From assembly GCF_009834535.1 (NCBI RefSeq), contig NC_045696.1:47556001-47620000 (forward strand): 64,000 nt of DNA, given 5' to 3'. Shown piece after piece: positions 1-64,000 of this stretch. Under the pieces are notes generated by a model, which saw only the letters and a list, made by a program, of their open reading frames with translations, was not told the origin of the DNA and made no database searches. Both the position numbers and the translations under genes were made by a program. The stretch comes from Camelus ferus (taxonomy: Eukaryota). Numbering within the stretch: the first letter of the stretch is position 1; the number at the start of each line of letters is the position of its first letter.

Positions 1-380
1 GAATCCCAGGGAAAAGGCAACCATGGAATAAACCAAAGTGAGGTAGGAAAATCTGAAAATACAAAGGAGGGTTGCGTGTGTGGGCGGGGAGGGTCGCATG
101 GAGGCAATGGTGGTAGGGCGGCAGCGGGGGGAGGGTGTCATAAATAACAAAAGAATAACCATCCTTTACAAAGGGAAAACACAGCTGCTAAATTCCCAAA
201 AGATTTTTCAAATTTCTAGTGGCTCAGCACGACCAAAAAGAGAAGAGTGGAGACAGGGGAGCTGAAGTCGGTTTTGACCAGTTACGACAACACTTCCTCA
301 TTACCGCTCCTGGCGAGGAGAGAAGCTGCATCCGAAGGGGCTGGAGTGCCGTTGCTGAGGTGGAAAAGAGAAAATAAAAC

Positions 381-545
381 ATTTTCTAAATTGAGATATA
401 ATTGACATACTGTATTAATTTAAGATGTACAACATGATCATTTGATACATAGACATTGTAAGATAATTAGTATGTAAGTTAACACCCATTCCCTCACATA
501 GTTATAAATTTTTCCTCTTGTGATAGGAACTTCAGAGTTACTCTT
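381..545 (-). mobile_element. L1 3' end fragment (L1MA-like)
   Basis: aattgagatataattgacatac...gtacaacatgat is typical of an antisense L1 3' terminus. Confidence 0.7.
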
Positions 546-639
546 ACCAACTTAAAGATGGAATTCGCTGCTGTTTTACCACATTTTTCAAAATGTCTGT
601 GAATTCTGCATATTCATTTTTTCCCATTAAATAACTATT

Positions 640-668
640 CACATACACACACACACACACACACACAC
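640..668. repeat. (CA)n microsatellite
   Basis: Directly visible. Confidence 0.95.
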
Positions 669-2634
669 CTCTTTTCCAAAGTAAGCCAACCTCTACCTGT
701 AGCAACTTGTCATGCTTACTATTTCTGTCTGACATACTTATTTGGAAGTTTTCCTCACTCCATTTGTTCATTTATTCATCAAACATTTATTAAGCCGTCA
801 TTACAAGTGCCACATCCTGCACGGCACGGCTGCCACCAGTCCAGCCAGCTACAGAGCAGTGAAGGTGGGAGGGGCTCAGAAAACCCATGCTGATGAATTG
901 CTTTCCTGTATCCATTGTTTTTAAATGCTGCTTCCTAATTCTCTTTAAGTTGTCTATCGAGTTATGTCCCAACAAATTAAAAGGGTGGTTTCTGGGTCTC
1001 CCTAGAAAAGATGGCCTGTGCAAGTCCAGAAATTTCCCATCAAAAGATCTACTAGCAGAGAGCCAAAGACAAGAGGTGGTTGGGCTGGAGATCGTGGGAC
1101 TCAAAGACCAAAAATGATTTGTTTGTTTTGTTTTATCCTTAAAAACATTTCAATCTTTTTGGGGTATCATTCAGAAATTTAAGAATTTTTATACATTATA
1201 TGAAATATGCACACAACTTGTATCTGCATTATTTAGGGCTGCTTGTTCTGTTGGTGAATATTCTCGCCTCCTGGGGACTCTGAAGTTCGGTGTCATGGGT
1301 GCTTTTCCATTGATCACCACCAGGTTCAGTTTTACTGGTGATAGAACCACTACCCACGAATATTAGCTTTCATCTTGTTTTTGTGATCTGGTTCTTTTGT
1401 TGAATATCTCTCAATCGTGGATTCCTTCTCATTAACATCTTAAATGTCTTTATAACGTCACCAAAAAATTACTCCCTCCTTTCAAAAAGCCAGAATTTAC
1501 TGTGCATGCCCACATGAGCATTTTTTGCTCCAAAGAAGTCAGCCTGGTTAGCAAAGAGCCTGTCTAAAAGGAATTGTTTGTCAATTCTTTGTAAGTCTTT
1601 TAAATTAAAACTTTATGAAAATTTATGCTGGGGCTAGGAAGTGACGAAAGATGAAAATGGGGAGTCCTGGGAAATGAGAACGACCAGATTTTCAAGGGAG
1701 GGTGCAGGATTTTAAACAACAAGCTTTGTATTCAAGGGCAAGGTAGCGCTAGCCGCATTTAGCAGCATTGTGTGGCGGAGCGTGGGCAGCCGCAGTCCCC
1801 TCCCTTCTGTAAGGAAACTGGATTCCCTCAGATCTCCTGGTCGTTCCCAGGTCCCCAGTTTGATCCACAGTGTTGCAGTCTTTCTGGTTAGGTGCTCCAT
1901 AAAATACCTTTATGTTCTGGCCCTGTTTTCTTTTACCCCGAATATCTGCTCAATAACCACCCTCTGTCCTTTCCTCTCTGGCCTTGTTCTGTCTCTTTTC
2001 ACTTTCACGTTTTATTATTATGAGCCATTTAGCTTGCCTTTGTCCCTGGGCTACTTGGCACTTTGTTAAACCTGCCTGGACACTTTCTGCACTTGAGGTG
2101 GTGAAGAGCACCTATAAATCTTCCGAAATCATGCCAAGAACAACCCCAAAGCGGTGCAGGGGAGCAGGCCGAGCGCTTCCCGGAGAAAAGGCTGCAGAAT
2201 TCTGTGCTTAGTCATTTACCTGGACTTGTCTTGTGGTCTTCTGTTGTCACTCTTCAATAATATTGAACATTGCGCTTTAATTTTCTGTCCTTGTGATTCT
2301 CTTCAAGATCTCCTTCCTGGATGCTTTTGTTCGTAATGTGAAAATAAAACTAACTTGCTAAATTATAACAGTGATTAAAAAAAAAATCAAACACTACACA
2401 AAAGATGTAATGAAAAGAAAGAATCCCCTATTACCTCTCCGGGCCCCCAGATCTACTTTCCACTGGTAATTAACTTGTGCTAATCGATCCGTGTTCCTAT
2501 TTTATGAAGTCTGCGATGCACGTGCGAGCCTATGTGAACCTCCTAGCTGCCTTTCTTCCTGCATACGGCATTGCACACTTTGCTTGTTTCTTCTTTACTT
2601 CTTCCTTTGCTTTTCATACGACATCTTCTTGTCA

Positions 2635-2760
2635 GACACTCATTCACTTTACAACTATTTACAGAGCACCTACTATGTGCCAGGAAGTGTGAGAGCACAG
2701 GAAATACCAAAGTACAGAGCACAGAAGTAGTACTTCCTTCGTGAAGCTTATAGCTCTTGA
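2635..2760 (+). mobile_element. L2 fragment
   Basis: cattcac...tatttacagagcacctactatgtgccagg, the L2 terminal signature. Confidence 0.6.
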
Positions 2761-5559
2761 TATTTTTTTTAACTTTCCTAGCTTTTATCCTACACCCCTC
2801 TTTCGATTAATCTTCTTTGATTTGCTAACTACCACGATGATTACATATAGAAGAATTCATAGCTGTTGTGCATTTTTCTGTTTCAGCAGATCTGATGTTG
2901 GTCATTCTTACACAAATTATTTGCAGCCCATTTGGGATTTTCATGTATGTTCCTGAAGTGTTTCTGGTTGCATCTTGGTGTGCTGGGGTCTTCTTTATCT
3001 TTGGTCTCAGTATTCATTTGGATCATTGGATACCAACGGTATGCTTGCTTTTTATTTTGAGAGATGGAAAAAAATGTTGGCACATAGCAACACTATTCTG
3101 ATGCACCTACTTGAACATCTCTATTTCTACCAACACTGATTTTTTTATAACAATGATAATAAAAGAATTATTTGAGGTCTGTATACTTAGGCTTGTACAA
3201 ATGTGAATAGACAGCCTCCTCTGTGATGCGAACTTCCCCTTTATGTGTGAGTGAAGCACCTCATTCTCTGTCAAATACAGGCAGAAATCCTTTTACCCTT
3301 CTGCAAATATCAACCCTCTACGTCTTCATTTCTTTCCCTTCCTTGGCCTCTGGGGCACTGGGCTGTCTTTGTCCAATAGTACAATTTTAGCATCTTTTTC
3401 TTGATACATGGAATGACTCTGAAGTCCCTTGATAAGATAATAGCTTCCAGTGGTTTCCATATAAAAACAAATTTTATTAGTTTTAATTCTGTATCTGCAC
3501 TTGCCAAGAAACAGTGGTTCATTGTTATGTCAAAATGCAACTAGTTTATTTGATGTCTACTTGTTAAAAGCCAGTGATACATATTTTCTTAAATTACAAG
3601 TTTTTGTATCAGGGAAGCGATTTGTGTGATTAGTTCTGTAAGCTATTCCAGAAACCACCAGGCATGCCTTCTCTCCTGACATATTCCTGCAGGTCGAAGA
3701 GCTCATCTCCCTAGTGTAGGTAACCTCAGTCACTGCCTCAGCCCAACACCGTCTCTCTTGCAGATTCGCATCCTTTTTCAACCAGGCTCTATTTTCTGGC
3801 TCCTTCCAACCACATTCCCCATTTTATTGGTCTCTTACACTTTGTTCTTGGGGAAACTGCATAGACAGGAAAAGTCTTGCACCATTTTCTTGTTTTCTGG
3901 AACATGTCATCTGTCTCCTCAAACTGAGCCTCTTAAGGAAACTGCCATCTCACCCTTCTCTACAAGAAGTCACTTTTCCTCTTCCCCCACCACCAGCACT
4001 AGAAGCAGGATCCAGAGAGACTTTTCAAACAGTCTTGACCCTTCCTTTTGGAATTCACTTATGATGCTACGTCTTAAACATCCCTGGTGTTCTGTCTACT
4101 TCCAGAATTCTCACCCTTTGATCAATGGTTCGCGCCTGGGTTGAGTGGGTTTATCCTCTCTACTCCAATTCCTGCCACCCGCAGCAACGCTAAGATTAAA
4201 AATGAAAACAAAACCGAGTAAAACCTCCAGCATTTCTCCTGTTTGATGATCACTATTTTCAGGTGCATATTCCAAATGAGGTTTCTACTGCCTTCAACAG
4301 GCCCTACTCTCTCTGTTTTTCTGGTTCTTTTCTAGTTTCGCTTAGCTTCCTGACCAACTGTGGGTAGTCTGAATCCGTTCCTTGCAAGCTTTCACCTGAA
4401 CAGACTTACTTTATTCTCTATCCATGTAGACCTAAACATGGATGATAACACACCAAATGGCTTTGGTCTTGGTAAACAAGTAAGTGAACATACTGACTTG
4501 AGACTGAAATGAGGCAGATCTTCCTTAAGAAGAAGATCGATGCTCTTGATACATTTCCAAATTGTTTTTCAGAGAATTATACTCTTGTCCAAGGTTTGGT
4601 TCATTCATAGTGATGATTTTATTTGAACTTCCCGGCCTCCTCATCACATCCTGCCAGGCCAAGCGGCCACATTAGACTAATGCAGGCTGCCACACTCAGC
4701 ATGGGTCTCTACTGCCTTCTAGTGTCCACGACAAGAAGTGACCCATGACATGCAGATTCATTCTGCAGATTGGTGACAACCATGGCTCCCATCCCCTCCC
4801 CTCCCCTACTCCCTTTTTAATCTCTTACTAACAGCATGTATTCCACAATTCCAAACTTTTTGTTTTTCAAGGACCATTCCTGCATATGCTCCCTCAATCT
4901 CAAATCAATACGCCCACCTGCCAGTTTACAGATTACAACCGCTTGGTGTAAGCACTCTCCCTCCTCTTGGAATGTCTGTCTTCCCTCCTCACTGCTGCCT
5001 CTGAAGAAGTGTAGCTTCTGAGATAAACAGGAACCCAGGTTTTAGGGCAGAAGATGGAGAAATGAGCAGAAATGTAGAAAAGGAGAGAAAGCAGAAATGG
5101 AAGCGAGTATGGACAACACTTCCCAGAAATGTATAGTCAAAGGGAAGGAAAAATCTGATAGAAGATGGCATATTTGAAGGAAGGATTTTTCTATCGTAGG
5201 GAAAACTTAAGTTTATTCGTAGGCTGATGAGAAAGATCCAGTAGAAAGGAATTCATTACTAGGACATATCCCAGAGCGAACAGAAGATCCCTCTTCTCAT
5301 ATTTGCCCATTTTTTCCTTTTATCTCCCTTTACTCTTCTTTATATATCCCAAGGTGTCAACCACTGTGCATTAAATATAAATATGATCAATAAATATTTA
5401 CTCAATTGAATTGTATGCACGGATCAAATTACAAAGTTGCAATAAGATCACAAGCAAGGTTTGCTTGAAGTGTTCATGCTTTTGTCTGAATGGCAACCCC
5501 CCCTCCCCACTACTCCTGCTCTGTAAGAAAAGCGAGTGCAGGGTAAGTAGCTAATTCAC

Positions 5560-5646
5560 TGTTCTCATTTACGTGGATCTAATGAAACACCAATTTGGTA
5601 AATTCTTCAGGACTCAGGTTTGCTGGCCATTGAGGGCTTATATAAC
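5560..5646 (-). pseudogene. GUCA1C: GUCA1C exon 3 remnant
   Basis: Reads VI*ALNGQQ(-1 nt)LSPEEFTKLVFH*IHVNEN. The acceptor reads ttctttgcGG instead of AG. TAA at 5640-5638, TAG at 5581-5579, GT donor at 5559-5558. Confidence 0.9.
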
Positions 5647-6469
5647 CCGCAAAGAAAAATTAAATCAGAGTTCAACTTTTCCAGAAGCAAATTCATTTTG
5701 TGACATTTCTACCCCAGTGTGACAGAGTTGGGGGAAATGTTTAGCAAAACTGACATATGAAACCTGTTCCAGTTGTTAAAAACAAGATTCTATGTCATTT
5801 CTGGGTAATGAGGCTTGGAAGTTAAGTGAACTGAATACAGTCTGAAGTTTTATTTTGTACAGCACTAAGGGATCTAGTCTACATTCTAAGTAACAAAAGA
5901 TCCTAAGAGCCCACTGAAGAAAAAAAAAATCATAGCGGTCACTGTCATAAGAATTCTGGACCCAGGCAATGGACAGTGTCCTCAACTTTAGAGTGACTGT
6001 CTCTGATCTTATGATGAACATGAAAGGATGTTCTGTAAGCACCTAATGCTTTCTCTCTGGCTTCTGCTGCTGTCACCTTTGATTTTTTGTACCCTCTTGC
6101 AGAGTGATCAACTGGGAAGACAGACACGCATGCCTTGGAAGGACACTGAATTTCTCACACTCTGCCCACATCTTTTCATCATAAAAGCCGTCGGGGGATG
6201 CAGGGAAAATGACATTCCCAGCATTCCTAGAGGGAAGATTTAACCATCCTTCCACCTCACCTACCCCTGCCCCAGGTGATCCAATTAAATAACCCAAATC
6301 TGATGTAGAAATTCATAATAAAAGAGAGGGAGAGAGAATGGACTAGTCATCTGAGAATTTGAACATAACTTTCTTGATTGAATGTGAATGAATCATTAGG
6401 AGAACGGTTGACAAATTATTTCCATTAGAGGCACAGTCAAATACAACTCTCTCTCACTGCTTCCCAAGC

Positions 6470-6506
6470 ATTACTAATCCTGAATCCAGGGATTAATCAT
6501 AATTAA
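6470..6506. promoter_or_regulatory. Homeodomain (CRX-like) motif cluster in GUCA1C intron 2
   Basis: TAATCC 6475-6480, GGATTA 6490-6495 overlapping TAATCA 6494-6499, and TAATTA 6500-6505. Confidence 0.35.
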
Positions 6507-7080
6507 CAGCAACAAAGCACCACTCTTGGCCTTAGAAAGCTGAGATCTCGCACTTAATACTCAGTAACAGTTACAGACATGTAAGCATCCTATTAGATGG
6601 AAATTTTTAAGGTTTCTCAATGTCTTGGCAGAGGCCCCCAAAGCCTAGGAAATTCAGCTGGACATCCAGTGTTCCCACATCCTGAAGAGATACTAGACTA
6701 CATGCATATGTCATAAGAGATTATGAAATTTCTAGAATTTGTCCATCACCCAACTCCAGGCAGTAAGTGAGAGTGAAAGACTGAGTGGAAAGGAGGGAGG
6801 GAGTTGTCAGTGTGCCCTGTATTTTCCCTCTTCTTGTATAAGCAGCATGTGGAGGGATGGGCAAGGGGCTGTGGCTTGTTTCCTTCCTTCCTTCCTCCCT
6901 CCCTCACTGAGTACATCTACTCTTTTCCCTCATTTTGCTGAGCCCTTCTCTGACCCCTGAATGTGAGCAGGAGCAGGTAGGAGAGAAAAGGGGAGGAGGA
7001 GAGCCCTGACTTGGCAGGTGTGGTCATGATTACCTAGTTTCAGAGCTCTGTGGATGGCTGATGTTTAAAGACCACTCTTT

Positions 7081-9605
7081 GATGAACATAGACGCCAAAA
7101 TCCTCACCAATATTTTAGCAAATAGAATCCAACAACACATAAAAACGATTATACATCATGACCAAGTGGGGTTCATCCCAGGGACACAAGGCTGGTTCAA
7201 CATACGCAAATCAATCAGTGTAATACATCACATCAACAAGAGAAAGGACAAAAACCACATGATCATCTCAATCGATGCAGAAAAAGCATTTGATAAAATT
7301 CAACACCCATTTATGGTAAAAACTCTCGCCAAAGTGGGTATAGAGGGAACATATCTCAACATAATAAAAGCTATATATGACAAACCTACAGCCAGCATAG
7401 TACTCAATGGTGAAAAACTCAAAAGCTTCCCACTAAAATCTGGGACAAGACAAGGATGCCCACTATCACCACTCCTATTCAACATAGTCCTGGAAGTCCT
7501 AGCCACAAGAGTCAGGCAAGAGAAAGAAATAAAAGGGATCCAAATTGGAAAAGAAGAGGTAAAAGTGTCATTATATGCTGATGACATGTTACTATATATA
7601 GAAAACCCTAAAAGGTCCACACAAAAGCTACTAGAGCTGATTGAAGAATTCAGCAAGGTAGCAGGTTACAAAATTAACGTTCAAAAATCAGTTGCATTTC
7701 TTTACACTAACGATAAATCAACAGAAGAAGAAAGTAAAGAAACAATCCCCTTTAAAATAGCACCCAAAGTAATAAAATACCTTGGTTAGAATAAATCTAA
7801 CCAAGGAGGTGAAAGAATTATACACAGAAAACTATAAACCATTGATGAAGGAAATTAAAGAAGACTTTAAAAAATGGAAAGATATTCCATGCTCTTGGAT
7901 TGGAAGAATCAATATTGTTAAAATGGTCACACTGCCCAAGGCAATCTACAGATTTAATGCAATCCCTATCCAATTACCCAGGACATATTTCACAGAACTA
8001 GAACAAATCATAATAAAATTCATATGGAACCATCAAAGACCTAGAATTGCCAAAGCATTACTGAAGAGAAAGAAAGAGGCTGGAGGAATAACTCTCCCAG
8101 ACTTCAGACAATACTATAGAGCTACAGTCATCAAGACAGCATGGTATTGGTACCAAAACAGACATATAGACCAATGGAACAGAATAGAGAGCCCAGAAAT
8201 GAACCCACAAACTTTTGGTCAACTCATCTTTGACAAAGGAGGCAAGAATATACATTGGAATAAAGACAGTCTCTTCAGCAAATGGTGTTGGGAAAACTGG
8301 ACAGCAGCATGTAAAACAATGAAGCTAGAACACTCCCTTACACCATATACAAAAATCAACTCAAAATGGGTTAAAGACTTAAACATAAGACAAGATACAA
8401 TAACCTCCTAGAGGAAAACATAGGCAAAACATTATCTGACATACATTTCAAAAATTTTCTCCTAGAAGAAATAAAAGCAAGAATAAACAAATGGGACCTA
8501 ATGAAACTTACAAGCTTCTGCACAGCAAAGGAAACCAGAAATAAAACAAGAAGAAAACCTACGGAATGGGAGAAAATTTTTGCAAGTGAAACTGACAAAG
8601 GCTTGATCTCCAGAATATATAAGCAGCTCATACGACTCAATAAGAAAAAAATAAACAACCCAATCCAAAAATGGGCAGAAGACCTAAACAAGCAATTCTC
8701 CAAGGAAGACATACAAATGATCAAAAAGCACATGAAAAAATGCTCAATATCACTAATTATCAGAGAAATGCAAATCAAAACTACAATGAGGTATCACCTC
8801 ACACCAGTCAGAATGGCCGTCATTCAAAAATCCACAAATGACAAATGCTGGAGAGGCTGTGGAGAAAGGGGAACCCTCCTACACTGCTGGTGAGAATGCA
8901 GTTTGGTGCAGCCACTATGGAAAACAGTGTGGAGATTCCTCAAAAGACTAGGAATAGACTTACCATATGACCCAGGAATCCCACTCCTGGGCTTATATCC
9001 AGAAGGAAATCTACTTCAGGATGACACCTGCACCCCAATGTTCATAGCAGCACTATTTACAATAGCCAAAACATGGAAACAGCCTAAATGTCCATCAACA
9101 GGTGACTGGATAAAGAAGAGGTGGTATATTTATACAATGGAATACTACTCAGCCATAAAAACCGACAACATAATGCCATTTGCAGCAACATGGATGCTCC
9201 TGGAGAATGTCATTCTAAGTGAAGTAAGCCAGAAAGAGAAAGAAAAATACCATATGAGATCGCTCATATGTGGAATCTAAAAAACAAAAACAAAAACAAA
9301 AACAAACAAAAACAAAGTGTTAATAAAGGACAGAAATAGACTCACAGACAGAGAATACAGACTTGTGGTTACCAGGGGGGTGGAGGGTGGGAAGGGATAG
9401 ACTGGGATTTCAAAATTGTAGAATAGACTACACTGTATAGCACAGGGAAATATACACAAAATGTTATGATAACTCACAGAGAAAAAAATGTGACAATAAG
9501 TGTGTATATGTCCATGAATAACTGAAAAATTGTGCTGAACACTGGAATTTGACACAACATTGTAAAATGATTATAAATCAATAAAAAATGTTAAAAAAAA
9601 TAAAT
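7081..9605 (+). mobile_element. Young 5'-truncated LINE-1 (RT and C-terminal part of ORF2, 3'UTR, A-tail)
   Basis: ORFs 7061-9280 encode L1 ORF2 ([14 protein letters not shown], cysteine-rich tail). They are broken by frameshifts near 7785 and 8403 and by TGA at 8891-8893. AATAAA at 9580-9585; perfect TSD AAAGACCACTCTTT at 7067-7080 and 9606-9619. Confidence 0.97.
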
Positions 9606-9734
9606 AAAGACCACTCTTTCTCTGAGCCTCCTACCCACCCACTTTTTTTTTTTTTAATGACTGAGATGCTCCTGAACTCCCTAGTCATGAATCATGACTT
9701 TTGATTCCAGCTGAGCCCTTGAGGCTCCAAGTCT

Positions 9735-9958
9735 GGTTTTGAAACACTTGCACAACTGATATTTTGGGCCAGGCAATTCTTTCTTGTTCTCCAATGTTCT
9801 GTACATTGTAGAATGTTTAGTAACACCCCTGGTCTCCAAACAATAGATAGTGGTAGCTCCACACCCTCCTCCCTCTCCGCTTGCACAACCAAATGTCTCA
9901 GGAATTGGCCAAATGTCCCCTGGGAGAGATCGAGTGCAAAATAGGTGAGAACCTCTCC
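9735..9958. mobile_element. MER20 (hAT-Charlie) DNA transposon
   Basis: attttgggccaggcaattct...cattgtagaatgtttagtaacacccctgg...ggccaaatgtcccctggg...tgagaacc resembles MER20. Confidence 0.75.
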
Positions 9959-11324
9959 AGGTCTGCCTTCATCTTTCTTCTGAGGTCTCCTTCCTTCACC
10001 AAACATGATCCAAGACAACTCTATGCCAGCTGCCTCAACCATGGCCCATAGCTGATTCGTGGAAAAACCCAAGCTTCCCAACAGACGCCAGGAATGCAGA
10101 TACATCCTAAACTTCATCCCTCTGCTCCACTGCATGGTCTGCTTTAGATTTCTCAGGTGGGATTCAAACACTGGAACACGGTACAGTGTTCCCTAAACTG
10201 CACTGTACACCCACATCTCAGTGGTCTCCTTAAAGCCCCATGCTATTGACATGAGGGCTCTCACAAGAAATTATCTCCAATAATCCTTCTCCAAAACCTT
10301 CATCTTGACCATTTCATGCCCTTCAAGTACAATTAAAATGTAACTACTTCCTTTGTAAAACCTGCCTACAATTCAGTCCTTCCTTCAGATCTCTTAATAC
10401 CTGGGCTGAATTCCATTTTAATGCAGCGTTATCAAGTGTTAAGAGAACTTATAAAGTCTGTATTATTCCTTACCCTGCTGGGGTTTTGTTTTGGTTTTCT
10501 TACTTGCCATTACATAGAAAGTATATTTGTAGATCACAGCTTTGTCCATTTGTTACAATATTTCATTCTAATTGTAGTTCTACCCATTGATCTTCCCTTG
10601 CAGTTTTGCTAACATTTATTCCAGGCATTATGTTTGTGACTCAGCTCCTTTCATCTATAAATGAGAATTTGGATCAGATCATTTCTAAGGACATCTGATT
10701 CTGAGTTGCAAATTCAGTGTACTGCACTCATAATGTTAATCTTACTTCATTATTTAGGTACAGTGTCCCACTTAACTTCTTGTGCTCTGGGATCCATTTT
10801 ATCTCATACCATGGTTAAAACTATCCTCACTCCATTGGTAGATGGGTAGAGGGTAATATTTATAAAGGAACTCCTTGAACTTTAGAGATGAAAAGGATCT
10901 GATATCCCTGAGCAATTTATGAGAAATACTTCAGTCAAGCTCCCAGAAAGATTAGCTCCTCAGGTACCTTTATTCTGAGTCCATGTCTCTTGCTATATAA
11001 ACAACCTTGTATTTTAGCTGCTCCCCACAAGACTTTCTGCACCAAGGCAGAGGAAAAAGATAAGTTGTTTTAGAACATCACATTTATTTCATTTTTCATC
11101 TAAATACTGTTAAATTTGTACACCTGAGAGTGGATGGCACATGGAAGCTATGCAGCCATACGCTCAGTAACCAACAGGATAGTGAACCATACATTTCCTC
11201 AGCCATTCCAGACGTGCATCCCGAGAACAGCCGGCCACGTGGAGGACCGTCACAAGCTCCACAGGGAGGAAGACTGAATTAACTACATGATGTCCTGCAA
11301 AGGGTATTTTACTACTTCACTGAC

Positions 11325-11478
11325 CATGAGGATTGTTCAGTAGTTCTCTTTTGTCAGTAGAACCATTTCCATCAACAACATACAGCTTAAAATAACATTT
11401 TAATTTTTACTTCATTTTTTTCCCTTGTGCTACTAGATTTACAGCAGCAATAAACTCTGAAAAGTCAGCAAATCCATT
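11325..11478 (-). pseudogene. GUCA1C: GUCA1C exon 2 remnant (EF2 end to EF3)
   Basis: Reads NGFADFSEFIAAVNLVAQGKKMK*KLKCYFKLYVVDGNGSTDKRELLN. TAA at 11409-11407, no AG at the acceptor (ttccatca|AAT), +1 nt near the 3' end, GTCAGT donor at 11324-11319. Confidence 0.92.
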
Positions 11479-11723
11479 TGATGGAAAGCAAGGTGGAAAG
11501 GGAAATAAATATTTAAGAAGACCAATTATTTTTTATTTGAGAAGTCATCATTCATAAGCAGGACCTTGAGTACAATTTAAACACAACCCACAGTATTTTG
11601 GCATAAAACTTTGCCCTGGCACTTTATTTTAAAAAAAAATACATGGGTAAAGTGTATAGATACAAGTAATTTTAAACAAATATGTGAGTACCTTTTTAGA
11701 GAAAATATCTACTTCTTACGACC

Positions 11724-11749
11724 AAAAAAAAAAAAAAAAAAAAAAAAAA
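11724..11749. repeat. Poly(A) run
   Basis: Directly visible. Confidence 0.9.
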
Positions 11750-14009
11750 GATTCCCACATGCCATGACGGAAGGCTAAGTCCTCACCACTAAGCACCCAA
11801 AAGGGGCTTTTTTCTCCTGGACCCCTTCAGGCTGTGTCCTCTACTCGTGGAGAAGTCCAAATACCAATTTTTTAACTGAAGGGAAATAGATCAGATAGCT
11901 GAATTCTGTACTCTATTTTAGAAAAACTGGTTGAAGTTTTTGGATGGCTATTCTCCAGGATTCCTTTTAACAGCATCATGTTCAGTATGAATCAAAACTG
12001 ATGAGCTTTTTTACAAAGATTTTGTCACATTCAATCTTAGGAAAGGTTGTTGAAGGGTTACAAGTGTAGGTAGGTCCCATCATCCCGTTTGAAAACGATA
12101 AAATATTCTCAGTTGAAACAGAAACAGCCTGGGTCATTCATTCTTAAGAATCATACAGGTCAAACCTTGCTCAGCCGAAAGCTCAACTGTATTAAAAAGG
12201 CGGCCAGCTCTGGGGAGCGGGTGACCTGCCCCCTGCCATTCTCCCACGTGGCTTGGCTGCCAGTAGCAGCATATTCAGCCCTTTGGAAAACACACCATTT
12301 CCTGCACTCTCTTTAAAATATTTAGGATGTCAAGTCCTATTCACAAAACAGGATGTGACATAAGTACACCTTTCCCTTGAAGATAAAGGGCTTTAGGCTT
12401 ATAGGTCTAAAGTGATAAGTGTTTGATTTGAGTCAAACTTAAGCTTTGGAGTCTAGTTCAACCGAGTTTATAACAAAAACAACTGAGGAACTATCTGCAG
12501 TTCTGGATGTAGAGCAAAGCCTGTTTGGCTGGTTAATGGCTTGGTTTTGGTTTTGGTTTTGGTTTTTTTTGAAGACAACTGCAGTCTCTCAGATACTGGA
12601 AGCCAGTGTGTAAATCTTATAGCATTGCCCTCATAATGTATCATACATTAAAATTTTCTACAATGTGGATAGTCAGAAATAAAGTGCGAAAATATTTAAA
12701 AATCATTTCACTACCTTTGGGTATTAGATTTTTGTTTCTTACAACAGGAATCTTTACTCTATCAATAATTTATGTGTTATAAGAGATAAGACTTCTGCTA
12801 ACAGATGAGAGTCTGGTTGAAGGCTCCTGAAGGAAGTTTTCTCCATCTTTTTTTCCTACTGCTCACAACCACTCCACCTTCTTAATTCCTAGTACAGCTA
12901 TGGCTGAGGTGAGGAAATACATTATTATAGAGTTGAAGTTTAAGATGATGTCAGGATATCATATCTCCAGATTTGGTGGGACACAACCACTATTTCTCAG
13001 AAACGGGACTGGCAGGTGTGGAGGATGTAAGCTGGGTGGAACGGTATCTAACCACGGGTGCATCTGCTCCGAGGTCTTACTCCTGCGTCTCCAGGGCTGA
13101 CCAAACAAGACAATCACTTCATGTGTGGTTATTGTGCATACTTACCAAAAAGTCACAAAAACATCCTCTCTGCGAAGACTGAGCTGGCTTGTTGGAAACT
13201 TGATACTCCAGTGCATCCGTTAAACTGTATATTTCATGATGACTCGTTTCACATTATGAGTCCCACTTCAGTGGTCACAGTTTTCAGTGCCACTTGCATG
13301 ATGAATGGCAATAGGCTAGATTAAGCAATGTTTTCCTTAGAATATTTGGTATTTTATAATGAGGCACAGTGGGTGGGTGGTCCTAACACCTTCCAATCCA
13401 GGCTCTGAAAGCTCTGGGCAAACCCCACCAGGAGATGAGCATAAATATTTTCATTGTGTGGTTTAAAAATGGACAACCTGGCTACAGCCAAAGTTCGATT
13501 ATGGATGAGGAAATCTTTCTACTTGGACAAATGCAACCTCTTTCAAAAACTCCTGCAAGCAAAACATTTCCTGTTTTCACTGCAGCATCCTGGTATGCAG
13601 TCAGCAAATTAATCCTTACAGTCCTCAGCCAACTCTTCTTTCCAATTATCGTTCTATCAAGATTCTGTAGAAATTTGCATTGGCAAAAACAACTCTGGCA
13701 AAGGTAATTTAATAGCTTGTGTTGGAGAGGGTTTTAAAGTAAACGCTTATTCTGTAAAACAGAAGAAAACAATTCTTGTCTTCAGTTAATCTATAAGTTT
13801 CAAGGATGGGAGGGGGAGATTGAAGAGCCACAGAGAAGGTGAGCCATCTGCAAATGTGACACGAAGCATGCAATAGAGAATGTCCAAGACTTTTCTCTGG
13901 GGTGACCCAAGGGAACACCGTTTATACTTGTGTGGTTGAATTACAGGAGCCCCCGTGGCACGTAGAACTGTCCGGAGAAGTCTGACACTTCTTGGCCTTG
14001 AGCCAGAGT

Positions 14010-14172
14010 GGAGTTCATAAACTCTGCATCAGAATCACGAGGGGACAATGAAATATGTGGCTTCCTAGACCTCCTCCCACCCCAACAAAGCATCAAAACT
14101 ACCTGGGATGGGGTTCAAGAGTTGGCATTTTAATAAATGAGTCTCATGTATCCTAAGATTTGGGAACCACAG
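14010..14172. mobile_element. MER5-type DNA transposon remnant
   Basis: tgcatcagaatcac...gcattttaataa...aagatttgggaaccac. Confidence 0.6.
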
Positions 14173-15269
14173 ACCTAAGCTGTCTCTCTAATCCAGGTCT
14201 CTGTAGGTGATATTAACATCCAACCATCTCTCCAAGTGGCTTTTGTGATTGTGGCTTACTCTCATTTGAATTTATATAACCTTATTAAGACTAATTAGGA
14301 AAATTATGACCCACATGGTTCAGTCTCAGAATAATGACACAGTCCTACGACTACAACCCAGCCATCAAAAATTAATTTCCAAGTAACAGCAAGGCTTTAC
14401 TTTCATTTCTGGAACAAACATGAGTTGCAAGAAATTTATGGGTTTCTTCACAACACCCCCTTCCTCTCCCGTCTGCTCCTCTGCACACACCCTGCTGCTC
14501 AGACTTCAGCAATCTCCACCGCCAAGCTCCATGAGAACGTTCCATTCTTTTATCCTGCCAATCCTCCTCATAATTCTGCCCCACAAAGTCCTTAAAAATG
14601 AATTTGGCAATGGCAGGATCCTCCTTTGAGGTTGGAGGGAGGAAAACAGGGCACAGAAAAAGCCAGTCCAATGAGCCTCAGGAGGAGGGTGTGGGAGCCT
14701 GTGTACAAAAATAATTTTAATCCCAACGCATTTATAGGTTTATGTATCATGTTCTTCGGATGGAGTAGATTATAGGGGAGAGATAAGTGGGGACCAAGAC
14801 ATGGAGGAATGACAGTTTCTCAGGCTCCTAAGGGAGTTTGGCCCCATTCATATGTTAAGTCATTTCATAGTTGGTGGTTCAAATGAGAAAGAAAAAATTT
14901 ACAGAGACTTCAATTTTACGCTTTCTCATGGTCTCTAAAATGTACAGTAACTAAGACATACTTTTTACAATTACAAAGCATAAGAAGATTTTTAAAAGCT
15001 AGTTCTTCCCTACTAAAGAGATGAAACTTGAGAAGTCTAATAAAAAAATAAGGGAAACGGTCATGTGCTTCTGCACAACAGAAAAGCCACAGGTGGAAAT
15101 TATGGTCTCCAAGTGATGCCATAAATCAGTTGATTTTAAAGATCTGATCAACTTGAAATGAAGTTAGAAAGTTAAACTCTAAAGCTGATATTCATATGAA
15201 AATTATTGTTTTATTATTACCAAGTATGACTATTAATATATGTATTTTTAAAATGGGGAAAAGCCCATG

Positions 15270-15460
15270 TCCCATTGTTCTGGTCACTTTCCATGCATTC
15301 TCTCTCGTTCTAACTACAGCCTTACAGGCTGCCTTATTACTCCTATTTTTACAGAAGAGAAAGCCGTTTTTCAGAGAGGTTAAATCAGCTAATTCAAGCA
15401 GCAAAACGGGGGTGTGGGTGGGTTCAGGACTGAAACCCAGTCAGCCTGTTTTAAGACTTT
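15270..15460 (-). mobile_element. MIR SINE
   Basis: cctatttttacagaagagaaagccg...cagagaggttaaatc matches the MIR core. Confidence 0.65.
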
Positions 15461-18160
15461 TTCTTCCTTCCACCCAACAGTGCCCTGAGTTCCTTACAAC
15501 TGAATTCTCTTTCTGGAAGAGGTGTCTGCAGGCTGACTAGATGGGACACATTCAAGGCAGCATGTTGCTGTGGATTTCTGCGAGTGAACTACCGGGTAAC
15601 ACATCGTGTAAGGCGGGGTAGGTAACTCGCTGTGTCTGAAGATGCCGCACGTGAAGCTCGTGTTTCCTTCATACCCAGGGCCGCCCAAGGTGAAGCTGGC
15701 CAGGTGCTCCCAGCGGCTCTGCATCCGGGAGGCTTACGAGCCCCCCAAGCCCATGCCCCGCTGCACCGCCCACCATACCATCCTGCTCAGCAGGACCTCT
15801 TGCCCTCCCCTGCTGTCATGTCTGATGAATATTCCTTCTTCTATCTGTTTTGGAATCCTGGGCCCCTGCCTCATGGTTTGGCCTCCAGCACCCCGTACAC
15901 AGCAGTGTCTCCCTGCTTACAGTTTCCCGTGGGAAACTTCCCCCGTGGCCCCTCCAGGATCGTTGATCAGCTGAACCAGCTATTGTGCCGGTGCTCCTTC
16001 AGCTGACCCTGTCCTCAGTCTCACCCATGCCTGTGGCTAGAAACCGAGAGCCTTCCTCCACTGTGCAGCCGGTCCTTCCTCGGCTCAGCGGTTCCCCTCT
16101 CCAGAGCCTCACCCCTGCGTTACAGCCCTGATTCCGCTCTTCTCCACACCCTATAAAGTCTTTGGCTAAAATCTCGCTGTAGAGATCACCTGACCTGCTC
16201 AATATGGCCCTGCCATCACTCTCCGTTTGCCTGAGTGACCTTGAGAAACAGATACTGGAATGTTCTCTCAGTATATGTCAGAGACATCTGCTTTGGTGTT
16301 TTGTCCCAATGATAGAACCACGAATTGATGAACCGGATAATCTCACTAGGGAAACTTGGCTTCATTTCATTGATATAAATCATAGAATTTCAGCTCTTGA
16401 GACAGTGCTTCATTCTGCAGATGAGAAAGGGACTGGATGAGTAATAAGTCATGATTGCAGTCATGACGCAGTGACGACTGTTGGTGTTGATGTGACACTT
16501 GCTATTCATACAGGGCCAGGCATCCTGCTTTACAGGTGAGCTCATTTAACCCCAACAAGGCCCTGCTTGGTGTTCACAAGAAGCACAGCACCTGGGTTCT
16601 GTAACACTAAGATCATGGAAATAAAAATCACTATGACAACTAGTTAGCCCCATTTATTCCAGTGGACCCTCTTATTCAGGAAAACAATCCCAATCCAACA
16701 AGAATCCAAACTTTAGCTCAGATTAAAACTGCTTCCTCCCACAGCGTTAACTTACAGCGACTTTTCACGGAATCACTCTCTGAAAAATTCATGAATCATC
16801 ACGGCCCCTAACCTGAAGACATTTAGATATTTTCACTCGTTTACATGCGACACTTTTCAGTGACATTTTTCCAGCTGTGGCAGGTCAGTAGCAACATAGG
16901 AATTGAAAGTTCTTGCCTGAAAATGGTTACTCAGATGGTCGGAAGCAAGGAAACCCAGAGAGTGAGGATAAACACGTTATGTGGTTGATCAACAGTTGTC
17001 AGGGACATGTAATTTGCATTTTAGGAACTGAAAGAAAGTAGGCAACGTAAGGGCTGTATTATATCAAATACATGTGAATACTTTTTAAATACTTCTGTGA
17101 ATTTTTTAAATCTGTAAGGGAAACGTGATGTTCAGCATTTAAGACCTAACCCATTTTCACCTACTGACACTTATATTAACAGCAAACATGGTTTCCTCAG
17201 CCGTGGAATTGCTGGAACGCCCTGAGGAGAGGCTGGCTGGCCTCTGTCAGATGAGAAATCTGCTGCTGGCTTGGTAAATTGGTTCTATAATGTGATCTTT
17301 ATGCATATCAGACACGGTTGTTTTTGACTTGGCCATGACTGTACAAAACTCAAGGGTTCCGGGACAGAGGGCATCTCATAATGTTTACCAAGCAAGCTCC
17401 TGGTTATTAGTAGGTTTCCTGGATACCAGGGAGCCCTGACCACCTGCCCCCAGAATGCAGCCAGCTTAGCGTGCCCGGCCCGCTGTGAGTTAGAAGCCAG
17501 TCTCATGTGCATCTGGGGAAGGCAGGATAGTTGTCCAAGTCTGCACACTTCGGAACGAGCTAGTTACAGAATACCCAGCAGGAACTAGAGCAATGGCAGC
17601 CTCTTGCAGGGAAATTCCTCAGGTAGCCAATGTGGGTTTCTTCTCATAAAGCACCTGTCTCCTTAAACCGATATTGCAGCAGATAAAATACAATCCAGTC
17701 TCACACCCTAATTCAGCCAGCCTGCCTCCTATGCTTACATTATTTCCCACAGAAGAGCCTGGATCCTCATTCTCTAATGACTGGGAGAGGTGCCCAGGGG
17801 ATGGGGACAATGGCAGGTGAGACAGTGGGATGTATGTACCTATATTCCTGGCTTCTGCACGGGGCTGGGGGTATTGTCGTTCTTTGACTATGACTAAAAG
17901 AACAGTCAGAGGAACTGCTTCTGAATGAATAGTTTGGGACAGAGAATCCCCTTTTCATACGCATCCATGGTTCACAGCTCCTTGGTGGTGGCAGAAATGA
18001 GCCTAGCACAGTTTTCTGCTATTTGGACCGTGGTCTTTCTAGGATAGCAGGCACTGGCTGCACATTTGAACCACCAGACAGCTTAAAACTAACATTGTTT
18101 TGATTCAGTTGGACTGAGGGGGAGGCCCAGGCACTGTATTTCTAATTCCCCAGGTGCTTT

Positions 18161-18777
18161 TGTTACAGAGCCAAACCTGGGTCTGCTCAGCTGCGTGCAG
18201 CAAGGCCAGTCTACGGATACTGGCTTGTGGTGAGGGAATGAAGTGCAGCCTTTCCTGCAGGGCCAAGCAGGCAGTGTGGGCAGCTAACGCAAGACCTAAA
18301 CTCTCAGCTGGCTTTCAGGGAAAGGTTTTTAAAGACAGGGTGAGGGAGACGGTTTCAGGGTGTATGACCAGGCTCGTGGACATTCTTTCTATTGGTTGGT
18401 GGTGAGGTAACTGGGAATCAACATTATCAACCTTCTGGTTCCAACCGATCTGGGATCTATGTGCTCGTGGTCAGCATGAAGTTAGCTTCCTCCACCTGGT
18501 GGGGGTTTCAGTATCTGCAAAACAGCTCAAAGCTATGGCTCGGAATATGATCAATAGCCCTTGAAAAGGTCCTGGACTTTGTTTAATGGCTAAATTATTT
18601 TTTTGTCTTGCTTGACTGTTTTCCTTTGTTTCTGCATTTTCTTACTTCTGATTAAATCTGCTCTTTGGAACTTGAGGAAGAAGCCTAGGAGGCTAAAGTT
18701 TTCTGGAAACAGGAGGCAGGCAGAGTACACGGGGTGGTCTGTCCCAGGAAGGCCCCATAGGGTCCTGCTCAGTTACA
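18161..18777 (-). mobile_element. ERV1-type solo LTR inserted into a MER5A-like element
   Basis: Begins TGTTAC and ends GTTACA, with an imperfect 4-bp TSD (cttt/cttc). The flanks 18040-18160 and 18778-18810 rejoin as MER5-like ...ccccaggtgcttctaacatgtagccagaattgagaaccac. Confidence 0.8.
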
Positions 18778-20479
18778 CTTCTAACATGTAGCCAGAATTG
18801 AGAACCACGATTCCAACAGATTTTGTTCACATATGAGTTATAAAAATTAAGTTTTAAACGAATGTCAGCAGGTACAGTTGACATCTTTAACAGGTAACAT
18901 TCTGAGGGGGCTTGACCAAAATTGATTGATGGTGTACATGAAAATGCTTTGTAAACTATACAGTGCTAACTAAGAATGTTTTTATTTTCAGCAACAAATG
19001 CTTCCTAAGAACACGTATGCTGGCAGTTCTGAAGTTAGTAGCCGTGGTCTTTACCCTTAAGAGCTTGCAGCCTAATGGTTTACAATCTAATAGATGGCCA
19101 TTTATCTCTAGTAATTGCAGTCACTTTGTAGGCCAGACAAGCCAGGCAGCCAGGGGGTTAATGATCAGCAGCAATTGTGACACAAGTTAAAAGCCAGGGT
19201 GCCTGCCAGTTTTTAAGGGCTCTCACACAAAGAGAAGCTGAGAAACCAGATAAGCAAAGGTCACTTCTGAATTTCAAGTAGATCTGGGGCTCCCTTTCAG
19301 GTGTCCTGGGTGAGATTAAGAAGACAGTCAAAACTCTAAAGATGATTCCCATGTAATTAATTTCATTCTGTGGCAACCATTGCCTGGGGCCAGCACTGCC
19401 CCCAAACAGCACGAGTGAATGTCTGATGCTCTCAGATCAATAAGAGACAAGAAACTGTGGGAAAGCAACCCCTGCACTTGTAGGCATATCTTTTCATTGG
19501 AAAATATAAATTTGAGCTTGATAACCAGTAGAGTTAATCTCTGTGGGGGCTGAGGTCAGAATTATCTGCGTTTTACAGATAAGCACCCCCTCCCTTTGTT
19601 GGGCTGTACTACACTTCCCCCCCTCCCCAAAGTTTTCTCTAGCATTTCACACGAGTTGTGATAATGTAGGCAGGATCACTTTTGCCTCAGTTTTGGAATT
19701 GCAGCTCAGGTATGCCCATCCCTTTTGTGCAGGTTGTCCATAACGCAAACAGAGAAACCTATGGGAGGGGCTCAAACTGCAATGTTAATTACAGTATAAT
19801 GAGCATTGGGTGCAGTTAAGCCAGGTTCTTCTCTATCGCACAGCTGCAGCACTTAATCCTAGCCGGCTTCTTTGCGGGCCCTCACTTAGAGAAAGTTTTT
19901 GGAGCCCCTTATCCTGAGCACAGGCGTATTGTTATTTTCTGGGTCGCTCCTTCCCCCCCTGCCTCTCCCCCTGCCTAGTACTCATTCCTATTTAACTATC
20001 TAACAATCCCACTCTTCCCGAGATGCTGCCTCCCCTGTTCCCGTGGTAGCCAGTGAGTCACATTACAAGAGAGTCACAGAAGGGCTCATTAAATAGCAAG
20101 GGCTTCTGATACTGTAGGGCTAAGACTTGATTTGTGAACGCTTATTTGGTAAGCCATCACACGTATGGTAGAAATCATTAAGCCCCACAACTTGCCCCTT
20201 TATCTTCACTTTTCTCTCTGTAAACAGGTTAGTCACCTATGCTTAAGAATTCCCCACCATTCCCTCATTCTTGATTTGCAGGATTTGTCTGAGACTGCTG
20301 ATTTAAATCTGAGAACTTGCATTGGCGGTTTTGTTTTATCCCAGTGTTCAGCTTTATCCTAGTGCTGACAACTGTTTTTCTGGCTTAAACCTTCACTTCT
20401 TTCATGGTTGTATTAACAAAGGAAGAACAGAACCAACCCTGTTGAAACAGCCTCCATCATTCTTTAGCCCATGCATTCT

Positions 20480-20960
20480 ATTACTTTAGCCCTGCACGTC
20501 GAGAGTTAGAGAAATGTTGCTGTGTTCAAATAAGTTAAGTTTCCTTTAGAAAGTTCCCATCCCGTGGTCCTGGGTTAGTTATGGCCGTTACTTGTAGGTA
20601 AATTCACTTTTAGCCTAGAACTCCTTAGAATAAGCAGAGAGAAGAGAGATTGAGTAAAAACTGCTAACAACTTGAATTTTTGCAGCTTTGTGATTCTGCC
20701 TACGTGAGCAAGAACAAAGAATGTGATGTTTCCTTGAAGGCCAGGTGGCTCCAAGAAGTCTGCAAGCCTGCCTTCACCCTTTCACTTCCCCCTTTTTCTT
20801 CAGCATAAGAGAAGCCTTAACTCCACCCCGAATTAAGACAGGACACCAGCCTGCCATCTTCTTGGTCTGCTAGCTTTCCAAATTAAGTTACTACTTCTCA
20901 CCCTAATGTCTTGTCTCTTGACTTATAGGCCTGTCTCATAGGTGAGCTTGGACTCTAAGT
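20480..20960 (+). mobile_element. Old ERV1-class LTR remnant (MER34/MER67-like)
   Basis: ccagcctgccatcttcttggtctgctagctttccaaattaag...gtcttgtctcttgacttataggcctgtc resembles the R/U5 region of such LTRs; boundaries approximate. Confidence 0.5.
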
Positions 20961-21199
20961 TTTGAGTTCAAAACCCATGAATTCAGAGAAATTATTTTAC
21001 CCTCCTTATAACACCTCAGTATCTTACAGGAGGCAAAGCTTCTGACAAGCCTCCTTCCATTTTCCCCCCACCATTCCCTTCCGTACCAGTAGTCAGGCAT
21101 CTATTACCCCATTCCTGCCCTCCTGCACGTAGGTATCTGACAAAAGACTACTCTTAGAGAACTTCAGATTCAGTTTGAGCTGATGATGGTGCTCTGTTT

Positions 21200-21555
21200 G
21201 GAGAGCACCTGCAACAGAACCAGATCTGTTTTGCCCTAAACACAGCAAGCCAGGATGCTGAGACGCCAGGATTTTGAGGCAGAGTAAGTTACTCGCAGCA
21301 AGAGAGACAAATAAAGAGACAGAAGGACAGAACAACTAAACTTCCCCCCACCGAAGGCCAGGGGCCCGGGTATTTATGGGATGAGGAATGAAGCAGCTGG
21401 GCTTTTGCGGCATGGGGGAGCGTGGGGAAAGGAGATTGGAAAAAGGTGCCCTAATCTTTGTTCTGCGCAGGCGTAATTGGGCTACAGACCCCCTACAGTT
21501 CAAAAGGTCACCCAGCACGCATGCCCAGTTGGAGGGTGGGTGCTCCTATCTGGCC
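21200..21555 (-). mobile_element. ERV1-class LTR fragment
   Basis: gcaagccaggatgctgagacgccagg...gggtatttatgggatg...tgcgcaggcg is an antisense LTR-like pattern. Confidence 0.5.
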
Positions 21556-21712
21556 TTTTTTTATTGGAGAGTCAGTTTACAATGTTGTGTCAATTTCTGT
21601 GAGAATGCTTCAGTCATACATGAACAGACATATATTTATTTTCATATTCTTTTTCACCATAAGTTACTGCAAGATATTGAATTTAGTTCCCTGTGCTATG
21701 GTCCTATCTAGT
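21555..21712 (-). mobile_element. Short L1 3' end, related to the 3'UTR of the L1 at 7081-9605
   Basis: tttacaatgttgtgtcaatttct...gttccctgtgctat is the reverse complement of the motifs at 9435-9590. Confidence 0.85.
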
Positions 21713-22254
21713 CTTAATCAGCTCAGCTTCAACTAGAGGCAGCTGACTCCAGCTCCTGGACAACAACTCTGGCAAACAGTTTATTGTTTAGGCCACGTGC
21801 TGCTTGGAGAACATGCAAGTCTTAAAACGACCTTGATTAGTGAAGGCGGGTGAAATGGATTTAACCCACAGTTTCACACCCAAATGCCTAGGTGTGGCCC
21901 CGAGGGCTGAACGCTTACCTTCACACCTGTTACAGCAGCAAGGCTGTGGACCAGGAGCCAGAGGTGCTGAGGGCTGGCCTTCTGCTCTGAGATTCTCCTG
22001 CATCTGGTGCTGTGAGCACCTCATTTCTCAGCCATGGTGTAAGAGTAAATGTAGTCCTGACAACAGACTGGTTATCTGTATGGAGCAAAAGATACAGTTG
22101 AGGTGCGTGGAGTGTGTGCTCCCTGGTTACACTCTATACTTCAGCAGTGACCCTCTGCCTTAGTTAGGTCCCCATTGACCCTTCTCTCTCCCACCTTGTA
22201 CTTTAATTTGAGCTGTTCTCTTAATTGAAATACTGAACTATTTTGTTAAAGGTG

Positions 22255-22495
22255 GCGTACCATAGCAGTTTAGACTGCAGCCCTTGGAGTCAGACTGCCG
22301 GCATTCCAATTCTGCTCTGTAGTTTTAAGCAAGTCACTTAATCTCTGTGCCTCAGTGGCCTCGTCTATAAAATGGGAATGATAAAAATCATATCTACTCT
22401 TATATTATTGTTGACGATTCTATAAGATAATAAGCAGAAAGTGCTTAACACAGTGACAGGCACAGAAATGTTCATTAAACATTAGCTTTTATTCA
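22255..22495 (+). mobile_element. MIR SINE
   Basis: ttggagtcagactgcc...gcaagtcacttaatctctgtgcctcagt...tataaaatggg...gtgcttaacacagtg. Confidence 0.8.
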
Positions 22496-23671
22496 TAATA
22501 GTTCAAGTTCTTCACTTTTTCAACACCTCAACATGCCTCAACTTCTCCAGAAAACCTTTTCTAACCAAATCTACAACTTAGTTTTCGTTGCATCTTTTGG
22601 CCCCAGTAAATGTACCCTTGAATAGCACTATACTCCTGCTATAGTTTTTGATGTTATACTTTATATATTTTATATATTTTCTTAAGGAATTTGATCTCAA
22701 CATAACTTTCATCAGCTAGACTGTAAACTCTTTGGGCGAACAGAAAATCATGTCTTCTACCTACCTACTCACCCCCATCCCCACACCTTTCCAAAATCTG
22801 AGTGTGGTTTTTCTGCTATTACCTGCCCTGCTGGGATGGGATTGAAGAATTCCCTAGTCCATCCATCCAGCTGGCCTGTCTAGGAACAGGCTGGACCATT
22901 AGTCACAATACTGGGCAGAATTTTAAAAGCAGCCCTGTAATACCCAAGACCCATCTGGAACCTTGAAACTAGAGAGTTAGTACAATGCTTTGCCCTCTCT
23001 CAATCTCTGATTCTTTATTTACTAACTTTAATTTTTTGAGGCTGCATTTGTCACCCCACTAGATTGTGAACTCCTTTGAGGACAGGTAGATAAAAATTCC
23101 ATAGACTGGGGAAGTGTGGACTAGGGAAGGAAAAGAGGGTTGCAGGACACTGGGGGAGGGGGAGGGAATGGGCCCTGCTCTGTGAGAGTCGAGAATAGTC
23201 AGAGGGTTGGGCAAGAGAAGCCACTGGCGATGGCAGAGGTAAGAGCAGAAGCACCTGTGATTGACTGGAGGAAGCTCACCAGGTTCCCCTGAATCTGGCG
23301 TAGCTTGGGAGGAAAGGCTGTAAGGAGTCTCCGGTCAGACAATCCTGAGCCAGCCTAAGAGACTTTCATACCTAAGAGTATAAACAGAGTGACCAGGAGG
23401 CCCCACCCTGCGGAGACAGCAGCATTCTGAGTGAAGCAGGAGATGAGGAGAGTGTCTCAGCACCTACTAGTGTGGACAGACGCTCCCCTGATCTCTTAAC
23501 AATACCTTGAGTTCTAGGTATCAACACCCACGTGGTTTATATGCAGCCCTGGAAAGTGGAGGGAGAAATCTCCTTGGTAAAATGGGGACTCAAAAAACAA
23601 ATTAATTTTATTATGGAAAACTAAAGTACATTTCTTAAATGCCTGAGTATGCAAGCTGAAATTCTTACCAG

Positions 23672-23672
<1 letters not shown>

Positions 23673-23702
<30 letters not shown>
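23673..23702. repeat. (CA)n microsatellite
   Basis: Directly visible. Confidence 0.95.
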
Positions 23703-23706
<4 letters not shown>

Positions 23707-23802
23707 CACTTTAAAACTCCCCCTGAGAGAATCATTCCGTTTGGGCACTAAGCTATAACTTGGAAGACACAGTGGCCCTCCTTAGTATAAATATGGGAGA
23801 AT

Positions 23803-23960
23803 GGGGTGGGTGTAGCTCAGTGGTAGAGCTCGTACTTAGCATGCAGGAGGTCCTGGGTTCAATCCCCAGTACCTCCATTAAATAAATAAATAAATAAATA
23901 AATAAGCCTAATTACCACCCCCAAAAAGCCCACAACAAATAAAAATTATAAATAAATAAA
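23803..23960 (+). mobile_element. tRNA-Ala-derived SINE (camelid Vic-1-like)
   Basis: ggtgtagctcagtggtagagc (A box), ttagcatg anticodon arm and gggttcaatcccc (B box), followed by a (TAAA)n tail. Confidence 0.88.
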
Positions 23961-25301
23961 TGGGGAAAAGGTGAAGGAGAGAGAGAGGAACGGAAAGGAA
24001 AGAAGTGCATATACAGAAGAGAGGGCCCTAGAGTTGTCACTGCCCTTGTTATTTTATTTAATGGTTCAGTAGACATTTGTTCAGCATCTACTTCATGCCG
24101 CCATGCTGGGTGTCTGGTCTGGGGAAGCGTGCGGGATTTGGCGGGGACGCTTCATCAGTTTTACTCCTCAAATTTCTGCACATTGTTCCCTGAGGAAGAA
24201 TTCATGCACCACTTGCATTTCAAAAGAGAAAGGACATGTGAAGAAGAGCAAACTAAAGGTGGAGTGTGCAGAAAGGGGTGCGGCTGGAGCATGAAGGGTA
24301 CGGGACGAACAGCAGTGCTAGGTGCTCCTTCGTCGCCAGGCTCTGCCCGGACTTCAGCAGAGCAGGAGTGAGCTCCACGTCATGCACTCTGTATGCACAG
24401 AACCCAGTGCAGCGGGTTCACGCCTAGCATAGGAAGAAGTTTCCAGGGAACTGGGCGTTTTGCATCTGTCTCCAGGTGAAGCGTGTGTAGGCTCAGGTGA
24501 GAATAGTGCAGCCCACGGCCATTTTCACTGCCTTTTAGGAACCAGTTGCCAGCAACAAGAGCTACACACTCACAGTGCTTCTTGCTTTTGGAGTATCTGT
24601 GCTGGCCCAGACCCAGCTCCAGCGCTCACCACTTTTCCTCAGCTTCTGCTCTGCAGTGAGTCATTAGGCAATGGCTCCCTTTCGCCAGCAAATCAGTGGC
24701 AGAAACGTGGGGGGAGGAGGTGGCCCTGGTCAGTCCCTGGAGCTCACCTAATGGCAAATCCCACCGTCCACCCTGGGTGGGTGTCGTACTGACCACGAGA
24801 ACCGCAAGCTTTGATCGTGTTGTACTTTGCACGGAGACTTCATGTTTTGAGGAGGTTACTCGCTACCAGGTTTAGACCCTCAGCTTCCAAGTCGGGAGGG
24901 TTTCCGTAGTGGAATGGACAATTCCTAGCTGCAGAAACGAAGAAATCTGTTCCCTGAACAGAGACGGACCTTACTTTTGAGGAGAGCAGTTTTCATCACT
25001 GACCTTACCTATGAAGTTTAGCTAATATCTTTTATCTTTATTTCTTTTTTGTGTTATAAAATTTTCAAAAATCAGTTTTTTACTTTTCATCATGTACATC
25101 ATTCATGCACATATCTAAAACGCAAAGTCTTATACTTTAAAACTGAACTTTTTGGGTTTTTTTTCTAACTTGTTACTTACATGCATGTAATTGAGCTGCT
25201 TATTCTGCTTTTGGCTTTATTTATCAGTTTTAGACTTTATCTGTTTACTTCCCGTAATAGCAAATGACAAGTATTTAACTCTGTGACCCTCGTACACATC
25301 C

Positions 25302-25670
25302 CAGTGGTGGGCTGGAGCTTATTCTGACTGCTGGTATGAGCTGATTGTTAAATTTTCAGAAATTTTGCAAGCCAAATATTAAATGATTGGTAGCTTGGTG
25401 GGTAGGGTATAGCTCAGTGGTAGAGTGCAGGTTTAGCATGCACAAGGTCCTGGGTTCAATCCCCAGTATCGCCATTAAAAAATAATAATAATAAGTAAAA
25501 ATTAAAAAAAAAGAATGGGTAAATACACTGAATCAGAAAAAAATTAAAAATAACTGGTAGCTTGAAATTGGCCACAGTGGGAGTATTTACACCATGGGAA
25601 TCAGCAAATGTTACCAGGGCTATTTTCCCCTCAGAAAACTAGTTGTTAAACATTTCCCAGCATGCCACTG
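25302..25670. mobile_element. MER63-like hAT DNA transposon interrupted by a SINE
   Basis: Terminal inverted repeats cagtggtgggctgg ... ccagcatgccactg; internal gtgggagtatttacacc. Confidence 0.75.
25397..25547 (+). mobile_element. tRNA-Ala-derived SINE (Vic-1-like)
   Basis: A/B boxes and A-rich tail; TSD aaatgattggtagctt (25381-25396) / aaataactggtagctt (25548-25563). Confidence 0.88.
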
Positions 25671-25849
25671 TTCTTCCTCCATACCCTCACAAATGCAGAT
25701 TAATCTAAAAGTCAAAAGTTTCATTTTAATGACTCCGGTAAATTTTGTTCTCTTCATAGCCCATTGGTAGTCCTGAATTATTGACTTCCTTATTTTACAT
25801 GGCGTTAATAATTGCCTCATTGTACTGGCACCTCCTGAAATTAATTGGA

Positions 25850-26522
25850 CAATCCACAAAAAGGGAGACAGCCAGTAATTACATGCTTACGAAGTATTCT
25901 TGCCAAACAAATGAATCTGATCTATTTAAGCTTCTTCAGCTGAATACCAGTTTACTGATAATATGAAGAATAGAAAGCAAGTTAGATGACACAAGAAAGC
26001 AACCAACTAAATCTAGAACGCAGGATATCCTACGGGACCAATGACTCACTTTTCTTAGTAAATCAATAACATAAATGGAGTGGGGAAGTGGGTAAGAAAC
26101 TATTACAGAAAAAACAGACTTAACGTCATAACCCCAATTTCCATGTATGGATCCTGCTTGGATCCGAATTCAGATTAAGGAACAATAAAAAAAAGTATGC
26201 TTGAGAGCAGGGACATTTGCCCATAGACCAGGTATTAGACGACATTAGGGGTTACTGTCACCTTGTCCTGTCTGATAATGGCATAGAACTTACCTTTTAA
26301 AAAGTGTCCTTACTGGTATTAGATGAATAATAAAGTATTTGCAGAGGAAATAGTACATTTGATTGTTTTTTTTCTTTTTAAAAAATCCTGGGAAAATGTA
26401 GGAGGACAGATAAAACAAAGTGACAAAACTTCAGTAACTGTTGAAGATGGATGATGGTCTATAAGAGTTCATTAGATATGCCACTCTGAATATGTGTGAA
26501 ATTTTCATAGTAAAAAATTTTA
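25850..26522 (+). mobile_element. Ancient L1 3'UTR (L1MC/MD/ME class)
   Basis: tatggatcctgcttggatcc...gtattagacgacatt...gttcattaga...gtgtgaaattttcatagtaaaaa. Confidence 0.6.
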
Positions 26523-27269
26523 ATCGCTTCATTTTAAACCTCCTTTGTGTTTTCTTTGTGCTTAGCCTTGTCAGTCTTTTCAAATGTACCAGCAGATTAA
26601 GTATCAATTAATGAATTAATACTGTTTTTGAAATCCTTAAACATCCAACCCATCAGTGTCATTTTTCAGGGTTTCCTCCGCAAGTCCCCTTCTTCCTTTT
26701 CAGTGGGGACTAGCTGCACATTGGGCTTTCTGCACAGCTGCTGGTGTGCACTTCCCTTCTCCGTGACCCTGGACTGCCCAGGCCTCTTTTCCTGTGTCAG
26801 ATTCACTCTCTCCCTCTTTGTTGATAGATTCCCTCATTTTGCTGGAGCACCTGCTCCAGTAGCTTCCTAAGAAAAATTAAGCATGACGTACATTTTTCAG
26901 TCCTTGAATGTCTCCTCCCACATTGATTTGGCTTGACACTTTTCCCCTCAGAATTTTGGAGGCTTTTCACCATCGATTTCTAGCCTCCGGTGAAGGTGTT
27001 ATGAAGCTCAATGCTGTTTTGATTTCCATTCTTTCCCCTTTTCTGAAGATTACAGAACTCAGCGTATGCTGTCGGTTGATCTCTTTCTACTTGTTACTGT
27101 ACTAGACGTGCCTGGCACAATAACAAATACTTGTTATTGTGAAATGTGTGTCTGATAGGTTGGGGAAATTTTTCTGGTTTGTTTTGTTATCTTACATTTT
27201 CTCTGAGCTCTGTTCCTATGACTCTTACTCTTAGGATATTAGAACTATTAATCCCAATGTAGGATTTTA

Positions 27270-27580
27270 TTTGGAAAAATGCTGTGTAAAACAAAACAAG
27301 TCAGGGAAGGTTGAAGGAGCTGCCAGACCAGGATGCTAAGCTGACCCAGGTGAGCAGAGCGAGAGAAGGGAGTCCTTGAGCCAAAGCCAGCTGACAGAGG
27401 AGTCCCCTGTGTCAATAAGGGTTGACCTTATTTCTGCTGCACTCGATCACCAGCTGTAATCTAAACGTAGGCACAGACTCAGCTGAAGTGCAGTGATGGC
27501 TTTCAAAGCGATGCACCTGGGGCCCTGGTCAATGACCTTCCCTAGAGCCTGAGGCGCCAACATCATGGCCACTACTGTCA
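27270..27580. mobile_element. MLT1-class (MaLR) LTR remnant
   Basis: gggagtccttgagccaaagccagctgacagaggagtcccc is a typical old MLT1 motif. Confidence 0.55.
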
Positions 27581-28933
27581 AGCAGGTGCTATTATCATTG
27601 TAGGTTGACTGGGTCAGTCTATGTGCTATGCCTGGAACACTCAGAAAGCATTAGGGATTATTACTGAGTGCCAAGGAGAAACCTGCAAGGGTGTGTGATT
27701 GGCCAAAGAAACTTATAAATTTTATGCTCTGAATTTCAGGATCTATTTGCTTTTACTTTAAGCACTATTCTAATAAGCTTGGTTAACTTGAGTACAAGCC
27801 AAAGCCAGTTAAGAATGGCAGAGTAAAAAGAGACTGGAAACTTATTAGTGTTGTAACAATCAGAAAGCTGGGAAAGGCGTGTTTGACAGCAGGGACAGAG
27901 ACAGAAAAACAACAAAAACCAAAATATAACAAAAGCTCGTATTTGCAGAATGTTTAACATTTGGAAACATAGCCCCAGCAACTTCAATCGACATAGGCGC
28001 TTCTTGGGTTTTCAGAAATGTAACAACCAGTGTTCACAATAACGACTCTGAGAGCAAGAAAATGTCTCACCAGCACTCTGAGGAAGCAGGAAAGTAAGAA
28101 ATGTGGTTTAGACAGATTTCCACACAGAATAAACTGCAGAGGAGCTCCACAGAAAGACTGAACCCTCCAGGATTCTGGACAGCTGGTAGTTTTATTGATG
28201 TAATTAAATATATGGCTTTTCTGTTTTCCTGTGCATAATTGCATAGCACTTCTTCCTGTCACTTGATAATGAGCAACCCTTACCCTTCTCATTTTATGAC
28301 CCGATTTTATGTTGAGATCCCCACACCTTTCATGGCATCATCTCCGCCTGGGTTCACTTGCTTCCTAAGCAAACATAAAATCTCTCTGATAAATCATGAA
28401 TAGCAGTAGAATTTCCAAGTCATTTAAAGTAAGCTCCTGCGGGGCTCGGCCATCCCATGACTGTCACCGAGGGGATTCTCTCTCCAGTGGCGCACACACC
28501 CTAGGCTGCCTGTCTGGATGCCGTCTGCCCTGCTTCCTCAACAGCCGCTTCACTTACACAGCACTTCCTGTTTCCACCCGGCCCTCCTCCCTGTGTTCCT
28601 GCTCTTGTATGTGAGCCCCTGACGTGCACGGTGCTCTCACAAATCCTGGTCAACAACAGAACTGCAGGCCTAGGATGTGACATCAACACCTTTGGAGAAT
28701 AAAGAGCTTGACAACAGCTGATTTTCCAACCTTCAGGGGTACCGTCGGAGCCTGAGAAGCCACCGTCTGGAGCCTCAGGCGTCCACTATGAAATCAGGTT
28801 GCTCACAGCAGGCACAGTGGGATGGAAGCAGCCACACAAGTGAAACACAGAGAAAGACACACGGAGAGAAAGAGAGCTGAGAGATACGTATAGGGGCAGA
28901 TACAGACAACATGCCAACGTGCACACAGGATCC

Positions 28934-29276
28934 TGCCTTAGCCCAGGCTGCTGTAACACAAATACCATAGACTGGGAGGTTTAAACAGAAATGTGTTTCT
29001 CACAGTCCTTCAGGCTGGGAAGTCCAAGGTCAAGGCACAAGCAGATTCAGTGTCTGGTGAGAGCCCACTTCCTGGTTCACAGATGATGGTCTTCTGTGTT
29101 CTCACACAAGGGGCAAGAGAGGTCTCTGGGGCCTCTTTATAAGGGCCCTGATCTCGTTCAGGAAGGCTCTGCCGTCCTGACCCAATCACCTTCCAAAGAC
29201 CCCCACCTCCAAATGTGTCACACTGGGGTTTGGATTTCAACATACGAATTTGAAGGGGGACATTCAGTCCACAGCA
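28934..29276. mobile_element. MLT1A-like MaLR solo LTR
   Basis: tgccttagcccaggctgctgtaacacaaataccatagactggg...ggggacattcagtccacagca; TG...CA ends; near-TSD gatcc/gatcg. Confidence 0.88.
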
Positions 29277-30565
29277 GATCGCGAACATACTTAAGAACAA
29301 AAGCAGGATCCGCCTCATTTCCCCACTGATTTGTAAGCTCCTTGGGGGCAGAGCTCTGTTTGCCTGCATCTACACTTAATAAAATCTGGGAGGAGGAATG
29401 AGGAGGAACATACTGTCACGCTAAGCAGGCAGTGTTTAACTCATGTTGATAACAATGAACAAAGTACAATATTGTCCTAAAAGAAATCCTTCCCTGACAT
29501 TCCTACAAGGATTAATATAGCTGTTAATTTGCACAGGTTTAATTCTCTCCAGTTCCTGGCTGTTACCTTCTTTTAAGTCATTTGTTTTGGTTTTGGTTTT
29601 GGTTTCGGCTTTAGAAAAGGGATCAAAAGGTTATGTTAGATTCCATACATCTTAATGGACAGCCAGTGGTTTTAAGGGCATTGAATTAATGATCCCTTCT
29701 TTCTCTTGTATTATCACGCACAGCCTTCTAAAGTCATCTGCTCTTCCGTGGGGAGTATTCCCCTTCCCATTTGTCCTGGATGGCAGCAGCACATTGTGCA
29801 ATATACAGATCTACAGGTAAAACAACTGGGATCCCCAAGTAAAGCAGGCAGAGAGAACCTGAGTCCAGTATTTTGGATTGTTACTTTTTGGTCTTAGTTT
29901 TTCTATTCCATATTTTTTCTCATTTTTGTATTTTTTCAAGACAAAATTAAATGTGCTGCAACGCCTCAGGAATGAGTAAATTCAAACAACAGTTGAGTAA
30001 CAAGCCTCAGAAATGAAAATTTATCTGAATTTAAAATTAAATTGTTTTGTTTTTCCACAAACTAAATTGGTCAGATATGAAAAAAAAAAAAAAAGATTAT
30101 GAAGCATTCTAACTTTTGATTTGAGTACGAACAATGTGTTGGCTAATTTGTATTGATTTTATCTGCCAATCTAGATGCAATCACACTTTTAAAAGCAGAT
30201 TCCTGTAATTTGCTTTTCTATAAAATGTCACCAATGCATTAAATACTTTGAAAACAGTCTCTGTAAATCAGTCTGCACTTATTAGATTTGTTTAAACGAT
30301 AGCATTAGAATTCCATGCCGAGAGTTAATTTGGTTTTAAAATAACTCCCTACATGCAGAACATTTCCAAGGGCGGAGAGGCTAGTTCCCAATTATTTTCA
30401 TGCCAGCAGTGCTAAATGTGTTTAATGACTCACTTACCTACCAGCTGTGGGTTCTCTGAACACCTCCCCATTCAGTGGAACACACACATTTTACCTCAGG
30501 CTATTTTATATTGAAAAATGGGGGAAATGCAGAACCATAGCCAAATGATAAGTTAAAGTTCTTAC

Positions 30566-30768
30566 CTTGTTTCTGTCAAAGGTATTATAGACTTGATCAA
30601 CTTGTTGACTGGCCTTTTGATTCAGATCTTGCAGACCCAAGAGTGTCTTAAATTCATGCAGTGTTTGCAGACCAGGTGGCTATTCCATCATAAATCCTCC
30701 ATACCACACATAGGTCTCTTATGCAGGAATTGCTGTCTGACCACTGCTAGAGATTCGCTATTCCCCAT
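30566..30768 (-). pseudogene. GUCA1C: GUCA1C exon 1 coding remnant
   Basis: ATG GGG AAT AGC GAA TCT (MGNSES) starts at 30768 and a GTAAG donor lies at 30565-30561. Length is 203 nt, not a multiple of 3, implying a 1-nt deletion near codon 8. In the GCAP3 frame there is TAA at 30721-30719 and TAG at 30682-30680. Confidence 0.93.
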
Positions 30769-30819
30769 CATGATTCATGGTCTACAGCTTTTTCTCAGTC
30801 TGTTTTCACGTTAGGTCTC

Positions 30820-31080
30820 TCTGGACTTAATCCCTCACTCTTCTCTAAAACTTGAAGTCAAGAGATACCCTTAGAAAGCTACTCTAAACTTCATACAGCT
30901 CTAGGCTAAATGAGTGTAGAAAGCCAATGAGACTGACTCATCTGTATAATTTTGAGACCAAGGTCACTTACCAACTGATGAGATTGTGCTTACTGCCATT
31001 CAGAGATAGCTTTCTGTGAAGGGCAGAGAATATTTTAGAGAGAGTAATCCTTGTCATATTGTTAATCATCAATTAAGCCT
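30820..31080 (-). promoter_or_regulatory. Putative GUCA1C proximal promoter with CRX/OTX2-type sites
   Basis: TAATCC at 30828-30833 and 31045-31050, TAATCA at 31063-31068, TAAGCC at 31074-31079, CCAAGGTCA at 30958-30966 and TGACTCA at 30934-30940. All lie within about 310 nt upstream of the ATG. Confidence 0.55.
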
Positions 31081-31089
31081 ACATTATTG

Positions 31090-31290
31090 AGTGGTACGGT
31101 GGGGTCTAATGGAAGGAACTTGGATTTGCAATCAGGAAGCCTGGGTTCTAGGCTTTGCTCACCGCTTATTAACTATATGGTAGTTCTTATGTCTCAGTTT
31201 CCCCATCTGTCAAATAGTATCAAGAGAATTTGCCTTCTCACACCTGAATATTGTGAAGATAAACTTAGATGAAGAGCATGTTTTTAAGCC
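31090..31290 (+). mobile_element. MIR SINE
   Basis: ctgggttctaggc...tctcagtttccccatctgtcaaat. Confidence 0.7.
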
Positions 31291-32299
31291 ATGGAAAAAT
31301 TAGACATTCTGAGTACTGTTAAATTAAAAGGAAGTCTATGTATAAAAGAGGGAAATGAGTACCAGGTAGTTAGTAGTAAGAAGTTTTAGATGTAGTAGGC
31401 AGTAGAGTGTGGTCTGCAGATAAAGGGACATACCAGGCTGTGTCTTCCGGCATTGAGCTTGTCACTGCACCTCCCTTTTCTGTTGTCTTTTGTCTCTCAA
31501 GTCTGCATCTCCCTATGCCCTCTGCCTGCCACTTTTATCCCACTCCAGTTCCTGAGCTTATCTTGTCCCAGCCAAGCCCCAACTGCCAATGCACTTGAGA
31601 GCTGAGCCAATGGGCCTAAGAACTGTATCCATGCCCAATAATGGAAATGAACTGCCCCATGTGGTTCCCAAGCCATTTTGCTACCAACCATACTTAAGTA
31701 TAAGAGAATTACATCATTTCCATCTGCAGCATCTCATCCAAAGTATGGCTCTCCTAACCTTACTCCATCTTTTCTTCCCCCCCAGTTCCTGTGTTGACTC
31801 AGTTCAATAGTCTAGTCACTGCTTTGGTCCCCATTCCTTAGTCCTGATTACTTGTTTAAAACCCCAGGTCCCCCAAGAACTGGAGCCACTGGGGCCTAAA
31901 TGAACTGCCTTGACAGGAAGTGGGGAGGTTATAGTTAAAATTTTCTTTCAAACACACCTATGTAGACTTTCAATAGAAAATTTCGATTTCAAAATTAGAG
32001 TTAAATAACAGGTATTCAATAAGGTCAGAGAAATGTGGAACTTACTCATTTGGAAGTGTTACCTGAAACATTAGGATGGATGAGATTTCTTATGCAGAGT
32101 AGAAAGAAAGAAGATGAGATAATGAGGACTCAGCCCTGGGGATTATTCAGTTAGGAATATGAGGACTATTCTGTTAAAATCTTCAAAAGCCATTCTCTGG
32201 GGAAGTCCCCCCTCGGACTCTTCCTAAATGTCTGCCAGAAAAATGCTCAGAGGCATTGACTTCTTATCGCCATTGACTAATCACCAAGTTTTAGATTAA

Positions 32300-34240
32300 A
32301 GGAAGGATGGATACTGAAGGCAGAGTTAGGTAATGAAAGTTTTCAGGGGTCAAAAAAATCCCTTGTGGGGAGAAAATTTTGGATAGATCAAGAATGCAAG
32401 GACCTGAGATCCAGAAACTGTGTTTGGTTGTATAAATAATGCTCTAAAAATCTGCACAATGATTACTTGAACTAAAAGAGAATTCTTACATTGGGTACAA
32501 TATTTATATCCAAAAATCACAAGTCTTGCTAATAAAACATTAGCCAGTCATAAGATAATGGGAAAAAAGACTCACTTATAATAAGGCAACAAATAAATCT
32601 AAAATTATAATAAATGTAACTACAATGTGCTAGATGTATTTGAAGAAACATTTTGAATACTAATATAGGTCACTAATAAAGACCTGAACATATAGAAAGG
32701 CATATTTTGGTCTTGGATAGAAAGATTTGAGATATATTTTTTAAAAAGGCACTTTTCCCTATATTAACCTATAACATTACCAGAAACCCAACAAAATACA
32801 AATACAATTTGAGGGGTGGGTGGTAACTTAAAACCTAATTCTAAGTTTGAGTGAGAATTACACATGCAAGGATACAGAGGAAAGTGCTGAAAAATAAAAT
32901 TAACTAGCACTACCAGAAGAACATGGGTCTGACATGAGAAAAGATGAAACAATTAATGGAAAAAATAGAGTTTTTTTTTTTTTAAGAACTCAGCCCAAAT
33001 ATAAATGAGAATTTAACATGCAATAAGGTGGCACAGCAGATCAGTGGGGAAAAGACTGATTATTCTATTAATAATTCTGGGACAATATTAGGGTTATCTG
33101 GAAACACACACACAACTAGATTTCTAACTTATTCCCTATATCAAACTAAATTCTAGATGAGTCAAAGATTTAACAACATAATTATTAAAATTATTCTAAG
33201 AAAACAAAGTAAAATTTCTTTATAATGTTAGCACTGAAAAGTACTCTTTAATTATGACTAAGAACCCAGAAACCATAAGAACCCAGAAACCATAAACAAA
33301 AGGAAATTAAACCAAAAGTTTTTAAAAATCCCATATGGCTCACCATGAAAACAAAAGAAAATGAAAATTTATGAGAAAATATTTGTGAGACACATCATAT
33401 AAAAAAGATAATTTCTATAATATGAAAATAGTTCCTATAAGTCAGTAGGAACATTACCACCAAACTGAAAAATTTTTAAATTCAAATGAATTTTAAACAT
33501 GAAAAGATGCTCAGCCTTACTCATAAGAAATGTACATTAAAGCTACACGTATGTAACACCTTCCACCTATTTGATCAGCAACATAAGAAAGTTGGATAAT
33601 TCATGGGGTAGGAGAAGACATAAAGAAACAGGCATTTACACATTGCTGGGGAAGTGTATATTAATACAATTTTTATGAAGTCTATTAGGCAATATCTATG
33701 AATAATAAAATGTACATACCCTTTGACCCAGCCATTCAGCTTCTGAGATTTATTTAACAAGGATAATTGCACATTGTGAAATGAACATATTTACAAGAAT
33801 GTTAACTGTTGTGCACACGTGGATCCAAAACGATGAGAGAAATGTGACTGTACATCACAAGAGAACAGTTAAATACGTTTTGGTATCTCCATAGACTGAA
33901 ATAATAAAGAGCAGTTTAAAGATAACGGGGCAGCCCTATATGCACTGATCCTGATGTGAAATGATCTTGAAGGCATATTAAGTGGAAAAACAACAGCATC
34001 TTTTGGCTACTTTTATATCCATATGTATATCCATGTAATGATTTATATGAGTTTAGATACATTGACTGATTTTGGATAAATTCACCAGGAACTGGTCAAA
34101 GTATGCCTCTTGAGAAGAGTAATTAAGTAGCTAAAACCAAGAATGGGGTGAAGACTTAGCACCATATTCCATTTCACATGTTCTGAATTTTGTACTATGT
34201 GCGTGTACATAAAATTAAAATTACATAATTCTACAAAATT
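32300..34240 (+). mobile_element. Ancient degraded L1 (L1ME-like ORF2 3' part and 3'UTR)
   Basis: A-rich, with L1-like motifs ttggatagaaagatt, aataattctgggacaat, aaagatgctcagccttactcat and cctttgacccagccattc. Confidence 0.75.
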
Positions 34241-34246
34241 AAATGT

Positions 34247-34252
34247 TTTATT
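34247..34252 (-). terminator. Candidate MORC1 polyadenylation signal AATAAA; a second one lies at 34700-34695
   Basis: tttatt on the + strand about 650 nt past the MORC1 stop, at the end of AT-rich unique sequence and next to an old L1. Confidence 0.55.
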
Positions 34253-34896
34253 GCTTTTGTCCAAAGCTGCAGACATTTCCAAATAAAAGTTATCAAGGAA
34301 AATGAAAAACACAGTTCTCACATTATGCTGAGAAGATTTACTCTTTTACTATAACTCAATAATAAAATTATAAACCATATTTGAAAGTTTTGGGGGGATT
34401 TATATTATGTGGTTTACTGAGTATTGGCTGCAATAGAGAAAGAGTATAATGTCTTTCTTTTACAACTCAAGTTCCAAGAGGAGGTGATTCTTTGTATATA
34501 GTTTGTATATAGTTTTTAAAAATCACTGTTTTCCAGATTTATACAATCCTTTTAATGAAAACAAAATTTAGGCCTAAACGACATTTCCATCTTTCTTAGT
34601 AGCTCACGTGGGAATTAGAGAACTCTGGAAATGGTTTCTCAAAGAAAAGGAAGAGTCAGGGAACGGACTGGGAAATATAAAAACCAAATCAGTCTTTATT
34701 TCTAAATACAACTTTCTTAGTGTTAAACAAGATGAACTTTACAATAACAAGTACAGAGAAGTTTTTTTTTTAAAGAATCTTCCTTTTTTTTTCTTATTAG
34801 CATTTAAAAAAATGAGATGTCCTCTCTGACTTTTAAGTGTAAGAAGTACTTTCCTTTTTTTCTGAAGGAAGACTATGTCCTGAATCTGTAGTCCCT

Positions 34897-34989
34897 TTAT
34901 TTAAAAGCATTATGAAAAAGGAGATTATCTTCTTTAAGCAAAGCTTCTAAATAACTGTCAATCTGCTCCAGGTCTCCTGCTGGACCACC
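34897..34989 (-). CDS. MORC1: MORC1 last coding exon, GGPAGDLEQIDSYLEALLKEDNLLFHNAFK*
   Basis: ctcttttccag acceptor; matches human GGPEGDLEQTDTYLEALLKEDNLLF (recalled); TAA at 34899-34897. Confidence 0.93.
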   Translation of the reverse strand, partial: GGPAGDLEQIDSYLEALLKEDNLLFHNAFK

Positions 34990-37668
34990 CTGGAAAAGAG
35001 AAGCAACAACCATAGCAGGCGAAGAAGCCACAGGGTTTATTCCTGTAATCTGGGTGGCCTTGGGCCAGTCTTCCCTATGATTCATGCAGCAACAAAACCC
35101 AGTTTGCATTTGAATAATACTTTTAACCTTTTGAAATGTTTTTGCATTTAATCTTGTTTTATGCTCACAAGTGGCTAGAAACCTGGATTTTTTTTTCTTT
35201 CTTCTTTAGTGGAGGCTAGTTCGACTGTTTTTTACCCCCTTCTATTTAATTACTTGTTATATTCCTAAAGCCCTCATCCTTCTCTGTTGTAGGCTCTCAT
35301 CTTCCAGCTTAAAAATTCATGAATCTTTAGCCTTAGAGGCAAAGCAGATGAATAGGCAAATTCCGACTTCTCTGTTTCTCTTTATTCCACAGCATCTTTC
35401 CTACAACTCGGGTGCGCTGCCCTGATCTGGGTGATCACATGCTCTCCTTTCCTGGGCTTCTTGATCCATGAACACCGGAGAACCTCTTTATTGACCTAAA
35501 TCTCAGGCCCACCATGGCATCAACTCACTCTCCAACTGAGCTGATGGCTAAGAGAAGTTTTAGGAAGGACCTTTCAGAAATAATCCCAATTTTATTACTG
35601 TTCCAAATAAGTGTCTGGCATGATCACAGTTTCTCCATCCCTTATCTGGTTCCATTAAATGTGTTTCTGCTTTGCTCCCTCTGCCCTAGATTTGCTCAGC
35701 TCTCTAACAAGGCTGAATTGTACTGAGCCTTAGCTTTGTGCCTAGGGCCCTGTTTCTGCAGATGGCTTCCATGGTATTGATATTCGCCAGGATTTCCAAA
35801 TATTCACTGACTCTGAGGAATGCCCTGTGTGACCCATTTTGACACTGACTGCTTTCAATCTGTTCAGTCTGGTCTAATCCTTTGGCTTCTGCTCTCTGCC
35901 TGGCAGACTAGACTTCTTTCTTTCTAGGACTCCAGGTGGGTTCTCTCCCCCAGATTCTTCATATGCCTGCCCCATCCATCTGCTCCAGGTCCACCTCATC
36001 TCACATCTCTGCTCCACTCCACCAAAGTTGCTCTGGCAATCAGAGACAGTGAAAATGGAAATTTCAAGTGGGGGACGAGAGTAAACATACTTAGGCAAGA
36101 GCCCTCTGAAGACCTCTCCAGTGATACTAGATAAAGCATTTCATATTCTGTGGGCTAAAGCCCTTGGCCTCTTTACTAAACTTTGTGAACAAAGCAAATT
36201 AAATTAGTATAATTATTCTGGTTACTGCAAGGGAACCCAGGGGTTTGACATAGAAGGAAGAGTAAACTATTATTCTTTCTGCTTTTTTCCTACCTGAACA
36301 GATTTGCTATTATGAGAACCAATAATTTTTATGAACCTTTCTGATAGAGAGAGGTATTCGATCACTATGATATAGAATTTCTTTGATCGCTCTAGTTCTT
36401 CTTATTAGTGAACAACAGTCATCAACATCACTGAAACTCTACCACGTGTGAAGTACCGTACCAGACCTTCCACGTGTAAGAACGTTTGCCACCTTTTACA
36501 GCCATAAAAACCCAAAAGAGGTCCACTCCTACAAACTGGCTTAGGTAGGACTGTTGATAGAAGCACAAATATAATTACCATTTTGTGAAAACAATTAGCT
36601 TTAATCACTCTTTTTTTATTTTAATATTGAAACATTTTGACTGTTGCCTGGACCACCCAAGAAGAGAGGGTATCTTCTCTTTTGGCTATATATTTAATCA
36701 AAAATACTCTCCGTGTTTTATTTTATATTTAATAAAAGTGAAATTTCAGAGAAACCAAAAGACGTATAGTTTTTGAAAGAGTGGACTCACACTGACTAAA
36801 ACCCAGGCGGTCTGCTTCCAAGTCTGTGCAACAATGACTACACCCACACACAGCAGGCTTCCTTGTTCTTCTCACCCCTCTCATGGGCAAGGCGGGCCTC
36901 CCGGCCTCCAGGCCTCCAGGGAGACTGCTCTGTGGGAGACAGCTCCTGCCCGCTCACCCTGCATGGCCCAGGAAGGCCCTGTCTCCTGTCCCAGACCCAG
37001 GGCCTGTGTCCCAACAAAATGCCACCTGCTTCCTGGGTTCACTGTTGATTTCGTACTTTATTTCTAGCGTCTACAGAATGACTGACTCTTCAACACTGGC
37101 TACAGATGCTTTAGTTTGCGACAGGTTTTACTCAGCTCTCCTACATGCTGTCGCAGGAGATGGGCCTCTCCTCGTTGGCTCAGTCTACCGTGGAAGCCCA
37201 AGCCTTTGTGCACCCAGACACACCGACAAACGAGCTGGACACTGATTTATACTTAGGTGACACTTCCCGGTCTCTCCAAACTCTCTTCTAAGATTAGAAA
37301 AGTCTATTTTTTATTTATATATTAGGGTACAAGTTAAAATATTTTGTTGTCTGAAAAAATTAGAAAAAATTTCCTACTGGAAATATGCTATTGAGGAGAC
37401 AGTGTGATCAAACTCTACCAACAGTACAAGCAAGGATTCTGACTTTTTAAACAGAAAAAATACTAGACCTTTTAAAAATATTCTAGTATATACTTTCAAA
37501 GTTCATTTACTTGTGATTCCAATATCCCTTTAGGGAGAGTAAGGGCTAGTTTAAGCGACTCGCCCGAGGTTAGTAGGTGGGTGACGACGTCAGAAGAGAA
37601 AGAGTGGGAAAGGCCCAGTGCTCTTCCCACAACTGTAGTCCTGCTACTCAAATGAAAGCTTTTCTTAC

Positions 37669-37863
37669 CAGCTGAAGTTTCTGCAGTAACACTGCCAGTT
37701 TCGCACGGAGATCATTCAGGTTGTCTTCAGCAGCTTTTCTTTTCTTTTCACATTGTCCCAGAGATACCTCATTAAGCACTCCTCTTCTGTTTGCATCGAA
37801 GATAATGGACTGCATTTTTCTCCTGAGATTTTTTTCATATTGGACCATGTAAACATTCTGGAT
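37669..37863 (-). CDS. MORC1: MORC1 penultimate exon, 195 nt, C-terminal coiled coil IQNVYMVQYEKNLRRKMQSII...LRAKLAVLLQKLQL
   Basis: ttcccag acceptor, gtaaga donor, 65 open codons; overlaps ORF 37648..37848. Confidence 0.94.
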
Positions 37864-39479
37864 CTGGGAATGTTTTTAAAGCAGTTTTAGTATATTTTAA
37901 AAATATTACTTTCCCCACTAATATCATAAAGCCATTTCATAGCCCAGTTCTGGACACAGGTACCAAAGGTCAACTCTATATGTATGTACTAGGGGTGGTC
38001 TAAATTTACTACCGGTGGTCTGAATTTAAGACATGTTGATCCCTTAAAGAACCAACGATCTGATGGGAGAGGAAGAGATGGGGAAGGATGTACAATACAG
38101 TCCAGTAACTGTGATGTAAGGAGGCACACCAAGGTCAGCTCGGAGACCCTTGCTTTGAGATGAAGAAGAAACCTGGTAATGGTTGGATTTATTCTCCCCA
38201 GTGCTACCAGGTTATTCAAGGCACAAAGGGGACAGGTGCCTGTGACCACTCTCCACAGCACCAGGGATTCATGGGCAGTGACAGGACAGCCAGCCACTTG
38301 GGGCTTTCTTGGCAGATGATGTTATTTATAACTCAAGTCTGCAGCGTCTGAAAAGCACAGAAACTCCAGTAAGAGGAATTCCTATTCTGCCACTCTCTTT
38401 GGGTTCCTTATTCTGATGTAAAGAGTACACTTAGATACTAGCTCATATGACCTTTGCTAATTCAAGAGCCTTGATTATTTTCCAAGAGCTCATGTGGTGC
38501 CTGAGGCACTCACGGAGTAGAGAGAAGTCATGGAGAGGCCAAATGCTTCAATTTCAAAATGACATTAATTGCTTGTATCAACATTTTGAGAAAGCCAGGG
38601 GGTATTCTGAAAAAAGAGACACAGGGCAAATCCTGTTTTGGTAAACATCTGAACATTTCTGCAATAAGGAGAGTTCTGTGATCTAATACAGTGGGTTTCC
38701 AGGAAACTTGTAAGGTAGCCTCGTTTGTCTTCCGGGTCTGCCTTCCCTCTCCCCTCCTCCACTACAGTCACTAAAACGTTTGGGCCTCCCCAGCACTGTC
38801 CACATCACATCCTTTAAGCGCTTGTTGACCTCACAAATTTCTCCTTTTTCTATAAAATCCTTTAAACAAACAAAACCCCTTAAATATACTGAATTCTGTT
38901 AATAGACATACACCACTTCCTAAATTCAAGGCACTGAATTTTATTATAGGTGATGCAAAAATGTGTAAGTTTCAGTCTCTGTCCTCAAGAAGTCTTCTAG
39001 TCTACAGAATGAGACAATACAAGTATGCAAATATTACATCTTATAGAAGAAAATGTGTTGTGCCCAAGTAAGGCACAGATATTTTCAGAGTGGAAAGGAG
39101 GGTGTAGATTCTCCACTAAATTAAAGAGCATTAAAGTCATGACTTAAGATTCTTAACTTGGATTGACGTCAGTAACTCACCTCCAACTACTTACACTTTT
39201 CATGTGCTATTAACTGAGAGGAGTCTTTGGGAACAGAGACCCCCTACTCCACAGTGGCAAATACTGGCCATATATGTGTGCATTCACACACACACACAAA
39301 CACACATCATGTGTCCTATTAAAGGTGTGATTTAATCGTGAAATCTGTAGATTGTCATGTAAAGAAATGTTAGGTTTTTTAGAGACTTAAACTGGCTGGG
39401 CGTTTGTGTGAGGGATGAGGAATTAGACTGTGAAATTCCTGACCTGGCTCTGCCTCGTCTTGCCTTCTGTCCTGAGTTC

Positions 39480-39880
39480 TAGGCCTCACTCTCCCAGGTA
39501 AACACCAGGCTCATTCCTCCATAGGCCCTTTGCCCTTGCTGCTTTCTCTGTTCAGTAAATTCAGCCCCAGGTCTACGCAAGGCTCACCCTTGGCCTCAAT
39601 CTGTGTTAAAACATGGCTCAGATAGTCCTTGCTCTCTGTATCTGAAAGAGGCCCCCCCCCGTGCCCCAAGACACAATCACTGTCTATCTCCTGGCCCTGC
39701 ACAATTACTTTATGCACAATTACGTTATGTGTTTTTTAATCTGCGTTTAGTATCATTATGTGACACTACCTTATGGTTTATTTAAGTATCTGTTATCTGT
39801 CTTTCCCTCTGGAAGGTAAATTCTACGTTTAAAAGTCTCTTTTGTTCACTTCTGTATTTCTAATGCCTTCCACAAAGCAC
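39480..39880. mobile_element. L2 fragment
   Basis: ggccctttgcccttgctg...ttgttcacttctgtatttctaatgcc. Confidence 0.6.
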
Positions 39881-40419
39881 TGAACGGTGGAGAATCAGGA
39901 CAGGAGATGTGCGGCAGTCACAGCAAGGGGATTTTAAACGCGTGGCTGATCCTGCCTTGAATTCCAGGCTCTGTTCCGAGACCTTGGAGGAGAGTCCGTT
40001 TCTGAACATCCTCAATTCAACCAAGAAGAAGCTGATGGCCTATAACTAAGGCAACAACCACCTCCTCCAGGAAGCTTCCTAGATGCTTCCCGTGGAGGCT
40101 TCGGTCAAACCCAAGAAGTGAGATCTCCCACGGCCTGAAGGTGGAGGAGGGAACCAAATTCAACAGCTGGGAGAATGAGGACAGAGTCACAGACAGTTCA
40201 AATGTCACCAATCTTAAAGTTCTTAGTTTTCAGAACTTGAGAATTTTGCAACTTTCGCCATCCTGAACAATAGCCAGGGAACATTTTTTTAATAAAAAGC
40301 AACAAAATAAATAAAATTAAAAAGAAACATAAAATATGAAAAGCATTATTTAGAAGAACAACAGTATTGCTCATCAGTAACAAAAAGAAACACACTATTG
40401 AAGGGCATTACGTGGGGCA

Positions 40420-40800
40420 AATAAAGCCAATAGGAAAGCGACGCCTACTGTACAGTCCCATCACATTCCTCAGATGACAGAATTATGGAGATGGAGGACA
40501 GATGGGTGGCCGCCCGGGGTGAGGGCTGTTTGTGCGTCGTGGGGTGTGACTATACAGGGATAGCACAGGGGTATCTTTGTGGTAATGGGAGTTTGCATCC
40601 TGATTGTGGTGGTGGTGGTTATACAAGCTACACATATGATAAAATGAGACACACATTTGACCAATTTCCTGGTTTTTACACCTTACTGTAATTATATAAT
40701 TATGTAAAATGTAAGCACTGGGGAACATTAGGTGAAGGGTACCTGGGACCTCTCTATGATTTTGTAATTTGCTGTGTATCTATAATCATGTTTTTTGAAG
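40420..40800 (+). mobile_element. L1MC/MD-type 3'UTR fragment
   Basis: cctgattgtggtggtggttatacaagctacacatatgataaaat...ggtgaagggtacctgggacctctct. Confidence 0.75.
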
Positions 40801-42002
40801 TTCAAAAGGCAGCACTGTTACCACAGCACGACAGTAAGAATGTTTATATAGCACACTACATTCAAAGTCGTCTCAGCCTCTCTTGTAACCAGTAAACTAT
40901 GTTCCCTTCAAACACTACCAGCCAGTTTAGCCAGCTTCCTAATTTAAGCTTCTGTCTTTTGTAGGCTAAAAACTCCAGGAGGTTTCTATAAAAGGTATCA
41001 ATTTTGACAACTTTTAAAGCTTAATGTAAAAGGACTTCTAGTTGTTTTTAACATTTTAATTATGGTGCGTAGAGAGCTGTAATGTGATGAGAGGCTAGTT
41101 CTGCTGGTTAAACCTACTCTTGTGGAGGTATTTGTGACAGATCAAAAATGGAATTCTTCCAAACCCCATTATTTCAGAATGGAATTAGGAGTTGAAAGAA
41201 AGAATATTCGACTGAGATTTTAATTTTCTGCCTTGAATTTAAAACATCACAGCTCTAGCAGCTCTGAAGCTCCAGAATCCCACCAAGTTTGCACAAAACA
41301 AGGCAGGCCCACAAGATCTGTCTAGAGGTTTTATACCCTACTCAGGAGAATATGCATGTGTGGATGTGAGCGGGCTCTACAGCAGAAACAATCAACTCTG
41401 ACTCAGTGCACGATGGTTCAGGGGCAGGTGTGTTCAAGGGCACTTACTGACGCTTCTGTCGAGCTAGATAAGGGAAAACTGTGAATTTCAAGGATTCTAT
41501 AATCTAGTTGAAGAGAAAATAAAATACAAGAGACTACTCCAGTACAAAGCCGAAAATTTAATTAATGCTAAAATAGAGTCTGAAGGTTCTCTCAGAACAC
41601 CAAAATTAACATGGAGAGACTGAAGTAGGCGTGATGGAGAAGACAGCACTGAGCAGGCTCTACGAAGGGTGGGCAGGATTTCAAGAGGCCATCTGTGGAC
41701 TGGAAAAGTGGAGAAGAGTATTCTAGGGGACAGCATAGGAAAAGGCCCAGAAGCAGGCCAGGCTAGTAGGCTGGAGCAACTCCATTTTGGATGGAGCAGA
41801 TGGCTGGTAAGAGGAAAGTTTAAAAGATGGTGGTTCAGGTTGGGTTGCACAGGACCACCAATGCCGTCAGGAATCACCTGCTACCCTTAGTAGTTGTTAA
41901 AACCACTAGTGTGGTCAAAGTGAGGTGACCAAAGAAGTCTGTAATTTCCCAAAGGTCCTCCTACACTTTGATGTGGCTCTGTTTATTAAAAGTACACATT
42001 TT

Positions 42003-42086
42003 GGTTGGGGGTCAAATCAGTGGTAGAGTGCATGCTTAGCATTCACAAGGTCCTGGGTTCACTGGTACCTCCATTTTAAAAAAAAA
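42003..42086 (+). mobile_element. Short tRNA-Ala-derived SINE (Vic-1-like)
   Basis: tcagtggtagagtgcatgcttagcat...gtcctgggttc plus an A tail; TSD aaaagtacacatttt (41988-42002) / aaaagtacacacttt (42083-42097). Confidence 0.85.
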
Positions 42087-42889
42087 GTACACACTTTAAA
42101 GCAAGGTGCATAGAGTTGTCCTCTACATGGATTGCAACGAATGATTTAATAGTTCTCATAACCATCCACTTAAAGCTACCAATCATTAATAAAGTCCTTA
42201 AGACCAGGCAATTTCATGTGAGGGAAATCATGACTCCAGTTGTTCTGCATTTTGCTTGCAACATCTCAGTTTCAACAGGAACTCATGGCCTCCTGTCTGT
42301 TTATCTTGCTTTGATTGTCTGAACTTGCCCTGAACATTAAAAGGATTCTACTCATCATCTATGCTAACACCCTGAATAAACACTGAATTATTCAGCCTGG
42401 CCTCCAAGACCCCACAACTTGGCTCCATTACTGAGTGTTGACGCTGAAAAAACAACATTTAGAAACAGACGTGAAGGGCATAGACAAGCAAGGACACACT
42501 GAGATGTATGACAAACTAATTCTTAGCAAATTTCTAAGCTTTGTAGTGAAGATATTTAACTCAGAGTTCCCTGACCAGTAGTCAAAGATCTGTGGGAAGA
42601 TTCAGGAGCCTTACTGGTAATTTGTCAAACCGGCTGCTACAGACTTAAGAGTTGGGACAATTCCTGGTGGGACATTAAACAACCTGCCTACCACATGACC
42701 TCCCCACATCATATTTTATTGTTGTCATCTCCCCATATACATTGTATCATGTAATGTCAAGGTCTCTGGAAAGCAAACAGTAATTCTTTTATACCAATAG
42801 GCTGAGAAGCTGTAGTATACCCATTGCAAGTAATACATGCAAACACTACCCCATGGATGAAGTGTTACCATCTGGATAAGAATGAGATG

Positions 42890-43130
42890 GAGGAAAGCAG
42901 CACAGTGAAAAGAGCTGTGCACTGGGACAAACCTGGGTTCCAGTCCTGAATGTGCTACTTACTTGCATCATGGCATTGGAAGATTATCTCTCTGACTCTC
43001 CATTACCTCATTACTGACATGGAAGTAGTGGCATCCACTCCCAAAGTTGTTATGAGAGTTAAATAAGGTAACATATAGAAAAGGCCTTGTTCGGTGCCTA
43101 TCTCTAGTGGCTCTCAATCAATCATAGTTT
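42890..43130 (+). mobile_element. MIR SINE
   Basis: acctgggttccagtcctg...gttgttatgagagttaaataag. Confidence 0.7.
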
Positions 43131-44689
43131 TACATTCGTTGATGAAAATAGTATTAGTGCTAGAATAGAGTCAAAAATATGTTGGGAAAAGCTCTTTTAT
43201 TCTAACTAGGAAATGTTGACAAGTTAGTCTACAAGCTGAATATGTTCAATTACTACTTTCTCCAGAAAACATTATTCAGAAAATAAATTCACTTTCAGTT
43301 GAAAAATGATTAGAAACTAAGAACAAGAACTACCATATTCCTTCCTTCCCAGTTGCTTATCGCAGGCCAGTAGGCACTCATGCAGAAACATCTGAGGCAA
43401 ACCTATCAGCAGGGGATTACATTTAGGCACACCCTAAAATACTTTGTGATACAGCCTTTCTAAGAAGAGATCTAGTTTAGGTTCTAATTTTCAAATTTGC
43501 CTTGTTATATGCTTTTAAGAACTTACTTCACAATTCTATTTCATTTATAAAACATAAGTATTCAAATATACCCCATTCCCTGCAAAAGAGATGAGGCAGT
43601 GCCTTTGGTTATAGTTGTACTTTGCACAACTCCAGGGGGCATCATTCACCTCCCAGACTTTACAGATCTGCATGTTATTATGATAGCCTTCCAGAAGATG
43701 GCTGTAAGCAGAAGCACTTGGGAAAAGACGCTAGTATATATGCTAGTGATGGAGCTGGGGCACCTGTTTGAGCAAACCCAGGTAAAGTCTCAGTGTGAGC
43801 CTAACATCTCCATTTTGATCCTGGTGCCATGAACATTTCTAGACTGTTGTGGCTTCAGTGATGTACCTGGGGACCTCAGTGGCTGTACCGGCTCTAACAT
43901 CAACCCCCTATGTTAGCTTGGCCAAGTTCACATCTTGGAGTCTCAATTCCCTTGAGTGTGAATTAAGGAAGCTGGAGGCATATGATTTTTTGAGATATTT
44001 CTCTAGTAGAACTGCAGTACTCTATGGACTCTTTCCTCCCCCAAAGGAAATCTTTAGGAACTACTAGACACACAGTATTGTAAGAAAACTATATACATAC
44101 ATATACAAAAAAAAATCTATCCAGAGAGAGAAAGGTGGTAATGAAATACACCAAAAAAAAAAAAAAAAAGCCCAACAAACCTGTGATCTTGGAATGCTAT
44201 GGGACCACGGATGAATTTCTTAAAATTTCTTTCACTTTCTTTCATTAGCACTAATTACTTTCAGGGCTACTTTTGTAATAGAAAAATCATAAACTTAAAA
44301 AACTGTTGATAGAATACAAAAAAACCCAGAGAGATATCAAACTGTCCAAAATAAAGACTTTAATCTACAAGTGATTTCTGGTGTAGTACGCTGTCTTGAG
44401 GATTCAGTGAATCTATTTCTTAAAGTCTCAGAATGTCATGTTTCTTGTTCAAAACACAGTCCTACTCCAAGTGTTTCATAAGCTTTATGCTGTGGAAACA
44501 TTTGCATCTTTAAAATTCAAAAAAGATGTTGCTTTGTGACATCTGATATGCTACACATTAATCTAAGTCTTGATAAGTGAATGCAAATTTGATTTCCTTC
44601 CAAACGTAACATTTGGAAATGCATATTATTTCTCCTTTGGAATGTAGGATCGTTTAGAATATAAATGACTACGTTGAAAGGAAGCTTAC

Positions 44690-44743
44690 CTGGTCGAAAC
44701 ACATTTTCAGCTTTTTGTTTGTCTGCTCTGGGCACTGCTCCAG
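44690..44743 (-). CDS. MORC1: MORC1 coding exon, 54 nt, LEQCPEQTNKKLKMCFDQ
   Basis: acag acceptor, gtaagc donor, phase 0/0; near-identical to human LEQCPEQMNKKLKMCFNQ (recalled). Confidence 0.92.
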
Positions 44744-45334
44744 CTGTTTTTATAAATGATAACAGAACAGGATATTAACTTCTAGGGAACGAGCTGTCTA
44801 CAGCAGAGTTATAACATGCAACTATCTAGTATACAAAAGCTTTGCCTACAACTAGCCAACATTGGTACTGTGGGTCTTTTAAGCCTGGATCTAATTAAAT
44901 TAATTACCTACAGTACACCTCACCTCATTCCAAAACAAAAGATTAAAGCAGCTTACCTAATACAACATGGTTTATAAAAATTACAGAAGAAAGAGAAAAT
45001 CAAGGTGAAGGAAAAGTAAATGATAAATAATAAACATTCAAAAAGACACCAAGAAAGCAGTTGGGAGTCTGGATTTCTTGGATGGGAGCATCACAGAAAT
45101 AAACTGGGGAGTCACTGGCATGTGGGACAGTATTTAAAGTCAGAGACTAGTTGAGATCGCCTAGAAACAACATCTAACAGAGAGAAGAAAGTGGTTCAGG
45201 AATGAGCCCACAGACATGCCAACATTCAGAAATCAAATAGAGGAATTGCCAGCAAAAGGAATGGGAGGGAGGGAGGGAAGCAAGAAAATGATAAGCATGT
45301 TGTCATGGAAGCTACACAAAGACAGTGCTTCGCA

Positions 45335-45424
45335 GGGGGTGGGGTGTGGCTCAGGGGTAGAGCGCATGCTTAGCATGCATGAGGTTCTGGGTTTAATCCC
45401 CAGCACCTCCATTAAAAAAAAAAA
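45335..45424 (+). mobile_element. tRNA-Ala-derived SINE (Vic-1-like) inside an L2 fragment (about 45030-45620)
   Basis: gtgtggctcaggggtagagcgcatgcttagcatgcatgaggttctgggtttaatccccagcacctcca plus an A tail. Confidence 0.85.
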
Positions 45425-46410
45425 GTGCCTCAAGAAAGAAAAAGTGGTCAATTGGGCTGAAGGCCTCTTGAGGTTGGATAAGATAAGTGACTGCTGCATT
45501 TGTCAGTATCGTGGTCACTGGTGGTCTGACAAGACAGGCTCAGTGAGGCAGTGGAGTCAGAGCCCAGTGGGAGAGAATGAGGTGAGAGTAGTTGGTGAAG
45601 AGGCAGAAACAATGATTGTAGGTTATTAAGGACTTCATCCAGGCATATGATTAAGTAAGATTAAGGCATATGGTCCCTCTGTCCAATTAATCCCTTGGTG
45701 CTCTTTTCATGTGTATCCATCCTTCCCATAAGCTACACTGAGCATGAGATGGAGAAGGAGCCCCAGCCTCCTGTGCCCTGCGGGCTGTTCTCCAGCCCCG
45801 TGAGCAGCTCTGGCAGCCCCAAGCCTGCACACCTCGCTCAGCGTCACCCCAGCCCGCCATGACTTAGTAGCCCGGGGACTGCCCACTGAGAGCCAGTGCC
45901 ACGCTCACCCTGCACGCCCCAGGCAGCTGCTATCAGAGTCTTCCTTCCAACCGTATGTGGTACTGCCCTCGAGAGGAGATCTGGTAAATACAATTTTCTT
46001 CATCTCTCCCTGTGATGTCTTCATGATTCTAACAAGACTCTGGGTACCTAACGTGGCTGACCCAGTCTTCACCTCAGCTCCTCATGAAAGGTGGCTGAGG
46101 AAGGGTATGTAAGGGATAGAGACTATTTTTGCTGCAAGGAGAAAAGTCAGGGACTATTTCCTGTTTCTTTTCATCTCTGCAACCAACTCCTCAGTCTGTA
46201 CAATCTTCCCAGGGTTTATTTAAACCTTGGCCATGCTGGTTTTCTGTGCAGCTTTAATTCCGAGTCATCCACTTAGTATAAACGTCCCCATGGTCATTCG
46301 CTGAAGCCATGCTAGGTCCTCTCACTGGTAACACTTTACGTTTTTCTTCACTGAAGATTAAATTCAGGCTATTTGGTCAGTCCCTTAAAGTTCAAAAAAA
46401 GCCAGCTTAC

Positions 46411-46498
46411 CTCAGAGCTCGCTGTAAGTTCCTCTAGAGATCTGTGTCCAAATTCTGATGGTAGCTGATACTCAGGAAAGAAATACAGAAGAATCTCC
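46411..46498 (-). CDS. MORC1: MORC1 coding exon, 88 nt, (R)EILLYFFPEYQLPSEFGHRSLEELTASSE
   Basis: ttatattcctag acceptor and gtaagc donor; phase 2 in, phase 0 out; REILLYFFPE motif. Confidence 0.92.
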
Positions 46499-46669
46499 CT
46501 AGGAATATAAGCACAGCAGAGATGGGGATACAGCAGGAAAAGAGACGCAGCCCTCGCCGGTCAGAACTGACCCTGCCTCCTGGGTTCTGTTAAACATCTT
46601 GGCAAAGATAAACATTCATGCCTGCCGAATAGTTTGTTTTTATCTCTGGCATCAGAGTGTTCTTCAAAA

Positions 46670-46832
46670 GGCACTGACTGGGGAGAGGGAGGCGACTCTG
46701 GCTACAAAAGGGCAACAGGAGGAATCCCTGTGGTGATGGAGATGTTCTGTATCTTGACTGTGTCATATTGTCCTATAGTTTTGCAAGATGGTACCATTGG
46801 GAGAACTCGGGTAAAGGGTACAAGGGATCTCT
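46670..46832 (+). mobile_element. L1MC-type 3' end fragment
   Basis: gtggtgatggagatgttctgtatcttgactgt...gggtaaagggtacaagggatctctc...tttcttacaacagcatgtgaatcta. Confidence 0.8.
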
Positions 46833-49800
46833 CCGTATTATTTCTTACAACAGCATGTGAATCTACACTTACCTTAAAATAAAAATTTTGTTAAAGCAAG
46901 CAAGCAAGCATGTGCTCACAATGCCCACCCATAACCAAGCGGTCCAGGAAAGTCTGCGCCTACCTCAGTGTTCTCATTGGCAGAGGACGGACTAGCATTG
47001 CAAAATTTCTGGAAGAAAAGAGGCTGACTACAGGCTTACTTTCTTTTCCCTAAGAAAACCAGAGAACTTAACTCTCAGAGTAATTCTTTCATCAGGACCT
47101 CCGGAACTAGTCCTAGAAATCATACATTGTCACTGCTCTTTCCAAACAGCGATGGTCATTGTTCTGACAGGTGCTTGGTTGTGTCAAAAGGCAGTAGCAC
47201 CCTACCCTGCCAGTGTGGTGGCTTTTCTAGGATTAATCACCTAAATGACACTTATTTCATTCCTGGGAGAATATGACAGCTAGCAATTTACAGCTACCAC
47301 ATCATAAAAGTGTACAGAGCATTTTCATGGTGAAGTGCTCCAAGAACTTCACGTTCCAAGGGAAGCACAGTTTTTCAGTTGTAAAATAACATGGCACAAA
47401 AACAATAAAACAGCTATTTCTTATATAATTTACATTCCTAGCATTTTAAGTATATTATTTGTGGCAATATTCATTTGTAATTTTAAGGAGATTCAATCCG
47501 AAAAGTTAAACATCTTCAGCACTTCTGCAACATTAAACGTAACACACACACACAAACATACTCCTCAGAATTATTTGCCTGGCTAGTAAGATGCGTGGGG
47601 AGGGGGCAGGGTGAAAAGGGGCTTCCAGGTATTTGAGATGAGCAGAAATCAGATGGCACAGAAAGTAACCCTTCAACTGGGAAAGGGGGCCTGTGGTCAA
47701 GTTTAAGGCGGGTTTGGTGGGGCAGGAGTGGTGAGAGGTTATTTATACAAACCATCCCTCTCTCTCCCTAAATCCAGCCTCCCTTCCTTCAATACAGGAC
47801 TGAAACCTCATCTGAGTACTGGTCCCTTTCATGCTGGGTCTACATTCTTTTGGGTTTAGATTTAGAGCTAATCAGCAACCTTCCAAGAAGATATTTCTAG
47901 AAAAAAAAAATATTCAGAGGGGATATTTGGTGGGGTGTGGGAGAGCATGGAGGAGCAGGATGGGGAGAGACAAAGTCCTGAATCTGTTCTGGATTATTCT
48001 CAGTCTGTGAAATCTCTACATCAAAATCTGCACCACCACCACAGTAGTCTGCATAATATCTTACATGTAGGTACTATTATTTCTAAAGATAAATTGACGA
48101 AGAGATGAGTAGAGACAGAGATGGAAAGAGAGGAAGGCAGAAAGAGAGAGATTATTTTAAAGTAAAGCACTATGTAAAGGTTTTAATGGAACCACAGTAG
48201 CTTTTGTCATGTTGCATTTTCTCAATACACCCAAGCTCATGAATTCCACAGACATTCCCTGAACCACTACAAAAACTCAGCCTTTATCTGGCACCTTACA
48301 GAGCCTGGCATCGTGCCCCCATGCCAGGAACCCAGTGCATTCTTATTACGCTGAATACAGCCTAGCAGGGAATGCAGACAAGGAAGCAAACTACTCCAAT
48401 ACAGCGTGAGAGAAGCCAGAATGAGAATGCCGTGCCATGGGCACCGAGAGGAGAAGAGGGGCCCTAATCCATACTTGGGGGGCCCCAAAGGAAGAGTAGG
48501 AGTTAGCGAGCTGTGTGGGACAGGGGCCACAGCATGTGATGAAAGCATTCCAGGCCAACTGCTCTATACTTTGGGGAACTGAGTATTTTCTGGTGGGATT
48601 AAGCCACCTGGTCAGGTGCTAGAAATGTGCTAAGTGCTGCTGCAGACTTTATATACAAAACTTCATGTAATCATTAAGGAAGCTCTTTGGTTGAGGAGTT
48701 ATTCCTATTTGGAACCTCTCTGGTTTCCTAGTTATTAAGAACCCTCACCCAACCCCCATGGGTACTCTCTTTCTGTGTCCCTCTCCCTCCAGGACCCTTG
48801 TATCTAGCTTTTTAGTCTCTCCTCCACATGACTCTTGCTAAACAGCTCTTCCCTTGGGGATTCTGTCCCACAGGACTGACTAGAGAAAAAGACAAATTAT
48901 CTAGCTCCTGCGGTTTCCAAGCACAACACACAGACCTTTATCTTTTTCTGAAAAATTAATTCAGGAAAACTATCAAATAATATTAAAAAAAAACCCATAA
49001 GATACCCCAAATCATAAATGTAGGGTCTGAATGCAGATGTTTAAAAACCCTTTAAAAATTCCTTCTTTTATAGTCTTGAGTCCCCTCAATGATATTCTTC
49101 AATGCTACTTTTTGTTCCCGAGGGTGTATCTTACCACTTCTCTCCACTCTCAAACTTCAGGTTTCCTTTAAGACAGAAAACAGTGATCCTCTAATCCACA
49201 AAAGGTCCTTCAAGGAGTTGTGCCAGGAGGTGCCCATTGCAAAACTACAGGAATAAACTGGTGTCTGCTCTCCTGTATCCAAGTGCACGCTGTGCATTCT
49301 GGGGGACTCGTGCACCAAATGCTACCATTTCAAAGGGAGTCTTCTTCCACCAGGAACACCTCTTCTTCCCTTAGAGGATTTACTCACAGTCCTACCCCCC
49401 AATCTGAAAATAAAATCAGGAATTTGTCTTTTTAAATATTATCTCTCTTCTTGGGAATTCAGAAATAAGTATCCTAAAGATCTTCCAGAGATCCTGTTTG
49501 CATCCAGGACTGTAATAGGGTTTGGCTACGATGCCCCAGTTCAGTTGAATTCCTATAGAAACCATACCCATATCTGCAAGTTTGAGTTGGAAATTTTTAC
49601 AGAGTTCAACTAGCTGAGCCACAACACTAAATCAGCTCTGTCTCTATACCTGACGGCCAAGCTCTGCAAAGCTCTGCCAAGCTCCAGCTAAGGGCCATTT
49701 CCTTTTCAGTCCATGGTCATATCCCCTTCTCAACTAAGTAATTTTTCCTTAAGTAAAATCTCTTACTTGCATTAACACAACTCTGCTCTTTCTAGACATG

Positions 49801-50249
49801 AGCAGAGACACACAGAGGTACCTGGTCATCCTGCTGTTCTTTTTAAAGAGTAACCTAGTTAGTAAGTTTAGTCTTGGTTAAGGAGAAGAGCAAGCCTCCT
49901 ACTCAAGGTAGATCTAAACTCTCTTCTTCAACCCAGTTATAGGCTAAAATGAAATGTAAATGGCATGGCTCCACTTTCTAAAACCAGGAATCAGGTCCTG
50001 GTTTTTGATAGACTTCAACAGCTAGTTTTTTGTTGTTGTTTTTTTTTAATTTAAATTTTGTGGTCTTTTCTTTTGCTTCAGTAACTGGCAGCGACCTGTA
50101 AAAAGTGACTTTCTTTTTAAAACTTATTTTTGGTATTTTTAAAACTTAAGATAATATAAAACATGTTTGTGCTCTTGTAGAGATGAAATAAACGAATCTG
50201 CTTTATTATCAAGTATATATATACAATGATAAATTAAAACAATGCATTA

Positions 50250-50490
50250 TAGGTTAGCATTTATGAATAAGGACTATTAGACCAGACTGCCAAGATTCAA
50301 ATCCCAGCTCTACCACTTAAGAGTTATGTAATGTGGGCAAATTACTTAACCTCTGCATACCTCAATTTTCTCATCTGTAAAATGGGGATAAGAAAAGTAT
50401 CTATTTATAGAGCTGTTGTAAGGTTTGAGTAAGTTAACACACACAGAGCCCTTAGAACAGCATCTGGCACACAGTAATTACATCATCATC
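50250..50490 (+). mobile_element. MIR SINE
   Basis: ttcaaatcccagctctaccact...gggcaaattacttaacctctg...ctcatctgtaaaatgggg. Confidence 0.85.
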
Positions 50491-51760
50491 ATCATCATCA
50501 TAATTGTTGAAAGTGATTTGAGATTTGATACTACTTCAATATTTAAGGACCATTTGATAAAATTTAACAGTCTGGATTTCAGTTTAGCTTATTTACCTCT
50601 GATTTACTAACACAACTCAGTTGTACCCTATTATTTGAAAATACTTTAATATCCAGCAATACTATTCACTGTCTTTTACACTAATCCCTTTCAATTTAAT
50701 TAAAAGTATTCTTTCAAAATCTACTAATACACATTAGACACAATGTGGAAAATTCTGTTTCAAAGAAGTTACTATATTTGGGGATTAAATAAATTAATAA
50801 TATAAAACAAAAAATAATGCAAGATAGGAAAATGCTAAACTGAGCATAATCAGGTGATAAAAATAGGCAGTGAGAACTACTGTTTTTTTATTAATTAATT
50901 TTGCTAACATGGACCCAATAGAAGACGCCTATTTGGCAGTGTTAGAAGGGGTAAGGGCAATGTCATGTCCACAGTGAACCAAGTAGAGGGAACACTCCAC
51001 ACATGCAGAAGGGCCCAACTGCTCTCTTATCTTGTGATAAGCAAGGCAAAGCTGGTGAATAATCGTGAGTGCAAAGAAAACAGGGCCCTCCATACTGTAC
51101 ACAGCCAGACGCAATCTTCATGCCTTGAGGAATTTAAGTCTAGTTAACACAAGGAATAATACGTGGACCAGACAACAGAATAGTGCAGTTCAGGGAAAGG
51201 AATATAACAAAGAAGACAAGAAATCTGTTTTCACTGGTGAAATGCGAGAAAACACAGTACATGCTGCTAAAAGCAAAGAGAAAACTGGTAGAGGAGGAGC
51301 TCATTTTGTTCCAGTTGACGCCTTGGGCTGTGCACAGTTTTTTTTCCCATTGAATTTTTTTATCAAACAATCACCACAAAAAAATTCAAGCTGGCTCAGA
51401 CAGGAGCTTATTTATTAATTCATTTGGCTTTCGGAGTGTTAGCTGATAATACCATGATGATTTCAATTACTAAAGATTCTACACGTTCATTAGGGAGATG
51501 GTTTCCGGGAAATTTTCATTTTCTATTGGTGCCTAATTATAGAAGTAGATGCACTTCAAAGTCTCAGCAAACTCAATCAGATTATCTCCTTTTTGATCAC
51601 GTGCAACTCGTTAAAATTAATACTCATGATACACTTAGACGCAGAACAAAAATTAACCAAGTAAAAACTAAAGAAAATGATGATGTGCGGTAGGACATCC
51701 AAACTCTGCTGCAACACAACCAGGCAAGTCTCTCCAGGTCTCACAGTGCAGAGAGCAGCA

Positions 51761-51762
<2 letters not shown>

Positions 51763-51805
<43 letters not shown>

Positions 51806-51860
51806 TGTGCATTACAAAATGTGTGTGTGTATACATGTGTACATATGTGTGTGTGTACAC

Positions 51861-51911
<51 letters not shown>

Positions 51912-51918
51912 TACACAC
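51763..51918. repeat. Compound inverted microsatellite, (TG)n ... (CA)n
   Basis: About 20 TG units, a mixed TG/TA/CA centre, then a long CA tract. Confidence 0.95.
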
Positions 51919-52165
51919 TGTGGTAAAGAGCATGAGATTCCAAATCAGGGAGCTTGGGCCTAAACCCAACCTTGTCCTTCGTAGCTGTGTAAGTGTCTTT
52001 GTGACTTTGAGTGTTATCTAGTTTCTCTAAGCTTTTTTTTTTTTTTTTTTTTTTAAGAATAATAACAGCCTTGTAAGCTTGTGGGAGTAAGAAGCTAATG
52101 TATACAAAGCACTTGGGTGAATGTCTAAAATACAGTAATGACTCATAAATGATAGCTATTATTAT
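51919..52165 (+). mobile_element. MIR SINE with an internal poly(T)
   Basis: tggtaaagagcatgag...gtgactttgag...tatacaaagcact. Confidence 0.65.
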
Positions 52166-53734
52166 CAAGAAGGCCTGGTTCACTTGAGGCAACATCCTAA
52201 TCGTTGGACATGTGGTCATATCCATACCACATAATTTTTTAAAATTCATTAGTTTGTAATAATACAACAAAACTTTCAGCTGTAATATCTTTAACAGTGG
52301 TTTAAGTGCTGCAAGAGAAACTGTATACTGAATATAATTTTATTAAATTGTATACATAGTTCTTAGAAATGACATCTTGCTCTTCAAATATTTCAAAAAT
52401 TAAAAAACATTAAATATGATATTTTTAAAATGCACACATTTATTCAGACACACACAGGTATGTACATATGTAATTTATTGCATATTACCATGTCTTAGGG
52501 GCCAAATGACTTGCCTGAATCAGAACTAGTAAGTAAAAAACCAGGGTTCAAGTTTATGGCTACCCAACTTCAAAGATGAGGATCTTACATATTACTTCTG
52601 GACAAATACAGACAGAAGGTAGGAAATGGTTGGAGACCCCATTCTTCAGGGAGTATAGTGTAGGCCATGGCAGTATGAGACTGATGTCCATCCAGGTCAC
52701 TGGATGAATGGCCTTTTCAACCTCAAATACCTGTACAACCCTGAGGTCTGCCTTGCTTCTGTTACATTCCCAGGCTAGTGCAAGCTTGGCAACCCAGACC
52801 CAGTGCAGAGTTGGTGGTCAGAACTCAGTGTTCAGGAACACAGCACCCTGGCTTCATTTCTTGGTAAACAATTCACCTCTGGATCCCTGGTGTCATTAGT
52901 GAAAATAAGTCCTGATGCAAAGTCCAAGGTGCATCCACCCACTACAGCAAGAGCTTCCTCCCTTCTCCTGGGGCAGCACGAGGGTTAGGATGTGTTCCTG
53001 AAGGACAGTCGGTGGGGCCTTCATGCCCATATAAGCGCAGCCCTACAGCTGGATGCTGCCATAGATGCTTCCATAAAGCTCGGGGCAACTGCAGAACGGA
53101 GTTCCTGTCTTCCAGTGGTTTGCAGTCTACTTTCACTCACAGGACCCTAGACCCTAGCCTGGGCCTGGGTAGGGGCTATTGCTCCCTATATATATGCCCA
53201 ACCTCTACCTTTCTCTTTCCGCCTTCCTGGTCCTGTTCTCTGCCAACTCTCTTCTTTGGGAAGATTTTGTAGTCACTGATGAAAAAGTCAAAGTAATTGT
53301 TCTAAGGGAAAATACAGCTAGAGCATGTTGTATTTTCCCTCTGCTGAAAGCCTCTTACTCAGAGTCTGTGAGGCCCAACCAAATCAACTGGCTGTGCTAA
53401 TTAGTGGCGGTACTGCCCCTGCCCCTCAGCCTCTCATATGACACCTATTTTAGAGCACTCTTTTGTATGCTAACTTCTTTGGCTTGACTGTAAAGCCCCC
53501 TCCTATCATTGGTCCCTATTTAGAAAGACTCTGAATCTTGGACTTCACCCCCTCCTTACCTTATCCTTTGAGAACTGAGATCCAGACATTTAAATCCCTC
53601 ATTAACTGTGCCCTCAAATGTTAAGATTCTACACTGAACCTAAAAGTAAAACTCAGTTTCTCTCAGTAGGATCAGTATCTAAAGCTACAAAAAGAGACTT
53701 TTTAGAAGGCCATAATGTCATGAGGGTCTTTGTG

Positions 53735-53885
53735 AGGCAGGAAAGAAAGAAAGAAAGGAAGGAAGAAAGGAAGAAAGAAAAGAAAGAAGGAAAGAAAGAA
53801 AGAGAGAGGAAGGAATCCAGGGAGGGAGGGAAAAGGAGGGAGGGACACAGGCAGGGAGAAAGGCAGGAAGAAATTCAGGAAGAAT
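53735..53885. repeat. Polypurine (GAAA/GGAA)n low-complexity tract
   Basis: Directly visible. Confidence 0.9.
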
Positions 53886-54238
53886 TTTTTTTGCCCCCTT
53901 CATTACAAATGACACTCATTCATTTTTGTTTTAATAGTCCTTTCTGTCCTGTCTTCTACCCTGACAAATTCTGGTTCTTTATTACACTGGATTGAGTCCT
54001 AAACATCCACCATTCTACTGGACCATGTAACAATAGGGTAGTTAGCAACAACAGTTCCATTTCAAAGACATGTAACCCACAGTGTATCTACATTAGTGCA
54101 GTTAGGAGACAAGTTATAAAGACATTCTATCAAATTTTCTCAATACTATTACCACTCAGTATGGGAAAAGTATCAGGAGTTGTCACTGTTTAGAAAACTC
54201 AACAAAGCATGTGGAAATATGTTAGCAAATATCTTTAC

Positions 54239-54385
54239 CTTAAATTAGATGTCAGTTTTCTTACTGTTTCCTTGACAGATGTGCTTTGAGAAGATTCTGT
54301 CAGTGAAGAAGCAACTTTACAAACACCACTCACAGAAACTCTGGCTTTATATCCAGATCTTGGATTTAAATCTTCCACTGGCATA
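54239..54385 (-). CDS. MORC1: MORC1 coding exon, (S)MPVEDLNPRSGYKARVSVSGVCKVASSLTESSQSTSVKETVRKLTSNL(R)
   Basis: Strong similarity to MORC1 RVSVSGSCKVASS...VKETVRKLTSNLR; gtaaag donor in phase 2. The acceptor is tttgttttcgcccag (exon start 54385) or an in-frame alternative (start 54400). Confidence 0.88.
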
Positions 54386-54644
54386 CTGGGCGAAAACAAA
54401 CTGAGGTTTACAATTTCTAAGTAGAAATCATATTAGATACTAATAAATTCAGAAACATTAATATGTAACAAATGAAATGTTAACACCCAACAAATGAAAG
54501 CAAGGACATAAATGTAATGCTGAAATTGTCATTTATGTAACTATATAAAATCTATTCTCATTTAGAAAAATTACTATTTATTCCTGACAAATTTTGTTGC
54601 AAGGTTTTGGGTACCCATGATTAAATAGAATTGGCAGTAACTTA

Positions 54645-54840
54645 TTCCTTTTTTTTAATTGACGTATAGTCGGTTTATAATGTTGTGGTAATTTTTGGTG
54701 TACAGCAAAATTATAGTGTTTCAGTTATACATATACATATATATATTCCTTTTTATATTCTTTTTCATTATAGGCCATTACAAGGTATTAAATATAGTTC
54801 CCTCTGCACTACAGTAGGATCTTGTTGTTTATCTAATTTA
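54645..54840 (-). mobile_element. L1 3' end fragment
   Basis: aattgacgtatagtcggtttataatgttgt...atatagttccctctgcactacagtagga. Confidence 0.85.
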
Positions 54841-54899
54841 TTCTTAACAATAATAGTCATATGCCATTTGTCTCTTACTTGCTGAAAAAGGCTTTAAAA

Positions 54900-55440
54900 C
54901 TAAAGTTCAATTTTAGCCTGGGGGAATGTAGGTAGAGAAATAAAGTCAGCTGAAAGAAATATTTAGTCACGATACAGTGGAAGAAGGGTGTTCCAAGTGA
55001 AGTGGAATGATCCAGGGTAGATACGAGGTAGGACTGTCTGGGGAGGCAGGAGAAGGCCAGAGCTGCCGGGTGAGGGCAGAGGAAGAAGATAGAGAGAGAT
55101 GAGGTGAGAGGCACTAGCCACGGGGCAGGGACTGGCGCTGATTCTAAGCAGAGCACATGCCACCACTGGAGGATTATTTACATGGGAGTGAGGTGGTCTG
55201 TGTTTTAAAAGGATAGCTGGCTGCAGCATGGACAATAGCTCACAATGAGGATGCATAAGGTAGTACGCAGTGTGTTAATGAGACCCAAAGCTTTCAGTAT
55301 TGTGGGAATAAAAAAAAAGCTCAAGAAGGCTGAGGGACACGCGGTATGGGAGACAAAGCTGGGTAGGCCGTCAGGGGTCAGATCACGCAGGATCTTGTTT
55401 GCCAAGTAAAAAGATTTTTGTAGTCCTTTCGTGGTAATGT
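54900..55440. mobile_element. L2 fragments
   Basis: aaggccagagctgccgggtgag...gagtgaggtggtctgtgttttaaaaggatagctggctgc. Confidence 0.55.
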
Positions 55441-56199
55441 CCACGAATTAAGACTACGGCTCTAGAGTCTCCTATGTTTGCACTGTAATGGGCCCTTTAA
55501 AAACTGGGTAATAGTTTATACCAAATGGAATGTGCTTCTACTGTCAACAGTTCTTTGGCATAAATTATACTAACTTCAGTTGATGTTTTATTTAAGATTA
55601 AGAACATTATAACTAATGCTTAATTGTCTGTTAAAGAACACTCATGCAATGTCTAAAGCCTATTAATTATAACCTCCTTTATACTCAAATTTTATTAAAG
55701 AAGTCCTTTAAATTTTTTTAACCATTTTGGGGATGCTAGAAATTCATGCTGGTGTTGGGAGTGGGGGGTAAAATGCACTACACCAGAGCACAGCAGTTCC
55801 ATTCTGAACCTTTGCTTCTTCTGCCAAATAATAATAGTGCCTACCTCACAGAGCTGTGCTGAGGATTAAACAAGATATACAGAGAATTTAGCTCAATGTC
55901 TATTAGTTCTATTAGTAAGTGTTCTGTAGATAGCACCTAATTATTATTGCTATTGTAATCATCTTTATCATTACTACCACTACTGATAAATTTGATCAGA
56001 TTCTTCCATTAAGATTGTTCTAACTGGATAAAAGTCCTAACATTCATATTGTAGTTATGATTCAAAGATTATTTAAAAAACACAGTTTATAAAAACTAAA
56101 AGTAATACATGAAATAATATCCAAATTTTAATAAATAACTCTAGGTTAAAGTATTGTTCATAAAATGACCTAGCAACAGCATTGGGAAAAAATTACATT

Positions 56200-57040
56200 G
56201 TTTATTCAATCAACAAATACTAAAGAAGGCCACCTCTGAGGCAGGTCCTCGTCTGGGTGCTAAGGACACAGAGGTGAGAAAGACAACCACCACTCTTGTG
56301 GAGCGAGTTAAATTCTAGTGAAAATATAGAAAATAAGAAAACTAGAATGTAAAGCATTAAAATAAACAAATGTTTCAATAAGATACTTTAGAACAGTCAT
56401 AAGGGATCTGGAAAAAAAATACAATGGGAGGATACAATTTGCTAGTGTGCCCCGTCAGAAGCGGGGCAGGCTATTTTAGCTGGAGTGTTCAGGGAAGACT
56501 TGTCAGAGGCTGCGAGTCAGGGAGAAGAGAAGATACATTCCCTGTCCTTCATGAAGCTGACATGCAGTGGGAAGACAGACACTCAGACGGCAATTCCACC
56601 TGACTATGAGGAGCAGCTCACGGTGTGTGTCAGAACATGGCTGGTACTTAACAAATAATCACTGAAGCTGGAGGAAATGTGATGGGATTTGATCCCTGCA
56701 ACAGCGGCTCTGTGAACACCTGAGTCTGCCCAGGAGAACTGAGGGCCCCAAAGGAGAGAACACTTGAACTGGAACATGAATGAAGGGTAGCAGACTGGTG
56801 CACAAGTTTCAGAGGGCATCTGAGCCCGGGAAGTAGTGTGATAAAACAGAACTCTAAATAATTTAGAAACTCTGGGAAGCAAAATCAGGGCTGACCAGGG
56901 AGGCGGGCCGAAGGAGACTTGTGCAATGGAAAGGAGTTTGCGCCTTTTCTTAAAAGTGATGCGGCTGTGAAAGGCTTCTGAGTAGAAGAGGGAAGTGATG
57001 GGATTCGAGGGTAAGAGTGACCACTCAGTCTGCAAGTGCA
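56200..57040. mobile_element. L2 fragments
   Basis: ttattcaatcaacaaatac...ctgggtgctaaggacacag...gagtttgcgccttttcttaaaagtgatg. Confidence 0.6.
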
Positions 57041-57700
57041 GGAAAATAAAAGCTCCTCTCTCTCTCTTTTTTTTTTTCTTTTTTCTTTTTCTTTTTTCTT
57101 GTACTTAATTCAACATGCTCCTCTACAAAAAGAGCACAGAATTTGGATTCCGTGACACCAGGTCTGAGTGCCGGGAAAAAGGCTTAGACAGATTTAGAGC
57201 AGGAGTGAGGGTAAGAATTTGCTTCCTGGAAAACATTTTTTTTCTTCTATTGGATATCCTAAATATTCAGCTGATTTTATATAAAAGTGACAAAAGTCTC
57301 CAGTCAAGAAAATTCTAGCATGCAAGGATTATTACAATTACATACATGCACGACAATAAGATCACAAGCCACACACACACAAAAACGCATTCATGATTTC
57401 AGTCATACCTTAGATATATGTGACATTTTCAGTTCTTTGACTATATTACAGCAATTTGAATTAGTTGCTTGCCTGTTCCATTTCATTATTCCCAAATCGT
57501 CACAAAAGAAAATGAAAAGGTTTGGGAAAAGGATAAGAAACCTAGTGTGCTCTATTCTTTCCTTTGTAAAATTTGGTTCCACTCTTAATTGCCTGGCTTG
57601 TTGCTATTATTTTCTTTCTTCCTGCATTTAAACACTGATAATTGCTTTTCAACAGTGTAACTGCACTCACTTGGACTGTGCGTAATTGCAGTACACTTAC

Positions 57701-57767
57701 CTTTCCCGGTTAGGTGATGAAGAGCTTCTCTTTATTTCTGAAGTTTCACTGCACAGCTCTTGTTTTT
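57701..57767 (-). CDS. MORC1: MORC1 coding exon, 67 nt, (E)KQELCSETSEIKRSSSSPNRE(S)
   Basis: ttcttttgaag acceptor and gtaagt donor; phase 1 in, phase 2 out; KQELC...KRSSS resembles MORC1. Confidence 0.88.
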
Positions 57768-59319
57768 CTTCAAAAGAACATAGACAAAATGAAGACAATC
57801 ACATTGTAGTGATCACACAATAAAGTGATCTGAAAGACGTGTAAGCAGTTCATTAAATACCTGCATATAATTTGGTTTTGTATTCAAACACCTTTTTGTA
57901 AAACTGCACCAATATGTTCTTAAGGTAATTTATAATAACTTCTTAATAAAGTGTATACAGTACATAGAAGAATCCAAGAGCCTCTGTAGCTTATTTTTTT
58001 TTTTTTTTGTAATTTCTTTTTATCTGCTTTTGGTATGCATGGCATGGCTAACTGGAACTGTTCAGTTTCCCTTCTTTCACTAGCCTCTGTGCAGACAACC
58101 ACTGGTCTCCTCCAAGTACCTCACTGCATTCCATTCTGGGATCAGGTTCAAAGACATCCTGACAGATTCCAGTCAGGAATGCGCCTCTAGTAGAGAGCAG
58201 AACTTTAAAGCAGGAGGAGACCTACAGTCATCTAGTTAGGCTGTCGGTCTCTACTCAGGGAACCTCAGAATCAGAATTTCAGAGAGGCTAGTCATTGCCA
58301 CAGAATGGCAGAAATGCTTTGATCCCCTTGGCTTGGTTTTAAGAGTGTCTTGAGGATAGTCTAAGTAAGTTAACGCATCCTTCTTCCATCTCTAGAATTC
58401 TCTGTGATAACTGTGATCTTATTCTACCAAGTAAACCCTTGACAATAAGTTTTGGGCTATTGAAGACCAAGTAGAACAGGAGAGCAACAAGGTAAGTTTT
58501 AGATGGTGAGTAAATGGCTGAGGACCTGTCTGAATCCTTTAAGGAAACATAAAAGAGAACAGACATAGAGGTTTTCCAAGCACACTTCAGTCACCCTTGG
58601 TTTTACTCATGATTTGCAGGCAAAGTGAAATTTCTTAATCTAATAGCCAACTAATCCATAATTACAGTCATTTGAAAATATTTCACAATTGGTTCCTTCC
58701 AAATCCAGGATGAGTACTTGAAATGAAATATTCATTTTAGGATCAAAATTGTATTAACAATTTTTCCATTATAATTTGGAAATCCAACAGGCACATACTT
58801 GAAGGCATGTTAGCAGTTTTCAACTTCTGTAAAAGATTGGCTTTAAAATTAAGAGACCCTTACAAAAGAAATCTTGATTGTGGAATGGCAAATTATCCTA
58901 ATTATGATGAAAAAGAAAAAGTGTGATTTCTTAGGGGCCTCACTAATGGGTTCAAATATAAAGATGTGAATGAATGACTGATGAGGTCACCTAAGCAACA
59001 AAGTGTGAAGGAAGGGAGAGCTTAGTGAACACGAAATGATGGCATGGATCAACACAACAAGGACGAGCATGATGGAGACAAAATGAGCTGAGACCTGCTA
59101 AGGAAACTAAGAAAGGCTTTAAAACTTATTTCAGAATAAGAAGATGACGATAAAAATAACAGACTTGCTGCTTAGGCCCAAAGGTATAATATTACAATAA
59201 AAGAGACAATGGTAATAATAATAATACAACACATAATAAAATAATTCTAGTAATAATAATGAGTGGACACTCAGAAAATAAAATTTTCTGAGTCTAGTTT
59301 GTTTCCAGCTTCTCCATCC

Positions 59320-59590
59320 AGGGGAACTGTCTTTGGACTGAATATAATCAGACGGCAACTTTCTGTTTAAAAAAAAGCTCAGGTCACTCACCTGAGACCA
59401 CTTATGTCCCATGGTCATAAAGGAACTAATAAATATGTTTGTTGAACTACTCTTAGTGATCTCAGAGGAATCATGCAAATAGGAAAAGGACTAAATAATT
59501 GAAAATAGAGGAATGTCATTATAATTTTCAAAATAGGCTCCAAAATTATAGACCTGATATCAATCCTCAGCAAATTTCTAAATAGAAGTC
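59320..59590 (+). mobile_element. CR1/L3 LINE remnant
   Basis: aatgtcattataattttcaaaatagg...aattatagacc...tcaatcctcagcaaatttcta resembles the CR1 'PIFKKG..NYRP..SIPGK' region. Confidence 0.5.
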
Positions 59591-59880
59591 AATGAAGAGG
59601 GGGACCTAAGTCCAATGTTGGGAATTTCAGGCAGTGAGGCAGTGCTGGGGATAATATTCTCAGGCAGGAAGTGCCCCTCTGTCCTTCAAGACATGTGACA
59701 TTGAAAGCTCACTCTCTACCCATCTCCCCTCCCACTTCTGGGACAACAAATTTAATTTTTAAAATCCAAACTGCTAGCAAATGTCTGATTTATACCCTGC
59801 ATAAGATATGTCTCACAAGTCATACTGAAAACAACTCAAACATCACAACTAATATATGTAAACTAAATTCTTTGTTTTAC

Positions 59881-59950
59881 CTTTTTTCATAAAAGAAACT
59901 TCCTTTTTTTCTTCTTTCAATAAAACATCAGTGTCATTTTCATCTAAAAT
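59881..59950 (-). CDS. MORC1: MORC1 coding exon (7th from last), 70 nt, ILDENDTDVLLKEEKKEVSFMKK(E)
   Basis: tgtctttcag acceptor and gtaaaa donor. It ends in phase 1, matching the next exon, and resembles human VSDKSNTDVSLKQEKKEIPLLNQE (recalled). Confidence 0.85.
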
Positions 59951-62769
59951 CTGAAAGACAAGCTCTTTATTTAAAACTGTAAATAACAAAGGACATATTA
60001 TAAGGTGCAAAACTGACCTTGAACATCAATGCCCCTGTAAGAGAGAGACCATAAAGTTGCCAGAAGTACAGTTTGCACATGTTTTGAAGGGAGACAAGTT
60101 TACGTGTTGTTGAAAATTATACTGGCATGCATCTCAAGGAAAGTTGCATTATAATTGTCACATTTACTTCTATCATTTCTTTAATGGGATTTTTACACTT
60201 CTACCAATAGTTGTGTGTTTGTATTTTAAAATATCTGTGTCTGACATGGCTATAACAACGACTCCAACGCATGAGCCAAGTATTGGATCACCAGGAGCAA
60301 CCAAGGAGCATCTGCTGTTTTGAGAAGGGCTATCACACCCCCAGTTGCTGCAGAGCAGATAAGAGTACAAGGTCAACACTAGGGCAGTGAGGACTTTGGG
60401 GAGGTTGGGGCCTGAGGTCCCCCATCATAATAGGAAAGAACATGGGGATGGGGCCGGGGCTAGGAGTGAACCTGGAATGTTAAAGGGTGGGACACCTTGT
60501 CTTTTGACAGAATCTCAGGAAGTCTGCCTTAAAAGGGGTTGCAAAGCCTTAATGTATTTATTGAATGCAGGAGCCAGGAGGGTTGGTGGCACCTGAGAGT
60601 GAGGGGATGTGTGTGATGTGGGGGGACGGGGGCTTAGTGGGGCTGGGAGAGGTAGGGCTGGAGCACGGCAATCAGAAGCTAGGTCTACCATCACTGACTG
60701 TGGGAATTCTGTAAGCCCATTTTACAAAGCTCACACAAAACAAACTCACATTTAGGGAATGTACTTCTTTGGATCAGAGAGTTAGTTCGTTTATGCCCTT
60801 CAGGAAAGTAGACCCAGAAGCCCTCCATATGTATTTTTAAGTCTGTGAGAAGGTGTGGGAAAGGCAGTAAAAAAAGACTGGAGAAGAATGGAGAAGGCAG
60901 GGGTAAGGCCAAAGCTCTGTCTGCATCTCAATCTGAAGACTCCTGAACACGCGCTGGGACACACCAGGCTCCTCAGCTATCACCTGGTGTAAGGTGTGGA
61001 GCTGTCAGTTTCCTGGAACTTACCAATTGTGCATGTAGCCTTCGCCTTTCATGCCCCCTCTAAACTGCTAAACAAAGCAGTGGGATGGAGAGGCTATCAA
61101 CCCTCCTTTTCTCCCCACCCCGGAAACAAAAGCATATGCTATATATACATGGCATTCTGGAAGCTGCTCCGTCAGGAAGCAGGGTAAATGGGCACACACG
61201 TAACCTAGCAACGAAAGAACTGTGAGGCTGTCCACCATCACTGTTTACAAGGGAAAAAGCCTTATAGCTAAGGGGAAACAAAACTGATTCTAAGCTACTC
61301 TGGTCCATTTCAAAATATTTTTATTCTTATACTGTAAATAAATTCATGCTCCAAGAAGTAGATTAACTGCACATTTTTTAAAAGTTCATTCCACAAAATG
61401 ACCTTTAAATGGATATCTTATTTATTTCTGATGTAACATAAAATTTAAAGTTCTCTTCTGATGTGCTGACATACAAGGAAAATCTATATGTTTTATCTCC
61501 CTTTTGAGCTGAATATTTTTTGACCAGTTTATAAGCAGAATAGACTATTCCCCAAAAATGTTAACAGCAACCACAAGATAAGCTTATGAAAGGAACTATT
61601 TAACACCTTTCATAATAACCACTTTGTTATAACCTATGATGATCCTGTTCAGGAAGTATTCATTTCCTCTGGTAACTCTTCTTTAGGATACAAATCAGAC
61701 AAGACAGAAGAATCCAAGGTTAGCAAAAATGACAGCACTCCCAGCAGGGAACTGTTGTCCACGGTACTATTAACACAGCCTCCTGAAATTATTTTTGCAT
61801 TTTATGGTTTAGTTCTCTGCTTTGAGTTCTGCCTTGTGGGGGCTGTTTCCATGAGATGTAGGTATGTCCCCTCCCCCCCAAAATGTTACTTATACAAAGC
61901 TGTATCATTTCTATTGCAGGAGAGATTTCCTTCTTTTCTTTTCCTTTCCTGTATTTTCTTTATTGTTTGGCATAGGGATGTTAAAAATATTCTGGACAAA
62001 CAATTCACAGCCTACAGTATTTCCTTTTAAATAACACTGTGGCAATATCCAAGTTCCATAGGATGCTGCCTTTGTTTTTTGTTTCTTTACAATGTACTTG
62101 TAGCTCTAAAGGTCTGATTTTTTTTTCAATCTGAGACAAGAAAACATGCAGTTGTCTTTTCAGTGACACTATTTGTATATTTTGATACTTGCAAAGCTCC
62201 CCTCCACACACATCATTTCACTATAGAAATGTTCTCCAATCACTTAGGCTTAACTGTGTCTCATGCTCTGCAGTTTGGGGACATGTGTTTCCTAAGATTT
62301 TACCTCTGTCATGAAAGAGATAACACCTCCCACACAGCAAATGAGATTACAGTTAAGTCTTAACACAGGGTTTTAGATACCTTAATTAAAATTACGTTAA
62401 CAATGAGTAGAGTGGAATTTGCCAGTTCTCCAAGGGATGCAATGGATCAGCCTAATACCACATGCTCAATTTTGTGAAGTATCTATTTAAGAGGATAAAT
62501 AAATCATAAATGGATGAGAGGGAGGGAAGAGCAGACCACGGGCAGCTGTACAGCACTTCTAATTCGACTGTCGTTAAAGAAGCTTAAGAGCTGGTTGCTA
62601 TCACTCCATCTGGTTTCTTCCCTTCTATTTTTTTGCCCCTCCACACCCACCCCAAACATTTTATCAAGGACCCATAAAGGCTACCAGACCAGTAACTGCC
62701 TTCCTGCCAAGTTCATAGACCCTTCCTGTTTTCACTCTTCTGTAATTAACATTATGTTCTAGACGCCTC

Positions 62770-63950
62770 CTTTTTGTTCATCAATTTATTCAATAAAATT
62801 GAGTTCCCAGCACGGGGCAGACACTGTGATGGTGAAGACTACAAAGTCCTGCCTTTATGGAGCTTATTTTCTAGTGGGGGAGAAAGGAATGAAATAAATT
62901 AAAAGATGGATACGTAATCGTGTAAGTTCTGTGAAGAAAACTAGCCCAGGGAAGAGGAGGATGACCTGGGCTCCTGTGTAATCTGAGCCCAGCTGCCTCT
63001 CTGGGCTCATTGTTCTCTTCCACACCCTCCTTTCTCCAGGCCTTTGACTTGCTGATTTGTTTGTTGCCTCAACTTTTTCCTAGTCTTTCCTCAGACAATG
63101 CCCCCACCCCAAACCTAGCTTGCCCCCTCTACACACCACTGCACTCGCTCTCACCACAGCCAACACTGACACTCCCTGTCCCCTTCCCCGCTGTTTCTCT
63201 CCTTAGCGCTCACCAGTCTACCATGCAACATACTGTGCTTACTCATCTTGTCTATTGTCTGGTTCCCCCACTAGAATGGAAGCACCGTGAAGACAGGGAG
63301 TAGTGCCTATTATTTCCCTGCTGTATCCCCAGTGTTGAGAATATTAACTGATATTCCTTACATGCACAGAATAAAAGGCAGTGAAAAAGCAAGTCAAGAA
63401 AATACATGTGTGTTGCTGGGGGTGGGTAGCAGTGGAGTCCGGGAATTATAAACAGCAAAAGGAAAGGCTATCAGGCAAAAATAAGCTCAGGGTTTTGGAG
63501 GCCAAGGAACATCAGGGTGACTGCAGTGGAAGGAGAGAAGGAATGTATAGTAGGCAGTGAGGACAGAAAGGAGGCCAGGACAGGTCATGGAGGGCCTTGG
63601 AGGGCACTAAATTTTGTTCTAAGGGTAAGCAGAAGCCACCGGAGGGTTCTGAGAAGAATGGTTAATCTGACTTACATATTTTGGATGGGATAAGCAGATT
63701 TTTAACTGTGGAGGCCAAAAGCAGCAATGCAATCATTTATAGGGCTATTGCTGTAGTCCTGATGAGAGATGGTGGTAAACTGGCCAGACGGGCAGCTGTG
63801 GAGGTGGTAGAACAGAGCATAATACATCTGAAGGTTGATTCAGCAAGACTGGCTGATGCATTGAGGGCAGGGTGTGAAAAAAGGAGAGAAATTCAGGTTT
63901 CAGCCTGAGTAACTGAGCAATGGTACCATTTATTGAGATGGGGAAGCATA
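62770..63950. mobile_element. L2 fragments in both orientations
   Basis: tttattcaataaaattgag..., ccactagaatggaagc...tgctgtatccccagtg, gggctattgctgtagtcc...ccatttattgagatgggg. Confidence 0.7.
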
Positions 63951-64000
63951 AAGTCCCTTGGAATTCCTTCCTTTCTTGGTTTTGATAACCCTCTGTGTCC

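Follow-up and report, generated by a model that had tools for sequence, protein, structure and literature searches.

The window, i.e. the whole 64,000-nucleotide stretch of Camelus ferus DNA that was analysed, carries on its minus strand three exons of GUCA1C, the gene for GCAP3, in gene order (30768-30566, 11478-11325 and 5646-5560), along with the 3′ part of MORC1 and an L1 fragment. The features were delimited as follows, listed in the reading direction of the two genes:

34833..59959, minus strand: MORC1, seven 3′ exons, the last of which ends 4.07 kb before the GUCA1C ATG
30566..30768, minus strand: GUCA1C pseudo-exon 1, codons 1-68, 203 nt, donor GT kept
11479..30565, minus strand: intron 1, 19,087 nt, 3′ end without AG
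11325..11478, minus strand: GUCA1C pseudo-exon 2, codons 69-118, 154 nt, donor GT kept
5647..11324, minus strand: intron 2, 5,678 nt, 3′ end GG instead of AG, containing the L1 fragment
7060..9320 (boundaries approximate), plus strand: L1 fragment, 5′-truncated, inside intron 2 and antisense to GUCA1C
5560..5646, minus strand: GUCA1C pseudo-exon 3, codons 119-148, 87 nt, donor GT kept

The GUCA1C remnant and its neighbourhood

Intact mammalian GCAP3 proteins were aligned to the region by tblastn, to check the original prediction of an inactivated GUCA1C, and the three exons were recovered on the minus strand with their lesions (blocks at 30748-30566, 11478-11335 and 5617-5549). With query P0014, the bit scores were 100, 66 and 34 for exons 1, 2 and 3, respectively, whereas 30 shuffled windows reached no more than 26.6, so the matches are not due to chance. 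Compared with solved structures, exon 1 matched human GCAP3 (PDB 2GGZ) best, with an E value of 9e-22, followed by GCAP1 (3e-9) and GCAP2 (2e-4). Named proteins matched by the GUCA1C query in a protein database search were nearly all GCAP3/GUCA1C, and of the three GCAPs the remnant is nearest to GCAP3.

MORC1 and GUCA1C are read from one strand, MORC1 first and GUCA1C next, with 4.07 kb between the last MORC1 exon and the GUCA1C ATG; this arrangement corresponds to the human gene order. The MORC1 exons in the window match RefSeq Camelus proteins, and the models of dromedary, Bactrian and wild camel are identical over these exons. At the residues at which the Camelus and Vicugna RefSeq models differ, the window has the Camelus state in 7/7 cases (read by eye), which bears out the assignment to a camelid genome. 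The exon sizes of 203/154/87 nt are close to the 204/150/88 nt of intact orthologs, for which exon sizes of 204/150/88/170 nt and long introns are tabulated (Gesemann & Neuhauss 2023, PMC10061024, Supplementary Table S1, hereafter Table S1). A processed pseudogene or retrocopy was ruled out by the introns of 19.1 and 5.7 kb, the GT donors and the synteny with the adjoining MORC1. As judged from these sequence features, the locus is identified as GUCA1C at its native site with its introns, as originally proposed.

No credible match to exon 4 was found within the window with five queries (best E value 0.24). As intron 3 is tabulated at 6.4-8.6 kb for cetaceans, hippo and perissodactyls (PMC10061024, Table S1), this exon probably falls outside the window, past its left end; a decayed exon 4 is visible in P0001, a predicted protein of a close relative. 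The L1 fragment in intron 2 comprises the reverse-transcriptase part (open reading frames; Pfam RVT_1, E value 1.8e-43) and an A-rich tail; a target-site duplication was looked for and none was found.

Disabling lesions and loss of constraint

Exon 1 carries a -1 frameshift near 30744 and the stops K17* (TAA at 30721) and Y30* (TAG at 30682), and translation from the ATG yields 26 residues before a stop. In exon 2, the acceptor reads CA at 11480-11479, so that AG is missing, and Q91* (TAA at 11409) is followed by an additional base (+1) at 11334. Exon 3 is preceded by GG instead of the acceptor AG (5648-5647) and contains Q121* (TAA at 5640), a -1 frameshift near 5616 and K141* (TAG at 5581). 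Of these, Q121* and the +1 at 11334 lie outside the local alignment and were taken from the sequence and the codon register. The splice donor GT is kept at 3/3 exons. This amounts to ten disabling lesions over three exons, i.e. 5 stops, 3 frameshifts and the loss of AG at 2 acceptors, in agreement with every count of the original prediction, which did not list a gain of 3 bases, in frame, within a run of 7 A in exon 2 (11421).

Substitutions were found in exon 2 (D69N, I72A, W95C, D101V, I108T) and exon 3 (D143H, D147N). Six of the affected residues, D69, I72, D101, I108, D143 and D147, occupy established EF-hand loop positions, calcium ligands among them; the changes fall in EF-hand 2 (D69N, I72A), EF-hand 3 (D101V, I108T) and EF-hand 4 (D143H, D147N). 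As judged from the sequence, no GCAP3 can be produced from this locus: the frame opened by the ATG closes at 26 codons, any start further along runs into other stops and the lost acceptors, and EF-hands 2-4 have altered ligand positions. Pfam searches with broken exons 1 and 2 taken singly returned 0 families, as expected from their shortness and decay. Coding and splice lesions are thus combined with introns kept at the ancestral locus, as in a unitary pseudogene.

Constraint was assessed at the protein level. A set of 17 intact orthologs has 86 invariant sites; the window departs from them at 14, by a change or a stop, and each intact ortholog, when left out in turn, departs at 0-3. The GCAP3/MORC1 branch-length ratio, computed on a fixed seven-taxon tree in which the whale was represented by blue whale MORC1 and right whale GCAP3, was 2.65 for camel and 2.15 for whale, compared with 0.3-1.1 for five intact terminal branches. 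Both measures indicate release from purifying selection. The camel missense load is ~0.11 per site relative to a laurasiatherian consensus; under neutral decay at assumed rates of 1.5-3 × 10^-9 per year this corresponds to 24-80 million years (~40-50 at 2.2 × 10^-9), rates and branch ages being assumed values and the range being too wide to choose among loss scenarios.

For camelids, the loss is already on record. In Table S1 (PMC10061024), GUCA1C is broken in Camelus dromedarius and Vicugna pacos, i.e. the same gene and lineage as in the window. The dromedary row gives one frameshift (written as +1) and 2 stops in exon 1 and no open reading frame, and the alpaca row gives 2 stops in exon 1 and an exon 2 of 153 nt without splice consensus and with 2 stops. 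The span of exons 1-2 is 19,444 nt here vs 19,438 nt in dromedary and 19,948 nt in alpaca, and intron 1 measures 19,087 nt here vs 19,591 nt in alpaca (Table S1). Because alpaca shares the loss, it predates the camel-llama split, so that the damage is indeed old, as had been claimed. The novelty implied by the original prediction does not stand. The main text of PMC10061024 gave 0 matches for camel or alpaca, which may be why the camelid loss is easy to miss. The camelid rows of Table S1 end at exon 2 and are given without lesion positions. Small additions made here to the known camelid loss are the exon 3 lesions, mapped in the window, and the comparison with whales, in which the camel coding lesions were not shared.

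If the lesions were assembly errors, or if an intact duplicate existed elsewhere, camels could still make GCAP3. Two of the indel-type changes do lie in or beside short A runs, but homopolymer errors do not account for five stops that arose by substitution or for two altered acceptors, and the adjoining MORC1 exons agree with RefSeq. Matching lesions are tabulated for two other camelid assemblies (PMC10061024, Table S1). They are also implied by P0001, which is near-identical to the window, differs from it at a few residues, and omits or replaces the residue at 5/5 of the window's stop positions. At the level of word content, which shows that the region is common across runs and does not address each lesion site, fourteen contig sets from 5 studies contained 96-97% of the words sampled from 21100-31000; with the possible source study excluded, 10 runs belonging to 4 studies remain. 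An intact duplicate finds no counterpart among 106 and 99 protein matches, none of which was a camelid-named GCAP3. Altogether, an artefact or a hidden intact copy is very improbable. That the locus persists in a non-coding role, as a functional RNA or as a regulatory element, deserves still less credence: the ATG and 3/3 donors are kept, three matches to the CRX-like motif TAATC occur within 532 bases upstream, and RNA-labelled runs contain 17-56% of the intron-1 words, possibly through DNA carry-over, but both acceptors are lost and invariant sites decay as if neutral. An old, non-processed (unitary-type) GUCA1C pseudogene in Camelus, on which selection lapsed and in which lesions accumulated on the camelid branch, is therefore put forward with considerable confidence.

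One loss or several among artiodactyls

The camelid-specific framing of the original prediction gives way to a wider pattern, since 22/22 artiodactyl rows of Table S1, comprising pig, dromedary, alpaca, 8 ruminants, hippo and 10 cetaceans, show a lesion or 'no open reading frame' (PMC10061024). The camel case accordingly belongs to a loss that spans the order and has recurred many times. GUCA1C is intact in horse, rhino and tapir (3/3 perissodactyls, Table S1).

Baleen whales (XP_061048707.1, Eubalaena glacialis; XP_036705585.1, Balaenoptera musculus; XP_068401651.1, Eschrichtius robustus) show accelerated protein change, as does the camel locus. Four baleen-whale protein models (P0192, P0109, P0194 and P0193) read through 5/5 camel stop and 3/3 camel frameshift positions, so that 0/8 camel coding lesions were seen; this comparison was made at the protein level, and two of the four models are flagged as low quality. 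Low-quality gene models can mask frameshifts. P0192, from Eubalaena glacialis, carries no such flag, and its exons 1-3 are free of stops and frameshifts. Baleen-whale models have a 6-residue deletion of their own in EF-hand 2, which is absent from camel, and some have a long C-terminal extension. The 'MKW' end common to whale models and P0001 was dropped as a candidate shared lesion, because frame and length of the tail already vary among intact orthologs. A search for GUCA1C DNA of other artiodactyls in metagenome contigs gave 239 pattern matches, of which 0 were confirmed.

At the 86 invariant sites, of which 10 are changed in the right whale, camel and right whale have 0 derived changes in common. 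They depart from the consensus in the same way at five positions, two of these differences looking ancestral; N54S, E90K and K111R are derived and common to camel and baleen whales, at variable sites. By MORC1, the stem accounts for 27-32% of the path; had it been fully neutral, the probability that 0 of 14-18 damaging events fell on it would be 0.001-0.011. Given 0/8 shared lesions, the lack of shared derived changes at invariant sites and this low neutral-stem probability, the camelid coding lesions are placed on the camelid branch, as judged from the sequences against baleen whales. Lesions and missense changes number 8:24 in camel vs 0:19 in right whale (Fisher p 0.02), a test biased by the choice of the best-preserved whale. 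Two observations count against independence: the ratio of shared to camel-only changes is 3:22 in GCAP3 vs 17:45 in MORC1, a difference that is not significant (Fisher p 0.16), and the GCAP3/MORC1 branch-length ratio of the artiodactyl stem, 1.2-1.4, is slightly over the intact range.

On balance, parallel loss is ahead of a single ancestral loss, without the matter being settled. We lean towards a frame that was still open and selected when the living artiodactyls began splitting, followed by separate deaths in camelids, pigs, ruminants, hippos and whales. A single loss that preceded the camelid split by a short time, in the ancestor from which all living artiodactyls descend, is considered unlikely; it would have come about through silencing or relaxed selection and not through a coding lesion, the lineages gathering their own lesions afterwards, and would leave the locus a pseudogene whose loss is not independent. 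Parsimony suggests a common cause for 22/22 broken artiodactyls next to 3/3 intact perissodactyls (PMC10061024), and the right whale is itself heavily decayed (10/86 sites, the EF-hand 2 deletion and a ratio of 2.15). Moreover, the upper end of the 24-80 million-year clock reaches the artiodactyl root, and silencing immediately ahead of the split would not show up as a coding lesion in common. The single-loss reading is opposed by the lack of any coding lesion or invariant-site change common to camel and whale, and by the absence of stops and frameshifts from exons 1-3 of P0192 along with the biased lesion-to-missense contrast. The claim of an independent loss thus held with respect to the 0/8 lesions in the four baleen-whale models and is weakened by the order-wide breakage in the table; in the species comparison that had been proposed, the dromedary and alpaca rows match the window, the baleen-whale models are without the camel coding lesions, and pig and ruminants are tabulated as broken (PMC10061024). 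In the text of that paper as available, the question of shared vs separate artiodactyl losses was not found posed, and parallel artiodactyl loss was not found stated there or in a literature search.

If parallel loss is true, an order of mostly day-active animals with two-colour vision lost one cone gene in parallel, and a shared upstream change, e.g. in cone expression of GCAP1 or GCAP3, would have made GUCA1C dispensable. Whether the artiodactyl-wide loss was one event or several is a question of mild value.

Cause of the loss and comparison with other mammals

The product of the intact gene, GCAP3, is a calcium sensor that activates retinal guanylyl cyclase when the calcium level of illuminated cones drops. 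The gene was released from selection, most likely through redundancy with GCAP1 and GCAP2, after which point mutations and one-base indels accumulated on the camelid branch, presumably by drift. Redundancy as the likely cause is consistent with the normal-sized GUCA1A and GUCA1B exons of dromedary and alpaca (PMC10061024, Table S1). GCAP3 is cone-expressed in human and zebrafish, GCAP1 being the main cone isoform in mammals (PMC6170504), and human GCAP3 is a far less efficient GC1 activator than GCAP1, the human D101H variant showing no cyclase regulation (PMC8948881). Three gnomAD homozygotes are reported for a human GUCA1C nonsense allele (PMC7998521). Dispensability of GCAP3 is not universal, since no strong relaxation was found in frogs (preprint 10.1101/2025.10.31.685797).

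The locus is one more well-mapped case of a gene lost many times in mammals and has little significance alone. It supports GCAP3 as the most dispensable of the three GCAPs and thereby bears on the judging of human GUCA1C null variants; camelids, like cattle and pigs, are unusable as GCAP3 models.

Nothing here points to adaptive loss or poor vision. Camels are diurnal and have kept GUCA1A and GUCA1B. For these reasons, the poor-vision reading offered for the GUCA1C loss in pangolins (PMC5052048) is not obviously applicable to them. GUCA1C is also broken in hyenas, several moles, many bats and pinnipeds (PMC10061024), and lost in mouse (as cited in PMC5052048). Human GCAP3 (PDB 2GGZ) has a codon register identical to that of the camel locus over residues 1-147 and, unlike the camel locus, is intact and cone-expressed (PMC6170504). 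The losses in pangolin, hyena, mole, bat, pinniped, cetacean, ruminant and mouse resemble that in camel in that this four-exon gene has decayed at its own locus, with stops, frameshifts and lost splicing signals.

MORC1 3′ end

The final MORC1 exon contains a single additional T within a T run (34906-34903), because of which a stop arises at 34899 and the tail, which is weakly conserved, is shortened by about 21 residues. The remaining 6 MORC1 exons in the window show an open frame and GT/AG ends.

34989-34833, minus strand, final MORC1 exon

RefSeq MORC1 models of dromedary, wild camel, Bactrian camel and alpaca were all marked as low quality, with the tail restored, and a GenBank model from Camelus ferus ends as the window sequence does; from these gene models, the truncation therefore looks common to camelids and tolerated. 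A literature search combining MORC1, camel and frameshift returned no paper.

Dispersed repeats and RNA-Seq words

Four short dispersed repeat copies, similar to one another at about 79-93%, probably belong to one SINE family.

23802-23902, repeat copy
25399-25499, repeat copy
42017-42088, repeat copy
45336-45426, repeat copy

In 2 RNA-Seq runs labelled as reproductive-system metagenome, 39-56% of the sampled words from 21100-31000, a mainly intronic region, were present, which may reflect either host DNA carry-over or MORC1 read-through.

GUCA1C in whales and camel intron 2

Baleen-whale models of GCAP3, the GUCA1C product (P0192, P0109, P0194 and P0193), have in common the loss of 6 residues from the EF-hand 2 loop, along with numerous radical changes; in the Eubalaena glacialis model (P0192) the frame is still open, with a long C-terminal extension.

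Camel GUCA1C intron 2 contains an L1 with long, open reverse-transcriptase pieces, around which a target-site duplication was sought and none was found.

~7060-9320, plus strand, 5′-truncated L1

Without the L1, the intron would measure ~3.4 kb, below the 4.2-4.8 kb given for most relatives in Supplementary Table S1 of PMC10061024.
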